DNA of 64,000 nucleotides from Candidatus Parcubacteria bacterium. GTDB lineage: Bacteria; Patescibacteriota; Microgenomatia; UBA12405. Made by a program: the position numbers and the translations under genes. The notes beneath the pieces are model-generated. The model did no database searches, was not told the DNA's origin, and saw only the letters and a list, made by a program, of their open reading frames with translations. The stretch covers positions 18,077-82,076 of the forward strand of contig JAEWUV010000007.1 of the NCBI GenBank assembly GCA_023396915.1, in the 5' to 3' direction. Positions 1 to 64,000 of the stretch are shown piece after piece (within the stretch, counting starts at the first letter, position 1; every line of letters starts with the position of its first letter).

Positions 1-1
1 A

Positions 2-394
2 TATAATCTCAATGATACCCACTTTGTTAACGTAGATGGTATTCATAGTGATGATCACTATTCCACCGTTTATGATTTATCACAATTAGGTCGTTTGGCT
101 ATAAAAAACCCCATCGTTCGTGACGTGGTTAAAAATCAAAATCTAACCATTACCGATGTTAGTGGCCAAATAAAACACGAGATAACCTCAACCAATGAAT
201 TACTTAGCACTACACCTGAAATTATCGGTCTCAAAACCGGCTGGACGCCGGAAGCAAAAGGTTGTTTTATTGGTTTAATAAGTCTTGGTGGACACGAAGT
301 AATCAGCGTTGTCGCCAATAGTGATGACCGTTTCCAAGACACCGAAACACTTTTAAACTGGCTCAAACAAAACGTTTTTTGGCAATCTAATTAG
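2..394 (+). CDS. D-alanyl-D-alanine carboxypeptidase (peptidase S11/PBP5-like), C-terminal part; 5' end lies outside the window
   Basis: Frame beginning at nt 2 is open to 394. Translation YNLNDTHFVNVDGIHSDDHYSTVYDLSQLGRLAIKNP...KTGWTPEAKGCFIGL matches the conserved C-terminal half of DacA-type carboxypeptidases (KTG triad). Confidence 0.7.
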   Translation, partial: YNLNDTHFVNVDGIHSDDHYSTVYDLSQLGRLAIKNPIVRDVVKNQNLTITDVSGQIKHEITSTNELLSTTPEIIGLKTGWTPEAKGCFIGLISLGGHEVISVVANSDDRFQDTETLLNWLKQNVFWQSN

Positions 395-1481
395 TAGCAG
401 ATGTCGCACTTTCAGTTGCTGTTTTTGGGGTAGGCGTCGCTTCTGGTTTTATATAGCCACTATTTACAGCCGGAATATAAGCCACAAAATTATTATCCCC
501 TTCAGCCACAAAAATTGGTTGTAGATAATTGGTTAAGTTTATAGGTTCAAAATAAGCCAAATAAATATTTCTGATAATTACATCTTTTGTTGTTACGTCT
601 TTAGCTATCCAATAATTTCCAGAATTTAAACTATCTACCACTTCTTGTCCGGTTTTTATTGGATAAGTTGAGTAGGAAGCTTTATTAACTCGCATATCTT
701 TAAAATTAACTCCAATTATTTTTTTCGCCTCCAATGTCGACCCTGAAACCAAAACAGACACTGAGGCCTGACCGAAATTATTAGAAAAGACACTCTTTTC
801 ATCTAATTTTTCCCTATAAAAATCCACTCTAGCGGCGTTAGCCTGTGATTGTGCTGATACTGACTTTAATCCGTCCCCTTCAATCTGCCAAAACGTTACC
901 ATTTTATCTCCATTTTTTAAGTCATCGGTATATTTCGATCCCTTGGTTAAAAAATTAGTCGCAATTGCTATTGCTTCACTTTTTGAAGGCATAGCATCCG
1001 GTTTTAACAACATTTGATCAGAAGTATATGGGTAGGTGATTGTAAAATCACCTGTTGTTACGTTGACCACTAAAGTTTTATTAGTTTTACTGTCGATAAA
1101 CTTATAAATTCCTGTTTCGGTTTCTACCGGTTCACTGGTAAAACCAAAAGCCGCTGCTGTTTGAATATCTTCCTGCAAAGCTAAAAATGTTGTGTTTGGG
1201 TTATATATTATATAGACTTTCGCTTGGTCGCTAAATTCTGGTACGGCGTCATTAGGTAACTCAAAAGTAAAATTTTTATTAGAGGCAATATCTCTTTCTG
1301 GAAAAACCAATCTGGGTAGTAACCCATACTTTACTGTTGGTGCTACATAAGGCGGATGAGCTGCCAAATATGCCTTGTAGGCCAACACCGACAAAGACCA
1401 TAATATCGAAATCGCTATTATTCCAATCCCGCCATATTTTATTAATCGCCGGCTCGTATAAGCAGTTTGTGTTAAAGACAT
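387..1481 (-). CDS. hypothetical protein with an N-terminal membrane anchor (no recognisable domain)
   Basis: 364-aa ORF. It has a single N-terminal hydrophobic helix (IGIIAISILWSLSVLAYKAYL), and the remainder is hydrophilic and probably extracytoplasmic. Confidence 0.5.
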   Translation of the reverse strand: MSLTQTAYTSRRLIKYGGIGIIAISILWSLSVLAYKAYLAAHPPYVAPTVKYGLLPRLVFPERDIASNKNFTFELPNDAVPEFSDQAKVYIIYNPNTTFLALQEDIQTAAAFGFTSEPVETETGIYKFIDSKTNKTLVVNVTTGDFTITYPYTSDQMLLKPDAMPSKSEAIAIATNFLTKGSKYTDDLKNGDKMVTFWQIEGDGLKSVSAQSQANAARVDFYREKLDEKSVFSNNFGQASVSVLVSGSTLEAKKIIGVNFKDMRVNKASYSTYPIKTGQEVVDSLNSGNYWIAKDVTTKDVIIRNIYLAYFEPINLTNYLQPIFVAEGDNNFVAYIPAVNSGYIKPEATPTPKTATESATSATN

Positions 1482-1515
1482 AAATTATTCTACACTAAAT
1501 GATAAAATAATAACC

Positions 1516-2946
1516 ATGGATCAGACAGAAAAAGTTGTGCGTACTCGTATTGCCCCTAGTCCCACCGGAGAATATCATATCGGCCATTTACGTACTTGTT
1601 TATACGATTACGCCTTGGCTAAAAAATATGGTGGCCAATTTATTATTCGCATAGAAGATACCGATCAAAAAAGATTTGTACAAGGAAGTATGGAGCGAAC
1701 CCTACAAGTTATCAAAGATTATGGTCTGACATGGGATGAAGGTCCAGATATTGGTGGTCCCCACACTCCCTATATCCAAACTCAAAGATTAGATATCTAT
1801 CAAAAATATACTAGGCAATTAATAGACAAAGGTTTGGCTTACTATTGTTTTTGCACCCAAGAAAGATTGGATAATCTTCGTGCCACCCAAAAATCTGCCG
1901 GTCAGGTTCCCAAATACGATCAGCATTGTCTTCATTTATCCAAAGAAGAGATTCAAAAAAACTTAGACAATAAAGTTCCTTATACCATTCGTATGGTTAT
2001 TCCCAAAAATGAAACCATAATTTTTGAAGATGTTATTAGGGGAAAAATAAAATTTAATACTAACGACGTTGACGATCAGGTTATCATCAAATCAAACGGT
2101 ATCCCGACTTATCATTTTGCCGCAGTTGTTGACGATCATCTAATGAATATCACTCATGTTTTACGTGGGGAAGAATGGTTAACTTCCACCCCAAAACATC
2201 TTTTGCTTTATAAGTATTTCGGCTGGGAACCACCAATTTTTGCCCATTTAACCGTCATTTTAAATCCAGATGGCAAAGGTAAACTCAGCAAACGTCATGG
2301 GGCTACTTCTGCCAGATCATTCCTAGACGACGGTTATTTGCCCGAAGCTATGCTTAATTTTCTCATGTTTCTTGGTTGGAATCCGGGTGATAACCGGGAA
2401 TTTTTTACTCTCGACGAATTCGTCAAAGAATTTAGTCTAGAACACCTTCACAAAAAATCTCCTGTTTTTGACAGAAAAAAATTAGATTACTTAAACGGTT
2501 ATTATCTTCGCCAAAAAAGTGATGAAGAATTATTTGTTCTATTTAAAAAATTCTTACCCCAAGCCAGTGATGACCAAATCAAAATTTTAATACCGGTATT
2601 AAAAGACAGAATTGTTAAATTGTCAGACTTACCGGATCAAACCAAATTTTTATTTGAAGATGTTGGTTACGACAAAGATTTATTACTTAAAAAGGGGACT
2701 GATCCTAAACTAGCCATTGAAATGCTTCAAAAAAGCAAAGAATTATTATCTGATTTCTCTGATTTGCAAAACAGAATTATGGATTTAATTCAAAAAAATA
2801 ATTGGAATATTGGTGAATTTTTTATGGTTTTTCGGGTCGCTATCTGTGGTTCTACTTTCACCCCACCGGTTGTTGACTGTCTCCCAGCTTTAGGTAAAGA
2901 GGCGACTTTACGTAAACTTGATAATGCCATCGCCAAATTGTCCTAA
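1516..2946 (+). CDS. gltX: glutamyl-tRNA synthetase
   Basis: Class I aaRS motifs: HIGH (PSPTGEYHIGHLRT) and KMSKS (KLSKRHG). Length 476 aa. Confidence 0.9.
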   Translation: MDQTEKVVRTRIAPSPTGEYHIGHLRTCLYDYALAKKYGGQFIIRIEDTDQKRFVQGSMERTLQVIKDYGLTWDEGPDIGGPHTPYIQTQRLDIYQKYTRQLIDKGLAYYCFCTQERLDNLRATQKSAGQVPKYDQHCLHLSKEEIQKNLDNKVPYTIRMVIPKNETIIFEDVIRGKIKFNTNDVDDQVIIKSNGIPTYHFAAVVDDHLMNITHVLRGEEWLTSTPKHLLLYKYFGWEPPIFAHLTVILNPDGKGKLSKRHGATSARSFLDDGYLPEAMLNFLMFLGWNPGDNREFFTLDEFVKEFSLEHLHKKSPVFDRKKLDYLNGYYLRQKSDEELFVLFKKFLPQASDDQIKILIPVLKDRIVKLSDLPDQTKFLFEDVGYDKDLLLKKGTDPKLAIEMLQKSKELLSDFSDLQNRIMDLIQKNNWNIGEFFMVFRVAICGSTFTPPVVDCLPALGKEATLRKLDNAIAKLS

Positions 2947-2965
2947 AAATTTATTACAATAATCT

Positions 2966-4165
2966 GTGACTTTTCTAATTTTTCTTTTTCTATGCCTAAT
3001 TTCCCCCAGCTCCATTTCCGCCGAATCATCTGTTCAAATTACTCAATATTCATCAAAAGGTTCTAATGAATGGATTGAAATTTTTAATAACTCTTCAGAC
3101 AGTATAAATTTATCAGGATGGTCCTTTAAAGATGCTGACACTAACCCTAAATCGCTTTCCGGTTGTATTTCTCCAAATTCTAATAAGATTTTTGATTACT
3201 ATCAATTTTTAAACGACAAAGAAGGAGAGACCCTTAGTTTGTACAACCAAAAAGGGGAACTCGTTCAGAATTATGGAAATCTTGAAATAATTCAAAAAGA
3301 TAAACCTACAGTAACTAGTACTTGTGAACTTTGTTCATATACTTATTCTGATTGGATAGCCTGTTCTTCATCTGGAACACAAACCAGAACTTATACTTCA
3401 TCTCCTGACAGTTGTTTTGGCACCCCTGAAATTACATCTCAATCATGTACTTACAATCCGCCTATCCCCACACCCTCGAAAGGAACTACCAGTCTAACTG
3501 AATTTATGCCTTATACCAGTTATGAATGGGCTGAAGTATATAACAGTGACGATAAAACTGTTGATTTGAGTGGTTGGAGCATCTACGACAATGAAGCAAA
3601 AATTATTGATATCGGGGGTACTATCCCAGCAAAAAGTTTTTTGAAAATAAGCTTATCCGGCGCTAGTCGTAAACTTGACGATACCGGCGATTCAATTATT
3701 TTAAAAAATAAAACTGGGGACATTATCACTCAATATACCTATCCTTCAGGTAAATATATAAATGCTGAAGTTAGTTGGTCATATATTTTTGGTAGCTGGT
3801 GTCAAGCTGATTACACACCCGGCTCTTCTAACGCCCAGAATTGTTATTCTTCTCCAACATCTCCCACCCCTACCCCAACCCCAACAACCACTATCACCCC
3901 TACCCCAACTCCTGATTCCACTAAATATATCGCCGACGAAGACGCCACTGCCTCGGCCATTATCGAGCCCAAAACGGAAGAGAGTTTCCTTAGTCCTACT
4001 TCTACCGAAGAACCAACTCCAACTACCACCGGCCTGATTTTAGGCGACACCGATTCATCTTCAAGTACTGCTAAAAAAAATTATTTCCCTTTAATCTTAA
4101 TTGTTAGCGGGGGACTGTTGTTAACATCGCCCGCTCTCATAAATAAATTAAAACCCAAAAAATGA
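2966..4165 (+). CDS. secreted, membrane-anchored protein with two lamin-tail-domain (LTD)-like repeats, a Cys-rich segment and a Pro/Thr-rich linker
   Basis: N-terminal signal peptide. Two copies of the LTD-like pattern (NEWIEIFNNSSDSINLSGWSFKD and YEWAEVYNSDDKTVDLSGWSIYD). A PTPTPTPTTTITPTPTP linker and a C-terminal hydrophobic helix with a KLKPKK tail. Confidence 0.6.
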   Translation: MTFLIFLFLCLISPSSISAESSVQITQYSSKGSNEWIEIFNNSSDSINLSGWSFKDADTNPKSLSGCISPNSNKIFDYYQFLNDKEGETLSLYNQKGELVQNYGNLEIIQKDKPTVTSTCELCSYTYSDWIACSSSGTQTRTYTSSPDSCFGTPEITSQSCTYNPPIPTPSKGTTSLTEFMPYTSYEWAEVYNSDDKTVDLSGWSIYDNEAKIIDIGGTIPAKSFLKISLSGASRKLDDTGDSIILKNKTGDIITQYTYPSGKYINAEVSWSYIFGSWCQADYTPGSSNAQNCYSSPTSPTPTPTPTTTITPTPTPDSTKYIADEDATASAIIEPKTEESFLSPTSTEEPTPTTTGLILGDTDSSSSTAKKNYFPLILIVSGGLLLTSPALINKLKPKK

Positions 4166-4536
4166 AAAAATATCTTCGATTTATTCCGGCCATAATTTGG
4201 ATGACAGTTATTTTTTATCTTTCTTCCCGTCAAACTACCGGTATTGGTGGAGATTCTTATTGGCTTAGATTTTTTATCCTAAAATCTTTTCACCTTATTG
4301 AATACGCCGTCCTTTTTATCCTAATTAACTTTGCCATTAATTCAAAAATTAAATCAGTAATTATTGCTTATTTTTATGGAATTACTGACGAAACCCATCA
4401 ATTGTTTACTGCAGGTCGAACAGCCAAATTTACTGATACTCTCATTGATCTTTTGGGTATTTTTATTGGATTATTTTTTTTAAAATTTATTTTTACCCCT
4501 ATTTTAAAAAAGTTAAAGTTGTCAAAAGGAAGATAA
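4162..4536 (+). CDS. VanZ-family membrane protein
   Basis: 4 TM segments and a VanZ-like core (GITDETHQLFTAGRTAKFTDTLIDLLG). The start overlaps the upstream stop (ATGA). Confidence 0.6.
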   Translation: MKKYLRFIPAIIWMTVIFYLSSRQTTGIGGDSYWLRFFILKSFHLIEYAVLFILINFAINSKIKSVIIAYFYGITDETHQLFTAGRTAKFTDTLIDLLGIFIGLFFLKFIFTPILKKLKLSKGR

Positions 4537-4554
4537 TTTGTCTATACTTTATTT

Positions 4555-5424
4555 GTGAAAAGTAATTTATCTCATCTTTTTGTCCCTCAGGAAAAAAATA
4601 ACTTTCGTGCCGGCATTCTCAAAAACGGATTTTTATTTATGCTGATGAGCCTTTATCTTCTCAACCATTCTCTTATTAAATCTTTTAGTTTAATTAAACC
4701 TGGAGTTTTGGGTTATTCATCTGAAATCACTGCTCAAAAAGTTTTTGACCAAACCAACCAGCAACGTACTAATCTAGGTTTAAGTTCTTTAAAATATAAT
4801 TCTTTACTTTCTGAATCTGCTACCAAAAAAGCCCAAGATATGTTTGCCAATAACTATTGGTCTCATACTTCGCCCAGTGGTACTACTCCCTGGGACTTTT
4901 TCAAATCTGTTGGTTATCAATATTCTCTTGCCGGCGAGAATTTAGCCCGTGACTTTTACGACACTGAGTCTCTTATAAAAGCTTGGATGAATTCTCCCAC
5001 TCACAAAGATAATATTATCAATTCAAAATACCAAGAAATTGGTATCGGAGTAGTTAATGGGACCTTAAATGGTATGAAGACTACCCTTGTAGTCCAACAT
5101 TTTGGAACACCAAGTACTGTCACCTCTAAAACAGAAACTAGCACAGATGTTGTCACTCCTTCACTTGACCAATCAAACATAGTTGTTGAATCAAATCCTA
5201 ATATTCTTGCCGAGTCTCAAGTTCAACCAATTAATCCTCTGACTCTAACCAAAATTTTTAGTTTTGTCTTTTTTGGACTTATTATTTCAGTCCTTTTTGT
5301 TGACGGTTATTTAACCCTCAAAAAAGGTATTCACCGAATGACAGGTTCTTCTGTTGCCCATATTGGCTTTCTGTTAGTTATCCTATTATTTATTGTTTAT
5401 CAACAACAAGGAGTGATTTATTAA
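4555..5424 (+). CDS. CAP/SCP/PR-1 (YkwD-like) domain protein with a C-terminal transmembrane region
   Basis: CAP-domain signature NYWSHTSPSGTTPWDF...GENLARDFYDTESLIKAWMNSPTHKDNI. The start is GTG at 4555, and an ATG at 4639 is an alternative. Confidence 0.65.
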   Translation: MKSNLSHLFVPQEKNNFRAGILKNGFLFMLMSLYLLNHSLIKSFSLIKPGVLGYSSEITAQKVFDQTNQQRTNLGLSSLKYNSLLSESATKKAQDMFANNYWSHTSPSGTTPWDFFKSVGYQYSLAGENLARDFYDTESLIKAWMNSPTHKDNIINSKYQEIGIGVVNGTLNGMKTTLVVQHFGTPSTVTSKTETSTDVVTPSLDQSNIVVESNPNILAESQVQPINPLTLTKIFSFVFFGLIISVLFVDGYLTLKKGIHRMTGSSVAHIGFLLVILLFIVYQQQGVIY

Positions 5425-5425
5425 A

Positions 5426-5686
5426 ATGATTATTCCAAAAGAAGTCCGTCAAAAACCGGCAGAATACATCGTGTTGGGACTTATTTTTCTATTCGCTTTA
5501 TTACTCTTTTTTGTTCTTCCACAACCGGACTCACGTCGCATTGTTGTTTATTGTACTGCTGGTGGCTATTTTTTATGGAGTTTAATCCATCACTATTTCA
5601 GGGGTGACCTGACCCTTTCAATTGTTGTTGAATATTTAGTTATGGCATTGTTTGGGGTAGCTTTACTTACTTTATCGTTTTTTTAA
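5426..5686 (+). CDS. small membrane protein (2-3 TM), unknown function
   Basis: 86-aa hydrophobic ORF. Its 3' end overlaps the convergent trmD stop by 20 nt. Confidence 0.4.
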   Translation: MIIPKEVRQKPAEYIVLGLIFLFALLLFFVLPQPDSRRIVVYCTAGGYFLWSLIHHYFRGDLTLSIVVEYLVMALFGVALLTLSFF

Positions 5687-6344
5687 TTTGCTCGGTTTGC
5701 CAGTCTTTTATTTTTTTTGGATCTCCCGATAATAAAACTTCCGGTACTTTTTTACCCATAAATTCCTGTGGTCTGGTGTACTGTGGATATTCAATCGTTC
5801 TTACTATTTCTCCTTCAATCAGCCTCTGGCTGAAACTTTCATTTTTATTAGAATCATCTTTACCCAATACTCCTGGCAACAACCTAGTAACTGAATCAAT
5901 TAGTACCATTGCCGGTAATTCTCCACCTGTTAATACATAGTCGCCTATCGATATTTCCTCATCTACCAGTAAATCACTAACTCTTTGATCAAAACCTTCA
6001 TAATGACCGGCCAGTAAAACTAAATGATCTAATTTTGACAATTCCTCTGCTTTTTTTTGATCAAATTTTTTACCTCTAGCCGACATCATAATTATCTTAA
6101 GTTTCTCTTTTTTATTCTTTAAAATTTCATCTAATGCCCTTTTAACTACATCAACCCTTATTAACATTCCAACATCTCCTCCATATGGTTTGTCGTCAAC
6201 CGATCCATAACTATCAATCGCCCAATCCCTTAAATTGTGCGTTTTTAATTCTAATTTTTTATTTTTTATTGCCCTTTTTATAATACTTTCATCAAAAGGG
6301 GACTCAAACATTTTTGGAAACAAAGTCACTACATCAATTTTCAT
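5667..6344 (-). CDS. trmD: tRNA (guanine37-N1)-methyltransferase
   Basis: MKIDVVTLFPKMFESPFDESIIKRA ... DDKPYGGDVGMLIRVD, the typical TrmD N-terminus and SPOUT core. Confidence 0.85.
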   Translation of the reverse strand: MKIDVVTLFPKMFESPFDESIIKRAIKNKKLELKTHNLRDWAIDSYGSVDDKPYGGDVGMLIRVDVVKRALDEILKNKKEKLKIIMMSARGKKFDQKKAEELSKLDHLVLLAGHYEGFDQRVSDLLVDEEISIGDYVLTGGELPAMVLIDSVTRLLPGVLGKDDSNKNESFSQRLIEGEIVRTIEYPQYTRPQEFMGKKVPEVLLSGDPKKIKDWQTEQIKKTIK

Positions 6345-6363
6345 GGCAATATTTTAACATTTT

Positions 6364-7575
6364 ATGTATACTCATCCTATGAAAGATAAAACAAACCCTC
6401 AAGTTGCTGTTATTGTTATTCCTACTTATAACGAGGCCGATAATATCGGCAAAATGATTGAATACCTTAACACTAAAACTTTCCCCTATATTACGGATAA
6501 AAAAGGTGGTCTAAAAGAAAATTGGCAAATGAAAATTTTAGTTGTTGATGGCAATTCTCCAGATGGAACTGGAAAAGTAGTCGAAAAATCCGCCAAAAAA
6601 TATAGTAATACTTACTTGTATACCGAAACCAGCAAAGACGGCATTGGCGCTGCTTATCTAAAAGGTTTTAAGTATGCCATGGAAAAATTGAAAGCTGATT
6701 TTGTTTTTGAATTTGACGGTGATTTTCAACATCCGCCAGAAACTATTCCAGTTATGTTAAAAGCTATGGAAGATGGCTACGACTATGTCATTGGTTCTCG
6801 TAAAATCAAAGGTGGTTCTAACCCCAAAGGTTGGGGTTTTAAAAGAGTATTTTTTAGTGAAGTTGGTGGTTTCGTTGCCCGTTTTGTTATGTTTTTCCCT
6901 TTTAAAAATTTCTTTAAGGTTACCGACCCAACTACAGGTTTAAAGGTTACTAGAGTCAAAGGTTTTGTTGATAAAATGAGTATGGATTATAGCCGTCTTT
7001 TGACTAAAAGTTTTGGCTATAAATTTCAACTCCTTTTTGAAACTCTTAAAATGGGTGCCAAATTCAAAGAAATTCCACTAGAATTTCATGTTCGCGACGC
7101 TGGTGAATCAAAAATTGAACCAAGCGCAGCCAAAGAGATGTTTCTAGTTGTTCTAAAACTTCGTTGGTTTGATGAATTTACTCAAAAATTCTTAAAGTTC
7201 GGCACTGTCGGCTTTGTCGGTTATTTGGTTAATGCTATCTTTTTAAATATTTTTTCCAAAACCTGGAATATTGAGTGGTTGTCTTGGTTACTATCTACCG
7301 AATTAGCTATTATTAGTAATTTTACTTTAAATAATATTTGGACATTTAAAAAAGATAAAATATCTGGGATATCAAAGACTTTATCTAAATTTTTCCAGTT
7401 CAATTTTACTTCAGCCGGAGCTTTATTAATTCAAACCATTGCTGGTTCGGTCGGTGTTGCGTTATTAGGTGCGAATTCACGCCAAATATTACTGCCATTT
7501 ATTATAGTTTTCTTGGTTCTTCCATATAACTGGTTTATGTACAACACCGTTATTTGGAAAAATAAAAAGAAATAA
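6364..7575 (+). CDS. GT2 polyprenyl-phosphate glycosyltransferase (DPM1/GtrB-like) fused to a C-terminal GtrA-like membrane domain
   Basis: VAVIVIPTYNEADNIGKMI...VVDGNSPDGTG is the GT2-A DXD-type N-terminus. The C-terminal 120 aa has 4 TM with a GtrA-like start (FLKFGTVGFVGYLVNAIFLNIF). Confidence 0.75.
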   Translation: MYTHPMKDKTNPQVAVIVIPTYNEADNIGKMIEYLNTKTFPYITDKKGGLKENWQMKILVVDGNSPDGTGKVVEKSAKKYSNTYLYTETSKDGIGAAYLKGFKYAMEKLKADFVFEFDGDFQHPPETIPVMLKAMEDGYDYVIGSRKIKGGSNPKGWGFKRVFFSEVGGFVARFVMFFPFKNFFKVTDPTTGLKVTRVKGFVDKMSMDYSRLLTKSFGYKFQLLFETLKMGAKFKEIPLEFHVRDAGESKIEPSAAKEMFLVVLKLRWFDEFTQKFLKFGTVGFVGYLVNAIFLNIFSKTWNIEWLSWLLSTELAIISNFTLNNIWTFKKDKISGISKTLSKFFQFNFTSAGALLIQTIAGSVGVALLGANSRQILLPFIIVFLVLPYNWFMYNTVIWKNKKK

Positions 7576-7618
7576 TGTGTTACTATTAGCTACTTACTAC
7601 TTACTAATTAACTAATTA

Positions 7619-8341
7619 ATGAAAGGTATTATTCTCGCTGGCGGCCGGGCCACTCGTCTTCGTCCTCTCACTTCTATTACTTCTAAACAGCTTCTTCCGG
7701 TCTATGATAAACCAATGATTTTTTATCCCATCGAAACTTTAATTAAAGCGGGAATAACCGACATTTTAATTATCATTGCTCCGGATTATTCTGGTCATTT
7801 TCTAAACCTTTTAGGTGACGGTCACGAATTTGGGGCTCATTTTAGTTATGCTGTCCAAAAAGAACCTCGTGGTTTAGCCGATGCTTTTATAATCGGTGCT
7901 GACTTTATTGATGGCGACAGTGTTACCATGATTCTTGGAGACAATATTTTCGATAAAGATTTTTCGCCTGAAATTAAAAACTTTAAAACCGGTGGTATGG
8001 TTTTTGCCAAAAAGGTCAACGATCCTCAACGTTTTGGTGTGGTTGAATTTGATCAAAACATGAAAGCCCTTTCTATTGAAGAGAAACCAGCTCATCCCAA
8101 AAGTGATTATGCCGTAGTTGGTTTATACACTTACGACAACCAAGTTGTCGATATCGCCAAAAACCTTAAACCATCAGACAGGGGAGAAATAGAAATTACT
8201 GACATTAATAGCACTTATCTCAAAAAAGGCCAATTGCAGGTTAACATTTTTGATTCTCTCTGGGAAGATGCCGGTACTTTTGACAGCCTTCTTCATGTTA
8301 GCAACATTATGGCCCAGAAAGCTAAACAGTCACAAGGCTAA
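7619..8341 (+). CDS. rmlA: glucose-1-phosphate thymidylyltransferase-like sugar nucleotidyltransferase (short form)
   Basis: [41 protein letters not shown]...ILGDNIF is the RmlA signature. 240 aa, shorter than canonical RmlA. Confidence 0.75.
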
Positions 8342-9758
8342 TATCTGTCGTTGCTCCGGTTTCCATCCAATTACCTCCGTGCATAATTAACACATTGTCA
8401 CCCTTTGAAACAAAGCCTTTCGAAATTAATTTATCAATCAGTGGCATCGGTGTTCTAAAACAGGTTTTTTCAAATTTCTGCAAAAAAGATTTTACTCCAT
8501 AACTAATCAACAAACCCTTGATTGTATCTTTGCTATCAGTAACAGCTATCACCGGTAGATTTACTCGGTATTTAGAAAATATTCTAGCGGTAGTTCCTGT
8601 TTGGGTAAAAATAATTACCGCCCCGATTTTTAAATCTTTGTTTTTTTCAATTATTTTTACTGCCGCATCGACCAACACTTCAGTTGAGGTTTGTGGTTTT
8701 ATATTCAGCTTACAGTTAGTACCTGACTTTTCACAAAATTCAGCAATTTCCCTCATCTCTTTTATTACTCGAGGTGGATTAATTCCTATTGACGTTTCCT
8801 CCGACAACATCAAAGCATCTGTCCCGTCAAATACCGCGTTAGACACATCAGTCACTTCAGCCCTAGTTGGTTTATTATTCTCCACCATCGACAAAAGCAT
8901 TTGAGTTGCTACTATCACCGGCTTAGATTTTGTTCGGCAAAGATTAATTATTTTTTTTTGCCAAAAAGCTAATTCTTCCAGTGGAATTTCAATTCCCAAA
9001 TCTCCCCTTGCCACCATGATAACATCAGCCTTTTCTGTTATTTCTTCAATATTTCTAATTGCCCTAGCATTTTCTATTTTGGCTACTACCTTAACTTCAG
9101 GATCAATTTTTAATAACAACTTTTTTAATACCTCAATATCCTTTTTACTTCTTACAAAAGACAGGGCAATATAATCCGGGTTTATCTCAGCCAGTCTGGC
9201 TAAAGCCTCTTTATCTCTTTCTGCCAACATTGGCAAATCCAAATCATCCGAAATTACATTTAAACTTTTTCTATTTTTAATTACCAAATCGTCATCCGAT
9301 ATTACCTTAATTTTATTTCCCATCCTACCCAAAACCTTCAAATCATAATTTCCATTATCAATAAATATTTTTTCATCCTTTTTAATATATTTCACCACCA
9401 CTGCCGGGTCAACTTTAATCACTTTAGTATTATCGGTTAACTTATCACTTATCCAAAACACTTCACCATTTTTTATTTCCACTGGCAATCCATTTTTAGT
9501 CTCCAGTCTTATTTCCGGTCCTTGAAAATCCACCATTATTCCAATTGGTTTTTTAAGTCTTTTTGCCACCTTTCTTACCCTAAGAACTATTTTTTTATGC
9601 CAATCAAAATCATTATGTTTCAGATTAAAACGAAAAATATCCACCCCATTTTCAATCATTTTTTCTATGACTTCAGTCGATTTTGATGCCGGTCCAACAG
9701 TGGCAATTATCTTGGTTTTTTTATTCACTACAAAAATAATAACAGAAATTATCATCAT
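8322..9758 (-). CDS. pyk: pyruvate kinase
   Basis: [12 protein letters not shown]...NLKHN..., the PK barrel, and a C-terminal PK_C domain. The ORF track starts at TTG 9800 but that would overlap the divergent ksgA start. ATG 9758/9755 or a GTG just before [13 protein letters not shown] is more plausible. Confidence 0.85.
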
Positions 9759-9785
9759 CTGTGATATTATCTCTTTTGTAAAACC

Positions 9786-10610
9786 ATGAATCTTTCGCAA
9801 AATTTTATCAAATCACCCGAACTTGTCAGAGAATTGCTATCAGTTGGTTCTATTAATCAAAATGACACCGTAATCGAAATTGGTCCGGGCAAGGGGATTA
9901 TCACCAAAGAATTAATCAATCTTGCTGTACAAGTCATAGCTGTTGAAAAAGATCAAAACTTAATCCCCTTTCTCCAAAATAAATTTCAAAACACCACTAA
10001 TTTCAAATTAATTAATCAAGATTTTTTATCTTTTATTTTTCCCACCATCCCTTTTAAAATTTTTTCCAATATTCCTTTTTCCATCACTGCTCCCATTTTA
10101 AATAAAATCCTCAAAAGTAAAAACAAACCAACTGAAATATATTTTATAATGCAGTCAGAAGCCGCTAAAAAATATTCTCTTTCGGACAATTTTAACAATC
10201 AAGACGCCATTCTATTGGCTCCTTTTTACGATATAAAAATTTTAGGTGATATTGATCGTAGTGCCTTCACTCCCAAACCTCAAGTTGATATCGTTTTTGT
10301 TAAATTTATTTTAAAAAATAAACCAGAAATTAGCGAATTAAATTATCAACAATTCCGTGATTTTGTTATCTATGGATTTAATCAATGGAAAGCTAATATT
10401 TTTGAAATTTACAAAAAAATATTTTCTTATAATCAATTCAAAAAAATTAATCATCAATTAAAAATAAATTCACTCAAACCCACTCAAGTAAACTTTTCTC
10501 AATGGCTTTCACTTTTTGATATTTATCAAAAATTCGTCCCTGACACTAAAAAACGCCTAGTTTCTGGATTTGAAAAGACTTATTCAAAAAGACTCCCAAC
10601 CAAAGATTAA
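9786..10610 (+). CDS. rRNA adenine N6-dimethyltransferase (KsgA/RsmA-Erm family)
   Basis: SQNFIKS (GQNFL-like) and the SAM-binding VIEIGPGKGIITKEL. 274 aa, KsgA-like in length. Confidence 0.65.
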   Translation: MNLSQNFIKSPELVRELLSVGSINQNDTVIEIGPGKGIITKELINLAVQVIAVEKDQNLIPFLQNKFQNTTNFKLINQDFLSFIFPTIPFKIFSNIPFSITAPILNKILKSKNKPTEIYFIMQSEAAKKYSLSDNFNNQDAILLAPFYDIKILGDIDRSAFTPKPQVDIVFVKFILKNKPEISELNYQQFRDFVIYGFNQWKANIFEIYKKIFSYNQFKKINHQLKINSLKPTQVNFSQWLSLFDIYQKFVPDTKKRLVSGFEKTYSKRLPTKD

Positions 10611-10614
10611 TAGT

Positions 10615-11079
10615 TTATTCGTCTTCTAATTTCTTAAACTCTTCCTGATATTTATATTTCATTTTAAAGGTGTATTCTTCAGCTAAATTTTCTTTAATCA
10701 TCTCTTCATTTACCATTTTCCCATTTTCCAAAAACACATACCTTAATAGCCTGTCATAAACATCTCTATCATCCTGAGTTTCATCCGCCTCTAATCTAAC
10801 TTTTTCATTCCCAATTAAATTTATCAAAAATTCTTTTGCCTCAATTGCTTTTAACCCCTTTTGACTACTATCACTTAATTCTGGCGCATCAATTCCAATT
10901 AGTCTCACTGACTCTATTTTGTCATTAATTTTAACCTTAATCGTATCTCCGTCTACTACTTTAACTACTTCCATCCAATCAAATTCTATATTAGAAATTT
11001 CTGTTTTTGAAAATTTTATCCCCCAAAACAAAAACAACATTAACCCCATCAAAATTCCTAAAATAATTTTATTTTTCAT
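10615..11079 (-). CDS. secreted thermonuclease (SNase-like)
   Basis: N-terminal hydrophobic anchor, then VVKVVDGDTIKV...VRLIGIDAPE (SNase catalytic region). Confidence 0.7.
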   Translation of the reverse strand: MKNKIILGILMGLMLFLFWGIKFSKTEISNIEFDWMEVVKVVDGDTIKVKINDKIESVRLIGIDAPELSDSSQKGLKAIEAKEFLINLIGNEKVRLEADETQDDRDVYDRLLRYVFLENGKMVNEEMIKENLAEEYTFKMKYKYQEEFKKLEDE

Positions 11080-11672
11080 TTAATCTTTTTTATTAACTCT
11101 ACAATTTCACTAAATTTTTCTTGATTAAAATGCCCTCTGTCTTCAAAAGTTATTACCTCTGCTTTTGGTAAAAGTTTTTTATATTTTCCCATTGCCTCAA
11201 ACGGTACAACCTGATCGTCCCTACTATGTATTAAATAAATTTTCTCTGATTGATTTAAAAAATTATCCAAAGATTTTGGCAACCTAAAATTAGTCAAAGA
11301 CTCACCGGTTTCATCAAAAACTGCCGCTACCAATATTGTTGCCCTTATCTTTTTATTTACCTTATTTTCTGACAAATATTTTGCCAAAAATATTCCTCCC
11401 AATGAATGTCCGATTAATATTAAATTATTGCCTAATAAATTTAATATTTTTTCAAACCATATTTTCCACTCTATATAATTAGCATTAAATTTATTTGGCA
11501 TTTGAGGGTATATCACATCAAATTTCCCCCCTAAACGTGTCTGTAAAACATCCTTCCACCCACCTCTCCTAAACTTGTCCAAATCAATTTCAAAACTTTT
11601 CAAAAAGTTAATATAATCATTATACTTTTCAAAAGTATCCCCTCCATGAACGACCAACACTTGTTGTTTCAT
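11076..11672 (-). CDS. alpha/beta hydrolase (RBBP9/YdeN-type serine hydrolase)
   Basis: Nucleophile elbow LILIGHSLGG. Size (198 aa) and overall layout fit YdeN-like esterases. Confidence 0.6.
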   Translation of the reverse strand: MKQQVLVVHGGDTFEKYNDYINFLKSFEIDLDKFRRGGWKDVLQTRLGGKFDVIYPQMPNKFNANYIEWKIWFEKILNLLGNNLILIGHSLGGIFLAKYLSENKVNKKIRATILVAAVFDETGESLTNFRLPKSLDNFLNQSEKIYLIHSRDDQVVPFEAMGKYKKLLPKAEVITFEDRGHFNQEKFSEIVELIKKIK

Positions 11673-11716
11673 ATCTTAATTTTACCTTAAATAAAACCCG
11701 TGTTAACATTTACTAT

Positions 11717-12823
11717 ATGAAAAAACTTATTACTCTGTTTTTAATTTCGTTATTTTTTGTATCTTGTTCTTTTCCTGTTTCCGCCAAAATTTTAACCAAC
11801 AAAGATGGTGAAGTTAAATTAGATGAAAAAGAAATCATCAAAGACGATCTTTTTATTGGAGCCAAAGATGCTGCTATTGATGGAACAGTAAACGGAGATG
11901 TCTTTGTTGGCGCCGAAACCGTCACTATAACCGGTAAAATCAATGGAAATCTTCATCTTGGATCAGCTTCTGTTACTCTGCAGGGGGCTGAAATTTCTGG
12001 CAATGCTTATATCGGTTCAGGCCATGTTACTGTGACTAAAACTACTATTGACGGTTCACTTTTTCTTGGTTCTGGCAATGTTTCTCTTGATAAAGACAGC
12101 AACATCAAAGGTTCTCTTTTTATTGGAGCAGGGGATGTTACTATTGACTCAAAAATTGGCAGAAACTTATACCTTGGTGCCGGTCTAGCCAATATTGGTG
12201 ATAATACCAAAGTCGGTATGAATTTATATTATGCCTATGAAGCTAACAGTAATAACATTAAAATCTCTGATAAAGCGGTGATTTCCGGTGAAACTATAAA
12301 AAAAGTTTATGAAAAACAACCTAAAATTGATAATAAAATGGCTGTAGGTGGGTTAAAGGCTTTTAAATCTATAACCTCGATTTATTGGTTTGTTACTACT
12401 TTGGTTCTTGGGTTACTCTATCTAAGATTTTTCAAAAAACATTTTACTGAAACCTCAGTCATAGTTTCCAAAAAATTTTGGAAGAATTTTGGCATCGGTC
12501 TATTAATTTTTATTACCATTATTCCTGCTTCACTACTACTCTTAATTACTGTGATTGGAATCCCCTTAATCAAAGTAATTTTCTTACTAATGGCATTATT
12601 CGTTTTCTTGTCCAGATTTATTGTTAGTTTAGCCTTGGGTCAATGGATGGCAATCAAATTTAATTGGAACAAAAAAATGTCCAATTATTGGTTATTTATA
12701 ATCGGTCTTGTAGTTATCTCCGTCCTAAAAGCAGTCCCTGTAGTTGGATTCTTTACTACTCTTGTTGTCACTGCTGTCGGTCTTGGCGCCCTCTCCACCC
12801 GCCTCATACAACAAAATAGATAA
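11717..12823 (+). CDS. lipoprotein-like signal peptide + beta-helical repeat domain (bactofilin/DUF4097-like) + C-terminal 5-TM domain
   Basis: MKKLITLFLISLFFVSCSF is a signal/lipobox-like start. It is followed by tandem ~18-aa repeats (GDVFVGAETVTITGKINGNLHLGSASVTLQGAEISGNAYIGSGHVTV...) and a multi-TM C-terminus. Confidence 0.5.
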   Translation: MKKLITLFLISLFFVSCSFPVSAKILTNKDGEVKLDEKEIIKDDLFIGAKDAAIDGTVNGDVFVGAETVTITGKINGNLHLGSASVTLQGAEISGNAYIGSGHVTVTKTTIDGSLFLGSGNVSLDKDSNIKGSLFIGAGDVTIDSKIGRNLYLGAGLANIGDNTKVGMNLYYAYEANSNNIKISDKAVISGETIKKVYEKQPKIDNKMAVGGLKAFKSITSIYWFVTTLVLGLLYLRFFKKHFTETSVIVSKKFWKNFGIGLLIFITIIPASLLLLITVIGIPLIKVIFLLMALFVFLSRFIVSLALGQWMAIKFNWNKKMSNYWLFIIGLVVISVLKAVPVVGFFTTLVVTAVGLGALSTRLIQQNR

Positions 12824-12830
12824 GATTTTG

Positions 12831-12901
12831 TTACCCCGCATGGATTCGAACCACAATTATTGCGTTCAGAGCGCAACGTCCTACCATTAGACGACGGGGT
12901 A
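12831..12901 (-). tRNA. tRNA-Gln (anticodon CUG)
   Basis: Reverse complement folds as a cloverleaf. Acceptor TACCCCG/CGGGGTA has the U1-A72 pair typical of tRNA-Gln and discriminator A. T-loop TTCGAAT. Anticodon loop CTCTGAA. The 3' CCA is not encoded. Confidence 0.7.
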
Positions 12902-12913
12902 CTGTTGGCCATT

Positions 12914-12943
12914 ATTATACGGCAAATGGTATAATTTAGCCAA
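12914..12943 (-). promoter_or_regulatory. candidate sigma70-type promoter for tRNA-Gln (-35 TTGGCT, 18-nt spacer, -10 TATAAT)
   Basis: On the minus strand, TATAAT (plus 12914-12919) lies 12 nt before the tRNA 5' end and TTGGCT (plus 12938-12943) lies 18 nt upstream. Confidence 0.35.
12927..12935 (+). promoter_or_regulatory. extended -10 element TGGTATAAT (plus strand), 8 nt upstream of a small ORF
   Basis: Perfect TGn-TATAAT. It is face-to-face with the tRNA-Gln promoter. Confidence 0.3.
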
Positions 12944-13108
12944 ATGCAAACCATAGACGAACTAATCCAACAATTAAATTTAAGTCCTGAACAAGCCGAA
13001 GGAGTTAAAGAATATCTTAACGGTATTTTAGTCGAACTTCTTGAAAGTATAAAACAAGATCACATCAACAATTTTGACGAGACCATCAACAACCTTAAAA
13101 ACAACTAG
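12944..13108 (+). CDS. possible small protein (54 aa), below the ORF-track threshold
   Basis: ATG 12944 to TAG 13106-13108. MQTIDELIQQLNLSPEQAEGVKEYLNGILVELLESIKQDHINNFDETINNLKNN is helical and charged. Its stop overlaps the convergent MBL gene stop (CTAG). Confidence 0.3.
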   Translation: MQTIDELIQQLNLSPEQAEGVKEYLNGILVELLESIKQDHINNFDETINNLKNN

Positions 13109-13737
13109 TTTTTAATATATCTTTCTTGTTCCCGGCCAATACTCGTTGGTTCTCCATGACCTGAATATATATCTGTTTCTTCCGGTAGTTCCATTAATTT
13201 TTTCAAACTCCCATATATTTTTTTAGTTGATCCATATTTAAAATCTGTTCTACCTCTTGAATCCTTAAATAAAGTATCACCGGAAAACAATAAATTATCT
13301 TTTTTGCTATATAAACAAACTGAACCAGGTGTATGGCCTGGTGTTTTTATTACCTTTAATTCACTTTCCCCAAATTCTATCTCTTTAATTTTATCTAAAT
13401 CTTTATCTATTTTGATTAAATTAGGGATTTGTAATTCACGTTTCAAAAAATATTTTGCAGTTTCATCTTGTCGGTCCAATATAAATTTGTCTTTTGACGA
13501 GACAAAAATTGGGACATTGTAAATTAATTTTAAATCTAAAGCTCCCAAACAATGATCAAAATGTCCATGTGTCATCACAATTCCAATTAATTTAATTCCC
13601 TTATTTTCTACTTCTTCGGAAATACCAACTCCGTCGTCGGCCGGATCAATTACCAGGCCTTCTTTTGTCTCTTCATCCCAAACAATGTAGCAATTAGTTT
13701 CTAAATTTCCCAAAACTAACGCTTCTTTTTTAATCAT
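13105..13737 (-). CDS. MBL-fold metallo-hydrolase
   Basis: HxHxDH motif (VMTHGHFDHCLGA) and downstream His/Asp ligands. Confidence 0.8.
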   Translation of the reverse strand: MIKKEALVLGNLETNCYIVWDEETKEGLVIDPADDGVGISEEVENKGIKLIGIVMTHGHFDHCLGALDLKLIYNVPIFVSSKDKFILDRQDETAKYFLKRELQIPNLIKIDKDLDKIKEIEFGESELKVIKTPGHTPGSVCLYSKKDNLLFSGDTLFKDSRGRTDFKYGSTKKIYGSLKKLMELPEETDIYSGHGEPTSIGREQERYIKN

Positions 13738-13758
13738 AGGTTATAATAACTCATATCT

Positions 13759-14469
13759 ATGAAACAAAACAATCCTGCCAACAAACGCCTTTTTATTGGG
13801 AGTCTTCCTTATCGTTTTACTGAAGGTGAACTTTTAAGTCTTTTTATTTCCGAAGGTAAAATAATTTCTTTGCGGATTATGCACAATCAATGGGGTAAAA
13901 GTAGGGGGATTGGTTATATTGAATATGAAAATTTAGATGATGCCATTCATGCCAAAGAAAAATATCATAACTACAGAATAGGTGACAGGACTATTATTGT
14001 CGATTACGCCCAACCTGATCCTTTTTTAACCCCAGAAGGCAAAGCCCGCCATGAGGAAGCGTTGCAAAAACACCCAAATCGCCGTCAGGCTTTAAATTAT
14101 CTCCCTCACCCTGATTCGGATACTTCAGAGTACCAACAACGTCGTTCACAGGCCCATCAAAGTAACTTTACCCCCAGAAACGATTATCAACCAAATAGTC
14201 AACCACAAAAAGTTAAAAGATTTAAGGGTGGTAAGCCGGTTTTTAATTCATTAGGTAAATCAATTAACCGTGATATTAGCAGTGAATATACTCCAAAGTT
14301 TTTCCCTGAATTAAGCAATTCTTCAAAGAAAAAATTTAGACCAAAGCCGGGCCAAAAACCGGAATATAAATCCAGTTCACCCTTGCACGTTCGTAGTAGT
14401 GTTTTTAAACAACGTCATTTTGGGTCAAAAGTTGGTGCCAAATTCGCCGCCAAAAGCAAAAGAAAATAA
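13759..14469 (+). CDS. RRM-domain RNA-binding protein with a long basic low-complexity tail
   Basis: RNP-2 LFIGSL and RNP-1 RGIGYIEY, then ~150 aa rich in K/R/P/Q/S. Confidence 0.7.
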   Translation: MKQNNPANKRLFIGSLPYRFTEGELLSLFISEGKIISLRIMHNQWGKSRGIGYIEYENLDDAIHAKEKYHNYRIGDRTIIVDYAQPDPFLTPEGKARHEEALQKHPNRRQALNYLPHPDSDTSEYQQRRSQAHQSNFTPRNDYQPNSQPQKVKRFKGGKPVFNSLGKSINRDISSEYTPKFFPELSNSSKKKFRPKPGQKPEYKSSSPLHVRSSVFKQRHFGSKVGAKFAAKSKRK

Positions 14470-15533
14470 TGTCTAACTTCTTAAAAAGTTCTAAACCAAT
14501 TATCGGTCTTTCTCCTATGGATGGGATTACTGACGAGGCTTTTCGTTTGGTCCAAACTCAAATCGCCAAACCCGATTTAATGTTTACTGAATTTGTCAGT
14601 GCCGAAGGTATATCCCGCGGAGGAATTAAATTATATCAAGGACTTTTATTCTCACCCCAGCAGCGCTCTATTATCGGCCAATTATTTGGCAAAGACCCGG
14701 AAAGTTTTTATAAATCAGCCATTATTCTTTGTGAACTTGGTTTTGACGGTATTGATATTAATATGGGTTGTCCCGCCAAAACCGTCACTCAACATGGGTC
14801 AGGTGCCGCCTTAATTGATAAACCAAAATTAGCGGTTGAAATTATTAAAGCCACCAAACAGGGGATTGATGATTATTGCTCCGGCAAAATTAAAATCACC
14901 GACCTTGGTCTTAATCAAAAAACTTTAGATGTTATTAAACAAAATCAAAAATATTCTGGCATTAATGTAGAGACGCATCATGATGCGTCTCTACCACCAT
15001 CAAAACCTACCTTATCCGTCAAGACTCGTCTCGGAATTGATAAACCAGTTGTTGAACAATGGATCCCAGTTTTATTAAAACAACCTATAGATTTCCTTAC
15101 TATTCATGGCCGAACCCTCAAACAAGCTTATGCCGGCAAGGCTGATTGGCAAGAAATTAATAAAGTTGTTAATTTATCCAAAAATACCGGTATAAAAATT
15201 TTTGGTAACGGTGATGTTCAAAATAAAAATGAAGCTTTGGAATATTGTAAAAAATATGGTGTTGATGGGGTTTTAATTGGCAGAGCTGCCGGTGGTAACC
15301 CTTGGGCTTTTAATAATCATATCGCCACACCACAAGAAAAATTTTCTGCCATGTTACTTCACGCTCAAATTTTTGGACAGGTTTTCCCTAAGCGCTGTTT
15401 TGATAGTTTGCGCAAACATTTTTTACTTTACACCTCAGATTTTTCTCATGCAAAATCGCTCAGAATGAAACTTGTTAGATTAAACTCAGTCAAAGAACTT
15501 TTAAGCCTTGAAGAAGAATTCAAGGCTTGTTAA
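14469..15533 (+). CDS. dus: tRNA-dihydrouridine synthase
   Basis: IIGLSPMDGITDEAFR ... INMGCPAKTV (Dus TIM-barrel catalytic Cys region). Confidence 0.85.
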   Translation: MSNFLKSSKPIIGLSPMDGITDEAFRLVQTQIAKPDLMFTEFVSAEGISRGGIKLYQGLLFSPQQRSIIGQLFGKDPESFYKSAIILCELGFDGIDINMGCPAKTVTQHGSGAALIDKPKLAVEIIKATKQGIDDYCSGKIKITDLGLNQKTLDVIKQNQKYSGINVETHHDASLPPSKPTLSVKTRLGIDKPVVEQWIPVLLKQPIDFLTIHGRTLKQAYAGKADWQEINKVVNLSKNTGIKIFGNGDVQNKNEALEYCKKYGVDGVLIGRAAGGNPWAFNNHIATPQEKFSAMLLHAQIFGQVFPKRCFDSLRKHFLLYTSDFSHAKSLRMKLVRLNSVKELLSLEEEFKAC

Positions 15534-15542
15534 AGTAGAAGA

Positions 15543-15941
15543 ATGCCAGACGAAAATAAAGTAGCCAATTTGCTAAATATTGAATCATTAATTAATAATG
15601 CCAATTCCAAACTTAATGATTTGGCTTATGAAGTCAAAGAGCAGCAATCTATGCTTGATGAGATTTTAGAAAACGATAATGATTTTCAGGAAATTGACAA
15701 AGAGGCCAAAAAACAGGCAAAATTAAAAACCACCGCCCGACAAAAAGCTCTTAATACTCCAGGTGCCAAAACTACTATTGATAAACTTAAAGAAACTCGT
15801 TCCCAAATCAAAGAACTTAAAGTTGCCCTTTCTGACTATCTATCCCAATATGTCGCTCTTTCTGGCACTCACCAAATTGAAGGGCCTGATGGAGTTGTCA
15901 GACAAATTATCTACACTGCCAAATTAGTAAAAAGCAAATAA
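15543..15941 (+). CDS. hypothetical coiled-coil protein
   Basis: 132 aa, heptad-like and charged, with no recognised motif. Confidence 0.45.
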   Translation: MPDENKVANLLNIESLINNANSKLNDLAYEVKEQQSMLDEILENDNDFQEIDKEAKKQAKLKTTARQKALNTPGAKTTIDKLKETRSQIKELKVALSDYLSQYVALSGTHQIEGPDGVVRQIIYTAKLVKSK

Positions 15942-15960
15942 TAGTTTATAATTCAAACAT

Positions 15961-16272
15961 ATGGCACAAAATATATCTCAAAATGACTTCCAAAAGGAAG
16001 TGTTAGATGTTAAAGGAAAAGTCTTAGTTGATTTCTGGGCTCCTTGGTGTGGTCCATGTCAAATGCTTGGTCCAGTCATCGAAGAAATTAGCCATGAAGT
16101 CAAAGATGTAAAAGTTGTTAAAGTTAATGTTGACGAAGCTCAAGAATTATCCGGTAAATATGGTGTTTCCGGTATCCCTACCGTCATTCTTTTCAAAGAC
16201 GGTCAAATAGTTGAAACGATAGTCGGTTTTCGCCAAAAACAAGACTATCTTACCGCTATCTCCAAAGCCTAA
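15961..16272 (+). CDS. trxA: thioredoxin
   Basis: WAPWCGPCQ active site. 103 aa. Confidence 0.9.
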   Translation: MAQNISQNDFQKEVLDVKGKVLVDFWAPWCGPCQMLGPVIEEISHEVKDVKVVKVNVDEAQELSGKYGVSGIPTVILFKDGQIVETIVGFRQKQDYLTAISKA

Positions 16273-16275
16273 TCA

Positions 16276-17271
16276 ATGGATTTAAATCAACTAAAAACTT
16301 TTCTCGATTCCCAAAACTTACCTGCTTTTCGTTTCCGGCAAATTGTCAAAAATTATTATTCCGGTCGCTATAATTCTTTCGATCAAATGACTGATTTATC
16401 AAAGGATTTACGTGCTCAACTTTCCCAAAATTTCCCTCTTTTATCAGTCTCTGAAGCTAAAACTGTCGGGGACACATCAGTTAAAAAATCCCTTTTAAAA
16501 TTAAGCGATAATCAACTAATTGAGTCGGTTTTAATGAATTATGATGATTGGATTACTGCCTGTATCTCTAGTCAGGTTGGTTGTGCTTTAAATTGCCAAT
16601 TTTGTGCTACTGGAAAAATGGGTTTTAAGCGTAATTTAACAGTCACAGAAATTGTTGATCAAATTCTTTTTTGGAATCAAAAAATTTATCCTTCATTTGT
16701 CGGTCGAATTGTTTTTATGGGTATGGGCGAGCCATTTTTAAATTGGGATAATCTAATTTCTGCCCTAAAAATAATTAATTCCAAAGATGGCCTAAATATT
16801 GGTGCCCGAAAAATTAGTATTTCCACTGCCGGGGTAGCTGACAAAATTATCGAGTTTACCAAACTCGACACTCAAATTAACCTCGCCGTTTCTCTTCATT
16901 CTGCTAATCAAAAATATAGGCAGTCTATTATGCCTATTGCTCGGCAATATAATCTCGATGAACTCAAAAAAGCCTGTTTATATTATGTCAATCACACTAA
17001 TCGCCAATTATTTTTTGAGTATGCTTTAACCGACAAAAACACTTCTCAAACCGATGCCAAATTATTAGCCGATTTCATTCATTCTCACCGATTATTTTTT
17101 GTTAATTTAATCCCCCTTAACCCAGTTAATGGTGGTTTAACCCCGGCCAACAAAGATCAACAAAAACTATTTATGAGTTATTTAAATCAATACCAAGTTG
17201 AATATTCACTCAGAAGATCTTTTGGACAATCTTATTCTGCCGCCTGCGGTCAATTAGCTACTAATTTATAA
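16276..17271 (+). CDS. rlmN: 23S rRNA/tRNA adenine-C2 methyltransferase (radical SAM, RlmN family)
   Basis: CISSQVGCALNCQFCATG (CxxxCxxC radical-SAM cluster in the RlmN context). 331 aa. Confidence 0.85.
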   Translation: MDLNQLKTFLDSQNLPAFRFRQIVKNYYSGRYNSFDQMTDLSKDLRAQLSQNFPLLSVSEAKTVGDTSVKKSLLKLSDNQLIESVLMNYDDWITACISSQVGCALNCQFCATGKMGFKRNLTVTEIVDQILFWNQKIYPSFVGRIVFMGMGEPFLNWDNLISALKIINSKDGLNIGARKISISTAGVADKIIEFTKLDTQINLAVSLHSANQKYRQSIMPIARQYNLDELKKACLYYVNHTNRQLFFEYALTDKNTSQTDAKLLADFIHSHRLFFVNLIPLNPVNGGLTPANKDQQKLFMSYLNQYQVEYSLRRSFGQSYSAACGQLATNL

Positions 17272-17284
17272 TACATTTATTATT

Positions 17285-17306
17285 TTTCCCCTTCATCAAG
17301 GGGAAA
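17285..17306. repeat. GC-rich hairpin, YATC-loop family copy 1 (TTTCCCCTT-CATC-AAGGGGAAA)
   Basis: Seen directly, in the 44-nt rlmN-obg spacer. Confidence 0.5.
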
Positions 17307-17348
17307 TGTCACGGAGTGACAAAAGGGTTTAGCTGTTATAATACGTTC

Positions 17349-18299
17349 ATGCTTATTGACGAAGTTAATATTACTATCAAAGGTGGCGACGGGGGAAATG
17401 GTATCGTCCATTTCTATGCCGATGCCTTTCGACCCAAAGGCGGCCCTGACGGTGGTCGAGGGGGCAGTGGCGGTTCTGTTTACTTTGAGGGAGTTTCTGA
17501 CATTAGTAAATTAAATCAGTTTCGTCATTCCAAAGTTTATAGTGCCGAAAATGGTGAGAATGGTGGACGTAATAATCGGACTGGTAAGAATGGGGAAGAT
17601 TTAATTATTCCGGTTCCAGTTGGCACAGTTGCTAATTACGATAATGGTACTTCAATTGAAATCACCGATGTTGGTCAAAAAGTTTTAATGGCCAAGGGCG
17701 GCAACGGTGGCAAAGGTAACTTTATGTTTAAATCTGCCACTAATCAAACACCACAGGAACGTGAATTAGGTTTTAAATGTACTCCAAAAAAACTTTTTTT
17801 ACAGCTTAAACTTATTGCCCAAGTCGGTTTAATAGGGTTACCTAATGCCGGCAAAACCAGTCTTTTAAACGAACTTACTCCGGCCAATGCCAAAGTTGCC
17901 AATTATGCTTTTACTACTTTAGAGCCTAATTTAGGTGTTACTAGAGGGGGATTAATTATTGCCGATATCCCAGGGTTAATTGAAGGCGCTGCTAATGGCA
18001 AAGGTTTGGGTATTAAATTCTTAAAACACATCGAACGCACCAGATTATTAATTCATTGTATTTCTGCTGAATCAATTGACCCTCTCAAAGATTATCAGAC
18101 TATTCGAAATGAACTTTCTAATTACAGTTCTGTTTTAGCTAAAAAACCAGAAATAATTGTTTTAACAAAATCTGATGTTCTAGAGCCAAAAGAAATTAAA
18201 TCAGTCCAACAAAAAATCGGTGCCGACCTGGTTACTTCCATTATCGACACCGACAGTATCAAAAAGTTAAGTGATTTTATTACTAAAAGACTAAACTAA
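17349..18299 (+). CDS. obg: GTPase Obg/CgtA
   Basis: MLIDEVNITIKGGDGGNG...GGPDGGRGGSGGSVYF is the Obg fold, followed by G1-G4 GTPase motifs (GLPNAGKTSLLN). The ORF-track start at 17316 is probably an upstream extension. Confidence 0.9.
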   Translation: MLIDEVNITIKGGDGGNGIVHFYADAFRPKGGPDGGRGGSGGSVYFEGVSDISKLNQFRHSKVYSAENGENGGRNNRTGKNGEDLIIPVPVGTVANYDNGTSIEITDVGQKVLMAKGGNGGKGNFMFKSATNQTPQERELGFKCTPKKLFLQLKLIAQVGLIGLPNAGKTSLLNELTPANAKVANYAFTTLEPNLGVTRGGLIIADIPGLIEGAANGKGLGIKFLKHIERTRLLIHCISAESIDPLKDYQTIRNELSNYSSVLAKKPEIIVLTKSDVLEPKEIKSVQQKIGADLVTSIIDTDSIKKLSDFITKRLN

Positions 18300-18716
18300 A
18301 ACCTTTTTAACTTTACCCCAATCTTTCTTTAATTGTCCTACCAACTTTTTAGCCCCATCTTTGGTAGATTTTAAATCATTTTTAAATTCTTCCACCACAT
18401 CTTCCACAATCATCGCATATTTACTTTGATCAATCTCTTTACCGGCAGTCTTCACTTCCGCCACTTTTTCCATTACTGCAGTTTTAATTTGCTTATATTT
18501 AGCCACTGCTTCATCACTGACATCTCCAAAAACTTCCTTAACTTTATCTTTAGTATCTTTTACTCCGCTTTGGACCTCTTTACTAAGTTTATTTAACATC
18601 CTTTTAATGTCTTCTCTGGTTTTTTTACCCGACTGAGGCGCTAATAATAATCCACCCACAGCTCCGGCTGCCGCTGCTAATAATCCGGTTAAGAAAAATT
18701 TTCCTGTTTTTGCCAT
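18291..18716 (-). CDS. YtxH-like (DUF948) small membrane-associated protein
   Basis: N-terminal Gly/Ala helix (GLLAAAAGAVGGLLLAPQSGKKTREDIK), then a charged coiled coil. Overlaps the obg 3' end by 9 nt (convergent). Confidence 0.6.
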   Translation of the reverse strand: MAKTGKFFLTGLLAAAAGAVGGLLLAPQSGKKTREDIKRMLNKLSKEVQSGVKDTKDKVKEVFGDVSDEAVAKYKQIKTAVMEKVAEVKTAGKEIDQSKYAMIVEDVVEEFKNDLKSTKDGAKKLVGQLKKDWGKVKKVLV

Positions 18717-18756
18717 AATTTTTATTTAATTAATTAACAATTTAAGTCTAGAGGAA

Positions 18757-20574
18757 TTAAAAACTTCTGTCAATAAAATATACCCCGTTTTGCGATTCGC
18801 GCAAATCATATCCAAAAGCCCTACGGCTCACCGCAATAATTGGCGGCGCCTGAATCCTTTTAAAGTAACTTAATTTAAACATTGTCCATTTTTCTTCCAA
18901 ATCTTTTTTAAACTGATTTCTATTTTTAAAATATTTTTTAATTAAACCCTTTTTCATTTTCATTTCATCCTCAATTATTCCTCTGTCGTACCATTCTAAA
19001 ATCATTTTTGGATCTTTTCTGAATTCCACAAAAGCCCTGATTAATTTATCATGATAAGGGTAAAGAATTGGATCTCCTTGACCTTTAGCAGTATTTTGCT
19101 TATCGCTTAATTCTGCCGATGGTATTACTTCAAAAATTTCTTTTGGGATAATTTCTCTTTTGTTAGTTTTATTGATATATTCAGCCAATTCATAAATTTC
19201 CCACTTATACAAATCAGCCAATGGGCAAATTGCCCCATTCATATCACCATAAAGAGTTGTATAACCCAAAGCCATTTCTGTTTTATTAGCGTTATTAATT
19301 ATCACTCCACCGACCGCCGCTGCCACTCCGGCCAAAATTCTACTTCCTCTGTCTCGGGCTTGAATGTTTTCTAAAACTGTTTCGCTTACTTTAAAGCCAT
19401 TCTTTTTTAATTGTTTCTTGGTTAAATTTACTCCATCTTGGATTGGAATTATTTTATATTCTATTCCTAAATTTTTTGCCAATTTTTGTGCCGATTTTTT
19501 AGTTAAATTAGAATTAAATTTTGACGGCATATTAATCCCCAATACTTTTTCTTTTCCCAAAGCCGCTACCAATAAGCTGGCAGATACTGCCGAATCAATT
19601 CCACCGCTAACTCCGATTACTGCCCTATTTAATTTATTTTGTTCAAAAAACTTTTTAATTCCATAAACTAATCCTTCATATAACTCTTCCGTATCTCCTT
19701 GTCTCGCCATAGCTTTAAGTGTAGGCGGATTACTCAAATCCATTTCTAAAACACTTTCTTTATAAGCTTCAGCTGCCGCCGTTATTTCTCCTTTTTTACT
19801 ATAAATAGTCGAACTGCCATCAAATAAAAATATATTTTTCCCGTTGTTTTGTATCCCTACATTATTGCAATAAACAAAATCAACCCCAATTTTAGATAAT
19901 AATTTTTTAATAATTTGGTGTCTTTTATTATTTTTTTGCCAGGTCCAAGGGGAAGCCGAAATATTAACTATTAAATTTGCTCCGTTTTCAACTAAAATTT
20001 CAATTGGTTTTAAAAAATAATTTTCATCCCACATATCTTCACATAAACTCAACCCCAATTTTATTTTTTGATTTTTAACTTTTATTTCAAAAGGTTGCAG
20101 CAATTTTTTAATATCAATTTGTTCTTCGTTGGCCAATTTTTGCATTGAATAAAAATGCCTCTCATCATCAAATTCCCTATATTTAGGCATTAAAGTTTTA
20201 AAAGTATATCCCTTAAAAATTCCATTGTTTACCCATTTTGTATTAGAGGCAATAAATGCAGTATTGTATTTTCTTATTCTTCCATCTTCACCTAAAGCTT
20301 TAAAATCAGCAAAAATATTACCCCAAATCACTGTTATATTTTTACTTTCTTTTCTAATCTCTTCATTAATATCCATCAAATTTTTAATAAAACTTTCATT
20401 TTCCCACTCATCACCCAGCAAATAACCACTTACTGACATTTCCGGGAAAATTACTATATCGTCTTTATTTTTTCTCGCTTCTTTAATTTTTGAAATAATT
20501 TTTCTACCATTTATATCCGGTCTTCCGGCCACTACTTCCATCTGCACCACCGCAATTCTTATATTCTCCATCAC
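18757..20574 (-). CDS. nadE: glutamine-dependent NAD+ synthetase (CN-hydrolase + NadE domains)
   Basis: N-terminal nitrilase-like IRIAVVQME... and a C-terminal PP-loop VIGVSGGIDSAV. Confidence 0.85.
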   Translation of the reverse strand: MMENIRIAVVQMEVVAGRPDINGRKIISKIKEARKNKDDIVIFPEMSVSGYLLGDEWENESFIKNLMDINEEIRKESKNITVIWGNIFADFKALGEDGRIRKYNTAFIASNTKWVNNGIFKGYTFKTLMPKYREFDDERHFYSMQKLANEEQIDIKKLLQPFEIKVKNQKIKLGLSLCEDMWDENYFLKPIEILVENGANLIVNISASPWTWQKNNKRHQIIKKLLSKIGVDFVYCNNVGIQNNGKNIFLFDGSSTIYSKKGEITAAAEAYKESVLEMDLSNPPTLKAMARQGDTEELYEGLVYGIKKFFEQNKLNRAVIGVSGGIDSAVSASLLVAALGKEKVLGINMPSKFNSNLTKKSAQKLAKNLGIEYKIIPIQDGVNLTKKQLKKNGFKVSETVLENIQARDRGSRILAGVAAAVGGVIINNANKTEMALGYTTLYGDMNGAICPLADLYKWEIYELAEYINKTNKREIIPKEIFEVIPSAELSDKQNTAKGQGDPILYPYHDKLIRAFVEFRKDPKMILEWYDRGIIEDEMKMKKGLIKKYFKNRNQFKKDLEEKWTMFKLSYFKRIQAPPIIAVSRRAFGYDLRESQNGVYFIDRSF

Positions 20575-20585
20575 TCTAATTATAT

Positions 20586-21497
20586 CTAATTATTTATTTC
20601 TCGCTCCATCCAATGTCTGTCGATTTCTACTATTAGTTCTAAATACACTTTTCTGCCAGTCATTAACTCTATTTCTTTTCTGGCGTTGTAACCAATCTCT
20701 TTAATTTTTTTACCACCTCGTCCAATAATCATTTTTTTATATCTTTCAGCAGTAGTCAAAATCACCGCCTTCACCACAATAATATTTTTCTTGTCCACAA
20801 TTTCATCAACCCTAACATCCACTGAATAGGGAACTTCCTCTCGTAAAAATAAATAAGCCTTTTCCCTGATTAATTCTTGGATATATTCTTTTGAATTCAT
20901 CCCTATTTTGGGTCCGTTTTTATCTTTAACTAACTCAACATTATATTCAGTCTCTTTGTCAATTTCTTCCGGTAATAACTCAAAAATTAAATTAATTAAA
21001 CCCTTAATATTTTTATCTTTTATTGCACTTACCCCAATTACCCTGTCAAATTCATCTTCCAAATAGTTGTATTCCGGTAAATGATCTTTGGTATCTTTGG
21101 CTATATCAATCTTGTTGTAGACTAATATTTTTTTAGCTTTTGCCTTTCTCACTAATCCAATCACCTTATTTTCTTCCTCATTTTTAGGTCGTGAAATATC
21201 CACTAAACACAAAATTACATCAGCCTGATTTAATTCTTTTGGTGCCTCTTGATTAATTCTTTTTCCCATTAGATCATCAATTTTACCCATAATTCCGGGA
21301 GTATCAGTAAAAATAATATCTCCCCGTTCATCACTATAAACCACCCGGCTGTTTTTTCGGGTTGTCTGAGGTAGTGGAGAAGTAATCGCTACTTTTTGCG
21401 ACATAATCGCATTTAGTAAACTTGATTTACCGGTATTAGGCCGACCAATCAATACTACCCGCCCTACTTTTTTATTTTTACTACTTCTATTTTGCAC
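20586..21497 (-). CDS. era: GTPase Era
   Basis: G1 LIGRPNTGKSSLLN, DTPG, NKID, and a C-terminal KH domain. Confidence 0.85.
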   Translation of the reverse strand: MQNRSSKNKKVGRVVLIGRPNTGKSSLLNAIMSQKVAITSPLPQTTRKNSRVVYSDERGDIIFTDTPGIMGKIDDLMGKRINQEAPKELNQADVILCLVDISRPKNEEENKVIGLVRKAKAKKILVYNKIDIAKDTKDHLPEYNYLEDEFDRVIGVSAIKDKNIKGLINLIFELLPEEIDKETEYNVELVKDKNGPKIGMNSKEYIQELIREKAYLFLREEVPYSVDVRVDEIVDKKNIIVVKAVILTTAERYKKMIIGRGGKKIKEIGYNARKEIELMTGRKVYLELIVEIDRHWMEREINN

Positions 21498-21530
21498 AGG
21501 TGTATTTTACACTATAAAACTACTTATTAC

Positions 21531-21559
21531 TTGACACTTAGCAATCACAATGTTAGACT
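21531..21559 (+). promoter_or_regulatory. candidate promoter for lon (-35 TTGACA, 17-nt spacer, -10 TAGACT)
   Basis: Perfect TTGACA at 21531-21536. The -10 match is weaker, and the ATG follows 12 nt after it, so the leader is short. Confidence 0.3.
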
Positions 21560-21571
21560 GCTAAATAATAT

Positions 21572-23950
21572 ATGGATCAAAAACCAAATCAAGAGACGGC
21601 CTTACAACCAATCAGAAAAGTTTTACCTCTTATCCCTTTACGTAATATTATTCTTTTTCCGTCAGTCGAGACTTCGCTTTTCTTTGGTCGAAAAGAATCA
21701 ATGAATTCTTTACTTCACGCCTATGATCAAACAAATAAATTAGTTATTATCACTACCCAAAAAGATAGTCGGATTGATGACCCTAATTTAAATGATCTTT
21801 ATAACGTTGGTGTTTTAGCTAAAATCGAACACGTTCTTCAAACCGATGGGAATCTTCATGCCATTGTCAAAGGAATTTCCCGGGTTAATATTATCAATCT
21901 TACCAAAACCAAACCTCTGTTTTTAGCCGAATATATCGACCTTCCCATTATCCCCGAACCACTTTCTGAAGTCCAACAATCGGCTGAAGCTTTGTTAAGT
22001 CAGCTTAAAAAAGCTTTTGCTATGGGGCGTCAATTAGACCTACCTGCCATGATGCAACTCTCAAGTGGAGTTTCCAGCAGTGACTTAGCTGATCAAGTCG
22101 CCTTTACCCTTGATGCTAAAATACCTGAAAAACAAAACCTTTTAGAAACACTTTTAGTCAGCCAACGACTTAAAGCTGTTACTGAACATTTAATTCAGGA
22201 AATGAAAGTCGCTGAGCTAGAACGATCCATCGAGGAAAAAACCCAGGAAAAATTTAACACCGGTATCAAACGTAATGTATTGGAAGAAAGAAAACGTCAA
22301 ATCGAAAAAGAATTAAAACGGCTTGGGCAATCTTCTAGTGGTGGCGAATTTGATGAACTTGAAAAGAAAATTAAAAAACTTAAAGTTTCTCCAGAAATCA
22401 GAAAAAAACTAAAAAAGGAACTTGATCGTCTTATGGAAATGGGTTCTATGGCACCGGAGTCCAGTTATATCAAAACATATTTAGAAACAGTAGTCGAAAT
22501 GCCTTTTGGTAAATACAGTAAATCAGATGTTAGTTTATCCAAGGCCAGTAAGATTCTTGATAACGACCATTATGGTATCAAAGATGTCAAGGAAAGAATC
22601 CTAGAATATCTTGCTGTTGTTCAATTGAAGAATAAAATTAACACTAAAAAATTAAATGATGATTCTGCCACTGCCAATATACTTTGTTTTATCGGTCCTC
22701 CAGGCGTTGGTAAAACTTCCATTGGTAAATCTATTGCCGCCTCTTTAGGCCGGGAATTTGTCAGGGCTTCTATCGGTGGTATTCGTGACGAAGCTGAAAT
22801 TCGTGGTCATCGCCGAACTTATGTTGGTGCTATGCCTGGTCGAATTATCAAAGGCCTCAAAGATGCTAAAACTATGAATCCTGTTTTTATGCTCGATGAA
22901 GTTGATAAAATTGGCTCAGATTATCGTGGCGATCCATCATCAGCTCTATTGGAAACTCTCGATCCCGAACAAAATCGAGAATTTACCGATCACTATATCG
23001 ATTTTCCTGTTGACTTATCCAAGGTTTTCTTTATCTTAACCGGTAACGATTTGTCTACCATTCCCGGTCCTCTTCGTGATAGATTAGAAATCATTAATTT
23101 TTCTGGTTACACTTTAGACGAAAAATTTAATATCGCCAAGAAATATTTAGTTAAAAAAGAATTAACTGCCAACGGTCTACAACCCAAAGACATCACTGAA
23201 ATTGACGATGAAACTATAAAATATATCGTTGAAAAATATACTCGGGAAGCCGGTGTTCGTGGGTTAGATCGAGTAATCTCCTCACTTTTCAGAAAGGCCG
23301 CTAAAAAAATTATTACCGACAAAAAAACTCCAGTTGATTTAAATAACAAAACAATTCTTAAAAAATTTTTGGGTCCGGAAAAATTTTCTGCTACTCTTAA
23401 AGGTAAAAAAGATGAAATAGGTGTAGCCACTGGTTTAGCTTGGACTGCCGTTGGTGGAGACATTCTTTTTATCGAAGTTAATATTATGCCAGGTAAAGGC
23501 CAGTTAATTTTAACCGGAAAATTAGGTTCAGTTATGAAAGAGTCTTGTCAGGCGGCCCTTTCCTTTGTTCGCTCTCAGGCCAAAAATTTTGGCATTAAAC
23601 AAGACTTTCATAAAGTTGATATTCATATTCATGTACCCGAAGGTGCTACTCCAAAAGATGGTCCCAGTGCCGGCGGAGCTATTACTACCGCCCTTATTTC
23701 TGCTTTAAAAAATGTAGCCATACCAAAAGATATTGGTATGACCGGCGAGATTACTTTACGTGGAAATATTTTAGAAATTGGCGGGTTAAAAGAAAAATCA
23801 ATTGCCGCTCACCGAGCCGGCTTAAAAACTATTTTTATTCCCAAAGACAATCAAAAAACTTTAGTTGAAATTCCCAAGGAAGTCAAAAAAGATATTAAGT
23901 TTATTCCCGTCTCCCACTACTCCGAAATTTACAAAAAAATCTTTTCCTAA
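21572..23950 (+). CDS. lon: ATP-dependent Lon protease
   Basis: LON N-domain, Walker A GPPGVGKTS, and protease Ser in PKDGPSAGGAITTAL. Confidence 0.9.
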   Translation: MDQKPNQETALQPIRKVLPLIPLRNIILFPSVETSLFFGRKESMNSLLHAYDQTNKLVIITTQKDSRIDDPNLNDLYNVGVLAKIEHVLQTDGNLHAIVKGISRVNIINLTKTKPLFLAEYIDLPIIPEPLSEVQQSAEALLSQLKKAFAMGRQLDLPAMMQLSSGVSSSDLADQVAFTLDAKIPEKQNLLETLLVSQRLKAVTEHLIQEMKVAELERSIEEKTQEKFNTGIKRNVLEERKRQIEKELKRLGQSSSGGEFDELEKKIKKLKVSPEIRKKLKKELDRLMEMGSMAPESSYIKTYLETVVEMPFGKYSKSDVSLSKASKILDNDHYGIKDVKERILEYLAVVQLKNKINTKKLNDDSATANILCFIGPPGVGKTSIGKSIAASLGREFVRASIGGIRDEAEIRGHRRTYVGAMPGRIIKGLKDAKTMNPVFMLDEVDKIGSDYRGDPSSALLETLDPEQNREFTDHYIDFPVDLSKVFFILTGNDLSTIPGPLRDRLEIINFSGYTLDEKFNIAKKYLVKKELTANGLQPKDITEIDDETIKYIVEKYTREAGVRGLDRVISSLFRKAAKKIITDKKTPVDLNNKTILKKFLGPEKFSATLKGKKDEIGVATGLAWTAVGGDILFIEVNIMPGKGQLILTGKLGSVMKESCQAALSFVRSQAKNFGIKQDFHKVDIHIHVPEGATPKDGPSAGGAITTALISALKNVAIPKDIGMTGEITLRGNILEIGGLKEKSIAAHRAGLKTIFIPKDNQKTLVEIPKEVKKDIKFIPVSHYSEIYKKIFS

Positions 23951-23959
23951 ATTTTACAA

Positions 23960-24175
23960 TTATCGTCTTTCTTCCCGATTCTCTTTTTTGATTCTTTCAA
24001 ATGTCTTAGAAAATATCGTGTCAGCAATACCACCACTACCATCTAAACTAATAGTATCAAGCACTCCCAGCCAAAATCTTTGCTTGTCACTGAGCCCTTT
24101 CAAAATAACTGAATCTCTCCCTTCAGAAGCACTTATCACCCTTTCTCTTATATTCATACAAAAGCATTGTAGCAC
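23960..24175 (-). CDS. possible small hypothetical protein (65-71 aa)
   Basis: Minus-strand ORF co-directional with the argS operon. The opposing plus ORF is S/P/L-rich antisense-type sequence. Confidence 0.35.
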   Translation of the reverse strand: MLQCFCMNIRERVISASEGRDSVILKGLSDKQRFWLGVLDTISLDGSGGIADTIFSKTFERIKKENREERR

Positions 24176-24211
24176 CTAATCATTAACATCCTGAAATCTA
24201 CATTTTTTTGG

Positions 24212-24604
24212 CTAAGATCTACGTGGAACCAAATCTTTCCAATTAGCATCTTGATATAGCTCAACTAGCTTCTTAACCTCCCTTCTCGCCCCCCACGGAG
24301 ACCTAACTTTTACAGTTCTACTTGAAAAATTACTTTCCAAACTATTTGGCTTATCAAGGTTTAAAAAAACACGATGCCCAAAATTTCTACCAGAATCTCC
24401 TACAGTACAATCACTAGCCTCTAATATCATAAAATTTCCTTCCTCATTCAATAAAACAGTCCTCGGGAAAATATCACCACCAGCAACATAATCATTTTTA
24501 CCTTGTTCGCCTCTTTTTCTAAATTCACTTACTACAGCCGCTGCCACCCTTCCAAATTCTTTCCCCGTCCCCTCATATGGTTTAATCTCAATAATATTTG
24601 ACAT
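24212..24604 (-). CDS. hypothetical protein (130 aa), no recognised domain
   Basis: Intact ORF, 38 nt after the upstream ORF on the same strand. Confidence 0.5.
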   Translation of the reverse strand: MSNIIEIKPYEGTGKEFGRVAAAVVSEFRKRGEQGKNDYVAGGDIFPRTVLLNEEGNFMILEASDCTVGDSGRNFGHRVFLNLDKPNSLESNFSSRTVKVRSPWGARREVKKLVELYQDANWKDLVPRRS

Positions 24605-24642
24605 CCAGGGAGTCTATCACATCTTTTCTACTGTTTCTATTC

Positions 24643-25059
24643 CTATAACTTCTGTTTCTTTCCTATTTGAGTCATTTCTCTTATCAATATATCACCAACA
24701 GAATATGGGTCATGAACTAAATATTGTCTTTCACCAAAAGAAACTCTTAACTTATCACTATTTTCATCGATCCCTGAAATTGATATTGGGATACCATCAC
24801 CAATAAAAGTTGAAACATTATTTGGTTGTCGTTGAATTACACAGGGGCCGTTACTATTTGTTAATATATCCGCACTAATTAATCCTTCTAGTATCTTTGG
24901 TATGTCTTTCCTGGAAATATTAGGTAATTCTCGTCTTGTTCCTAGACCTATTTCTTCTACTATCCTATGAACCTCTGACTTGACAGGATCATCAGGTACT
25001 GAAGTTTCAGCCTGCTTTACTCTTTTACCAATTGATACAAGAACATCCTTTAGATTCAT
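24643..25059 (-). CDS. hypothetical protein (138 aa), no recognised domain
   Basis: Intact ORF beginning 21 nt after the argS stop, same strand. Confidence 0.5.
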   Translation of the reverse strand: MNLKDVLVSIGKRVKQAETSVPDDPVKSEVHRIVEEIGLGTRRELPNISRKDIPKILEGLISADILTNSNGPCVIQRQPNNVSTFIGDGIPISISGIDENSDKLRVSFGERQYLVHDPYSVGDILIREMTQIGKKQKL

Positions 25060-25080
25060 AAGTCAAATGATATCACACTA

Positions 25081-26790
25081 TTACATTTTTTCTACCGTTT
25101 CTATTCCAAGAAGATCCAATCCTGTCTCAATAATACTAGCCGTAACTCTGGTCAAAAATATTCTAAAGACCTCTTCTGTCTCTCCTATAATTCTATTTTT
25201 CGCATAAAATTCATTATATTTTCTGGCTACACTCAAAATATATTCAGCAACTACAGCAGGGGAAAATCGTGTTGATGCTTCCACAATTTTTTCCTCAAAT
25301 CGATAAAACTGTCTAATTAAATCCATCTCATCTTCGTTAATATTATCCGGATAATTATCAATATTTTTTTGTTCTTTTATATTACTTTTTTCTAGCACAC
25401 TTTTACATCGGGCATAAGTGTATTGTAAATATGGTCCGGAATCACCATCCAAACTCATAATTTTATCCCAATCAAAAATCACATCTTTTTTTGGATCAGA
25501 AATTAAATCACTAAATTTAACCGCTCCGATAGCCACTGCTTTTATCATTTCTTCTTTCTCTGTGGCACTCATTTCTTTGTTTACACTACTCTTTTGGGCA
25601 ATTTTTTTTGCCTCAGTCATCGCCTTATCAATTACATCAGACAAATGAATAGTGTCTCCTTTTCTGGTCGAAAATTTTCCTGTTGGCCAACGAATCAATC
25701 CATGAGCTACGTGCACCATTCCCTCTTTTGGCCACCAACCCATTAATTTAGCTGTTTCAAATACTTGTCTAAAATGTAACTGTTGATCCACCCCGACTTC
25801 ATAAATTATTAAATCCGGATTCCAATTTTTCATTCTGTATTTAATGGTGGCCATATCACGAGTAAAGTATGTAGTTGTTTCGTTTGACTTAACCAACATT
25901 GCCGGTGGCATTCCCTTTAGTTCTACAATTGTCGCTCCTTCACTTTGCTTTGTAACTCCTTTTTCGGTAACTTCTTTTATAATCCCAGGCAACATATTTT
26001 CATAAAAACTTTCCCCATGCACAAAATCAATATGAACTCCCAGTAATTGATAAACCCGGTCAAATTCCATCATTGAAATATCTATGCATTTTTGCCAAAT
26101 ATCCCTAGCCTCTTTATCTCCTTTTTCCAATTTCTCAAACCACTCTCTTCCTTCATCTATCAACTTTTCATCTATCTCCGCTTCTTTGTGAAATCTTACA
26201 TATAATTTTTCTAAATCATCAATCGTCAACTCATTTAAATTTTTCTCATTCCATTTTTTAATCGCCACAATTAATTTTCCAAACTGCGTTCCCCAATCAC
26301 CAATATGATTATCACCAATACAATTCCAGCCCAATATTTTGTAAATATTGTAAATCGATTGACCAATATCAGTTGATCTCAAATGCCCAATTCCAAACGG
26401 TTTGGCAATATTTGGTGCTGAATAATCAATCACCATCGTTTTATTTTGTCCATAATCACTCATTTTTTTTCTAAACTCCACATCATAATTTATTACTTCT
26501 GCCTCTTCAATCATTACTTTCGGTTTTAAATAAAAGTTTATAAAACCGGCCCCAGCAATTTCCTGTTTTTCTACAAATTCGTTGTTATTAATATTTTCAA
26601 TTATTCTTTCAGCAATTTCGTGAGGATTAGCTTTTAACTCTTTGGCCAAAACCATAGCAATACTAGTTGAGTAATCGCCAAAATCTACATTATCTGGATG
26701 CTCTAATTTTATTTCTTTATCCTTTAAATCAAATCCAGCTTTTTTAGTCGCGTCAATAATTATTTTTTTTAAATCATCAACAATTTTCAT
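25081..26790 (-). CDS. argS: arginyl-tRNA synthetase
   Basis: Class I HIGH variant (PFGIGHLRST) and the anticodon-binding DALR region. Start probably MKIVDDLKK at 26790 (ORF track 26811). Confidence 0.9.
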   Translation of the reverse strand: MKIVDDLKKIIIDATKKAGFDLKDKEIKLEHPDNVDFGDYSTSIAMVLAKELKANPHEIAERIIENINNNEFVEKQEIAGAGFINFYLKPKVMIEEAEVINYDVEFRKKMSDYGQNKTMVIDYSAPNIAKPFGIGHLRSTDIGQSIYNIYKILGWNCIGDNHIGDWGTQFGKLIVAIKKWNEKNLNELTIDDLEKLYVRFHKEAEIDEKLIDEGREWFEKLEKGDKEARDIWQKCIDISMMEFDRVYQLLGVHIDFVHGESFYENMLPGIIKEVTEKGVTKQSEGATIVELKGMPPAMLVKSNETTTYFTRDMATIKYRMKNWNPDLIIYEVGVDQQLHFRQVFETAKLMGWWPKEGMVHVAHGLIRWPTGKFSTRKGDTIHLSDVIDKAMTEAKKIAQKSSVNKEMSATEKEEMIKAVAIGAVKFSDLISDPKKDVIFDWDKIMSLDGDSGPYLQYTYARCKSVLEKSNIKEQKNIDNYPDNINEDEMDLIRQFYRFEEKIVEASTRFSPAVVAEYILSVARKYNEFYAKNRIIGETEEVFRIFLTRVTASIIETGLDLLGIETVEKM

Positions 26791-26791
26791 A

Positions 26792-27172
26792 TTAAAAAAC
26801 CTTACTACCAACCGGTAATTCTTTGTCTAACAATAACATACTCATATTTTCTTCACCTTCATTTTCCTTGTCCGCCGTAGTTTTAACGAAGGCGGAGGCG
26901 CCAAGAATCATCGCCTGTGATTCTTCTCCCATAATTTTTCGTGGGACTATATTAGTCACAAAAACTGTTTTTTTACCAATTAAATCAGCAGGGGAATACC
27001 ATTTTTTAATTCCAGAAAACACCGTTCTCAAGTTTTCTTCACCAAAATCCACTTGTAATCTTAAAAGTTTTTCCGAACCTTCGACTTCAATAGCCTCTTT
27101 TATTTCACCAACCAAAAATTCTACTTTGGCAAAGTCGTCATATTTAATTTGATCCATGCTCAATTCTATCAA
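26792..27172 (-). CDS. tRNA-binding domain protein (CsaA/Trbp111/YgjH-like OB fold)
   Basis: DFAKVEFLVGEIKEAIEVEGSEKLLRLQVDFGEE...VTNI, the EMAP/Trbp111-type tRNA-binding OB domain. Sits directly upstream of argS. Confidence 0.7.
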   Translation of the reverse strand: MIELSMDQIKYDDFAKVEFLVGEIKEAIEVEGSEKLLRLQVDFGEENLRTVFSGIKKWYSPADLIGKKTVFVTNIVPRKIMGEESQAMILGASAFVKTTADKENEGEENMSMLLLDKELPVGSKVF

Positions 27173-27198
27173 AAAACCCAGTCGAATGTGTTATCCTT

Positions 27199-28587
27199 GT
27201 GCTACCTAGTTATCGATTAATAAAATTTATGAATATTGATACTTCAATTTTTAAATCTTACGACATTAGAGCTATTTATCCTACCCAAGCTAACGAAGAA
27301 TTAGCCCAAAAAATTGGTAGGGGATTTGCCAAATATTTAAATTTTCCTCAAAAAGTTGTTGTTGCCCGTGATGGTCGCATCTCGGGATTATCTATGAAAA
27401 ATGCCTTAATTTCGGGTCTTGTTAAAGTTGGTGTCGATGTCATTGATATCGACTTAGCCTCTACTGATATGTTTTATTATGCTTGTCAGACATACGACTT
27501 ACCTGGGATTTCAGTCACTGCCAGCCACAACCCCAAAGAATACACTGGCTTTAAAATGGTTAAAAAAATCCCTGAACTTCTTTCCGGTGACGCTGGTATC
27601 AAAGAAATCAAAGAATATATTTTGAACGACGATTTACCCGACAATTCAGATACCCCTGGCCAAGTTGAACGAATTAATATTATGGATGAATTTATTGACT
27701 ATGGGTTAAGTTTAGTCGATCCCTCAAGATTTAAAAATTTAAGAATTGTTGCCGATCCTGCCAATGGTATGGTTGGTCCAATTTTAGAAAAACTTTCCAA
27801 AAAACTTCCAACCATTAATTTTCTTCCTCTTTATTGGGAGGTTGATGGTAATTTCCCTAATCATGGAGGAGACCCTTTACTAGAGGAAAATCGAACTGCC
27901 ACTCAAAAGTACGTGGTCGATAATAAAGCTGATCTTGGGGTTATGTTTGATCCAGATGGGGACAGGTTTTTTGTTATCGATAGTCGTGGTCGATTTATTT
28001 CCGGTGATTTTTTGACAGCCATTCTGTCAACTTATTTTCTTAAAAAATATCCTGGTTGTACTATTATCTATGACATTCGGGCATCAAAAGCTGTTAGAGA
28101 AATTGTTGCTGCAAATGGGGGGAAAGCCTTGGCCAATCGAGTTGGCCACACTCACATCAAAGCCAGAATGAAAGCCGAAAATGCCTTCTTTGGTGGTGAG
28201 ATTTCTGGACATTATTATTTTAAAGAATTTTTTCTTTGTGATACTGGTACTGTCAGCCTCATTTATCTTTTAGAATTTTTATCAACCTCAGAAAAGTCAC
28301 TTGAATCTATTGTTGACGAACTAATGTCTAAATATTTTATTTCCGGAGAAATTAACAATAAAGTTATTGATGTTGCCAAAGTTATGACTGAGTTAGAAAC
28401 TACTTATAGTTCTAAAGCCGTTACCCCGGTCGAAAAGATGGATGGATTAACTTTTGAAATGGGGGATTGGCGTTTTAATGTTCGGTCTTCCAATACCGAA
28501 CCACTTCTTCGTCTAAATCTTGAAGCCGGCAGTCAAGAGCTTATGGAGCAAAAGCGCGACGAAGTTCTTGCTATAATTACCAAATAA
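27199..28587 (+). CDS. phosphomannomutase/phosphoglucomutase (alpha-D-phosphohexomutase)
   Basis: Active-site TASHNP, metal loop DPDGDR, sugar-binding GGEISGH. Confidence 0.85.
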   Translation: MLPSYRLIKFMNIDTSIFKSYDIRAIYPTQANEELAQKIGRGFAKYLNFPQKVVVARDGRISGLSMKNALISGLVKVGVDVIDIDLASTDMFYYACQTYDLPGISVTASHNPKEYTGFKMVKKIPELLSGDAGIKEIKEYILNDDLPDNSDTPGQVERINIMDEFIDYGLSLVDPSRFKNLRIVADPANGMVGPILEKLSKKLPTINFLPLYWEVDGNFPNHGGDPLLEENRTATQKYVVDNKADLGVMFDPDGDRFFVIDSRGRFISGDFLTAILSTYFLKKYPGCTIIYDIRASKAVREIVAANGGKALANRVGHTHIKARMKAENAFFGGEISGHYYFKEFFLCDTGTVSLIYLLEFLSTSEKSLESIVDELMSKYFISGEINNKVIDVAKVMTELETTYSSKAVTPVEKMDGLTFEMGDWRFNVRSSNTEPLLRLNLEAGSQELMEQKRDEVLAIITK

Positions 28588-28635
28588 TAAATTAACCCCT
28601 TACCTTAATTGGGAAGTGGGTGGGTATGGATAAAT

Positions 28636-29835
28636 ATGTATAAACCATCTCAAAAAATTTTAGATAAATATGCCGATATTTTGGTTAAATTTGCTTTAAA
28701 CAGCGGCAAAGGTATTAAAAAGGGTGAAGTTGTTTTTCTCCAAGTTCCCGAAAGTGCCAAACCACTTCTAATTTCTCTTCAGCGTTCTGTTTTAAAAAGT
28801 GGTGCTCACGCCATTATTCAATATCTTCCTGATGAAATGTCTCGCGAGTTTTATCAATTAGCTTCTCCTGATCAGCTCAAATTTTTTCCTGCCACTTATC
28901 TCAAAGGCCGAGTTAAACAAGCCGACCACTTTTTAATGGTTTTAGCCGAGACCAATTATCACGAACTTGAAGGTATTGACCCCAGACTTATCATGAAACG
29001 AAACATGATTTTTAAACCTTACAAAGACTGGAGGGACGCCAAAGAAAACAAAGGCAAACTTACTTGGACCATCGGTTTATATCCTACTCCGGCTATGGCC
29101 AATGAGGCCAAATTAAGTTTATACCAAGCTTGGCAACAAGTTATTAAGGCCTGTTTTTTAAACTATCGGGATCCGGTTGAAAAATGGCAAAGAGTCCAAA
29201 AAAAATCTGATCAAATTCGCCGTAAATTAAATAAACTTGAGATTGTTTCAGTTAATATCAAATCCAAAGAAACTGATTTAAATATTACTATCGGAGAGAA
29301 TCGCCAGTGGCTTGGTGGTGGTGGTCGCAATATTCCTAGTTTTGAAATTTTCACTTCTCCTGATTGGCGTGGCACGAATGGCTATATTTATTTTGATCAG
29401 CCACTTTATCGCCAGGGAAATTTAATTAAAAATATCAAATTAGTTTTTAAAGATGGTTTAGTAGTTGAATCTTCTGCTGGTTATGGAGAAAAATATCTTC
29501 GTGAACTTATCAAAACACCAAACAGTAACAAAATAGGGGAATTCTCTCTTACTGACAAACGGTTTTCCAAAATCAACCAATTTATGGCCGAAACTCTTTA
29601 TGATGAAAATTTTGGTGGTGAATTTGGTAATACTCATATCGCCATCGGTGCCTCTTACAAAGATACTTACAACGGTAAATTAAATAAATTATCAGATAAA
29701 GATTGGGAAAATTTAGGTTATAACGATTCTTCCGTTCATACTGATATAATTTCAACCCAAAATCGAATTGTCACTGCTACCCTCAAATCCGGTAAACAAA
29801 TTGTTTTATACAAAGACGGCCAATTTCAAATATAA
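28636..29835 (+). CDS. aminopeptidase, M29 (AmpS/PepS) family
   Basis: YADILVKFALNSGKGIKKGEVVFL start typical of M29. Start taken at ATG 28636 (MYKPSQ...); the ORF track begins at TTG 28609. Confidence 0.75.
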   Translation: MYKPSQKILDKYADILVKFALNSGKGIKKGEVVFLQVPESAKPLLISLQRSVLKSGAHAIIQYLPDEMSREFYQLASPDQLKFFPATYLKGRVKQADHFLMVLAETNYHELEGIDPRLIMKRNMIFKPYKDWRDAKENKGKLTWTIGLYPTPAMANEAKLSLYQAWQQVIKACFLNYRDPVEKWQRVQKKSDQIRRKLNKLEIVSVNIKSKETDLNITIGENRQWLGGGGRNIPSFEIFTSPDWRGTNGYIYFDQPLYRQGNLIKNIKLVFKDGLVVESSAGYGEKYLRELIKTPNSNKIGEFSLTDKRFSKINQFMAETLYDENFGGEFGNTHIAIGASYKDTYNGKLNKLSDKDWENLGYNDSSVHTDIISTQNRIVTATLKSGKQIVLYKDGQFQI

Positions 29836-29845
29836 AATTAAAATT

Positions 29846-29875
29846 AAAAAAATGCTCCCCTTTATCAAGGGGAGC
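29846..29875 (-). terminator. rho-independent terminator for the minus-strand RGG/Zn-ribbon gene; also a member of the YATC-loop hairpin family
   Basis: Perfect 9-bp stem GCTCCCCTT/AAGGGGAGC with loop TATC (29854-29875), followed on the minus strand by T7. Confidence 0.5.
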
Positions 29876-29902
29876 TGTCGAACAAAGTGAGACTGAGGGG
29901 TT

Positions 29903-30370
29903 TTATTCTTGAGTTTCTATTGGAGTTTCAACTCTCTTTACTTTTTTGACTTTCTTAACAGATTTTTCAACCACTGGCATTGGTTTTTGAGTAGTTAAAA
30001 GGTCAATAATTCTATCAAGTTTTTTATTTAAAGCTTCAATCTCAGCTCGGGTATTATCCTGTCTGTAATCCTTAACATCTCTTTGTTCAAATCTTCGGTT
30101 ATTGCCACCAAAATCTCTATTCCCGCCGTCACGGCCACTGGTTTTTTCAAAACAATTACTGCAATAAACCGGTTTTTCACCAGTTGGTCTGAAAGGTAAT
30201 TCACATTCAGCTCCGCATTTATCACAAATAGCCGAAAACATCTGACGATCTTCTCGATTTCTGTCAAAACCACCTCTGCTTCCACCACCAAAGCTTCGAC
30301 CTCGGTTTCCACCGCCAAAACTTCTGTTGCTAAAATTTTTAAATCCACGATCATTTCCAAAATTTTTCAT
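29903..30370 (-). CDS. small RGG/RG-rich protein with a CxxC-x17-CxxC zinc ribbon (nucleic-acid-binding type)
   Basis: N-terminal GGGNRGRSFGGGSRGGFDRNR repeats, CDKCGAECELPFRPTGEKPVYCSNC, a second RG-rich stretch, and a Lys-rich C-terminus. Confidence 0.55.
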   Translation of the reverse strand: MKNFGNDRGFKNFSNRSFGGGNRGRSFGGGSRGGFDRNREDRQMFSAICDKCGAECELPFRPTGEKPVYCSNCFEKTSGRDGGNRDFGGNNRRFEQRDVKDYRQDNTRAEIEALNKKLDRIIDLLTTQKPMPVVEKSVKKVKKVKRVETPIETQE

Positions 30371-30414
30371 TATTTTTTATTTAATTTTTTCTAATTTAAA
30401 GACTAAGTATTGTA

Positions 30415-31563
30415 TCAGTTTTGTGTTTTTATTGTTGGAGTTGCTGTCGGGGCCAATATTCCGTCATTTTCTATAAATTCTTTTACTTCGCTAAAATCAT
30501 CTTCTCCTAATCTAGGGCTTAATATAGCCTGTCCGGTAGTGGCTCTAGTACTTTTTAGTACATTATCATCAGTTAAAGCAACAGAAATTATTTTATATTC
30601 CGAGATTTCTGGTATTTTTGATACCAATTCGCCCATCTCAGAAAATATTATGTCAGTAGTAATATGTTTGGTTAAAGTTTGAACAGTCGGAATTATTTTT
30701 GACACAAAACCAATATTTATTACTTTATCCCTAATTGCAGTTATTACCTGCTTTTGCCTTTCTGATCGATTAAAATCTCCTCCGTTTATTTCCGAATGTC
30801 TTGATCTGGCATATTTAAGTGCCGTTGTCCCATCCATATGTTGTATTCCTTTATCAAAGTGTAAATTTTCATAACGGCAAGTAAATTGTTGTTCCAATTT
30901 ATCCCCCGACATTGTCGCTTCAATAGCGGTAAGTTCTTCTTCACTTTTGCCGCAAGTATCATTCTTAAGTTCTTCGATAGGGTAAAACGGATCATCAAAA
31001 GTTTGGCTTATCTTAACATCAATTCCACCCAAACTATCAATAATTTTTACAAAACCATCAAAATCAATAGTGGCAAAATAATTAGGTTTTATCCCTGTTA
31101 CCTGTTCTACTACATATTTAGCCATTTCTCCGCCGCCGGCACTTCCGGTAAATTCTATTTGTTTGTTAGGATAATCTTTATCATCATAACCAATCGCATA
31201 AGCTTCATTAATTTTTCTTTTTATACTTTCTTCTTCAGATATTGGGATTGACACCCATAAATCTCTAGGGATAGAAATTAACTTTACTTTTTCTTCGTGA
31301 GGGATAATTTGGGCCAACATTATCGAGTCGGTTAATAATCCTCCGTCATGAGTTCCTCCCCCATAACCCATCAGTAAAATTGAGTATGGAGCCAAAGGGT
31401 CGGGAGTTGGTGTTGCCGTTGGGCTTACTTCTAGTGCTGTTTTAGATTCATTTTTCTTCACCACCATCCTGTTATAAGAAAAATAAACCACTCCGATTCC
31501 GACTAAAACTAACCACAAAATTATAGCTGCTATCCACCACCAATTTAGTTGTTTCTTTCGCAT
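30415..31563 (-). CDS. LytR-CpsA-Psr (LCP) family cell-envelope phosphotransferase
   Basis: N-terminal TM helix, then the LCP core ILLMGYGGG...DSIMLAQI...ISIPRDLWV. Confidence 0.8.
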   Translation of the reverse strand: MRKKQLNWWWIAAIILWLVLVGIGVVYFSYNRMVVKKNESKTALEVSPTATPTPDPLAPYSILLMGYGGGTHDGGLLTDSIMLAQIIPHEEKVKLISIPRDLWVSIPISEEESIKRKINEAYAIGYDDKDYPNKQIEFTGSAGGGEMAKYVVEQVTGIKPNYFATIDFDGFVKIIDSLGGIDVKISQTFDDPFYPIEELKNDTCGKSEEELTAIEATMSGDKLEQQFTCRYENLHFDKGIQHMDGTTALKYARSRHSEINGGDFNRSERQKQVITAIRDKVINIGFVSKIIPTVQTLTKHITTDIIFSEMGELVSKIPEISEYKIISVALTDDNVLKSTRATTGQAILSPRLGEDDFSEVKEFIENDGILAPTATPTIKTQN

Positions 31564-31566
31564 GGT

Positions 31567-31867
31567 TTAAAGTATATCAGAAAATTCTACTTTCCCATTT
31601 TTAATTTTTACTCCTTCACTAATTAACTTTCTTTCTTTTTCTTTTGATAGATAATCATCAATATGACCAAAATATCCACCAATTTCTCTGTTACTTTTTA
31701 TAACTCTATGACAGGGAATATGTATTGGATTGGGATTATTTTTCAAAGCATTTCCTACTGGCTCTATAAGCTTTTGAGTGTAATTTCTCCGCCACCTGCT
31801 TATAAGTCATTACTTTGCCTTTCGGAATCTGTTTTACCACTTCATAAACTCGCTGACTAAATTTCAT
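31567..31867 (-). pseudogene. methylated-DNA-protein-cysteine methyltransferase (MGMT/Ogt) DNA-binding/active-site domain, interrupted by a +1 frameshift
   Basis: Frame A gives MKFSQRVYEVVKQIPKGKVMTYKQVAEKLHSKAYRA. Then one extra A (gcc-a-gta, about plus 31755-31762) shifts into VGNALKNNPNPIHIPCHRVIKSNREIGGYF...SDIL*. The span is 301 nt, i.e. 3n+1. The active-site PCHRV is intact. Confidence 0.7.
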
Positions 31868-31888
31868 AGTCGATTTTATCTTGATACT

Positions 31889-32317
31889 CTAAGCCGCCTT
31901 ATACACCACTCTTTCTATAATTTTACCACCCTCTATTGTCTCCCTTGTATGCAACTCAACCGGTATTTTATCAAAATCATTGCGAAACCAAGGATCAGCA
32001 TCATCCCACTGTTCTTTTTTTGCTATCATATAAAAATTAGTTTTTCCGTGTTCTCCTACATCCAAATGTCTGATTAGTTCCAAATCTTTACCATCCCAAG
32101 TAAAGGTTATCTTGTCTTCATCCTTCGTATATTTAAAAGAAACTTTCTTCCTTTTGGCCTTGGTCTGTAAACGTGCCGCCATTTTATCTTCCCAAGGAGT
32201 TTCTTTTAAATCCCCATTTTCTCTACCAAAACCAGCAAAAGGCCTCCCGGTTGAACGGGAAATTAACTCACGTATCACACTAATATTAATATTAGAACGT
32301 ATGGCTTCACTAGTCAT
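31889..32317 (-). CDS. hypothetical protein (142 aa)
   Basis: Intact ORF, no recognised motif. Part of the tRNA-Glu-proximal block. Confidence 0.5.
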   Translation of the reverse strand: MTSEAIRSNINISVIRELISRSTGRPFAGFGRENGDLKETPWEDKMAARLQTKAKRKKVSFKYTKDEDKITFTWDGKDLELIRHLDVGEHGKTNFYMIAKKEQWDDADPWFRNDFDKIPVELHTRETIEGGKIIERVVYKAA

Positions 32318-32351
32318 TAACCTATATTATACGATATTTTCGTTTTTTTAA

Positions 32352-34169
32352 CTAATATGGAGAGTATAATACTCCATTAACATAAATTAAAATCTTTTTC
32401 CCTTCTTCAAAAACGATATCTTCACAAGCCCAATACAATCTCCAAATTTGGTATTCACCCGCTGGTATTGTGACAAAAGAAACCTGATCTCCTGACTGAA
32501 TCTTTTCCCTAATCTCAATTTTATTTAATTCATTATACTTTTTCTCGTCTACAGTCACCCATATTGCATTCTTATCTACTTTCACTCCTTTAACTGGCTC
32601 ACAGCCAGCAAAATGAGGAAAATCACGTGACCCCATTTTAACCGCTACCTTTTTAACTTCATCTTTGGTTGCTTTATCAACTACTATCGATTCTTCTTCT
32701 GCAATCTGATTGAGGATAAAATTTCGCCAATATGTGATAACTTCAGTATAATTCGTCTGTCTCAACAAATCTGTATTAATGGTAATTTTTAATCTTTGGA
32801 TTTTTATTTGAAGAGTCTCATCATCCATCCAATTATCTTTAAATCTAAGACTAGAAGTCAGTTTTGTTTGATGTTTAATGGTTCGGTAGTATAGTATCTG
32901 GTTAAGAACTTCAGCTTTTAATTCTTGTAGGGCAGTCTCTTTTATTTCTGGACTAGATTCTTGAGCCAATTCATAAAAATGTTCTACATCTTTATTTCCT
33001 TCATAAAAAAGACTTTTTTCGTCACCCAAAGCGTAAAGATAAGCCATAAAATATTCCTCGTCTTGAGGAGGGGAAACACGATCAGCTATGTGCATATTAT
33101 CAGCCGAACGAAGCAATGCCAATAATACCAATAATGGGTTTTCGTCATCTAAACTTACTTTAAAATATTCCAAGCCTAAAGACTGATTTTTTCCTAATTT
33201 GCGTCCAGCATATTTTTTGCCTACTAGCTCAATTTTGGGCATTTCCTTATCTATAAAAAGTCCTCTCAACCTATCTATCCACTCTCTTAACTTTTCTCCA
33301 TTATTATCTTTAGCCTCAGAAAAAATAGAGATACTCCGAATTCCATCTAATCTTTCACAGGCCACAAAAAGATCATTTCCATCAACTAAAAAAGGACCTT
33401 GGTCAGTTACGATTTTTACCATGTAACTTTTATCGAACTTATCAGCATTATGCATTAAAACAGCGTCTCTTAAATCATTTGTCGCTTTCTCTCCAAAAAT
33501 ACTCCCTAAAACACCCCTAATTGCTACTTTTTCTCCATTAACTTCTGTTAAACCATAATTAATTTTATCTGCCCCAGTTTGGCTATGTGTTACCTTGGGT
33601 AAATGTTTTGATTCAGATTCAGGATAGCCCAAATCATGAAATAAAGCCATGTTAGCCAAAAGAAATCTCACTTTCTCTGTACTAAGGCCATATTCCTTCT
33701 TAAATTTTTCGATTACTTTTGGGTGCACTTCAATATTTTCATCGATATTGCCTGCCACCCATAAACTATGATTAAAATTATGTGATACATAATTTTGAGG
33801 ACTATTTAAATCTTGATCAATTCCTCGCTGTAAAACAAAATTCAAATGTCCCAATAGCAAAGATTGTTCATCGGGGGTTATTTGTTGTCCATTCAGTAAT
33901 AAGTCTTGGTAAAAAGACATTACTTTTTTTAAACCACCTTTCCTGACAAAAAAATCTTCAACCCGTAATAACCTAATTTCGTCAACAGCTTGTTGTTTCA
34001 GTTCAGATAAATAGTTATTAACTATTTCAATCGAAAATGTATTTAGTTCAGCTAAATAAACCTCATTAGTAATAGTTCCTCTGTCTACCAAATCACTTCT
34101 TATACTAATATCTCCTGGTCGAGGTACCTTAAAAGAAAAATCTTTTCCAGATTGATCTCTATCTACCAT
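32352..34169 (-). CDS. large HD-domain protein (HD phosphohydrolase fold near the N-terminus, with a C-terminal ~360-aa region of unknown function)
   Basis: HD-superfamily ligands in order: HSLWVAG ... LFHDLGY ... LMHNAD. The rest is unrecognised. Confidence 0.6.
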   Translation of the reverse strand: MVDRDQSGKDFSFKVPRPGDISIRSDLVDRGTITNEVYLAELNTFSIEIVNNYLSELKQQAVDEIRLLRVEDFFVRKGGLKKVMSFYQDLLLNGQQITPDEQSLLLGHLNFVLQRGIDQDLNSPQNYVSHNFNHSLWVAGNIDENIEVHPKVIEKFKKEYGLSTEKVRFLLANMALFHDLGYPESESKHLPKVTHSQTGADKINYGLTEVNGEKVAIRGVLGSIFGEKATNDLRDAVLMHNADKFDKSYMVKIVTDQGPFLVDGNDLFVACERLDGIRSISIFSEAKDNNGEKLREWIDRLRGLFIDKEMPKIELVGKKYAGRKLGKNQSLGLEYFKVSLDDENPLLVLLALLRSADNMHIADRVSPPQDEEYFMAYLYALGDEKSLFYEGNKDVEHFYELAQESSPEIKETALQELKAEVLNQILYYRTIKHQTKLTSSLRFKDNWMDDETLQIKIQRLKITINTDLLRQTNYTEVITYWRNFILNQIAEEESIVVDKATKDEVKKVAVKMGSRDFPHFAGCEPVKGVKVDKNAIWVTVDEKKYNELNKIEIREKIQSGDQVSFVTIPAGEYQIWRLYWACEDIVFEEGKKILIYVNGVLYSPY

Positions 34170-34229
34170 AGACCAGATTGTATCATTTTTATACCTATAA
34201 TAAAAGAATTATTAGTAAAATCTTCAAAG

Positions 34230-35171
34230 CTAAAAAGAGTCTCCATTTCTTAAAATTATTTCAGAACATTGTTGGAATTCATATGAATCATATTTTGAAA
34301 CGGAAGGAATTCTTCTATTTTTATACATTTCTTGAACCTCGTGGTATCTTTGTAAAAACCACAAATAAGCTAACGTTGTATCCTGATTATATTCATCAAA
34401 AAAACAAACCCTTTCTGCAGTATTAGTTGGTAATTCCATTGCTTGATTAGTGGACCAGACTCTATCTCTAATCAAGGTTTGGGTTTTTAAGTCTAAGTCA
34501 CGTTGTAATAATCTAATAAAACCATATTTAAACCCAAAATTCCCAATAAGTTCACTTTCATCATAAAATTGATAACCTTGATTAAAACATACTTTCCCCC
34601 GACTTAAACCAGTCTCACAAGTCTTTAAATAATCTTTTATCTGACTTTTTAACGCCTTTCTTATTTTTCCACTAAGACCGGTTGTTAACCCCATCTCTTC
34701 AAGCACTTTTTCTCTAGCACTTTTCCACATACCCATTTCACCAAAAACTATTCGCGAATTTAAAATTCTGTCTGGGTAAATTAAACCAGAATCTCTTGAA
34801 ACATAAGATAAAATATCTTCATTAATGTATAAAACACGTGGGTCTCCATCAGTCTTTAAATCATAATCGAAAACAGAGGAATAAGGTATCCCGTAAATTT
34901 CGAAAAATTTTTCATTAATTTGTTTCGGGGTAATCTCATTTCGTTTTTTTTGGTATTGAAGATACACCACCTCAGTTCTTGATTGAGGATGTCTTTCTCT
35001 TTTCCCATCACTTCCAACAACAACAGCACAAAAACCATTTTCTAATAAAAAATCTCTCATCAGGGATAAGGTATTTCTAACCTCGGTCAAATAAGCGGAA
35101 TTAATATCATCCAAATAACCCTTATATTTAGGTAATGGCATTTCATATGGAGATACTTCTTTTGAAACCAT
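34230..35171 (-). CDS. GlnD/GlnE/DUF294-type nucleotidyltransferase-fold protein with a degenerate metal-binding motif
   Basis: LLENGFCAVVVGSDGKRERHPQSRTEVVYL aligns with the GlnD signature [27 protein letters not shown], but the DxD residues are T-E-V. Confidence 0.6.
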   Translation of the reverse strand: MVSKEVSPYEMPLPKYKGYLDDINSAYLTEVRNTLSLMRDFLLENGFCAVVVGSDGKRERHPQSRTEVVYLQYQKKRNEITPKQINEKFFEIYGIPYSSVFDYDLKTDGDPRVLYINEDILSYVSRDSGLIYPDRILNSRIVFGEMGMWKSAREKVLEEMGLTTGLSGKIRKALKSQIKDYLKTCETGLSRGKVCFNQGYQFYDESELIGNFGFKYGFIRLLQRDLDLKTQTLIRDRVWSTNQAMELPTNTAERVCFFDEYNQDTTLAYLWFLQRYHEVQEMYKNRRIPSVSKYDSYEFQQCSEIILRNGDSF

Positions 35172-35199
35172 CGGGCAATTATATCATTTACTTTCTGTG

Positions 35200-35271
35200 T
35201 GACCCCACGGAGAATCGAACTCCGATTACCAGGATGAGAACCTGATGTCCTAACCGTTAGACGATGGGGCC
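35200..35271 (-). tRNA. tRNA-Glu (anticodon CUC)
   Basis: Reverse complement: acceptor GGCCCCA/TGGGGTC plus A73, U8, D-arm GTCT-AACGGTTA-GGAC, anticodon loop TTCTCAT, T-arm CGGAG-TTCGATT-CTCCG. CCA is not encoded. Confidence 0.75.
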
Positions 35272-35294
35272 TAATTTGTTGTAGAATTAAGCAG

Positions 35295-36431
35295 ATGTAT
35301 TTTACCAAATATAGACCACATTTTAAGCTTATTCTTTTAACTATTCTTTCGTCTCTTCTGTTTTGGTTAATTTTCTATTCCAATCTTCCCAGCAAAATCG
35401 GTTTTGGAGATGTTTCTCTTGAAACTATTTTTGCCAACTATGATGGGCCAAATTATATGGTTATTAGTAAGTGTGGTTACAACAAAAATTGTATCGGTCC
35501 AAATTTTTCTTTACCCCAAAGTTTAGAATATTATCCAGCTCACTTTCCCGCCTTTCCTTTTTTAATAAAATTTTTCAACAACTTTACCACTGGCCCTAAA
35601 GCCATGCTTTTTTCCACTCTTTTGGGATCAATTTTTTTAAGTTTAATTTTTTATGAATTTTTAAAACTTTTTGTAAACGACAAAAAAGCTTATTGGTTAA
35701 GTGCTTTACTTTTATTTTTCCCAGCCAGACTTTTTGTTTTACGTTCTGTTGGTGCTCCCGAGACTTGGTTTTTGGCAAGTATTTTGGCATCGATTTATTT
35801 CTTCAAAAAAGATAAAATTTGGCTTTCGGCTATTTTTGTCGCCTTAGCCCAAGCTTTTAAAACTCCAGCCATTTTACTTTTAGCTTCTTATTTTATTATT
35901 TTCGTACACGATTTAATCCAAAAGAAAAATATTTCTCTTGCTGTCAAAAAATTTTATCCTTATCTTTTAGTTCCAGTTACTGTTTTGGCAATTTTTTATC
36001 TGTATTATCTTCAAACCGGCAATTTTTGGGCCTATTTCCAAAGCGGTGATAATTTCCATTTAAACTTTTTACCCTATACTGTTTTTATTAGTACTAAATC
36101 TTGGATTAACACTATTTGGTTGGAAGATATTATTTACATCTTTTTTATAGCCGTCTACGGAGTCTATAAATTAATCAAAAAATACAAATTCGATATTATT
36201 ACTATTTTTCCACTAATTTTTGTCATCGCTACTTTGTTGGTGGCTCATCGTGATATCAGTCGTTATATTTCTCCTGTTTATCCATTTTTATTTTTGGCCT
36301 TTAGTCAATTTTTAACCAAAAAATCGGTCAAAATAATTTTACTTCTTTTACTACCAGCCATTGTTTTATACGGAATTAATTTTGCCATCGGCAACGTCGC
36401 CCCCATTTCCGACTGGACTAATTATTTGTAA
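35295..36431 (+). CDS. polytopic membrane protein, GT-C-like (PMT/ArnT-type glycosyltransferase fold suspected)
   Basis: 378 aa, about 10 TM helices. No soluble domain and no diagnostic motif confirmed. Confidence 0.5.
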   Translation: MYFTKYRPHFKLILLTILSSLLFWLIFYSNLPSKIGFGDVSLETIFANYDGPNYMVISKCGYNKNCIGPNFSLPQSLEYYPAHFPAFPFLIKFFNNFTTGPKAMLFSTLLGSIFLSLIFYEFLKLFVNDKKAYWLSALLLFFPARLFVLRSVGAPETWFLASILASIYFFKKDKIWLSAIFVALAQAFKTPAILLLASYFIIFVHDLIQKKNISLAVKKFYPYLLVPVTVLAIFYLYYLQTGNFWAYFQSGDNFHLNFLPYTVFISTKSWINTIWLEDIIYIFFIAVYGVYKLIKKYKFDIITIFPLIFVIATLLVAHRDISRYISPVYPFLFLAFSQFLTKKSVKIILLLLLPAIVLYGINFAIGNVAPISDWTNYL

Positions 36432-36528
36432 AAATAAATAATTCCCCGCCCTGCCTCGCCATGCCGTAGCTTTCAGCGAAGGCTGGTCAAGAGAGGATGT
36501 CCTGAGTTTATCGAAGGATAGGAGGGTT
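36432..36528. other. GC-rich 97-nt intergenic element between convergent genes (structured RNA or bidirectional terminator region)
   Basis: ccccgccctgcctcgccatgccgtagctttcagcgaaggctggtcaagagaggatgtcc... is much more GC-rich than the flanks. Contains hairpin GCTTTC-AGC-GAAGGC and a CGAAGG direct repeat. Confidence 0.3.
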
Positions 36529-37419
36529 TTAAGAGATATAAAATTTTCCGTCTTCTTCAACCAATAAATCTTTCATTAACATCATTGATAAGGTAGTCGA
36601 AATTTCAGTTACATTTCTTTTAGTCATTTGGCAGAGTTCATCACAGGTCATTGGTTCATTTTCAACTAAATCAATAATCACTCGTTCTAGATCAGACAAA
36701 TCACTATAATCTTTAAATAATTCACCTTGACTCGGCATTTCGATTTTATCTTCAAAAATATCAATCGCCTCAGTTAAAATTTTTGCCCCGCCACTTTTTA
36801 TCAAAAAATTTGTTCCGGCTGAAGTCTTGGAATTTATCGGGCCCGGTACTGCCAGTAATTTTCTTTTTTGTTCCAAAGCCAATTTAGCTGTAATTAAACT
36901 ACCAGACTTAATTCCACCCTCGACTACTACTACTCCTATATTTGCCAACCCAGAAACTATTCTGTTACGTTGAGGGAAACTCCAATTAGTCGCTTTAAAA
37001 TACGGCTCATATTCCGAAATTACCAACCCACCTTTTTGTAAAATTTCTGTATATAACTTGTCGTTATCTGCCGGACACGGAAAATCTAAACCTCCACCTA
37101 ATACGGCAATTGTTTTTCCACCATATTCCAAACATTTTTGGTGCGATTCGGTGTCTACTCCGTACATAAAACCTGAGATCACTGTTGTTTTTCGGCTTAC
37201 AATTTCCGGCATAATTTTATCTACCACCTCTCGTCCGTATCTGGTAATTTGTCGGCTACCAACAATCGCCACCACCTTTTCAAATAAACTTTCATTCCAT
37301 TTACCTCTGTAAAAAAGTTTTTCTGGACATTTATTAATTGTCTTTAAACTCTCTGGAAAATCTTTCTTTTCAATTGTTTGTATTTTCCAATTCTTCCATT
37401 CATTCATACAAGTTTTCAT
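36529..37419 (-). CDS. dprA: DNA-processing protein A (DprA/Smf)
   Basis: Rossmann core VAIVGSRQITRYG...VISGFMYGVDTESH...IAVLGGGLD, plus a C-terminal winged helix. Confidence 0.85.
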   Translation of the reverse strand: MKTCMNEWKNWKIQTIEKKDFPESLKTINKCPEKLFYRGKWNESLFEKVVAIVGSRQITRYGREVVDKIMPEIVSRKTTVISGFMYGVDTESHQKCLEYGGKTIAVLGGGLDFPCPADNDKLYTEILQKGGLVISEYEPYFKATNWSFPQRNRIVSGLANIGVVVVEGGIKSGSLITAKLALEQKRKLLAVPGPINSKTSAGTNFLIKSGGAKILTEAIDIFEDKIEMPSQGELFKDYSDLSDLERVIIDLVENEPMTCDELCQMTKRNVTEISTTLSMMLMKDLLVEEDGKFYIS

Positions 37420-37783
37420 AATGTTTAATACTTCTAATCGTTTTATCTTCGTTTAAAACAATGCACACCGCATCTATTCGATATTTAGAAAAACCTTTGG
37501 CAATAGGGGATTCTAATACCAAAAAACTTTCTGCCACCTTCCTAATTTTCCACAATTTATTTTTATTAATCATTTCTTCTGGTGTTCCGTATCTGTCTCC
37601 AATTTTAAGTTTCACTTCCACAAATACCAACCAGTCATTGTCCGACATTACAATATCAATTTCACCTAATTTATTGGAATAATTAGACTCAATTAATTTA
37701 AACCCTTTTTCAATCAAAAATTTTCTGGCAATTTCTTCCCCTTCCTTTCCCTTTTTATAATTCTTGCTTTTATCTTCAAACAT
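37400..37783 (-). CDS. yraN: YraN-family (UPF0102) endonuclease-fold protein
   Basis: GKEGEEIARKFLIEKGFKLIESNYSNKLGEIDIV...VFVEVK, the YraN/PD-(D/E)xK-like signature. Its 5' end overlaps dprA by 20 nt. Confidence 0.75.
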   Translation of the reverse strand: MFEDKSKNYKKGKEGEEIARKFLIEKGFKLIESNYSNKLGEIDIVMSDNDWLVFVEVKLKIGDRYGTPEEMINKNKLWKIRKVAESFLVLESPIAKGFSKYRIDAVCIVLNEDKTIRSIKHYENLYE

Positions 37784-37785
37784 AT

Positions 37786-39324
37786 TTACTCCTCATTTTT
37801 TACTCTATACTGTAACGCTTCCGCAATATGTTGCTCTTTTATTTCCTGGCTCTTGTCCAAATCGGCAATCGTTCTGGCTACTTTTATTAATCTAAAATAA
37901 ACCCGAGCCGATAAATTAAATTTATTAACTGCCTGTTTTAACAGCAAATTTGCCTGATCAGTTAACTCGGCAAATTTTTTCAAATGTCTGTTTTTCATGT
38001 CAGAATTACTGTGAACATGTTCCAAATCTTTAAATCTTTCACTTTGAATTTTCCGAGCCTCAACCACTCTTTTCTTAATTGTTTCTGACTTTTCATTTCT
38101 ATTATCTTCGTTTTTATTTACCATCAATTGATTTACATCAACCGCCGGTACTGTTAAATGAATATCAATTCTATCCATTATTGGTCCGGACAATTTTTTC
38201 CTGTAATTCAAGATTTGAAATTGACCGCATTTACATTCTTTTTTCGGATCTCCCAAGTAGCCACACGGGCAAGGGTTAGCCGCTGCCACTAACATAAATT
38301 GAGCTGGAAAAGTTACCGACCCGGCTGCCCTAGAAATATTTACTAACCCATCTTCCAACGGTTGGCGTAAAGCTTCCAAAGAGCTTCTGCCAAATTCCGG
38401 AAACTCATCCAAAAATAAAACTCCCCTGTGAGCCAATGACACTTCGCCGGGTCGGGGATTACTACCTCCACCAATCAAACCAACTTGTGAAGTTGTATGG
38501 TGCGGTGATCTAAACGGTCTTTGACGGATTAACGAACCACCAGGTGGAATGTTACCGGTAATGGAATATATTTTAGTTACTTCTAAACTTTCTTTTTCTG
38601 TTAAATTTGGCAAAATCCCTGACATCGCCCGAGCCAGCATAGTTTTACCTGATCCCGGTGGCCCCATCATAAATATATTGTGTCCGCCAGCCGCCGCAAT
38701 TTCCAACGCCCGTTTAGCCTGTTCTTGTCCCAAGATTTCAGCAAAATCAAATTCCGGCCTGATATCGTCTAGTATCTCTTCAGTTTCCACTTTTTTAAGC
38801 GGATCGATTAATTTTTCTCCGTTTAAGTGTTTAATTAAATTTTGTAAATTATCTACCGGATAAACACCTACTCCGCTAACTACGCTAGCTTCATTGGCAC
38901 TCATTCGTGGCACAAAAATCTTTTTTATCCCTTTTTCTTTGGCCAATAATGCCAACAAAAATACCCCTCGCGTATGTCTTAATCCGCCATCCAAAGATAA
39001 TTCGCCATAAAAATAAGCCTTTTCTTTGGGTAATATTAATTCTCCGATTGATGCCAGAATCCCCACTGAAATTGGTAAATCATAACATGAACCTTCTTTT
39101 GGCAAATCTGCCGGTGCCAAATTTATGGTGACTTTTGCATTTGGAAATTCAATATTGGTATTTATAATTGCCGTCTTTACTCTTTCCTTGGCTTCTTCTA
39201 CAGCCTTACTGGCCAAGCCTACAATTCCAAAACCAGGGAAGCCTTTATCGGCCACATTTACTTCCACCTCAACCTCTATTCCTTGTAATCCGACACTGGC
39301 AATAGATAAAACTTTCTGAAGCAT
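37786..39324 (-). CDS. comM: YifB/ComM-family Mg-chelatase-like AAA+ ATPase
   Basis: N-terminal Lon-like SSD domain, then Walker A GPPGSGKTMLARA. Confidence 0.85.
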   Translation of the reverse strand: MLQKVLSIASVGLQGIEVEVEVNVADKGFPGFGIVGLASKAVEEAKERVKTAIINTNIEFPNAKVTINLAPADLPKEGSCYDLPISVGILASIGELILPKEKAYFYGELSLDGGLRHTRGVFLLALLAKEKGIKKIFVPRMSANEASVVSGVGVYPVDNLQNLIKHLNGEKLIDPLKKVETEEILDDIRPEFDFAEILGQEQAKRALEIAAAGGHNIFMMGPPGSGKTMLARAMSGILPNLTEKESLEVTKIYSITGNIPPGGSLIRQRPFRSPHHTTSQVGLIGGGSNPRPGEVSLAHRGVLFLDEFPEFGRSSLEALRQPLEDGLVNISRAAGSVTFPAQFMLVAAANPCPCGYLGDPKKECKCGQFQILNYRKKLSGPIMDRIDIHLTVPAVDVNQLMVNKNEDNRNEKSETIKKRVVEARKIQSERFKDLEHVHSNSDMKNRHLKKFAELTDQANLLLKQAVNKFNLSARVYFRLIKVARTIADLDKSQEIKEQHIAEALQYRVKNEE

Positions 39325-39400
39325 TATTAAAATTTACCATAAAAAATCTTTAAACAACTTACCCAAATAAAACCCAAAACATTTTGGTAAAATATAAGTT

Positions 39401-41401
39401 ATGCCTTTTTCTCTTCAATCCGAATATAAACCTAGCGGCGACCAGCCTCAGGCTATCAAAAAACTTTCGGATAATATTATATCTGGTGTTAAACAACAAA
39501 CTTTACTGGGTGTTACCGGGTCCGGCAAGACTTTTACTGTCGCCAATGTCATTCAAAATACTCAACTGCCAACTTTGGTAATTTCTCACAACAAAACTTT
39601 AGCCGGTCAACTTTACCAAGAATTCAAAGAATTATTCCCTCAAAATAAAGTTTCTTATTTCGTCTCTTACTATGATTATTATCAACCTGAGGCTTATATT
39701 CCCGCCTCCGACACCTATATTGCCAAAGAAGTCGATATTAACGACCGAATTGATCGCCTTCGTTTGGAAGCCACTTCAAATCTACTCTCTGGCAATGACA
39801 ACATTATTATTGCCTCAGTCAGTTGTATCTATAACATCGGTGACCCGGTTGAATTTGAAAATATGACTTTTTCTTTGGAAGTTGGCAAAAACTATCCCCG
39901 CCGACAACTTTTAGAAAATTTAGTTTCTCTTTTTTACACTAGATCTGAATTGGAATTTAAGCGTTCTACTTTTCGAGTTAGAGGGGAAAATATTGATTTG
40001 TGGCCATCATACATCGACTCATATTTAGCCCTGGAATTTCAAAATGAAACTTTAGTAAAAATCACTCAACGCCATCCTCTAACCGGTAAAGAAATTATTT
40101 TAGAAAGATGGAAATTATTTCCGGCCAAACAATACGTCAGCGGCCATCGGGATTTGGATGATATTTTTAAACAAATCAGATCGGATTGCGATAAACAGGT
40201 CGAACTGTTTAAATCTCAAAATAAAATTCTTGAAGCCCATCGAATCCAACAACGGGTTGAATACGACTTAGAAATGCTTCAGGAAACTGGTTACATTAAC
40301 GGTATTGAAAATTACTCCATTTATTTCGATCAGAACAGAAAACACGGCGATCCTCCATACACTTTAGTCGATTATTTCCGCCATCTATGGGGTGATAAAT
40401 TTTTAACTGTTATCGATGAATCCCATGTAACCGTTCCCCAAATTGGCGGTATGTATGCTGGTGATTTAGCTCGTAAAACAAATTTAATTGACTTCGGTTT
40501 TCGCTTACCCTCGGCCTTGGATAATCGTCCTCTAAAATTTAATGAATTTGAGCAACGGTTGAGTAATGTAATTTATGTTTCTGCCACTCCGGCTAAATAT
40601 GAATTTGAAAAATCAGGCAAATATGTAGCCGAACAAATAATTCGTCCTACTGGTTTGGTTGACCCGGAAATTAAAATTAAATCGACTAAAAATCAAATTC
40701 CTGATTTAGTTGAAGAAATTAAAATTAGAGTTTCCAAAAAGGAACGAACTCTAGTGGTTACTCTAACCAAACGTATGGCCGAAGATTTGGCTAATTATCT
40801 TGCCGACCCCACCAAGGTAGATACTAATTTAAAAGTTGCCTATCTTCATTCAGATATAGACACTCTGGAAAGGTCCAAGATATTAGACGATTTACGTTCC
40901 GGTAATTATGATGTCTTAGTCGGTATTAATCTGCTTCGTGAAGGTTTAGATTTACCCGAGGTTAGTTTGGTTGCCATTTTAGATGCTGATCAACAAGGCT
41001 TTTTACGTTCCCAGTCATCACTAATTCAAATTATGGGTCGGGCCTCACGCCATATTGAAGGTAAAGTAATTTTGTATGCCGATTCAGTTTCTGATGCTAT
41101 GGATGGTGCTATTCGTGAGGTTAATCGTCGCCGTAAAATTCAACTTAAATATAATCAGGATAATAACATTACTCCCAAATCAGTGGTAAAATCTATCCGT
41201 CCTCAAATAGTAGAAAATCTTCAAAAAGTAGAAAAAACTAACTGGGCAAAAATTGACACTTCATCCTTGACCCCAACACAACGCCAAAAACAAATCAAAG
41301 GACTCAAAAAACAAATGCGGAAATATGCTTTTAATTTAGATTTTGAAGAAGCTATTCGCATCCGCGACCAAATTAGAGAAATAGAAAAATATGGTAGATA
41401 A
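39401..41401 (+). CDS. uvrB: excinuclease ABC subunit B
   Basis: GVTGSGKTFT helicase motif I and a C-terminal UVR domain (FEEAIRIRDQIREIE). Confidence 0.9.
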   Translation: MPFSLQSEYKPSGDQPQAIKKLSDNIISGVKQQTLLGVTGSGKTFTVANVIQNTQLPTLVISHNKTLAGQLYQEFKELFPQNKVSYFVSYYDYYQPEAYIPASDTYIAKEVDINDRIDRLRLEATSNLLSGNDNIIIASVSCIYNIGDPVEFENMTFSLEVGKNYPRRQLLENLVSLFYTRSELEFKRSTFRVRGENIDLWPSYIDSYLALEFQNETLVKITQRHPLTGKEIILERWKLFPAKQYVSGHRDLDDIFKQIRSDCDKQVELFKSQNKILEAHRIQQRVEYDLEMLQETGYINGIENYSIYFDQNRKHGDPPYTLVDYFRHLWGDKFLTVIDESHVTVPQIGGMYAGDLARKTNLIDFGFRLPSALDNRPLKFNEFEQRLSNVIYVSATPAKYEFEKSGKYVAEQIIRPTGLVDPEIKIKSTKNQIPDLVEEIKIRVSKKERTLVVTLTKRMAEDLANYLADPTKVDTNLKVAYLHSDIDTLERSKILDDLRSGNYDVLVGINLLREGLDLPEVSLVAILDADQQGFLRSQSSLIQIMGRASRHIEGKVILYADSVSDAMDGAIREVNRRRKIQLKYNQDNNITPKSVVKSIRPQIVENLQKVEKTNWAKIDTSSLTPTQRQKQIKGLKKQMRKYAFNLDFEEAIRIRDQIREIEKYGR

Positions 41402-44057
41402 AATAATTGTCAAAGGGGCCAAAGAAAACAATCTTAAAAATGTTTCTTTTGACTTCCCTAAAAATAAATTAGTCGTATTTACCGGAGTTTCTGGTTCCGG
41501 TAAATCATCTATGGCTTTCGACACTCTTTTTGCCGAAGGTCAACGTCGCTATGTTGAAAGTCTTTCCTCTTATGCCCGTCAATTTTTAGGTAATATGAAA
41601 CGCCCCGAAGTTGATTTAATCGAAGGTCTTTCTCCGTCGATTGCCATCAACCAAAAAGCTATTTCTCATAACCCCAGATCAACCGTTGGTACAGTCACTG
41701 AAATTTATGATTACTTGCGTTTACTTTTTGCCAGAATCGGACACCCGCATTGTCCCGAGTGTGGTCGCGAGGTTTCCCCTCAAACCAGTCGCCAAATTGT
41801 TAATCAGATTTTAGATATTGCCCAAATTGAAGTTAAAGGTCTAAATCTTTTTCGATTTTTGGTTTTATCTCCTTTAGTACGTGATAAAAAAGGGGATTTT
41901 AAAGGTCTTGCCGAAAACCTTAAAAAACAGGGTTATAAATGGATTCGGGTCGATAACCAAATTATCGATTTATATTCTGATTTCGGTATTGCCAAAACTA
42001 ACAAACATAATATTGATGTTATCGTTGACAGGGTTTCCCTTAATAAAGAAAATCTAAAAGATACCAAACCAATTTCTGACAGATTAATTGATGGGGTTGA
42101 ACAAAGTATGAAGTTGGCTAACGGTCTGGTTATTATCGCTCAAGTTTTTGATACTGGTTTTGATTTTCCTGACAGACCTGCAAGTTTAAAAGATACCCTA
42201 TTTTCTGAAAATTTTGCCTGTCCTCATTGTAATATTTCACTTCCCGAAATCGAACCCAGACTTTTTTCTTTCAATTCACCTCAGGGTGCTTGTCTGGAAT
42301 GTAAAGGTCTTGGCTCTAAATTTCAAATTGATCGGTCTAAATTTCCCGAATGGCGGGCCAGAATGATGGAAAGCCGTTATGTTAATTCGGGATCAGATGC
42401 CATCCGCGATGAATTAGAAAAATTCATGACTAAAACTGAGTGTTTATCTTGTCATGGTTCCCGTCTTAATCCGGAAGCTCTTTCCGTCCATATTTTAGGC
42501 AAAAATATTTATGAAGTTACTCAACTTCCCATAGAAAAACTCAACATTTGGTTAAATGAGCTGTCTTCAAAATTAAACAGTGACAAAGAAAAAGAAATTG
42601 TCGATCCAATTAAAAAAGAATTGGCCGCCAGAATTGAATTTTTATTGGCTGTCGGTTTAGACTATCTAAGTCTTGATAGGGAAGCAGGGACACTCTCTAG
42701 TGGTGAGTCGCAACGAATTAGACTTGCCAGCCAGATTGGCACTGGTCTTACTGGAGTCCTTTATATCCTAGACGAACCAACCATTGGTCTTCATTCCCGT
42801 GATAACGACAGGCTTATCGGCACTCTCAAAAAACTTCGTGACCTAGGAAATTCATTAGTAGTTGTTGAGCATGATGAAGATGTTATAAAATCTGCTGATT
42901 ATATAGTTGATTTTGGCCAATATGCTGGTAAAAACGGCGGTGAAGTCATCTCTCAAGGTTCATTGGAAGATATTAAAAAAAATAATAAATCTTTAACTGG
43001 AAAATATTTGTCCGGAAAACTACAAATAAAAAGTAATATTGATTCACATATTAACAATCCTGATTATAAAATTTCTATAAAAGGTTGCCGTCAATGGAAC
43101 TTAAAAAATATTAATGTCAACTTCCCTCTTAATAAATTAATTTGTGTTACCGGAGTCTCCGGATCAGGTAAATCTACTTTGGTTCACGACACTCTTTATG
43201 GCGGTGTTCGCAAAGCCACACTTGGTAATTACTATGGAACCATAGGAGAATATGATGAAATAACTGGCGCCGATAAAGTTTCTGATGTTTTACTGGTTGA
43301 TCAATCTCCTATTGGTCGCACTCCTCGTAGTAATCCGGCTACATATACTAAAATTTTTGATGATATTCGAAACTTGATGGCCCAAACTGTTGAAGCCCAA
43401 ATTCGTGGCTACAATTCCAGTCGTTTTTCTTTTAATGTCAAAGACGGTCGCTGTCCAGTTTGTCAGGGCCAAGGCCAAATTAAAATTGAAATGCAATTTC
43501 TACCCGATATTTATGTTACTTGTGATGAATGTCATGGAACACGTTTCAAAGAGGAAACTTTGGAAGTTGAATATAAAGGCAAAAATATTGCCCAAATCCT
43601 AAACATGACCATTGATGAAGCCGCCGAATTTTTCAAAAATATTCCCCGTCTTCGTCGCAATTTAGAGACAATTCAATCAGTAGGGTTAGGTTATTTGGAA
43701 TTGGGTCAGGCTTCAAATACCCTTTCCGGAGGGGAGTCTCAACGTTTAAAAATCAGCCGTGAGTTAGTCAAAAAAGAAAACGGTAAAATGCTTTATATCC
43801 TAGACGAACCAACCACTGGACTTCACTTTTATGACGTTGATAAATTAATCAAAGTTTTGCGTCAATTAGTCGATAAAGGGAACACTGTTGTTTTAATTGA
43901 ACATAATTTAGATGTCATCAAAAACGCCGATTGGATTATTGATATGGGCCCGGAAGGTGGCGAAAAGGGTGGAGAAGTTGTTGCCGTTGGCACAGTTCAG
44001 GATATTATCAATTGTTCTCGTAGCTACACCGGCCAATACCTCAAAAAAAATCTTTAA
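41391..44057 (+). CDS. uvrA: excinuclease ABC subunit A
   Basis: Two ABC cassettes (GVSGSGKSS...; signature LSGGESQR twice) and zinc-finger Cys pairs. Confidence 0.9.
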   Translation: MVDKIIVKGAKENNLKNVSFDFPKNKLVVFTGVSGSGKSSMAFDTLFAEGQRRYVESLSSYARQFLGNMKRPEVDLIEGLSPSIAINQKAISHNPRSTVGTVTEIYDYLRLLFARIGHPHCPECGREVSPQTSRQIVNQILDIAQIEVKGLNLFRFLVLSPLVRDKKGDFKGLAENLKKQGYKWIRVDNQIIDLYSDFGIAKTNKHNIDVIVDRVSLNKENLKDTKPISDRLIDGVEQSMKLANGLVIIAQVFDTGFDFPDRPASLKDTLFSENFACPHCNISLPEIEPRLFSFNSPQGACLECKGLGSKFQIDRSKFPEWRARMMESRYVNSGSDAIRDELEKFMTKTECLSCHGSRLNPEALSVHILGKNIYEVTQLPIEKLNIWLNELSSKLNSDKEKEIVDPIKKELAARIEFLLAVGLDYLSLDREAGTLSSGESQRIRLASQIGTGLTGVLYILDEPTIGLHSRDNDRLIGTLKKLRDLGNSLVVVEHDEDVIKSADYIVDFGQYAGKNGGEVISQGSLEDIKKNNKSLTGKYLSGKLQIKSNIDSHINNPDYKISIKGCRQWNLKNINVNFPLNKLICVTGVSGSGKSTLVHDTLYGGVRKATLGNYYGTIGEYDEITGADKVSDVLLVDQSPIGRTPRSNPATYTKIFDDIRNLMAQTVEAQIRGYNSSRFSFNVKDGRCPVCQGQGQIKIEMQFLPDIYVTCDECHGTRFKEETLEVEYKGKNIAQILNMTIDEAAEFFKNIPRLRRNLETIQSVGLGYLELGQASNTLSGGESQRLKISRELVKKENGKMLYILDEPTTGLHFYDVDKLIKVLRQLVDKGNTVVLIEHNLDVIKNADWIIDMGPEGGEKGGEVVAVGTVQDIINCSRSYTGQYLKKNL

Positions 44058-45571
44058 TTACATTTTTCTCTAATTTCTACCGTCGTTCTCCATCCCGTTT
44101 TCCATTTATCTACCGTGCAATAATCATTAAATTGATTTAACCATCCCACATATAAATCTTTAGTTTCATAAATTAGGGCAATTTTGCCATCAGCATCAAT
44201 CCTCATTTTTTCATAAAACTTATTTTGGGTTCGGATATATTCTGGCACTTCGGTCAAACTATACGACACTTTATTCGGCATATAACCATATTTCTTAATT
44301 CCATACCACCAATACAAATATTGATTTGGATAATCATAAATTTCTGGTACATAACTAAATGCCTCAAATCCTTTTCCCTCCATTTCTTCATAAACCCAAT
44401 CAATACTTTTAATTAAATTAGCCAAATTTTTCGGATCGTCACTTGTCTTTTGTTTAACAAACTGCCATTGATCTGCACTAACTAAGTAGACATTTCTAAG
44501 TAACAAAACCCCAACCAATAAAAATACTACCTTTTTAAATTTATTTATATTTACTAATCCAATTCCAACTACAAAACAATACCAAACCCTTAAACTTTCC
44601 AAATACCACCCTTTTAATTCGTGATGATATATCGCTGTATAAAATAAGAATGCAAAAACCAAAAATGAAATAAAATAAAGTCCTATTTTTCGATATTTTT
44701 TATTGATTAAAATTAGTACAACCGCCGCTATTAAAATTCCTAAACCCCAACCATAATTGGCGATAAATTGACCCTCAAAAAACTTCCTAATAGTCGTTAA
44801 GTGTGAAATTACAACTTCACTAAATTTCATTTTGTCTCCAAGAACATTATTTCCTCCAGAAAAAATACCAAGTAGTAATTTTGTCATTTGAAACCTATTC
44901 TTTATTTCCAAAAGAATTTGCGGCAAAAACCAGGGGAGGACTCCAATTAAAAAACCTTTCCATGAATTTACTCTTTTGTTTAAAATAATTATCAAAACTG
45001 AAAATATCAAACAAACGATTCCAAAAGCCGCTTCAAACTGAGTTAAGACCGCACTGGTTATACCCAGCCATAAAATTGATTTTTTATCCTTTTTTTCAAT
45101 AAAATTCCATAATGCTACAAAAAAATAAACGCTCAAATAAGCCGCCATATTCGCATTCCAAAAATATCTAGTCCAATTAAATATCTGTGGTGCCATTAAA
45201 AACAAAGTTGCTATCAAAAATCCTAAGATCTTATTTCTTTTTCTAAAATACCAATAAATAAATCCTCCGGAAAACAAAAATAGAATTATATTCCAATAAA
45301 CCAAAGCCTGTGGGTTGCCCATTCCTACCCAAAAAGCGGGTAAATTTATGTAGTAATAAAATGGCCCTAATCTCAATCCGTTAATTGAAGTTGTTGGCCC
45401 CAAAACTGCCAAATCCTTAAATGTCCCCAAGGCTCTAATGTCCAACATGTCGCGTGCCTGGTCATAAGTAAAAAAAGTATTGTAATTTTTAACTTGTAAA
45501 AATCTGACGATTCCTGAAACCAAAAAAACAATACTAAAAATTATCGTTAAAAATTTTTCCATTCTTTTCAT
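44054..45571 (-). CDS. polytopic membrane protein, GT-C-like (ArnT/PMT-type glycosyltransferase suspected)
   Basis: 505 aa with more than 10 TM helices and a short periplasmic-type C-terminal soluble region. Stop overlaps the uvrA stop (convergent). Confidence 0.5.
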   Translation of the reverse strand: MKRMEKFLTIIFSIVFLVSGIVRFLQVKNYNTFFTYDQARDMLDIRALGTFKDLAVLGPTTSINGLRLGPFYYYINLPAFWVGMGNPQALVYWNIILFLFSGGFIYWYFRKRNKILGFLIATLFLMAPQIFNWTRYFWNANMAAYLSVYFFVALWNFIEKKDKKSILWLGITSAVLTQFEAAFGIVCLIFSVLIIILNKRVNSWKGFLIGVLPWFLPQILLEIKNRFQMTKLLLGIFSGGNNVLGDKMKFSEVVISHLTTIRKFFEGQFIANYGWGLGILIAAVVLILINKKYRKIGLYFISFLVFAFLFYTAIYHHELKGWYLESLRVWYCFVVGIGLVNINKFKKVVFLLVGVLLLRNVYLVSADQWQFVKQKTSDDPKNLANLIKSIDWVYEEMEGKGFEAFSYVPEIYDYPNQYLYWWYGIKKYGYMPNKVSYSLTEVPEYIRTQNKFYEKMRIDADGKIALIYETKDLYVGWLNQFNDYCTVDKWKTGWRTTVEIREKCN

Positions 45572-45593
45572 ACTTTCATTATATAATACCTGT

Positions 45594-46889
45594 GTGTTTG
45601 ATTTAACCCATATTCCAACATCTCCTGGTGTTTATATTTACAAAGACGCTAGTGGCAAAATAATTTATATTGGCAAAGCCGTTAATCTAAAAAAACGGGT
45701 TTCTCAATATTTTCAGTCTGATCAAGCTTTGGGTTATAAAACTTCCCGACTAGTTTCTCAAATTGTTGATATTAACTTCCATACTGTTGGTTCTGAAATT
45801 GAAGCCCTGATATTAGAATCAAGTCTTATCAAACAATATCGTCCTAAATTTAATTCCCAACTCAAAGACGATAAAAGTTATGTCTATATCACCATTACCA
45901 AAGATAAATTCCCCCTAATTAAACCGGCTTTCAAATCAACTCTAAACAAAGATGATTTGTTTTATGGCCCTTTCCCTGACAGCCGTTCGGTCAAAAATCT
46001 TTTAAAAACTATCCGCCACATATTCCCTTATTATTCAAAAAAACACGGCGGTAAAAAATGTTTATATTGTCACCTTGGATTATGTCCAGGACCAAATCCA
46101 AATCTAAAGGAATATAAGGCCAACATTAAAAATATCAAAAAAATATTTAACGGTCATATCAGGAAGCTTATCTTTCAACTTAAAAAAGAAATGGACGCTT
46201 TTTCAAAAGATGAAAACTTTGAAATGGCCAAAGTAAGACGTGATCAAATAAACTCTCTAACTTACATTACCTCTGGTTGGCGAAACTTAAGTAATCTTTA
46301 CCAAGATATCGAATTTAAAGAAGACAAATTTCAAAAAGCTACAGACGAGTTAATTCTTACTTTATCTTCATATTTTCCAAACATTAAAAAGATTAATCGT
46401 ATCGAAGTCTATGATATTTCCAATTTAGGATCCAAAGTTTTTGTCGGCGCCATGACTGTTTATCAAAATGGCAAAATTGACAATTCAGCTTATCGTCAAT
46501 TTAAAATCAACAGTAAAACTATTCCCGATGATCAATTTATGATTAAAGAAGTTATTTATCGTCGTCTTAAACATCCTGAATGGGGGAAACCTGATTTGAT
46601 TTTAGTCGATGGTGGCAAACCTCAAGTTTCTGCCGCTAATCAAGCAATTGAAATGCAATTACAGTCTCCCCTCCTTTCATCAAAGGAGGGGATTAAGGGG
46701 TGGATTTTTGGTATTCCTGTTCTTGGTCTTGCTAAAAAATTCGAAACCCTAGTTATAAAAACAACCGATACTTGGGTTGAAATTAACTTACCCAAAAATT
46801 CTCCAGCACTTCAACTTCTTCAACAACTCCGAGACGAAGCCCACCGCTTCTCCAACCGTTACCGAAAAAAACTTTTAAAAATAAATTAA
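45594..46889 (+). CDS. uvrC: excinuclease ABC subunit C, short form lacking the C-terminal (HhH)2 domain
   Basis: GIY-YIG (GVYIYKDASGKIIYIGKAVNLKKRVSQYF), UVR-like helix, RNase-H-like nuclease domain (EVYDISNLGS...), and a C-terminal DEAHRFS. 431 aa, with no HhH motifs after it. Confidence 0.8.
   Translation: MFDLTHIPTSPGVYIYKDASGKIIYIGKAVNLKKRVSQYFQSDQALGYKTSRLVSQIVDINFHTVGSEIEALILESSLIKQYRPKFNSQLKDDKSYVYITITKDKFPLIKPAFKSTLNKDDLFYGPFPDSRSVKNLLKTIRHIFPYYSKKHGGKKCLYCHLGLCPGPNPNLKEYKANIKNIKKIFNGHIRKLIFQLKKEMDAFSKDENFEMAKVRRDQINSLTYITSGWRNLSNLYQDIEFKEDKFQKATDELILTLSSYFPNIKKINRIEVYDISNLGSKVFVGAMTVYQNGKIDNSAYRQFKINSKTIPDDQFMIKEVIYRRLKHPEWGKPDLILVDGGKPQVSAANQAIEMQLQSPLLSSKEGIKGWIFGIPVLGLAKKFETLVIKTTDTWVEINLPKNSPALQLLQQLRDEAHRFSNRYRKKLLKIN
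46667..46692. repeat. GC-rich hairpin, YATC-loop family copy 3, embedded in frame in uvrC (TCCCCTCCTTT-CATC-AAAGGAGGGGA)
   Basis: Perfect 11-bp stem with a CATC loop. It encodes SPLLSSKEGI inside the UvrC RNase-H-like domain, at a position where UvrC proteins vary in length. Confidence 0.45.
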
Positions 46890-46899
46890 AATCTTAGTT

Positions 46900-47595
46900 T
46901 TATTTTTTACCTCCAAAAAAGAAACCAGTTTCATTCTTTTGAGAGATTCTTACTTTAATAGCATCTTCTGGACGAGCAAAGAAACAATATCCTACCTCAA
47001 AAGTTGACGGATGTTTTATATTACCCCTTTTAATTCTTGCATACATACTAACTGCCCTATCACTACCCGGCCTTCCTGTTCCAATAGGTTGTGTAAAAAT
47101 TCCTAATAATTCATACATTTTATGACCCAAAGGGGTATTGTCTGGATCAGAAGAAAATTCAACCGCTATAATTGAACTTAAAAGTATAGTGGAAGTCTCA
47201 TCATCCTTTTTAAATTCTATATTTGTTTTTCCTCCACCTTGGAAAGCTAACAAATTTTCAGCTAGTTGATTATCTGAATATTCTTGATATTTACTTTTAA
47301 TTCTACTTCTAATAATTTTTAAAGTTTCCCCGTTTACGTATGCATAAATTGGTTTCTTTTCAACAACGGGTTCTTTGGTGGGTATAAGTTTTAAATTTTC
47401 TAGTTTAGAAGAAACAGATATCATTTTATTTTCAATCGGAACAATACCAAAACCAGTTCTCTTTACTACATTTTGTGTCTTTGGAAGACCAGGTTTCCTT
47501 AGGGTTATTACAGAAAAATTACCAGCTAAATCAATCCTAATTTGACCATCCCCTGGTGGGGGTGCTTTTCTTTGTCTCTCTTTTAAAGATGCCAT
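46900..47595 (-). CDS. hypothetical protein (231 aa)
   Basis: Intact ORF, 44 nt downstream of rel on the same strand. No recognised motif. Confidence 0.5.
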   Translation of the reverse strand: MASLKERQRKAPPPGDGQIRIDLAGNFSVITLRKPGLPKTQNVVKRTGFGIVPIENKMISVSSKLENLKLIPTKEPVVEKKPIYAYVNGETLKIIRSRIKSKYQEYSDNQLAENLLAFQGGGKTNIEFKKDDETSTILLSSIIAVEFSSDPDNTPLGHKMYELLGIFTQPIGTGRPGSDRAVSMYARIKRGNIKHPSTFEVGYCFFARPEDAIKVRISQKNETGFFFGGKK

Positions 47596-47639
47596 AAAAT
47601 AAATAACCTATAACGTGTAATTTTATTACTTTTAGCCTA

Positions 47640-49079
47640 TTATTTCAACATTTTTATTATTTTTCTTATATGTTCCCTGGCCGTGTTGGTTATCACATTA
47701 TCCAACCAATTTTTACTTACATTCAATTTTTTGCCTAGTAGCACCTCTACCAAATCACCGGTCTCTAATTTATCATCTATTCTCCCCATTTTTCCGTTTA
47801 TTTTTACCCCAACACATCTATCACCAATACCGGTATGGACTTTATAAGCAAAATCCAAAGCTGTTGCCCCTTTGGGTAACTGAATTGTGTCTCCTTTCGG
47901 TGTAAATACATAAATATAATTCGTTAATACTTTAATTCTATAATTATTTATATTATTGTCTCCCTTTTGCCAATTAACTAAATCTTTAACCCACTCCATT
48001 CCTTTTCCTACTCCACCTTCTTTACCTGTTTTGTAAGCAATATGTGACGCCGGTCCAAATTCATTAAATTCATGCATTTGTTTTGTTTTAATTTGAATTT
48101 CCACAGTTAGACCATCTTTCCAGGCAATTGTTGTTTGAATTGATCTGTATCCATTCGGTTTAGGAGTTGATATATAATCCTCAAACTCTTCAGGTAACGA
48201 TCTGTATTTAGCATGTAGTAGACCCAAAATGGTATAACATTGAACCAGATTGTCAGTTAAAACTCTAATAGCCACTCTATCTTTTACTCGATAACCTTCT
48301 CCTTTTTGTTTTATTTTCGAGTAGGTACTATACAAACTTTTTATTCTGCCTTCAACAATTACATTATTAATATTATTAATTTTAAGAATACTTTCAATTT
48401 CAGTTTTTACTAAATTTAACGCCTTTATTTCATCTTTTTCTTTTTCGGCAAATATTTTTTTAATTTTTTCTGCCTCTTTAGGATAAAGAGTCTGAAAAGC
48501 AATATCCTCCAGACGTTTTTTAAAATAATGTAAACCTACGTATTCAGCCAAAGGTCCATAAATTCTCATAACGTTTTTGGCATATATAATTTGTTTCTTT
48601 TTTGGTAAGTATTGGATTGTTAAGCTGTTATGGAATTTATCAACCAATCTGATAATCAACACCCGTACGTCGTTGACGGAAGAAAAAAAGAACTTTCTAA
48701 AAGCTTCAATACTGGTTTGATTAATCTTAATTCCAGATGTTTTACTTTTAACTTCTGTTAATCCGGAGACTAACAAAGCCACTTCATCACCAAATTCCTT
48801 AGCAATATCATCCAAAGTAATTTTAGTGTCTTCAACGCAGTCGTGTAATAAAGCTGCAATTACAGCTTCTTGTCCAATGTTAAGTTGGGCTACAACTTTG
48901 GCAATCCAAGCCGGATGAGAAATATATGGTTGCCCGGAATAGCGTCTTTGTCCTTGATGAGCTTCCGCCATAAAATCATAAGCTTTTTTTATCAAAGCTT
49001 TATTAAAGTTAGGCGTTTTATCAACTATTGACTCTAGTTCTTGCCAATAATCATCACTAAAAGACAAATCCAAACTCAT
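47640..49079 (-). CDS. rel: bifunctional (p)ppGpp synthetase/hydrolase, short form (HD + synthetase + TGS, no ACT/RRM)
   Basis: HD hydrolase (HPAWIAKVVAQ...LLHDCVEDT), RelA_SpoT synthetase (YRSIQTTI...), and TGS (VFTPKGDTIQLPKGATALDFAYKVHTGIGDRCVGVKING). Confidence 0.85.
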   Translation of the reverse strand: MSLDLSFSDDYWQELESIVDKTPNFNKALIKKAYDFMAEAHQGQRRYSGQPYISHPAWIAKVVAQLNIGQEAVIAALLHDCVEDTKITLDDIAKEFGDEVALLVSGLTEVKSKTSGIKINQTSIEAFRKFFFSSVNDVRVLIIRLVDKFHNSLTIQYLPKKKQIIYAKNVMRIYGPLAEYVGLHYFKKRLEDIAFQTLYPKEAEKIKKIFAEKEKDEIKALNLVKTEIESILKINNINNVIVEGRIKSLYSTYSKIKQKGEGYRVKDRVAIRVLTDNLVQCYTILGLLHAKYRSLPEEFEDYISTPKPNGYRSIQTTIAWKDGLTVEIQIKTKQMHEFNEFGPASHIAYKTGKEGGVGKGMEWVKDLVNWQKGDNNINNYRIKVLTNYIYVFTPKGDTIQLPKGATALDFAYKVHTGIGDRCVGVKINGKMGRIDDKLETGDLVEVLLGKKLNVSKNWLDNVITNTAREHIRKIIKMLK

Positions 49080-49104
49080 GATTAATATTTTAACCTAAAT
49101 CTTT

Positions 49105-49851
49105 CTAAATCTTCTGTGCAAAAATCAATAGTCTTTGCCAGTTCGTTCCTATTGGCCAACAGGTCTGCAATATTACAATTTCTTTATCGGCTTCACTGTA
49201 ACTAAGATAAGCAGTTTCCTTTGCCCCGATTATTTTTTTTGTATATACTTTATATGTAAATATTTTACCCCTATAATTTATTAAAATATCATCATTATTC
49301 TCCAAGTTTCCTAACAAATAAAACACTGGATTATCTCGAGCATCAAGTACTCCTTGCTCACTGGAATGAGCAAATAAAAACATTGACGTTCCATTACCAC
49401 TTCCTGGCAATCCCGTCCCCAAAGCTTGAGCTACCTTATTATTTTTAAGCACCGCCATATATTCTGCTTTTTTACTAGTTGAAACTCCTATTTCTATATT
49501 TGCTTCAGCTCCTATTTTAGGTATCAATATATTAAATTCGTTCGATTCAATTATTGGTTCAGGAGTGGGCTCTGGAATCGTCTCGGTCTGAGGTACGATA
49601 TTCTCACTTTTTATTTCTTCTATTTTAATTGCAATCTTACTTTGGTCTATTAATTTATACTTAATCCAACCCCTAATTATAGGCTCATATATATATAGTA
49701 TAAAAATCAATGAAAATATTACTAAAACCGACCCAAAATAGAAAAAAAATTTTTTCCACCATCGTGGATTACTATAAACCACCCCTTGTTTGCCCTTTAT
49801 CTTCACCCGTCTTCTCTCTGGTGTTATTTTAAAAAAATTATTTAAAATCAT
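49105..49851 (-). CDS. sortase-family transpeptidase
   Basis: N-terminal TM anchor, conserved His (FLFAHSS), TLxTC-type motif ILQTCWP, and a downstream Arg (WQRLL). Confidence 0.65.
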   Translation of the reverse strand: MILNNFFKITPERRRVKIKGKQGVVYSNPRWWKKFFFYFGSVLVIFSLIFILYIYEPIIRGWIKYKLIDQSKIAIKIEEIKSENIVPQTETIPEPTPEPIIESNEFNILIPKIGAEANIEIGVSTSKKAEYMAVLKNNKVAQALGTGLPGSGNGTSMFLFAHSSEQGVLDARDNPVFYLLGNLENNDDILINYRGKIFTYKVYTKKIIGAKETAYLSYSEADKEIVILQTCWPIGTNWQRLLIFAQKI

Positions 49852-49877
49852 CTCTTAATTAAATCACTAATTTGCAT

Positions 49878-49963
49878 TTGACAAAAGCTTTTCTTTCCCT
49901 TAACATACTCACTAATATCTGCAGCTCCCAAGCAGATTTTAATAAAAATTTGGGAGTTTTTTT
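49878..49963 (+). promoter_or_regulatory. candidate greA promoter (-35 TTGACA 49878-83, 17 nt, -10 TAACAT 49901-06), then a leader hairpin (CTCCCAA 49925-31 / TTGGGAG 49950-56 with an inner AT stem) and U7 (49957-63)
   Basis: Seen directly. The U-tract ends 11 nt before the greA ATG, so this looks like a terminator-like leader structure (attenuator). Confidence 0.3.
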
Positions 49964-49973
49964 ATAAAACAAA

Positions 49974-50432
49974 ATGAATTCAAAAAACCTATTAACCAAA
50001 GATGGGGCTAAAAGTTTAAAGGATCAGTTAGAAGAACTTAAACGTAAACAGGAACATTTGATTAACCAGATTGAAGAATCCGCTCAACCTGACGAATCAG
50101 GAGAGGATGGGTTAGCCGCGCAATTAAAAGAAGAGTTAGAAGTGACTAATAATAAAATTGATGAAATTGAAGAGACCTTGAATTCCAGTGAAATTATCAG
50201 TGACAAAAAAATTTTTAAATCTATTCAAGTAGGTTGTAAGGTTAAAGTAAAAATTGCTAATAACACCAGGGAATTTTTTATCGTTAATCAACTTGAATCA
50301 GATCCGATGGCTAATAAAATTTCTGATCAATCACCGTTAGGCCAGGCTTTAGTCGGTAAAAAAGTTAATGATCAAATAGAAGTTAACGCTCCTGCCGGTA
50401 AAACTATATACAAGATAATTTCAATCAACTAA
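49974..50432 (+). CDS. greA: transcription elongation factor GreA
   Basis: N-terminal coiled coil and a C-terminal FKBP-like domain (SDQSPLGQALVGKKVNDQIEVNAPAG). Confidence 0.85.
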   Translation: MNSKNLLTKDGAKSLKDQLEELKRKQEHLINQIEESAQPDESGEDGLAAQLKEELEVTNNKIDEIEETLNSSEIISDKKIFKSIQVGCKVKVKIANNTREFFIVNQLESDPMANKISDQSPLGQALVGKKVNDQIEVNAPAGKTIYKIISIN

Positions 50433-50466
50433 AACAAATCAGCAAACAGGTATAGTAAAATAGCAC

Positions 50467-51990
50467 ATGGCAGCTATAGACGAAATCAGAAATATCCGTC
50501 TTGAGAAAATAAAAAATCTCAGAAAGATGGGAATTAATCCTTATCCGGCAGAAAGTACTAAAGACGTTTCCAATGCTGACGTGGTTTCAAATTATGATAA
50601 TTATGAAAATAAAAAAGTTAACCTTACTGGCCGTATAATTTCGTGGCGTGGTCATGGGGCTTTACTTTTTTGCCATATCCAAGATCAGAGCGGAAAAATT
50701 CAAATCTTAGTTAAAAAAGACGAACTTTTGGACACTGATATAAAAAAACAAATTCTTGGATTTAATGATTTAAAACTTATCGATACGGGTGATTTTATCC
50801 AAGTTTTAGGTGTCGTCGGAAAGTCGATACGTGGTGAAATTTCGATTTTTGCCAAAGAAATTAAATTACTTTCAAAATCAATCAGAACTTTACCTGAAAA
50901 ATGGAAAGGGCTTCAAGATCCAGAATTAATTTTCCGCCACCGATATTTGGATTTAGTTATGAATCCGGAAAGAAAAGATTTATTTATTAGAAAGTCAAAA
51001 TTTTGGGAATTGAACAGAAAGTTTTTACAGGATAATGGTTTTATTGAAGTTGAAACTCCAGTTATGGAATTGGTTACCGGTGGTGCTGATGCCAAACCTT
51101 TTATTACTCATCACAATGCTTTAGATCAGGATTTTTATCTCAGAATTAGCACTGAACTTTATCAAAAAAGACTTATTGGTGGTGGTTTTGAAAAAATATT
51201 TACCCTCGGGCCTAATTTCAGAAATGAAGGGATAGACGACGAACATCTCCAAGAGTATTACCAGTGCGAATGGTATTGGGCTTATGCCGATTACACCATG
51301 AACATGGATTTAGTTGAAAAATTATATAAATATATTGCTAAAAATCTTTATGGTAAAACCAAATTTATCAAAGGTGAATATACTTTTGATCTAAGTGGCA
51401 AATGGCCGCGCATTAGTTACGCTGATTTAATTAAAAAACATTTTAATGTTGATATCTTTAATGATTCAGAGGAAACAATTCTAAAAATTTTAAAAGAAAA
51501 GAGGATTGATATTGCTGGTTTAACCAATCGTGCTCGTATTGTTGATAATTTATGGAAACTTGTCAGAAAAACCATCAGCGGTCCGATATTCGTTATAGAT
51601 GAACCTAAATTTACTTCACCTTTGGCAAAATCACGACCTGACAATGAAATGTTAACCGAGCGTTTCCATGTGATTATCGCTGGGTCAGAACTCGGTAATG
51701 GCTACTCTGAATTAAATGATCCCGTCGACCAATTTGAGAGATTCAAAGAGCAACAGGCTAACAGAGAAAAAGGTGATGATGAATCCCAGATGATGGATAT
51801 CGACTTTGTCGAAATGTTGGAATATGGTATGCCACCAACTTCTGGTTGGGGACACAGTGAACGTGTCTTCTGGTTTTTTGAAGATATAACCGCTCGTGAA
51901 GGAACTTTATTTCCACAAATGAGGTATGAAATTTCTTCTGAAACCCGCCGCATCTACAATCTGCCAAAGGTAGAACAAAAGAAAAAATAG
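50467..51990 (+). CDS. lysS: lysyl-tRNA synthetase (class II)
   Basis: OB anticodon-binding N-domain, motif 1 (FRHRYLDL), motif 2 (FRNEG), motif 3 (GGWGHSERVFWF-type region). Confidence 0.9.
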   Translation: MAAIDEIRNIRLEKIKNLRKMGINPYPAESTKDVSNADVVSNYDNYENKKVNLTGRIISWRGHGALLFCHIQDQSGKIQILVKKDELLDTDIKKQILGFNDLKLIDTGDFIQVLGVVGKSIRGEISIFAKEIKLLSKSIRTLPEKWKGLQDPELIFRHRYLDLVMNPERKDLFIRKSKFWELNRKFLQDNGFIEVETPVMELVTGGADAKPFITHHNALDQDFYLRISTELYQKRLIGGGFEKIFTLGPNFRNEGIDDEHLQEYYQCEWYWAYADYTMNMDLVEKLYKYIAKNLYGKTKFIKGEYTFDLSGKWPRISYADLIKKHFNVDIFNDSEETILKILKEKRIDIAGLTNRARIVDNLWKLVRKTISGPIFVIDEPKFTSPLAKSRPDNEMLTERFHVIIAGSELGNGYSELNDPVDQFERFKEQQANREKGDDESQMMDIDFVEMLEYGMPPTSGWGHSERVFWFFEDITAREGTLFPQMRYEISSETRRIYNLPKVEQKKK

Positions 51991-51991
51991 T

Positions 51992-52582
51992 ATGGATAGA
52001 CAACTTTATTTTGCTACTGTCAAAAATTCTTTAGAAACTAATATTTTTTATCATTCTCTAGCTTTGGAAGCTTGTATGGGTGGAATTTATGATTATCTTT
52101 CTCAAAATGGTTTACTCAAAAGTGATGAATTACCAAAAGATGATTGGATGTTGGCTGGTTTAATTCATGATATTGACTATGTTGGCGAATTTAAGGAATT
52201 TCACCCTAATAAAACCAAAGAGGCTTTGGCCAAATTTAATTTAGAAATTCCTAGTGAAATCGACAAAATTGTCAAAGCTCACGCTCCGTCATTAACCGGA
52301 ATCAAAACTGAAACCCAAGCCCAATGGGCCATTTTCTGTGCTGATAGTTTAACCGGTTTAATTGTTGCCGTTGCCTTAATCTACCCGACCAAAAAATTAG
52401 CTGATGTCAAAGTTAGTTCAGTGTTAAAAAGATTTTTAAAAGAACCACGTTTTGCCGCCGGTACTCGCCGTGATGAAGTTAAAATGTGTGAACTCCCAGA
52501 AGGCCTGAATATCCCGCTTGAAAAATTCATCGAAATTTGTCTTACCTCCATGCAATCCATCGCTCCAGAAATTGGATTGTAA
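51992..52582 (+). CDS. HD-superfamily hydrolase, YqeK-like (candidate Ap4A/nucleotide hydrolase)
   Basis: YHSLALEAC ... LAGLIHDIDYV, the H...HD pattern of YqeK-type HD proteins. Its start is 1 nt after the lysS stop. Confidence 0.6.
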   Translation: MDRQLYFATVKNSLETNIFYHSLALEACMGGIYDYLSQNGLLKSDELPKDDWMLAGLIHDIDYVGEFKEFHPNKTKEALAKFNLEIPSEIDKIVKAHAPSLTGIKTETQAQWAIFCADSLTGLIVAVALIYPTKKLADVKVSSVLKRFLKEPRFAAGTRRDEVKMCELPEGLNIPLEKFIEICLTSMQSIAPEIGL

Positions 52583-52640
52583 TTTTGCGTTTAATTTGCG
52601 TCTATCTTAGCCAACATCTTCTGCTAAAATATACTCAATC

Positions 52641-53909
52641 ATGATCGATATCAATTTACTTCGAGAAAATCCTGATACCGTTCGTCAAGCTCTGACTAAT
52701 CGTCAAAAAGATTCTGCTGTCGTTGATGAAATCATTAAAATTGATTCTAGCCGTCGTGAACTTCTTTCCCAAGTTGAAAAACTCCGAGCCGATCAAAATG
52801 CTTTAAGCCGACAATTCAAAGGAAAACCAACTGAAGAACAATTACAACAAGCCAGCAAAATCAAAGAAAGTTTAAAAGCCGAAGAATTAAAACTCAAAGA
52901 TTTAGAAGATAAACAAAATTTAATTTTAGAAGAAATTCCTAACATTCCGGCCGATGATGTCCCGGTTGGCAAAGACGACACCGAAAACCAAGTTTACAAA
53001 ACAGTAGGGGAGCCGACCAAATTTGATTTTGAGGCTCTGGATCATGCCGATCTTGGTGAAAAACTTGACATTATTGATATCAAAAAAGCTGCTGAAGTTT
53101 CCGGTTCTCGTTTTGCTTATCTCAAAGGTCAAGGAGCTGTTTTGGAAATGGCCGTCATGTTTTATGCTTTTCAAAAGTTAATTAAAAAAGGTTTTATCGG
53201 TATGATTCCTCCGGCCATGATCAAAGGTAGCAGCGAATGGAAATGTGGCTACGCCAGTAACAAAAATTTATTTAATGCTTATTATTCTTCTGAGCAAGAT
53301 GATTTAGTTTTTATTAGTAGTTCCGAACACGCCGTTGTTCCATATCATATGGATGAGGTTTTAGATTCATCTAAATTACCCCTAAAATACGTAAATTTTT
53401 CACCGTGTTTCCGTCGTGAAGCCGGTACCTATGGCAAAGATATGAAAGGCATGCTTCGGGTTCACTTTTTTAACAAAGTCGAAATGAATATTTTTACTCT
53501 TCCTGACTACAAAATTTCTGATGCTATGTGTTTGGAAATGTTAGCTAACCAGGAAGAAATCATGCAAGATTTTGAAATTCCGTATCAAATAGTCAAATCC
53601 TGTACCGGTGATTTACCTCAACCAAATCGTCGCATGTATGATATCAACGCTTGGTTCCCAGGCCAAAATGCTTATCGAGAAACTCATTCTTGTAGTAACT
53701 GCGATGCCTATCAAGCCCGACGTTTAAATACAAAAGTAAAGATTGATGGTAAAAATGAATTTGTTCATATCTTAAACGCTACCATGATTACCGACCGCGC
53801 CGTTTTGGCTATTATCGAAAATCACCAACAAAAGGATGGTACTGTTACCATCCCTAAAGTTTTACAAAACCTTACTGGTTTTGACACTATCAAGCCTACC
53901 AAAATTTAG
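52641..53909 (+). CDS. serS: seryl-tRNA synthetase
   Basis: N-terminal coiled-coil arm and a class II core (motif 2 FRREAG-type, motif 3 near the C-terminus). Confidence 0.9.
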   Translation: MIDINLLRENPDTVRQALTNRQKDSAVVDEIIKIDSSRRELLSQVEKLRADQNALSRQFKGKPTEEQLQQASKIKESLKAEELKLKDLEDKQNLILEEIPNIPADDVPVGKDDTENQVYKTVGEPTKFDFEALDHADLGEKLDIIDIKKAAEVSGSRFAYLKGQGAVLEMAVMFYAFQKLIKKGFIGMIPPAMIKGSSEWKCGYASNKNLFNAYYSSEQDDLVFISSSEHAVVPYHMDEVLDSSKLPLKYVNFSPCFRREAGTYGKDMKGMLRVHFFNKVEMNIFTLPDYKISDAMCLEMLANQEEIMQDFEIPYQIVKSCTGDLPQPNRRMYDINAWFPGQNAYRETHSCSNCDAYQARRLNTKVKIDGKNEFVHILNATMITDRAVLAIIENHQQKDGTVTIPKVLQNLTGFDTIKPTKI

Positions 53910-53922
53910 AGGAGCCACCCCA

Positions 53923-53958
53923 GTTTGGGTTTTGACCTTTTTGGGTCGAAACCCAAAC
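53923..53958. other. 15-bp near-perfect inverted repeat/hairpin (GTTTGGGTTTTGACC-tttttg-GGTCGAAACCCAAAC) between serS and secA
   Basis: Seen directly. 14 Watson-Crick pairs and one G-U pair. No U-tract follows on either strand. Confidence 0.5.
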
Positions 53959-54021
53959 GAGGTATGTTTAAAAGCCAAATTTTTATAATTTTAACTGACG
54001 TATTACTGCTATAATTACTCT

Positions 54022-56703
54022 ATGTTTCAAGCACTGAAAAATCTTTTTGACGAAAATGCCAAGCGGATTAAATCTTACCAAAAAATAATCGACAAAATTA
54101 ACTCGCTCGAAGATGATATTACCAAACTTAACGACGATGAGTTAGGCCAAAAAACTGACTATTTAAAAAAACAACTCAAAAAAGGTAAAACTTTAGATGA
54201 TATTTTACCCGAAGCCTTTGCTGTTGTTCGTGAAGCCGTGAAAAGAACTATTGGTGAAAGAGCCTACGATGTTCAATTAATGTCTGCTTTAACTCTTCAT
54301 CAGGGGGCCATTGCCGAACAGCGAACTGGAGAGGGTAAAACCCATTCTGTTATTTTTCCAGCTTATCTAAATGCTCTTACTGGTCGGGGAGTTCATATCA
54401 TTACTCCAAATGATTATTTAACCCGTGTCGGTACCGGTTGGTATCCTAAAGCTTTGAATTTACTCGGGATTTCTACTTCTTGTATTATTCACGAGCAATC
54501 ATTTTTACTTGATCCAGAATACACCGATGAAACCGAAAAAGTCGATGATCGCTTAGCTCATTTAAAACCAATCTCTCGTCAGGAAGCTTATTTGGCTGAT
54601 GTTACTTACGGTACCAACAATGAATTTGGTTTTGATTATCTTCGTGACCACATGGCCCAAAACCAAGATCAAGTCGTCCAACGGCCTCATCACTTTGCTA
54701 TCGTTGACGAAGTTGATTTTGTTTTAATTGACGAAGCCAGAACTCCGCTAATTATTTCTTCACCTAACAACCAGCCAACTGACAAATATTATAAATTTGC
54801 CCAAATTGCCGCCGATTTACAACCAACTGATTATGTTATCGATGAAAAAGCCAGATCTGCTACTCTTTCTGAATATGGTATTCGCAAAGTCGAGCGCATT
54901 CTAAACGTTACTAACTTATACGAAGAATCTTTTGAAACAATTCATTACATTGAAAATGCTATCAAAGCCAGAGCTCTGTTTCACAAAGACAAAGATTACG
55001 TTATCAAAGACGGTCAGGTAGTTATTGTTGATGAGTTTACTGGACGTCTTATGGATGGTCGTCGCTGGTCTGATGGTCTTCATCAAGCCGTTGAAGCCAA
55101 AGAAGGGGTTACTGTTCAACGTGAATCTCAAACATGGGCGACTATTACTTTTCAAAATTATTTTAGACTTTACGAAAAACTTGCCGGTATGACTGGTACC
55201 GCCGCTACCGAAGCCGAAGAGTTTAAAAAAATCTATAATCTCGATGTTGTTGTTATCCCCACCAATAAAACAATTCAAAGAACCGATGAACATGATTTAA
55301 TTTTCAAAACTCAACGGGCCAAATATGCTGCTATCGCCAATTTTGTCGAAGACAGGTACAAGGCTGGCCAGCCGGTTTTAATCGGCACCACTTCTATCGA
55401 AAAAAATGAAGTTATTTCTTCACTACTTCGTAAAAAAGGTCTGCCTCATCAGGTTTTAAATGCTAAAAATCATCGATCTGAAGCTGAAATCATTGCTAAA
55501 GCTGGTAAAAAAAGCGGTATTACTGTGGCTACTAATATGGCCGGTCGGGGAGTTGATATTATCCTAGGTGGTCCAAAAGAAAAAGTAGACAAAAAAGTCT
55601 GGCAAAAAGAACATGATGAAGTCATCAAACTTGGCGGTTTGTGTGTTATTGGTACTGAGCGTCACGAATCCCGTCGTATCGATAATCAACTTCGTGGTCG
55701 TGCCGGACGTCAGGGTGATCCGGGTTTTTCTCAGTTTTATATTGCTCTCGATGATGATATCATGCGTATTTTTGGTGGCGAAAAAATCAGTGCTTTGATG
55801 GGACGTTTTAATATGCCTGAAGATACCCCTCTAACTCATCCGTTAGTTTCTCGAGTCATTGAACAAATCCAAGTTAAGGTTGAGGGTTTCCATTTTGATG
55901 CCCGCAAAAGTTTAGTTGAATATGATGATGTCATTAACCGCCAACGTCAAATTGTTTATAAAATCAGAGATGATATTTTGTTAAATCAGAAAAATTCTCC
56001 TGATAAAAATGAAGAGACTATTTTTAAATACTTAACCAATCAAATAAATAATTTGATAAATATCAATACTTCCTACGATACCGGTAAAATAGATATCGAT
56101 AAAGTTCTTTTGGAATTTATGGAAATACTTCCCATGAATTCTGATATTAAAAATAAACTCAAAAAAGATTTAGAAAAATCAGGTAATCCGTCGGAATTTT
56201 TAATTAAAATACTCAAAGATCAGTGGAGCACCCGAGTTAAGATGTTTGGTTCTGACATTGCTAATAGTATTTTGGCCTTTTCCGTCGTTTCCACTTTGGA
56301 TCAACTTTGGGTAGAACATTTAACCACCCTCGATAATCTTCGTGATAGCGTCAGACTCAGAGGTTACGCTCAAAAAGACCCCTTAGTTGAATACCGCAAA
56401 GAAGGTTTCGAGATGTTCCAGAATTTAATGGGACAATTTGAATATAACTTGGCCCGTAAACTTTTCCGACTTGAACCTGTTGCCCCACAAGAAATTACTC
56501 CGCAAAATGTTACTGAAGGTAGGGGAGGCTCCATGGAAAATAAACCTCAAGAGGCTACTGATCAACCTGTTAGTGATAAGCCTGTTGAACTACCGCCTCA
56601 TCAACAACCAATCAAAAAAGACACTCCTCCTGGACGAAACGATCCTTGCCCTTGTGGTTCTGGTAAAAAATATAAAAAATGTTGCTATCCAAAATTTGGA
56701 TAA
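54022..56703 (+). CDS. secA: preprotein translocase ATPase SecA
   Basis: DEAD motor (Walker A GEGKTH), and a C-terminal zinc-binding tail CPCGSGKKYKKCC. Confidence 0.9.
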   Translation: MFQALKNLFDENAKRIKSYQKIIDKINSLEDDITKLNDDELGQKTDYLKKQLKKGKTLDDILPEAFAVVREAVKRTIGERAYDVQLMSALTLHQGAIAEQRTGEGKTHSVIFPAYLNALTGRGVHIITPNDYLTRVGTGWYPKALNLLGISTSCIIHEQSFLLDPEYTDETEKVDDRLAHLKPISRQEAYLADVTYGTNNEFGFDYLRDHMAQNQDQVVQRPHHFAIVDEVDFVLIDEARTPLIISSPNNQPTDKYYKFAQIAADLQPTDYVIDEKARSATLSEYGIRKVERILNVTNLYEESFETIHYIENAIKARALFHKDKDYVIKDGQVVIVDEFTGRLMDGRRWSDGLHQAVEAKEGVTVQRESQTWATITFQNYFRLYEKLAGMTGTAATEAEEFKKIYNLDVVVIPTNKTIQRTDEHDLIFKTQRAKYAAIANFVEDRYKAGQPVLIGTTSIEKNEVISSLLRKKGLPHQVLNAKNHRSEAEIIAKAGKKSGITVATNMAGRGVDIILGGPKEKVDKKVWQKEHDEVIKLGGLCVIGTERHESRRIDNQLRGRAGRQGDPGFSQFYIALDDDIMRIFGGEKISALMGRFNMPEDTPLTHPLVSRVIEQIQVKVEGFHFDARKSLVEYDDVINRQRQIVYKIRDDILLNQKNSPDKNEETIFKYLTNQINNLININTSYDTGKIDIDKVLLEFMEILPMNSDIKNKLKKDLEKSGNPSEFLIKILKDQWSTRVKMFGSDIANSILAFSVVSTLDQLWVEHLTTLDNLRDSVRLRGYAQKDPLVEYRKEGFEMFQNLMGQFEYNLARKLFRLEPVAPQEITPQNVTEGRGGSMENKPQEATDQPVSDKPVELPPHQQPIKKDTPPGRNDPCPCGSGKKYKKCCYPKFG

Positions 56704-56765
56704 TACATATAAGCTACACAAAAAAAATAATTTATCTTTTATTTCCCTTCTGTATCACTTAGTAC

Positions 56766-56771
56766 TATAAT
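56766..56771 (+). promoter_or_regulatory. candidate -10 (TATAAT) for glpX
   Basis: actTATAATg lies 34 nt upstream of the glpX ATG. The -35 is weak (TTCCCT). Confidence 0.25.
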
Positions 56772-56804
56772 GAAGAAGCTCATCTTGTTATTAATTTAAC
56801 TTTT

Positions 56805-57824
56805 ATGAAAAATATTAAACGTTCTATTACTAAATGTGACCCCGAATTTACTTATGAAAACGAACCAAGTCTAACTTTACAACTTTCTCACGTAACCGAA
56901 ATCGGCGCTATTTCAGCCGCTCACACTGCCGGTTTTGGTGATAAACAGAAAGCTGATTTTGAAGCCGTTAAGGCCATGAGGGATTTGTTTAATCGAATTG
57001 ATTTTCAAGGCAGAATAGTTATTGGTGAAGGAGAACGCGACGAGGCCCCCATGCTTTACATTGGAGAAAAGGTCGGAACAGGTAAAGGACCGGCTGTTGA
57101 TATTGCTATTGATCCACTTGAAAATACCAACGCTACGGCGGTTTTTGGCCCTCGTGCTGTCTCTGTCTTAGCCGCTTCCGAAAAGGGTGGTTTGTTCCAT
57201 GCCCCTGATATGTATTTAGAAAAATTAGTTGTTGGAGCCCAGGCGGCCGGCAAAGTATCTCTTGATTTTCCCGTAATTAAAAACTTAGAAGCCATTGCTA
57301 AATCATTAAACAGATCTATTTCTGATTTAGTTATTGTTGTTTTGGATAGAGATCGAAATGAAACCTTAATTTCAGAAATCAGACAAGCCGGAGCCAGAGT
57401 TAAGCTTATTCCAGATGGTGACTTAGTCCCCGGTGTAGCTGTTTGTATGGGTGGCTCTGGTATCCATGCTGTCATGGGTATTGGTGCAGCTCCCGAAGGA
57501 GTCATCACCTCTGCCGGTATCCGATGTTTAAAAGGTGAAATGCAAGCTCGTTTTTGGATCAGAGATGAAGCCGAAAAAGCCCGTCTAATTAAAATGGGTG
57601 GCCAGCCGGGTAAAATTTATACCCATAATGAATTAGCTAGCGGCAAAACTATTATCTTTTGTTGCACCGCTGTTACTGATGGTGAACTTTTCCGCGGTGT
57701 CAGGTTCTTTGGTGGCGGTGCCAGAACTACTAGTTTAGTTATGAGCACAAAATCAGGCAAAATTCGTTTTATTGAAACTACTCACATTTACGACAGAGAA
57801 AAACTTGAATATCGTTTAGCCTAA
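56805..57824 (+). CDS. glpX: fructose-1,6-bisphosphatase class II
   Basis: GlpX N-terminus and metal-binding region (EGERDEAPMLYIGEKVG ... DPLENT). Confidence 0.85.
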   Translation: MKNIKRSITKCDPEFTYENEPSLTLQLSHVTEIGAISAAHTAGFGDKQKADFEAVKAMRDLFNRIDFQGRIVIGEGERDEAPMLYIGEKVGTGKGPAVDIAIDPLENTNATAVFGPRAVSVLAASEKGGLFHAPDMYLEKLVVGAQAAGKVSLDFPVIKNLEAIAKSLNRSISDLVIVVLDRDRNETLISEIRQAGARVKLIPDGDLVPGVAVCMGGSGIHAVMGIGAAPEGVITSAGIRCLKGEMQARFWIRDEAEKARLIKMGGQPGKIYTHNELASGKTIIFCCTAVTDGELFRGVRFFGGGARTTSLVMSTKSGKIRFIETTHIYDREKLEYRLA

Positions 57825-57842
57825 AACCTCATTTCTAGTAAA

Positions 57843-57876
57843 CAAAAAAGCCCGGCAGTTGCCGGGCTTTTAAATA
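57843..57876. terminator. bidirectional rho-independent terminator between convergent glpX and fba
   Basis: aaaaaAGCCCGGCA-gt-TGCCGGGCTtttt. Perfect 9-bp GC-rich stem with a 2-nt loop, flanked by an A-tract and a T-tract. Confidence 0.7.
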
Positions 57877-57888
57877 TAAAATAAAATG

Positions 57889-58839
57889 TTAAGCCTTATT
57901 TTCACTACCAAAGACTTTTATTTTTCTTTTGACTACTTCTGTTACTGCATCTCTGGCTGGACCCAAATATTTTCTTGGATCAAATTCAGATGGATTTTCC
58001 ATAAAAAATTTCCTAATTTGTCCAGTAAAAGCTATTCTTAAATCAGTATCAATATTAATTTTTGTTACCCCCATTTTACTGGCCTTTGACAACATCTCTT
58101 CAGGAACACCTTGAGCATCTTCAATTTTTGCCCCGTATTGGTTACAAACTTTAACCAAATCTTGGGGTACACTAGACGATCCATGTAAAACCAATGGGTA
58201 ATCCCAGCCTAAAAGTTCTTTAATTTTTGTAAGTCTGTCAAAATCCAATTTTGGTTCACATTTAAATTTATAAGCTCCATGACTTGTCCCAATAGCTACT
58301 GCCAAAGAATCACATCCGGTTCTTTCCACAAATTCTTTAGCTTTTTCTGGGTCAGTATAAATAGCATTAGCGCTTTCAACTGAAACTGCATCTTCAATTC
58401 CGGCTAATTTCCCCAATTCAGCTTCAACTACCACACCCTTGTCGTGAGCATAATCAACCACCTCTTTAGTTAACTTGATATTTTCTTCAAAATCGTGTGC
58501 AGAGGCGTCAATCATCACTGATGAAAATCCATCATCGATACAAGCTTTACAAATTTCAAAATCTTCGCCATGATCCAAGTGTAAAGCAATTGGGATTGTT
58601 GATGTTTCCAGGGCTGCTTCAGCCAATTTAATTAAATATTTACTATTGGCGTATTTTCTAGCCCCTGCAGAAACTTGCAATATTAATGGTGATTTCAATT
58701 CTTCTCCTGCTGTTACAATCCCTTGTAACAACTCCATATTATTAATATTAAAAGCTCCGATAGCATATTTACCATCTAAAGCTTTTTTAAAAAGTTCTTT
58801 TGTGGTTACTAGTTTATTCATATTAATTAATTCTATCAT
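57889..58839 (-). CDS. fba: class II fructose/tagatose-bisphosphate aldolase
   Basis: Class II FBA N-terminus (AIGAFNINNMELLQGIV), Zn ligands (HLDHG...), 316 aa. Confidence 0.85.
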   Translation of the reverse strand: MIELINMNKLVTTKELFKKALDGKYAIGAFNINNMELLQGIVTAGEELKSPLILQVSAGARKYANSKYLIKLAEAALETSTIPIALHLDHGEDFEICKACIDDGFSSVMIDASAHDFEENIKLTKEVVDYAHDKGVVVEAELGKLAGIEDAVSVESANAIYTDPEKAKEFVERTGCDSLAVAIGTSHGAYKFKCEPKLDFDRLTKIKELLGWDYPLVLHGSSSVPQDLVKVCNQYGAKIEDAQGVPEEMLSKASKMGVTKINIDTDLRIAFTGQIRKFFMENPSEFDPRKYLGPARDAVTEVVKRKIKVFGSENKA

Positions 58840-58859
58840 TTAGCTGATAAAATAAAAGC

Positions 58860-59879
58860 ATGCTTAGTTTTAAAATTTGTGCCAGACGAATTTGGAAAGA
58901 AATTAATCGCTCCTCAAAAATTCTTCTTCATCTACACCCCAGCCCTGATGGTGATTCTATTGGTTCAGCTTTAGCCATGTATCACGCTTTAACCGGTTTG
59001 GGCAAAAATGTTACTTTAATCCAGGGCGACACTCCTATTCCTCAAAATTTATTACACCTTCCGGGAACCGATAAAATCAACCCTAAAAATATTACCCAAA
59101 TTGATCTTAATCAATATGATTTATTTTTAATTCTTGATTCTTCTTCTGTTAATCAAATCACTAAAATCAATGGCTTTAAACTTCCTAAAAAACTAAAAAC
59201 TATTGTTATCGACCATCATCAGAGTAATGAAAAATTCGGCAAAGTAAATATGGTTATTCCTACCAGCCCGGCTACTGCTCAAATAGTTTACGATCTTTTG
59301 ACTTATCGAAAAATAAAAATTACCCCCAAAATCGCTGCTTGTATTTATGTTGGTATTTATACTGACAGTGGTGCTTTCAAATATTTTAATCCCACATACA
59401 AAACTTTTAATATTGCTTCCCAGTTGGCTAAAATTTATCCACAATTTCCCAAACTTATTTTTGATATAGAAAATTCAGATCACCCTGACCGTCTAAAATT
59501 TATTTCCTTAGTCTTATCCTCTATAAAAACTTTTCATTCTAACCATGTAGCTGTTGCTTCACTTTCTTATAATCAAATTAATGACAATAATCTTAACATT
59601 AATAATGTCGGGGGTTATTCCGAAATAGCCAATATGATTAAATCGGTTATAGGTTGGGATATTGCTGTTACTTTGGTTGAACTTCAACCAAATGTAGTGA
59701 AAGTTAGTCTGCGAACTAGAAACAGTGATCTTTATGATCTATCTAAAATAGCCGTATCCACTAAAAGTGGTGGGGGACACAAAGCCGCTGCTGGTGCCAC
59801 TGTAAATATGAGCCTAGAAAAATCCCAAGATTTAATTCTTTCTATTATTAAAAAACTTTATCCAAAAATTGATCAATAA
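58860..59879 (+). CDS. nrnA: DHH/DHHA1 phosphoesterase (NrnA-like nanoRNase/pAp phosphatase)
   Basis: HPSPDGDSIGSALAM (DHH motif I), DHH (IDHHQ), and a C-terminal DHHA1 GGGH (SGGGHKAAAG). Confidence 0.75.
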   Translation: MLSFKICARRIWKEINRSSKILLHLHPSPDGDSIGSALAMYHALTGLGKNVTLIQGDTPIPQNLLHLPGTDKINPKNITQIDLNQYDLFLILDSSSVNQITKINGFKLPKKLKTIVIDHHQSNEKFGKVNMVIPTSPATAQIVYDLLTYRKIKITPKIAACIYVGIYTDSGAFKYFNPTYKTFNIASQLAKIYPQFPKLIFDIENSDHPDRLKFISLVLSSIKTFHSNHVAVASLSYNQINDNNLNINNVGGYSEIANMIKSVIGWDIAVTLVELQPNVVKVSLRTRNSDLYDLSKIAVSTKSGGGHKAAAGATVNMSLEKSQDLILSIIKKLYPKIDQ

Positions 59880-59885
59880 ATAATT

Positions 59886-60290
59886 ATGGATGATTGTATT
59901 TTTTGCAAAATAGTCAAAGGGGAAATTCCTTGTTACAAAGTTTACGAAGACGATTTATTCTTAGCCTTTTTAGATATTAATCCAGTAGCTGCAGGGCATG
60001 TTTTGTTAGTCCCCAAGAAACATTATCGCTGGGTCTATGATGTTCCGGAATTTGAAAAATACTGGAAAATTGCTCAAAAAATTGCTTTAGCTATCAAAAA
60101 TTCTTCTTTAAATCCCGATTTTGTTACCTTTTTAACCATAGGCAATGAAGTTCCTCACTCCCATATCCACATCATTCCCCGAAACAATTCTGATCAAGTT
60201 GGTTCTGTCTTGAGCTCTATTCCTCATCAAAAATTTTCTGGTGAGGAGTTTAGTAAGATTACTACCACTATTAAAGATTCACTTAAATAA
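59886..60290 (+). CDS. HIT-family (histidine triad) nucleotide hydrolase
   Basis: CIFCKIV ... HSHIHIIPR (HxHxHxx). Confidence 0.8.
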   Translation: MDDCIFCKIVKGEIPCYKVYEDDLFLAFLDINPVAAGHVLLVPKKHYRWVYDVPEFEKYWKIAQKIALAIKNSSLNPDFVTFLTIGNEVPHSHIHIIPRNNSDQVGSVLSSIPHQKFSGEEFSKITTTIKDSLK

Positions 60291-60559
60291 TGGAAAATAC
60301 CAAAGAGATAATTAACCAATTAGATTTATTAAATCAAAAAGTTGATAAATATCTTAACCCAAAAAAAATGATTTGGAACAACTTTGTCTTTGGGATTTCT
60401 CGTGCTCTTGGTTATCTTTTTGGCATGATTATTATCGCCTCTTTAATAGCCTATTTATTATCTAAAATCGGAATCGGCCATTATATAACCGATTGGATTA
60501 AAGACAATCAAGCAATTCTTAATTCCCAGATCTCTGTGCCCGTACCCGATCAACCTTAG
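60290..60559 (+). CDS. small membrane protein, unknown function
   Basis: 89 aa with one central TM helix. Its 3' end overlaps convergent typA by 41 nt, so the true extent is uncertain. Confidence 0.4.
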   Translation: MENTKEIINQLDLLNQKVDKYLNPKKMIWNNFVFGISRALGYLFGMIIIASLIAYLLSKIGIGHYITDWIKDNQAILNSQISVPVPDQP

Positions 60560-62357
60560 TCAAAAGTTTCTTGCGCAATCTAATCTTTTTTGGTGTTACA
60601 TCAATCAACTCATCGGCGTTAATAAAATCCAAACATTCTTCCAAAGAGTAATGGACTGGTGGGGCTAAAATTATTGAACTATCACTTCCAGCCGCACGCA
60701 TATTAGTTAACTGTTTCCCTTTACACACATTTATTTCCAAATCTCCAATCATTGGTCTAAAACCCACAATCTGTCCCTCATAGACCATTTCTGTTGGTTC
60801 CACAAAAGTAATTCCTCTTTTTTGAGCCAAATCTAAACCAAAAGACAAAGCCTTACCACTTTCAGAGGCAATTAATACACCGTTTCTTTCTTTTTTATCA
60901 TCGTCTTTTTTGGGTTCATAACCCAAAAACAAAGCCGATATTGATACTAAACCTTTTGTCTCTGTTACCAGTACACTTCTCAACCCCAAAGCATTCCTTT
61001 CGCTAATCTTATACATCATTTTTACTCCTGACTTATCATCAGTTTGCATATCTATCATTTCTGCTCTTCTTTTCCCCATTTCAGCCGTAATCGTTCCCAC
61101 AAATTCTTCTGGGGTCAAAATAGTTAACTCATTAAATGGTTCACAAATTTTCCCATCAATAGTTTTTAAAATTACTTCTGGTTTACCAACTTCCATGGCA
61201 TAATTTTCTCTTCTTAATTTTTCAATCAATATCGCCAAGTGTAACTCTCCTCGTCCAGAAACCACCATTCTAATACTGTCTCTTGGGTCATCTTCTAGTT
61301 TTAAACCTAAGTTTGTTTCTACCTCACGTTGTAATCTTTCTTTTAACTCTCGACTAGTTAAAAATTTTGCTTCATCTTTGGCATATACACTTGTATTTGG
61401 CCCAAAACTGGCTTTCAACGTCGGCGGGGTAATTTCGATCGAAGGCATGGCCACTTGGCAATTAATGTCAGTCAAGGTTTGTCCAATTTCTATTTCGTTA
61501 ATACCAGCAATATAGACGATGTCTCCGCTAATAGCTTCATCCACTTCAACTTTATTAATACCTTCATTTATATACATTCGTTCCACCCTAAAGTTTCCCT
61601 TTGTTTTTTGATCAGAGTTTACCAATGAAACAGGCATTCCTTTTTTGATTTTGCCTCGATTAACTCTGCCAACTGCCAATCTTCCTAAATATTCGTTTTT
61701 TTCAAAAGAAGAAACTAGCATTTGAAAAGGTTTGTCGATTTCTTTAACTGCCTTAGGTATAGTCTCTAATATTTGGTCTAACAGAGGAAAAATATTTGAT
61801 TTTTCTTCTATGTTATCCGGCATTTTTGTAAAAGCTTTTCCTTCTTTGCCGATACTATAAATTATAGGAAAATCTAGTAATTCCGGATCACTAGCCAAAG
61901 ATAAAAACAAATTTTCAGTATCATTTATTACTTCCTTTACTCGTTGATCTTTTCTGTCAATTTTATTAATTACCAAAATTACTTTTAATCCATAATCCAA
62001 AGCTTTTTTAAGTACAAATTTAGTCTGAGACAATGGGCCTTCGGCCGCATCTACTATTAACAACACTCCATCTGCCATATTCAAAACTCTTTCCACTTCA
62101 CCCCCAAAATCTGCATGTCCTGGGGTATCAATAATATTAATTTTTGTTCCTTTATAAAGTATTGATGTATTTTTTGACAAAATTGTTATTCCCTTTTCTC
62201 TCTCCAAATCATTACTATCCATAATTCTGTCCATATTCATTTCATCTTGGTTTTCCCGAAAAGTATGGGTTTGTTTAAGCAAGGCATCCACTAAAGTCGT
62301 TTTACCATGGTCCACATGGGCAATAACAGCAACATTTCTAATATCGGTTTCAGGCAT
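60519..62357 (-). CDS. typA: translational GTPase TypA/BipA
   Basis: [10 protein letters not shown]...DTPGHADF...NKID, and EF-G-like domains over 612 aa. Confidence 0.9.
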
Positions 62358-62427
62358 TCGCTTATTCTACTACAAGATTAAAATTAATCAATCATTGGGG
62401 ATAAATTAAAACAAGCTATAATAATCT

Positions 62428-63216
62428 ATGTTTAAAAAATTATTATTAATTTTATTTTCGTTAATAATTCTACTTTCTTTATCTTTTGTTTTAATTAAGA
62501 ACTTCTTTCCTCAAAAAATTGAAAATAAGATTACTCAAATTACCGATAAAGTCGAAAAAATTAAAGAGACCATTGCTCCAGAACCGACAAAAATTTTAGA
62601 AACTGGTTTACCCGACAAGCATTTGATTAAAGCTTTATTTGTTCCTCAATCACCGGAAAAAAACTGGGACCAACCTTGGCAAGATGCTTGTGAAGAAGCA
62701 TCCTTACTCACGGTTGATTATTTTTATAAAAATAATCACTCTGCCGATATTAATGCTATCAAAAATGATTTATTAAAAATGATTGATTTTGAAAATCAAC
62801 AGTCTTTTACTCATGATATGAATGTGGCTCAAATGAGCTTTGTAGCTCAAAATTATCTGAATTATTCCACAAAAATTATTAACAACCCTACAGTTAACGA
62901 CATTAAAACTTATATCTTTCAAGATATACCGATTATAGTTCCAGCTAACGGCAAGATTTTATACCAGGAAAACAAACATTTTAATTCCGGTGGACCTTAT
63001 TACCATAATTTAGTTATTATTGGTTACGACGATACCAAACAAAAATTTGTCGTTCACGACGTTGGTACTCAATTTGGTGCTTATTATAAATATTCCTATT
63101 CACTACTTATGGAAAGTATTCACGATTTTCCGGAATCTAAAAATAAAGAAGATATCAATCGGGGTGAAAAAAGGGTCTTAATTCTGCTACAATTAACAGA
63201 TGAAATCAAAAATTAA
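62428..63216 (+). CDS. secreted/membrane-anchored C39-like (YvpB-type) papain-fold peptidase-domain protein
   Basis: N-terminal TM, then QPWQDACEEASLLTVDYFY (Cys) and HNLVIIGYDD (His), matching the order of C39_2-type domains. Confidence 0.55.
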   Translation: MFKKLLLILFSLIILLSLSFVLIKNFFPQKIENKITQITDKVEKIKETIAPEPTKILETGLPDKHLIKALFVPQSPEKNWDQPWQDACEEASLLTVDYFYKNNHSADINAIKNDLLKMIDFENQQSFTHDMNVAQMSFVAQNYLNYSTKIINNPTVNDIKTYIFQDIPIIVPANGKILYQENKHFNSGGPYYHNLVIIGYDDTKQKFVVHDVGTQFGAYYKYSYSLLMESIHDFPESKNKEDINRGEKRVLILLQLTDEIKN

Positions 63217-63796
63217 ATATCTATCTTTAATTATTATTTCTTCTTTATTAATTTCCGGTTGTACTGTCAAAAAAACTCAGGAAGAAAACATCGACTTAAA
63301 CGCTGTTGTCACCCCTGAAGATAGTCTCACCGTCACTCCAAGTACCAATATGACTCAAACTAATCCTGTCGTTTCTTTAAAAACCAAAAACGGGGAAATT
63401 TTAATCAAACTTTATCAAGACAAAACTCCTAATACTGTTACTAACTTTATCAGTAAAGCCGATAGCGGCTACTATGATAATCTTATTTTTCATCGGGTAA
63501 TTCCTGGGTTTATGGCTCAAGGTGGTGATCCGACCGGTACCGGTATGGGTGGCGGTCGTCAAGACTCTGAATTAAATGATGTTCCTTTTGTCAGAGGCAG
63601 CCTTGGTTTAGCCAGAACTTCCGAGACTAAATTAGTTAGTAATGATAGTCAATTTTTTATTTGTTTTACCACCCAAGGTTGTCAACATTTAACCTCTGAC
63701 TACGTTAATTTTGGTGAAGTTATCTCCGGTCTTGATGTTTTAGACAAAATTGTTCAAGGCGACAAAATTCTTTCTATTACTTCTCAAACCAAATAA
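63200..63796 (+). CDS. ppiB: cyclophilin-type peptidyl-prolyl isomerase, lipoprotein
   Basis: Lipobox LISGC, and cyclophilin core FHRVIPGFMAQGGDPTGTGMGG. Confidence 0.85.
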   Translation: MKSKIKYLSLIIISSLLISGCTVKKTQEENIDLNAVVTPEDSLTVTPSTNMTQTNPVVSLKTKNGEILIKLYQDKTPNTVTNFISKADSGYYDNLIFHRVIPGFMAQGGDPTGTGMGGGRQDSELNDVPFVRGSLGLARTSETKLVSNDSQFFICFTTQGCQHLTSDYVNFGEVISGLDVLDKIVQGDKILSITSQTK

Positions 63797-64000
63797 ATGA
63801 CCCAAAAAATAATTACAATTTTAGTCGGAATAGGTTTACTTTTTGCTCTCTTTTTTACCCTGACTCAATCATTTAAAAAAGCGACTAATAAAACATTGAC
63901 TCAAGAAGCCACTCAAAGTGCCCAAACCAACCAAATCACTGAAACTAAATTTGTCGACCCATACAAGGACTACCCCAAATTTGATAATCCAGATTTAGTA
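63797..64000 (+). CDS. hypothetical membrane-anchored protein, 3' end outside the window
   Basis: The ATG directly abuts the ppi stop (TAAATG). N-terminal TM (IITILVGIGLLFALFFTL). Open to the window end. Confidence 0.4.
   Translation, partial: MTQKIITILVGIGLLFALFFTLTQSFKKATNKTLTQEATQSAQTNQITETKFVDPYKDYPKFDNPDLV

What the first reader, a model, noticed from the sequence alone, without database searches (positions are those of the whole stretch)
17285..46692. Small family of GC-rich hairpins sharing a YATC loop and CCCCTT/AAGGGG arms; one copy sits in frame inside uvrC
I found three copies. Copy 1 is TTTCCCCTT-CATC-AAGGGGAAA at 17285-17306 (rlmN-obg spacer). Copy 2 is GCTCCCCTT-TATC-AAGGGGAGC at 29854-29875 (between the aminopeptidase and the RGG gene; it doubles as a terminator). 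Copy 3 is TCCCCTCCTTT-CATC-AAAGGAGGGGA at 46667-46692, which lies inside the uvrC reading frame. In an AT-rich genome, runs of CCCC/GGGG are rare, so three perfect hairpins with the same loop and near-identical arms are unlikely to be independent. Copy 3 is translated as SPLLSSKEGI within the UvrC RNase-H-like domain, exactly where UvrC sequences vary in length. This resembles the in-frame insertion of palindromic elements into ORFs described for Rickettsia RPEs. It could be a tiny mobile/recombinogenic palindrome, a protein-recognised stem-loop, or a convergent terminator motif that happened to be captured in a gene.
Basis: seen in the sequence. Interest (0 to 1): 0.55.

Follow-up and report, generated by a model that had tools for sequence, protein, structure and literature searches.

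The report
Triplex-type DNA repeats, one inside uvrC
The three hairpins are copies of a small dispersed DNA repeat built like a three-stranded (triplex) fold; it can sit in frame inside essential genes such as uvrC, and pairs of it bracket a small endonuclease gene that may be what moves it.

Summary
All three hairpins are at the stated coordinates. Each is two-thirds of a larger element: pyrimidine arm, 4-nt loop, purine arm, linker (3 nt or a mini-hairpin), then a G/T tract that mirrors the purine arm. This is the design of a class II purine-motif intrastrand triplex, the kind known in E. coli as BoxC/PIT/TMECO.

The family is abundant in Shapirobacteria and other Microgenomates and occurs in further phyla. 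Copy 3 is a 39-nt, 13-codon insertion in a UvrC loop. A relative with ~94% identical uvrC lacks exactly those 39 nt, the insertion is patchy in the UvrC tree, and the same sequence occurs at non-uvrC sites.

About a quarter of 100 copies lie in frame inside housekeeping genes. Orientation follows GC skew (56 of 63 on the C-rich strand) and not gene direction, which argues for a DNA-level element rather than an RNA-level one.

New lead: inverted pairs of the element bracket a DUF559 (Vsr-like) endonuclease gene in 16 of 16 loci examined, including the source genome. E. coli ycjD (DUF559) runs into a degenerate BoxC and has TMECO #9 167 nt downstream. This resembles the REP/RAYT arrangement. The nuclease's role and triplex formation in cells are inferred, not shown.

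The parts
17285..17329 (+). Triplex-motif (TM) element copy 1, long form. Y arm TTTCCCCTT 17285-17293; loop CATC 17294-17297; R arm AAGGGGAAA 17298-17306; mini-hairpin linker TGTCAC-GGA-GTGAC 17307-17320; third tract AAAAGGGTT 17321-17329, followed by T.
   Evidence: The mirror match is 8/9. L096 carries what appears to be the orthologous copy in the same spacer (same downstream TGTATAAT box and start codon). The same mini-hairpin (TGTCAC GAA GTGAC) occurs at a non-orthologous site, L059 5585, in the uvrB-uvrA spacer. No terminator-like site on either strand.
29854..29902 (+). TM element copy 2, long form. Y arm GCTCCCCTT 29854-29862; loop TATC 29863-29866; R arm AAGGGGAGC 29867-29875; degenerate linker TGTCGAACAAAGTGAGAC 29876-29893; third tract TGAGGGGTT 29894-29902. 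It abuts the stop codon (29903-29905) of the minus-strand gene.
   Evidence: L083 carries a near-identical copy (linker differs at 2 positions), probably orthologous. The GC-type stem base pairs with T in the third tract in 11 of 11 family members. Read on the minus strand, the hairpin plus ATTTTTTTAA is terminator-like.
46667..46706 (+). TM element copy 3, short form, in frame in uvrC. Y arm TCCCCTCCTTT 46667-46677; loop CATC 46678-46681; R arm AAAGGAGGGGA 46682-46692; linker TTA 46693-46695; third tract AGGGGTGGATT 46696-46706. The 39 nt equivalent to the L013/L022 indel are 46666-46704.
   Evidence: (mirror 11/11, direct 9/11).
45594..46889 (+). uvrC (431 aa; GIY-YIG, UvrC_M and RNase H-like domains; no C-terminal HhH domain), host of copy 3.
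46608..46739 (+). UvrC linker DGGKPQV...GLAKK, a recurrent insertion site. It is 24 codons in the minimal form and 44 here. Relatives carry other in-frame hairpin elements at the same place.

Best explanation
The three hairpins are the Watson-Crick part of three copies of a dispersed 30-50-nt DNA repeat. Its architecture is: homopyrimidine arm, 3-4-nt loop, homopurine arm, linker, then a G/T(A) tract that mirrors the purine arm. This is the design of a class II purine-motif intrastrand triplex (G.G-C, A.A-T and T.A-T triads with the third strand antiparallel to the purine arm). It is a Microgenomates (candidate phyla radiation, CPR) counterpart of E. coli BoxC/PIT/TMECO, with two variations: AT-richer arms, and often a mini-hairpin in place of the second loop.

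Shown here:
- The element exists and has this architecture.
- It is dispersed and is present or absent with exact boundaries.
- Its orientation follows GC skew rather than gene direction.
- Its Y/R composition is nearly free of stop codons, and it is tolerated in frame in loops of housekeeping proteins, including uvrC in this window.
- Inverted pairs, with the third tracts outermost, bracket a roughly 135-160-aa DUF559 (Vsr-like PD-(D/E)XK) endonuclease gene. One such unit is in the source genome.

Inferred:
- The element acts as DNA, folding when single-stranded at replication forks or in repair or uptake intermediates.
- The DUF559 nuclease recognises the folded ends and drives gain and loss of solo copies in trans, as RAYT does for REPs.
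- The strand bias arises either from a strand-specific reaction or from selection against the triplex-forming strand on the lagging-strand template.
- Copy 2 is additionally co-opted as the terminator of the minus-strand gene.
For: Architecture:
- All element-like hairpins carry the mirror tract on one strand only. The custom finder gives 26 on the uvrC-sense strand, 6 on the other, and about 2 in shuffles.
- Of 121 genome-wide hits to the bare hairpin, chosen without regard to a third tract, 69 have a perfect AGGGG[AT][AT] within 45 nt on exactly one side. Chance is about 1% per side.
- Among 143 asymmetric strand readings, 72 have a mirror tract and 32 a direct tract, and 29 of the 32 also have the mirror tract. 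Triad counts are G.G 503, A.A 208, T.A 207 and other 39.
- Three-way covariation occurs at the stem base, including T opposite a C-G inversion in 11 of 11 cases.
- No Rfam family matches, even at E<=5.

Known kind:
- Holder et al. 2015 (PMC4666352) and the work they cite show that such motifs fold into stable triplexes as single-stranded DNA, that the purine motif does not form in RNA, and that the E. coli motifs had no promoter or terminator activity.

Dispersal and turnover:
- A clean 39-nt indel separates uvrC genes that are about 94% identical.
- The uvrC insertion is patchy in at least 4 lineages of the UvrC tree.
- The copy-3 sequence type occurs at three non-uvrC loci.
- Identical mini-hairpins occur at non-orthologous sites.
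- Density reaches about one element per 1.5 kb in some genomes.

DNA level rather than RNA level:
- 56 of 63 elements lie on the strand that is C-rich after correction for gene direction (p about 1e-10). Relative to gene orientation the split is 51 to 46.
- Within the source genome, orientation flips with the skew.

In-frame copies:
- 26 of 100 elements lie deep in ORFs. Pfam confirms PheS, TsaD, TrxB-like, Fpg, MiaA, QueA, Rho and EPSP synthase as hosts.
- 87% of elements have at least 2 open frames in sense, against 24% for random AT-rich sequence.

DUF559:
- 9 of 9 tblastn hits in the hairpin-scan loci lie next to or between elements.
- The source-genome copy P0122 is bracketed by two elements.
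- Five further homologues, picked by homology and contig length only, sit in five different conserved operons. Six of the seven loci examined (these five genes plus the source-genome copy) have both inverted elements.
- E. coli ycjD ends inside a degenerate BoxC, and TMECO #9 lies 167 nt downstream on the same strand.
- P0122 matches the PDB entry 3HRL, an endonuclease-like protein.
Against: - No structure was measured here. In E. coli, in vivo DMS footprinting did not detect a stable triplex.
- Copy 1's third tract is 8/9, and copy 2's linker is a degenerate hairpin.
- The DUF559 link is genomic association only. PD-(D/E)XK Vsr-like nucleases are not known transposases, no target-site duplication was seen, and there is no DUF559 gene in the window.
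- In three genomes the DUF559 unit sits at the same secE-adjacent locus, which fits vertical inheritance as well as mobility.
- Insertion and precise deletion cannot be told apart from the filled/empty pair. The tree is neighbour-joining only.
- Many loci were selected because they contain the hairpin.
- Gene calls for the context statistics are crude ORF calls.
- Reading the GC-skew sign as leading or lagging strand is an inference.
Confidence: 0.7

Rival explanations
1. RNA-level element: the hairpins are intrinsic terminators or 3'-UTR stabilisers that arose convergently downstream of genes, and one was captured in uvrC.
For: Many copies start 6-24 nt after a same-strand stop codon, or abut the stop of an opposite-strand gene. 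Copy 2 read on the minus strand is a hairpin followed by ATTTTTTTAA. T's follow the third tract.
Against: Orientation is unrelated to gene direction (51 to 46) but tied to GC skew. Several copies are antisense between co-directional genes. Copy 1 has no U-run on either strand. The third tract mirrors the purine arm rather than repeating it, so it cannot serve as an alternative Watson-Crick partner. A quarter of copies lie inside ORFs. PIT elements showed no terminator activity in E. coli. In these compact genomes any intergenic element is necessarily close to a gene end.
Confidence: 0.1
2. Hairpin-end MITE of a known single-strand transposase system (REP/RAYT or IS200/IS605 TnpA), with the third tract incidental.
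For: The element is a small hairpin repeat with a replication-strand orientation bias, inverted pairs flank a single small ORF, and no target duplication is seen. All of this resembles REP/RAYT and IS200/IS605 (established knowledge of those families).
Against: The bracketed ORF is DUF559 (PF04480), not an HUH/Y1 transposase. The third tract covaries with the arms and is present in essentially every copy.
Confidence: 0.07
3. Not mobile: an ancestral uvrC loop sequence kept by selection on the peptide, with the nucleotide resemblance to copies 1 and 2 coincidental.
For: The peptide SPLLSS(K/R)EGIKGW is conserved in several UvrC orthologues.
Against: The same nucleotide element occurs at non-coding and other loci. 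A near relative (~94% identical uvrC) lacks exactly the element. Other relatives carry unrelated hairpin elements at the same codon position. The insertion is patchy in the tree. One orthologue (P0039) has extra residues exactly at the hairpin loop.
Confidence: 0.03
4. A polar chromosome signal: a strand-skewed motif read by a replication, segregation or recombination protein (like KOPS or Chi), rather than a selfish repeat.
For: There is a strong orientation skew relative to GC skew. The tracts are G-rich, and some contain GGGNAGGG-like words.
Against: The G-rich tracts lie on the C-rich strand, opposite to the usual leading-strand placement of KOPS and Chi (established knowledge). Copy number differs enormously between related genomes: 3 in 64 kb here against at least 6 in 8 kb in L120. 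Presence/absence polymorphism and in-ORF copies fit a selfish element better. The DUF559 bracket is left unexplained.
Confidence: 0.08

Closest known systems
BoxC / PIT elements / TMECO: class II purine-motif intrastrand triplex repeats of E. coli and other bacteria (Hoyne et al. 2000 and 2002, as cited in Holder et al. 2015, PMC4666352)
   Same: The order is the same: Y arm, loop, R arm, loop, reverse-Hoogsteen G-rich tract. Stems are 7-11 nt and the first loop is 3-6 nt. In the short form the second loop is 3 nt and often TTA, as in TMECO type A. Both show a recurrent G-opposite-A mismatch in the stem. Both are multi-copy, occur as inverted pairs, are gained and lost between close relatives, and match no known RNA family.
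   Different: The sequence differs: AT-richer arms such as TCTCCCCTT/AAGGGGAGA with T.A-T triads. In the long form the second loop is a 12-20-nt mini-hairpin, outside the 1-6-nt loops of the ITxF search. TMECO is 'always intergenic', whereas about a quarter of copies here are in frame in genes. No strand bias was reported for E. coli, whereas here orientation follows GC skew. No mobility gene was found for TMECO, whereas here a DUF559 gene is bracketed by the elements. The lineage is CPR.
REP elements and their RAYT transposase (REPINs)
   Same: Small structured repeats are scattered between genes, and a pair in inverted orientation brackets one small enzyme gene that is thought to act on the solo copies in trans. 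This is the same organisation.
   Different: The enzyme here is a Vsr-like PD-(D/E)XK endonuclease domain (DUF559), not an HUH/Y1 transposase. The repeat is a three-tract triplex design, not a simple hairpin with a GTAG head. No activity has been shown.
Rickettsia palindromic elements (RPEs)
   Same: Selfish palindromic repeats inserted in frame into many unrelated housekeeping genes, adding a peptide segment at tolerated surface positions.
   Different: RPEs are about 100-150 bp, specific to Rickettsia and unrelated in sequence. They have no triplex-type third tract and no associated nuclease gene.
Intrinsic (Rho-independent) terminators
   Same: A GC-containing hairpin just after stop codons. 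Copy 2 on the minus strand has the hairpin plus U-run.
   Different: Most copies lack a U-run directly after the hairpin, orientation is independent of transcription, and copies occur inside ORFs.

Membership tests
Class II purine-motif intrastrand triplex motif (BoxC/PIT/TM) | Homopyrimidine arm and homopurine arm form a Watson-Crick hairpin (stem 6-15, at most one mismatch) | tested here: met
   Copies 1-3 have perfect stems of 9, 9 and 11 with pure Y and R arms, except the G-C base pairs at the foot of copy 2.
Class II purine-motif intrastrand triplex motif (BoxC/PIT/TM) | A third tract lies 3' of the purine arm and mirrors it (antiparallel), giving G.G-C, A.A-T or T.A-T triads | tested here: met
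   Mirror matches are 8/9 (copy 1), 8/9 (copy 2) and 11/11 (copy 3); direct-repeat matches are 8/9 (equal for copy 1), 6/9 and 9/11. Family-wide: 69 of 121 unbiased hairpin hits have the tract; mirror 72 against direct 32; 96% of triads are canonical.
Class II purine-motif intrastrand triplex motif (BoxC/PIT/TM) | Both loops are short (1-6 nt in the ITxF definition; N3-6 and N3 in TMECO) | tested here: inconclusive
   Copy 3 meets this (loops of 4 and 3 nt, TTA). Copies 1 and 2 have second linkers of 14 and 18 nt that form, or once formed, a mini-hairpin. This is a structural variant outside the published search window.
Class II purine-motif intrastrand triplex motif (BoxC/PIT/TM) | Folds into a triplex as single-stranded DNA (CD, NMR, melting) | not testable with these tools
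   Shown for TMECO by Holder et al. 2015. Not measured for these sequences.
TMECO proper | Consensus CCCTCNCCC N3-6 GGGNGAGGG N3 GGGNGAGGG | tested here: not met
   The window copies have different arms. Only some relatives approach the consensus: L006 1432 and the three tandem copies in L134.
REP/RAYT (REPIN) system | The repeats bracket an HUH/Y1 RAYT transposase gene | tested here: not met
   The bracketed gene is DUF559/PF04480 in all 16 loci. The bracket arrangement itself is present.
Rickettsia palindromic elements | In-frame insertion into ORFs of unrelated genes | tested here: met
Rickettsia palindromic elements | Roughly 100-150-bp element with RPE family sequence, in Rickettsia | tested here: not met
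   The elements are 30-50 nt and occur in CPR genomes.
Intrinsic terminator | GC-rich hairpin directly followed by a U-run on the transcribed strand | tested here: inconclusive
   Met for copy 2 on the minus strand only. Not met for copy 1 or for copy 3, which is inside an ORF.

The most novel reading that the evidence does not exclude
The triplex-motif repeats and the DUF559 endonuclease gene they bracket form a previously unrecognised kind of selfish element that runs from E. coli (BoxC with ycjD) to the candidate phyla radiation. In this reading a Vsr-like PD-(D/E)XK nuclease recognises triplex- or hairpin-folded single-stranded ends and spreads or excises solo copies in a replication-strand-specific way. 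The copies are compact and stop-free enough to colonise the reading frames of essential genes. This would give BoxC/PIT elements, unexplained since the 1990s, an origin and a mechanism, and would give DUF559 a function.
Probability: 0.45. Interest if true: 0.9.

Novelty: new variant of a known kind. Interest (0 to 1): 0.8.

Why it matters
Intrastrand triplex repeats (BoxC/PIT/TMECO) have been known for about 25 years. They have had no function, no mobility gene and no reported strand bias, and in E. coli they were reported as strictly intergenic. This window leads to four additions.

1. A large CPR family has the same design, with a mini-hairpin in place of the second loop, which published triplex searches would miss.
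2. Copies routinely sit in frame inside essential genes (uvrC, uvrA, RNR, aminoacyl-tRNA synthetases, TsaD, Rho, FtsH). This matters for annotating and modelling CPR proteins, and for explaining some of their unusual insertions.
3. Orientation follows GC skew rather than gene direction, which points to single-stranded DNA biology rather than RNA.
4. The elements consistently bracket a DUF559 endonuclease gene, and this holds for E. coli ycjD too. That makes the old question of what BoxC elements are directly testable in E. coli.

Tried and rejected
- Rfam at gathering threshold on the window, and at E<=5 on two element-rich loci: only tRNAs and noise.
- Third tract as a direct repeat, giving an alternative Watson-Crick partner (terminator/antiterminator switch): rejected, because asymmetric arms match the mirror and not the direct sequence.
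- Third tract or purine arm as a Shine-Dalgarno sequence: rejected, because no start codon lies at a suitable distance (reading).
- Terminator reading: tested with the consensus scan; it fits only copy 2 on the minus strand.
- Rarity of CCCC as an argument: not upheld.
- Phage carriage: the 18-mer hairpin has no match in 2.9 million viral contigs.
- DUF559 in the window: none by tblastn.
- Target-site duplication: none seen at the uvrC indel or at the ends of the DUF559 units.
- Literature searches for CPR with palindromic in-frame repeats, Patescibacteria with triplex, BoxC with triplex, and DUF559: nothing links these elements to CPR, to coding insertions or to DUF559 in the held library. 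The library is incomplete.

Full report
OBSERVATION. The window has about 35% G+C, is densely coded, and comes from a Candidatus Shapirobacteria (Microgenomates, CPR) genome, judged from the names carried by UvrC homologues. Copy 1 starts 13 nt after the stop of the rlmN-like gene. Copy 2 lies between convergent genes. Copy 3 is in frame in uvrC at 45594-46889. Only 11 perfect hairpins with a stem of at least 9 exist in the 64 kb, and these are three of them. A degenerate core pattern is found 6 times against 1.07 expected. Folded as DNA, the three give z-scores of -4.9, -2.7 and -3.6. The claim that CCCC runs are rare is overstated: there are 242.

THE HAIRPIN IS ONLY PART OF THE ELEMENT. I compared the window with 79 uvrC loci from metagenomes. 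Every such hairpin is followed, on one strand only, by a linker and a third tract that covaries with the arms. The linker is either 2-5 nt, often TTA, or a small GC hairpin such as TGTCAC-GGA-GTGAC. The third tract is the mirror image of the purine arm, with G opposite G and A or T opposite A. In copy 3 the purine arm AAAGGAGGGGA is followed by TTA and then AGGGGTGGATT, an 11/11 mirror match against 9/11 as a direct repeat. It is therefore neither a direct repeat nor a Watson-Crick partner of the pyrimidine arm.

A purpose-built finder gave 26 elements on the uvrC-sense strand, 6 mostly weak ones on the other strand, and about 2 in shuffled sequence. An unbiased test used a scan of 185,579 species genomes for the bare hairpin TCCCCTTYATCAAGGGGA. 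Of the 121 hits, 69 have a perfect AGGGG[AT][AT] within 45 nt on exactly one side, where chance is about 1% per side. Anchoring on hairpins alone, asymmetric arms are followed by a mirror tract in 72 of 143 strand readings, that is, in essentially every hairpin on one of its two strands. A direct tract follows in 32, and 29 of those also have the mirror tract. Triad counts are G.G 503, A.A 208, T.A 207 and other 39. The base of the stem covaries three ways: T-A with A; C-G with G; and G-C (an inversion) with T in 11 of 11 cases.

WHAT KIND OF THING THIS IS. Pyrimidine arm, purine arm, then an antiparallel G/T tract is the textbook design of a purine-motif intramolecular triplex. The literature search found the matching natural class: 'class II' intrastrand triplex motifs, known in E. 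coli as BoxC, then PIT elements, then TMECO, with consensus CCCTCNCCC N3-6 GGGNGAGGG N3 GGGNGAGGG and a second loop of TTA or CCG (Holder et al. 2015, PMC4666352). That paper and the work it cites report the following. The motif folds into a stable triplex as single-stranded DNA. Purine-motif triplexes do not form in RNA. The E. coli motifs have no promoter or terminator activity and are always intergenic. No mobility gene was found near them, and their loci are unusually rearranged between strains.

The elements here share the order of parts, stem lengths, the TTA linker of the short form, a recurrent G-opposite-A stem mismatch, and occurrence as inverted pairs. They differ in sequence, in the mini-hairpin that replaces the second loop in the long form (outside the 1-6-nt loops that paper searched), and in the points below. 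No Rfam family matches them.

COPY 3 IS AN INSERTION, AND THE FAMILY TURNS OVER. In an alignment of 46 UvrC orthologues, the segment between DGGKPQVSAA and IPIIGLAKK ranges from a minimal form to forms 13-29 residues longer. SPLLSS(K/R)EGIKGW is present in some close relatives and absent from others that are equally close. Against the solved T. maritima UvrC endonuclease domain (2NRR), the window protein has 15 extra residues between a helix and the next strand.

Two uvrC genes about 94% identical in nucleotide sequence, on contigs found in the same sample series, differ by a clean 39-nt indel that is the element: CTCCCCTTCTTTCGTCAAAGGAGGGGAATAAGGGGTGGA, between ...AAT and TTTTGG. In a neighbour-joining tree built without the linker, the insertion appears in at least four separate places, and the window's nearest relatives lack it. 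One orthologue has extra residues exactly at the hairpin loop.

The same sequence type also occurs at three non-uvrC sites in other genomes. The mini-hairpin of copy 1 recurs with a different first hairpin in a uvrB-uvrA spacer. Apparent orthologues of copies 1 and 2 exist in other species (L096, L083). At the same uvrC codon position, other relatives carry different in-frame hairpins, so this loop is a recurrent landing site.

IN-FRAME COPIES ARE COMMON. Of 100 good elements in low-GC loci, 26 lie deep inside ORFs of at least 200 aa, in sense or antisense and as long or short forms. Pfam confirms PheS, TsaD, a thioredoxin-reductase-like protein, Fpg, MiaA, QueA, Rho and EPSP synthase as hosts. 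By eye the hosts also include ValRS, TsaC/TsaE, FtsH, HolB and UvrA. The source genome's ribonucleotide reductase carries one too, read in antisense as KPFPNPSLDRAG. The Y/R composition makes the elements nearly free of stop codons: 87% have at least two open frames in sense and 78% in antisense, against 24% for random AT-rich sequence. This is the same phenomenon as Rickettsia palindromic elements, produced by an unrelated element.

DNA LEVEL, NOT RNA LEVEL. Element orientation shows no relation to the direction of surrounding genes: 51 against 46, with a mean of 47% of coding bases on the element strand. After removing the transcription component of GC skew, by averaging the skew of genes on the two strands, 56 of 63 elements lie on the C-rich strand (p about 1e-10). 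In 27 loci all elements are on that strand, and in 3 loci none are. In the window the + strand is C-rich throughout and carries all three copies. In another stretch of the same genome the + strand is G-rich, and the solo copy is on the minus strand. By the usual rule that the leading strand is G-rich (established knowledge; an inference for CPR), the triplex-forming strand is preferentially the template of the leading strand. That could reflect a strand-specific reaction. It could equally reflect loss of copies whose folding strand would be exposed as lagging-strand template. Copy 1 has no terminator features on either strand. Copy 2 looks like a terminator only for the minus-strand gene, which I read as co-option.

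THE DUF559 LINK. One Peregrinibacteria EPSP synthase gene is split in frame by a DUF559 domain (PF04480, E = 6.6e-27) that is flanked by two inverted short elements. A tblastn search with that segment found DUF559 homologues in 9 of the 117 hairpin-scan loci, and every one lies next to or between elements.

In Microgenomates the unit reads as follows:
- a reversed element;
- about 20 nt of spacer;
- an ORF of about 136-143 aa, beginning VKYITD in the closest homologues;
- a forward element that overlaps the last roughly 12 codons of the ORF.
The third tracts are outermost, giving AAACCCCT...AGGGGTTT as terminal inverted repeats.

A homologue 84% identical (P0122) is encoded on the same 906,714-bp scaffold as the window's UvrC, between secE and nrdR, with both elements in place. 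Five further homologues, chosen by homology and contig length only, sit in five different conserved contexts: Fic|ligA, dnaJ|HTH, PPDK|acetyltransferase, tsf|frr and secY|adk. Of the seven loci examined, six have both inverted elements and all seven have at least one.

In E. coli K-12 the DUF559 gene ycjD ends in ...CACCCTCTCCCTGA followed by a degenerate purine arm. Next come a partial duplicate of its 3' end with a GGGTTAGGGG remnant, and then TMECO #9, 167 nt downstream on the same strand. With 23 TMECOs in 4.6 Mb, this is about a 0.2% coincidence by my estimate.

P0122 matches the solved 'endonuclease-like protein' 3HRL. None of the 25 papers in the held library that mention DUF559 connects it with these repeats, and Holder et al. 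state that they never found mobility functions near TMECOs. The arrangement is that of REP elements around their RAYT gene, but with a different enzyme fold. That the nuclease acts on the elements is inference.

CAVEATS. No structure or activity was measured. In E. coli a stable triplex was not seen in vivo. Many loci were selected because they contain the hairpin. Gene calls for the context statistics are crude. Insertion and precise deletion cannot be polarised. No target-site duplication was seen. The secE-adjacent DUF559 unit is shared by three genomes and may be vertically inherited.

VERDICT. It is a new variant of a known kind (BoxC/PIT/TMECO-type intrastrand triplex repeats). It has three properties not described for that kind: frequent in-frame residence in essential genes, orientation tied to GC skew, and a mini-hairpin linker. 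It also has a consistent association with a DUF559 endonuclease gene, which, if functional, would explain these repeats from E. coli to the CPR.

Noticed in passing
window 14967-14994 (+), inside the tRNA-dihydrouridine synthase-like ORF 14469-15533: A second in-frame palindrome family: GTAGAGACGCAT-CATG-ATGCGTCTCTAC, a perfect 12-bp stem translated VETHHDASL. The same GTAGAGACG...CGTCTCTAC hairpin occupies the uvrC linker site in relatives (L006, L008, L016, L035, translated VETFCKTSLQ). It also occurs in a miaA gene (L175), at L040 687 and at L101 4618: 8 copies in the loci held.
   Followed up: partly
L006 11083-11125, L016 7733-7780, L035 1277-1320, L007 1400-1430 (uvrC linker): Short tandem AATCTACGATCTACAATCTA-type repeats (translated NLRSTIYNL) follow the GTAGAGACG hairpin in frame in uvrC of some relatives. 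A further in-frame motif, CCCTGAG(T/C)GAACAT(A/C)GTGA(G/T)T(C/T)GAAGG (translated LSEHSESKG), sits at the same site in L004, L026 and L047.
   Followed up: no
window 17334-17351: The obg-like gene seems to start at ATG 17349, not at the GTG 17316 of the ORF list. An extended -10 box, TGTTATAAT (17334-17342), ends 6 nt upstream of that ATG. The same box and spacing are seen in L096 and L092. This suggests a leaderless transcript that begins right after element copy 1.
   Followed up: partly
L117 2353-4158 (Peregrinibacteria MFXK01000016.1): An EPSP synthase ORF of 601 aa is interrupted in frame by a complete DUF559 endonuclease domain (residues 342-449) flanked by two inverted short triplex motifs, and it carries a third element near its N-terminus. 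Pfam splits the EPSP synthase match into two stretches. It is not known whether the enzyme still works.
   Followed up: partly
L083, L086, L087, L091, L094, L096, L100, L108, L120, L125, L128 and others: Many MAGs titled 'uncultured Gammaproteobacteria bacterium' have 31-36% G+C. They carry the Microgenomates form of the element, including apparent orthologues of window copies 1 and 2. Their taxonomic label looks wrong.
   Followed up: no
L134 about 4600-4760 in DUF559 orientation (CAZHHM010000005.1): Directly after a DUF559 gene in a genome of about 50% G+C come three tandem copies of CTCCCTCTCCC-TGTTA-AGGGAGAGGG-ACG-GGGTGAGGG. This is nearly the E. coli BoxC/TMECO consensus, and the gene's reading frame runs into the first copy.
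   Followed up: no
L022 1308-2334 versus L013 11269-11276: The strain without the uvrC element has about 1 kb between uvrC and the next shared segment, and this stretch has no match in the strain with the element.
   Followed up: no
window 45594-46889: UvrC here, and in all close relatives, is only about 411-448 aa and lacks the C-terminal helix-hairpin-helix domain found in standard UvrC proteins of about 600 aa.
   Followed up: no
window 57846-57871: The hairpin AAAAGCCCGGC-AGTT-GCCGGGCTTTT, flanked by A's and T's, looks like a classical bidirectional intrinsic terminator. It shows what ordinary terminators look like in this genome, in contrast to the triplex-type elements.
   Followed up: no
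L097 1742-1900 (Saccharibacteria CAZKWN010000062.1): An array of four or five CCTTCCTT-TATT/GATA-AAGGAAGG elements precedes a DUF559 ORF and is read through in frame as a repetitive N-terminal extension (NPSNLPLLRKGDN repeated).
   Followed up: no

Follow-up and report, generated by a model that had tools for sequence, protein, structure and literature searches.

Background: nucleotidyltransferases of the GlnE fold and HD phosphodiesterases

The known members of the GlnD/GlnE/DrrA clade of nucleotidyltransferases (NTases) transfer an NMP to a protein hydroxyl, their targets being PII, GS or Rab1. DUF294 proteins are usually fused to CBS or cNMP sensor domains, and class I phosphodiesterases (PDEs), which are HD enzymes, carry the PROSITE signature HD[LIVMFY]xH. 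GlnD itself has both activities in one chain, an N-terminal uridylyltransferase NTase and, for removing the uridylyl group, an HD domain (PMC4285133).

Layout of the locus

The window analyzed here, a 64-kb stretch of DNA from a genome of ~907 kb, contains an NTase and an HD protein that are encoded side by side but, as a first-pass annotation of the sequence had stated, by separate genes. These genes and the neighbors listed here all lie on the same strand, downstream of a tRNA gene:

35199..35271, minus strand: tRNA-Glu, anticodon CTC (ARAGORN), 27 nt upstream of the NTase gene
34230..35171, minus strand: ORF encoding the 313-aa GlnD/GlnE/DrrA-type NTase
34971..35015, minus strand: active-site loop of the NTase, G53-S54-D55-G56...E59...S64-R65-T66-E67 (register from two alignments)
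34836..34838, minus strand: codon for R112, at the beta-3 position of the NTase (from family column counts)
32352..34169, minus strand: ORF encoding the 605-aa HD-superfamily protein
33030..33872, minus strand: HD/PDE-like catalytic region, residues ~100-380 of the 605-aa protein (from invariant residues; codons verified)
31889..32317, minus strand: ORF encoding a 142-aa protein of unassigned fold, a conserved downstream partner of the HD protein
31567..31867, minus strand: broken MGMT-type (PCHRV) DNA-binding-domain gene (from the sequence and its three-frame translation)

The three ORFs of 313, 605 and 142 aa that had been annotated on the minus strand are all present, and the successive gaps from the tRNA-Glu gene through the MGMT ORF measure 27, 60, 34 and 21 nt. 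The frameshift reported for the MGMT-type gene is real: a single extra base lies near positions 31750-31760 and recurs identically in four assemblies from different runs. Its orthologue in the close relative L015 is intact (97 aa; PF01035 match, E 9e-28), and the gene is a neighbor that lies outside any module.

We consider it probable that two units with independent evolutionary histories happen to lie side by side here, in a Patescibacteria chromosome dense with genes. The first would be a stand-alone NTase that binds NTP and passes an NMP on to a hydroxyl group of some housekeeping protein target; the second would be the HD enzyme, which most likely hydrolyzes a nucleotide-type phosphodiester, together with the ~140-aa protein as its putative regulator or substrate adaptor.

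A Patescibacteria family related to GlnD and GlnE

The 313-aa protein belongs to a large, lineage-wide Patescibacteria family that has no Pfam model: 543 clusters were recovered at E<=1e-3 and 430 at E<=1e-10, with genome records from Patescibacteria, Microgenomates, Levyibacteriota, Roizmanbacteria and one Saccharibacteria. Its annotation as a GlnD/GlnE-type NTase is supported by both fold and profile alignment, and the GlnD-like motif that had been pointed out, VVGSDGKRERHPQSRTEV, is indeed there. When a profile of 140 family sequences was compared with residues 1-380 of E. coli GlnD by hhalign, the match had a probability of 90% (E 1.5e-6) and spanned 121 columns, including the GxxGxxExxxxS loop, which aligns with G93...S104 of GlnD. 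The likeness is one of profile-level homology, and both proteins place a helical domain after an NTase core: in the 313-aa protein, a Pol-beta NTase core precedes a helical domain of the KNTase_C/HEPN clan. The G-[GS] phosphate-binding motif occurs with the spacing specific to the clade (G53-S54-D55-G56-x2-E59-x4-S64), and each residue of this loop is kept in at least 126 of the 140 sequences, G56 being the lowest. Folds also match those of GlnE (PDB 1v4a, 3k7d) and of the AMPylation domain of Legionella DrrA/SidM (PDB 6yx5) at 9-11% identity, although the two GlnE domains of E. coli gave no significant hhalign match to the family profile.

Searches with the 313-aa protein found no family in Pfam or NCBIfam at E<=1, no match to the curated Pfam models NTP_transf_2, GlnE, GlnD_UR_UTase, DUF294 and DUF294_C, and, as a single sequence, no match in the PDB, where a profile search gave at best a weak match to an MNT-type NTase. 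Two relatives match DUF294/DUF294_C (PF03445, PF10335) weakly (E 0.004 and 0.007, below the curated cut-offs); the 313-aa family shares an NTase clade with these proteins, but the 313-aa protein lacks their CBS/cNMP sensor domains. In contrast to GlnD, members of the family stand alone at ~320 aa, without fused HD or ACT domains and with neither PII nor GS nearby: as had been noted for glnA and glnB, homologues of GS and PII were found neither in the 64-kb window nor in 34 related loci.

A non-canonical active site

The first-pass annotation had both metal-binding aspartates of the DxD dyad replaced, by Thr and Val, and described the NTase as looking catalytically dead. Three alignments, namely one by hhalign to GlnD, the ungapped one given in that annotation and an independent HMM-based one to an MNT-type NTase, agree on a register in which D105, V106 and D107 of GlnD correspond to R65, T66 and E67. 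The dyad is thus not replaced by Thr and Val; the loss of the first Asp stands, the second being conservatively kept as Glu: where a [DE]-x-[DE] dyad is expected 11 residues past the Gly, the 313-aa protein reads R65-T66-E67. The more general claim of a non-canonical dyad holds across the family, and an assembly error is therefore ruled out as its source.

Residue columns were counted in an alignment of the 140 family sequences. Position 65 is Lys in 70 and Arg in 19 of them (K/R in 89/140), followed by Leu (13), Pro (12) and others, and is acidic in just 6/140; because this position is so variable, it does not serve as a new catalytic Lys either. Position 67 is Glu in 125 sequences and Asp in 13 (E/D in 138/140). 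GlnD thus differs from the family by D105 -> K/R65 and D107 -> E67, and GlnE and DrrA, which carry the canonical G-x11-D-x-D, differ from its G-x11-[KR]-x-E and from the extra, near-invariant Asp in GSDG. Around the dyad, S54 and E59 are kept in all 140 sequences, G53 in 139, S64 in 137 and D55 in 135. D55 is a nearly invariant residue specific to this family, and residues 53-67 form the family's lowest-entropy 15-mer.

The third canonical carboxylate is also missing from the 313-aa protein, which has R112 in the corresponding column, a putative correspondence taken from the place of this column in modelled strand E112-115. Across the family, position 112 is Glu or Asp in 120/140 sequences and non-acidic in 20/140; among the closer homologues, P0003, P0005 and P0006 also lack an acidic residue here, and P0002 and P0004 keep Glu.

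Such changes might mean that the 313-aa protein, or the family as a whole, is a pseudo-enzyme: having lost the first metal-binding Asp, it would no longer transfer NMP but, with its GlnE-like fold and phosphate-binding loop retained, would serve as a regulator or scaffold that binds a nucleotide or ligand. In favor of this are the family-wide absence of the first dyad Asp, R112 in this member and its failure to match any NTase Pfam model, yet no segment of the protein is more constrained than the loop that has lost this Asp, and decaying pseudo-enzymes usually lose such motifs. Moreover, E67, D55 and E/D112 leave most members with three carboxylates. We regard a pseudo-enzyme as rather unlikely: a most-conserved loop argues for an active site that has been rewired and not one that has decayed, and we do not favor the earlier reading of a dead enzyme. 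In a rewired site, the metal ligands would be E67 and the GSDG aspartate D55, which is specific to the family, joined in most members by E/D112; these would take the place of DxD and the third carboxylate. Because R65 and R112 replace two of its three canonical carboxylates, this particular NTase may nevertheless be inactive, even if most of its relatives are active.

For the stand-alone NTase unit, NMP transfer to a protein hydroxyl is the most likely activity by analogy, and is proposed because its three structural relatives are protein NMP-transferases that act on a tyrosine hydroxyl; from fold, homology and conservation pattern together, we infer catalysis at a rewired metal site on a protein substrate. 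A broader proposal, that the unnamed Patescibacteria (mostly Microgenomates) family consists of active protein NMP-transferases with a rebuilt center and a housekeeping target, with the HD protein as a possible eraser at this locus, seems to us unlikely; as part of it, the target would possibly be related to translation, given the recurrent aaRS neighbors of the family, and the organisms would be ones without an apparent GS/PII system. If active, the family would form a fourth branch of GlnE-fold protein NMP-transferases besides GlnD, GlnE and DrrA, and the first such branch for ultra-small Patescibacteria. Its altered metal site would then test the plasticity of Pol-beta NTases, and nucleotidylylation would add a post-translational level of regulation to organisms for which very few regulators are known.

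The 605-aa HD protein and its small partner

The HD motifs that had been read in the 605-aa protein (HSLW, LFHDLGY and LMHNAD) are present and invariant across its homologues, and its assignment to the HD superfamily is upheld by these motifs and by the profile scores of the homologues: against Pfam HD, the 605-aa protein reaches 15.4 bits (cut-off 22) and the L035 homologue 19.7 bits, and the L036 homologue, which is 27% identical, scores 28.5 bits, above the cut-off. The H...HD...D metal-binding motif is conserved in the homologues, with H130, H134, H178-D179, H195, H240, D243 and D357 unchanged in all 8 sequences, whose identity falls as low as 27%. Since these catalytic-type residues extend to D357 (in RxADNM), the HD-type domain covers residues ~100-380, and the part without a recognizable domain comes to about 225 aa, not the ~360 aa first suggested.

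Helices make up the N-terminal region of the protein, after which come the HD/PDE-like catalytic domain, a second helical region towards the C-terminus and a small beta-rich domain, and in the structure model, which is of medium confidence (pLDDT 69.8, pTM 0.49), the predicted catalytic fold is the all-helical one of HD/PDE enzymes. Because of the confidence of this model, and because Foldseek returned no significant match to it in the PDB, assignment to a PDE-like subclass is tentative; sequence searches of the PDB with single proteins found nothing, and one with a profile matched the A. aeolicus A-adding enzyme weakly, in its HD-like region. The H..HD..H..H..D pattern is one that we take to be typical of binuclear-metal phosphodiesterases, from whose HD-superfamily representatives the 605-aa protein differs by its extra ~225-aa C-terminal region and its small partner ORF. 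Unlike class I cyclic-nucleotide PDEs, it reads HDLGYPE, which departs from their signature, and has no PDEase_I Pfam match.

Relatives of this protein (the HD605 family) are rare, amounting to 6 matches among 5.8 billion proteins and 3 metagenome loci. In 6/7 HD loci, an ORF of ~136-151 aa directly follows the HD gene: it is a clear homologue of the 142-aa protein in L042 (E 1.6e-17) and L043 (E 6e-17), is weakly similar in L013 and L035, and on the P0020 contig is a 136-aa ORF known by its length alone. L036, the most distant HD locus, has an unrelated 256-aa ORF in this place. The 142-aa protein itself had no match in Pfam, NCBIfam, PADLOC or PHROGs, nor in a profile search of the PDB. Across the three proteins, these four model collections yielded nothing usable beyond the weak HD match. 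From the HD motifs and this pairing we infer a phosphodiester substrate and an accessory role for the partner; the pair as such is scarce and travels separately from the NTase.

Gene neighborhoods in related genomes

The three genes had been proposed to form a functional signaling or defense module, but NTase-HD adjacency is confined to this genome. It was seen in 1/~24 NTase loci and in 1/6 HD loci with a visible upstream gene (7 HD loci in total), and tblastn placed the HD protein near an NTase solely in this organism's own contigs; the search for related loci used a 17-sequence NTase alignment, the 140-sequence set being too diverse. Elsewhere, the NTase has housekeeping neighbors that vary by clade (SIMPL/CysRS, LysRS, FtsZ, SSB, YceG, PRPP synthetase, Trp/TyrRS, Maf and GreA), and the close relative L015 shows the gene order NTase-MGMT-LytR, the HD and 142-aa genes being absent from between them. 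The surroundings of the HD gene also differ: the locus L042 has no NTase, and the 3' end of a tRNA-Glu immediately precedes HD-137aa; in L043 a divergent 232-aa gene comes before HD, and in L013 and L035 a NUDIX gene does; on the P0020 contig, where the backbone synteny is the same, genes of 139, 261 and 90 aa precede HD. These comparisons suggest that the HD605 family is absent from most NTase-bearing genomes. The three genes are thus not co-inherited as a set, their adjacency after a tRNA gene in a compact genome is no evidence for a signaling or defense module, and the main interest lies in the NTase family. A 604-aa protein without Pfam matches near the NTase of L007 was rejected as an HD605 homologue after reading its sequence and by tblastn.

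Within this genome, the shared strand, the adjacency, the gaps of 60 and 34 nt and the lack of a terminator-like site between the genes allow co-transcription, and therefore a local functional link; a scan of the block for promoters and terminators gave no excess over shuffled sequences. Tight, co-directional spacing of this kind, along with the alignment of the NTase family to GlnD, is what a split, GlnD-like writer and eraser would look like, in which the NTase NMPylates a target, the HD protein removes the NMP and the 142-aa protein serves as target or sensor. Against such a system, the adjacency is unique, the 543 NTase clusters compare with ~9 HD605 relatives from much larger searches, and a fusion or conserved neighborhood of NTase and HD with ACT domains, as in GlnD, was not found, there being no ACT domain in the proteins scanned and no PII or GS in the 64-kb window. 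A second NTase-HD adjacency, through a LysRS-HD fusion in L005 and L021, counts in its favor, but the HD domain involved is unrelated to HD605 at the profile level. We judge a split GlnD distinctly unlikely, and two independent units remain our preferred reading.

In L005 and L021, the LysRS gene that carries this distinct HD domain and the NTase gene overlap by 4 nt, which could hint at a recurrent NTase-HD theme. The fused domain was rejected as an HD605 relative (hhalign probability 0.3%).

The tRNA-Glu gene and its surroundings

The position of the block had also suggested an island integrated at the tRNA, and the block, or the HD and small-protein pair alone, might be an accessory anti-phage or toxin-antitoxin-like module inserted at a tRNA-Glu hotspot. 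Gene content between tRNA-Glu and LytR does differ in every relative examined, the rare HD pair is patchily distributed and in L042 sits right after tRNA-Glu, and one HD605 homologue has a weak HD-CE match (E 0.0024, below the cut-off). However, the 21-nt 3' end of the tRNA-Glu occurs once in the window, even with up to 3 mismatches allowed, and a search near the block for further repeats, direct or inverted, gave just short AT-rich chance matches. Neither the six proteins scanned here nor the neighbors, judged by their precomputed Pfam matches, showed an integrase or recombinase domain, and GC content is flat at ~0.34, the block ranging over 0.29-0.35 and the 14 kb around it over 0.29-0.42. 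PADLOC scans of the three proteins returned nothing at E<=1, and PHROGs scans nothing meaningful; nor did relatives turn up in IMG/VR, searched with the NTase and HD proteins, in plasmids, searched with the HD protein, or in phage genomes, searched with the NTase. The flanking synteny is that of chromosomal housekeeping genes, and the pair elsewhere adjoins NUDIX and UDG, giving it the look of nucleotide or DNA maintenance, not of defense. An inserted accessory module is, on this evidence, very improbable, and the island and defense interpretation is not borne out.

An association between the NTase and tRNA-Glu was rejected beyond the close clade, other loci having various tRNAs or none. Within that clade, L011 and L014 carry the same tRNA-Glu after the orthologous 378-aa membrane-protein gene, and L015 has it too, in a locus that ends before the membrane-protein gene. 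On our preferred reading, tRNA-Glu is an ancestral landmark of a segment with variable gene content and not an integration scar.

Layout of the locus

The window lies within a ~907-kb scaffold from a metagenome-assembled bacterium with a GC content of ~34% (ENA ERZ28596294), and relatives of its genes come from records titled Patescibacteria, Microgenomates, Levyibacteriota and Roizmanbacteria. All of the ORFs described in the first-pass annotation were found, as were the tRNA-Glu and the broken MGMT gene, with 27, 60, 34 and 21 nt between the first five features:

35199-35271, minus: tRNA-Glu(CTC)
34230-35171, minus: NTase, nucleotidyltransferase-like ORF (313 aa)
32352-34169, minus: HD605, HD-superfamily ORF (605 aa)
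31889-32317, minus: 142-aa ORF
31567-31867, minus: MGMT-type DNA-binding-domain gene, frame broken by one extra base
next after the MGMT-type gene, minus: LytR_cpsA_psr gene

The MGMT-type gene (PCHRV motif) carries its extra base near 31750-31760, leading to a premature stop at 31736-31738. Four assemblies made from different sequencing runs share exactly this frameshift, so the gene is a genuine pseudogene (or contains a recoding site) and not the product of faulty assembly; L015, a locus from a close relative, has an intact 97-aa orthologue.

A large nucleotidyltransferase family with an altered catalytic dyad

Pfam, NCBIfam, PADLOC and PDB sequence searches with the NTase returned no match, and a word-indexed search recovered 17 relatives. 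Searching 1.84 billion cluster representatives with a profile yielded 543 matches at E<=1e-3 (430 at E<=1e-10), nearly all of them 300-350 aa long. The family profile aligned with residues 85-205 of E. coli GlnD (probability 90%, E 1.5e-6), and two family members had below-threshold matches to DUF294 or DUF294_C, so the original assignment of the 313-aa protein to the GlnD/GlnE-type nucleotidyltransferases was correct. The AlphaFold2 model, built on a 140-sequence alignment, is very confident (pLDDT 95.8, pTM 0.92). The family is a large Patescibacteria group with no Pfam model; it has the fold of GlnD, GlnE and DrrA, and its catalytic dyad is systematically altered. Full-text literature searches turned up no paper on this family, nor any that reports AMPylation from the Candidate Phyla Radiation, and the family itself is the most interesting part left of the finding.

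The GlnD alignment, an HMM alignment made independently with an MNT nucleotidyltransferase and the G-x11 spacing agree on a register in which D105, V106 and D107 of GlnD correspond to R65, T66 and E67 of the NTase. The first-pass annotation, which had Thr and Val replacing both catalytic aspartates, was right that the dyad is non-canonical, the first Asp being lost, and off by one in the remainder, the second being conservatively kept as E67; with this correction its observation is confirmed. An assembly error does not account for the altered dyad, which is family-wide over 140 sequences: position 65 is Lys in 70, Arg in 19, Leu in 13, Pro in 12 and other residues elsewhere, with an acidic residue in only 6, and position 67 is Glu in 125 and Asp in 13. 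Directly after Gly-Ser stands a near-invariant Asp (D55; 135/140) that GlnD and GlnE lack, and beta-3 position 112, the usual place of the third carboxylate, is Glu or Asp in 120 of the 140. The window NTase has Arg here (R112), and several of its closer homologues are likewise non-acidic; the two closest after the identical match have Glu.

Residues 53-67 form the lowest-entropy 15-residue segment of the family, followed by 213-227, 267-281 and 131-145 in the helical domain or linker. No other part of the protein is as constrained as the active site, which is therefore not in decay, and, rather than the catalytically dead enzyme previously proposed, we favour a centre that is functional but rewired, for nucleotide binding or catalysis, with D55, E67 and E112 taking the place of the canonical triad. 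A pseudo-enzyme is a less probable but serious rival, and somewhat more likely for the window NTase, in which the carboxylates at positions 65 and 112 are both missing.

At L015 (1773-2716) a frameshift in a GGAAAAGG run divides the NTase orthologue into ORFs of 104 and 213 aa; since another assembly has a near-identical 312-aa version that is intact (P0003), the split is probably an assembly error and not a pseudogene. Two homologues have rare architectures: P0080 (548 aa) is extended at the N-terminus by a Cys-rich stretch of ~237 aa that matches nothing in Pfam, and in P0147 (419 aa) the C-terminal helical segment appears to occur twice, with the motif RAVQYD...FLL..P...RL repeated.

HD605 and its small partner

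HD605 scored 15.4 bits against Pfam HD, for which the cut-off is 22 bits, and a search of 5.8 billion proteins recovered, besides the identical sequence, only five relatives, to which metagenomes added three loci. The homologue at L036 (779 aa, 27% identical) exceeds the cut-off at 28.5 bits, and H130, H134, H178-D179, H195, H240, D243 and D357 are invariant in eight sequences, so the HD-superfamily membership assigned earlier is solid. The pattern H..HD..H..H..D is typical of binuclear-metal phosphodiesterases (HD enzymes such as HD-GYP, PgpH and YqeK), and phosphodiesterase-type chemistry is likely. A C-terminal part with no recognisable domain does exist; it comprises the last ~225 residues instead of the ~360 first described, as catalytic residues reach ~380, and is predicted to be helical, followed by a small beta domain.

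In six of the seven HD605 loci the HD gene is followed by an ORF of 136-151 aa. Those at L042 (E 1.6e-17) and L043 (E 6e-17) are clearly homologous to the 142-aa protein, those at L013 and L035 show weak similarity, and that on the P0020 contig is counted by position and size class; L036, the most distant locus, has an unrelated 256-aa ORF in its place. The conserved unit is HD605 plus the small protein.

The three genes do not form a module

The NTase, HD605 and the 142-aa protein had been proposed to form a signalling module. However, across about 24 loci with NTase relatives, tblastn placed HD605 near the NTase only in contigs of the window's own organism. The NTase neighbours are instead housekeeping genes conserved within subclades only: SIMPL upstream and CysRS downstream (four loci), LysRS fused to an HD domain unrelated to HD605 (two loci), and elsewhere FtsZ, SSB, YceG, PRPP synthetase, Trp/TyrRS, Maf and GreA; in most loci the gene after the NTase is convergent. 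Upstream of the HD gene lie NUDIX (L013, L035), a divergent 232-aa gene (L043), three small genes (P0020 contig) or, at L042, directly the tRNA-Glu, with no NTase. At L015 the tRNA-Glu is followed by LD-carboxypeptidase, NTase, intact MGMT and LytR, in that order, with the HD-small-ORF pair missing between NTase and MGMT. Synteny of the trio is therefore not kept in relatives: the three genes are no module, and the NTase stands apart from the pair as a gene conserved widely in the lineage.

The NUDIX hydrolase genes (L013 2019-2537; L035 3607-4200) stand upstream of the HD-small-ORF pair in more distant genomes, a uracil-DNA glycosylase family gene lies downstream of it at L035 (7248-7913), and in the window the pair adjoins the MGMT remnant. 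These recurring nucleotide/DNA maintenance neighbours might bear on the substrate of HD605.

A variable spot beside tRNA-Glu

The block had also been read as a tRNA-linked island or defence module, and the evidence is against both. No second copy of the tRNA-Glu 3' end was found in the window, other repeats around the block were just short AT-rich chance matches, GC is flat across it, and no integrase domain was present in the proteins scanned or in precomputed Pfam results of the neighbours. PADLOC and PHROGs gave no matches for the block proteins, and no relatives were found for the NTase or HD605 in IMG/VR, for the NTase in phage genomes or for HD605 in plasmids. Overall, the first-pass interpretation is partly supported: the protein identities it gave hold, but a module, an island or a defence system is not supported.

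The block is flanked by ChlI-UPF0102-DprA-378-aa membrane protein on one side and LytR-zinc finger-M29 peptidase-PGM-ArgRS on the other, and these flanks are syntenic even in a relative whose HD protein is just 44-45% identical. Between them, each relative examined (L011, L014, L015, L042 and the P0020 contig) carries a different set of genes in the short tRNA-Glu(CTC)-to-LytR segment; genes found there, or in the window at 31567-35271, include Maf, a 138-aa protein resembling HbpS, a 143-aa protein resembling GNAT, LD-carboxypeptidase, NTase, the HD-small pair and MGMT. The segment is a variable spot without integration hallmarks (no integrase, no repeats).

The 378-aa multi-pass membrane protein (35295-36431, plus), divergent from the tRNA-Glu, has no Pfam match and occupies the same place at L011 and L014 with 58-80% identity. 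The 155-aa zinc-finger protein (29903-30370, minus) begins with an RGG/Gly-Arg-rich region, contains a treble-clef zinc finger (PF23477, E 5e-17), ends in a Lys-rich tail and adjoins LytR in relatives too.

Possible activities

By analogy with its three structural relatives, the NTase would bind NTP and transfer NMP to a protein hydroxyl; HD605 may be a binuclear phosphodiesterase with a nucleotide-type substrate, modulated by the 142-aa protein. In GlnD the NTase writes and the HD domain erases (PMC4285133), a precedent for a local system in which, in the window's genome alone, the NTase writes and HD605 erases. The block genes are probably co-transcribed, as no intergenic terminator-like site was found, and a second NTase-HD adjacency at L005 and L021 points the same way, yet with no NTase-HD605 linkage elsewhere such a system is improbable.

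At L005 (8001-11122) and L021 (4845-7966), two Patescibacteria loci, the NTase homologue overlaps by 4 nt, suggesting translational coupling, a 715-aa gene for a class II LysRS (tRNA_anti-codon and tRNA-synt_2) fused at its C-terminus to an HD domain (Pfam HD, E 3.9e-8), which is unrelated to HD605 at the profile level. Speculatively, this fusion could couple Ap4A synthesis with hydrolysis.
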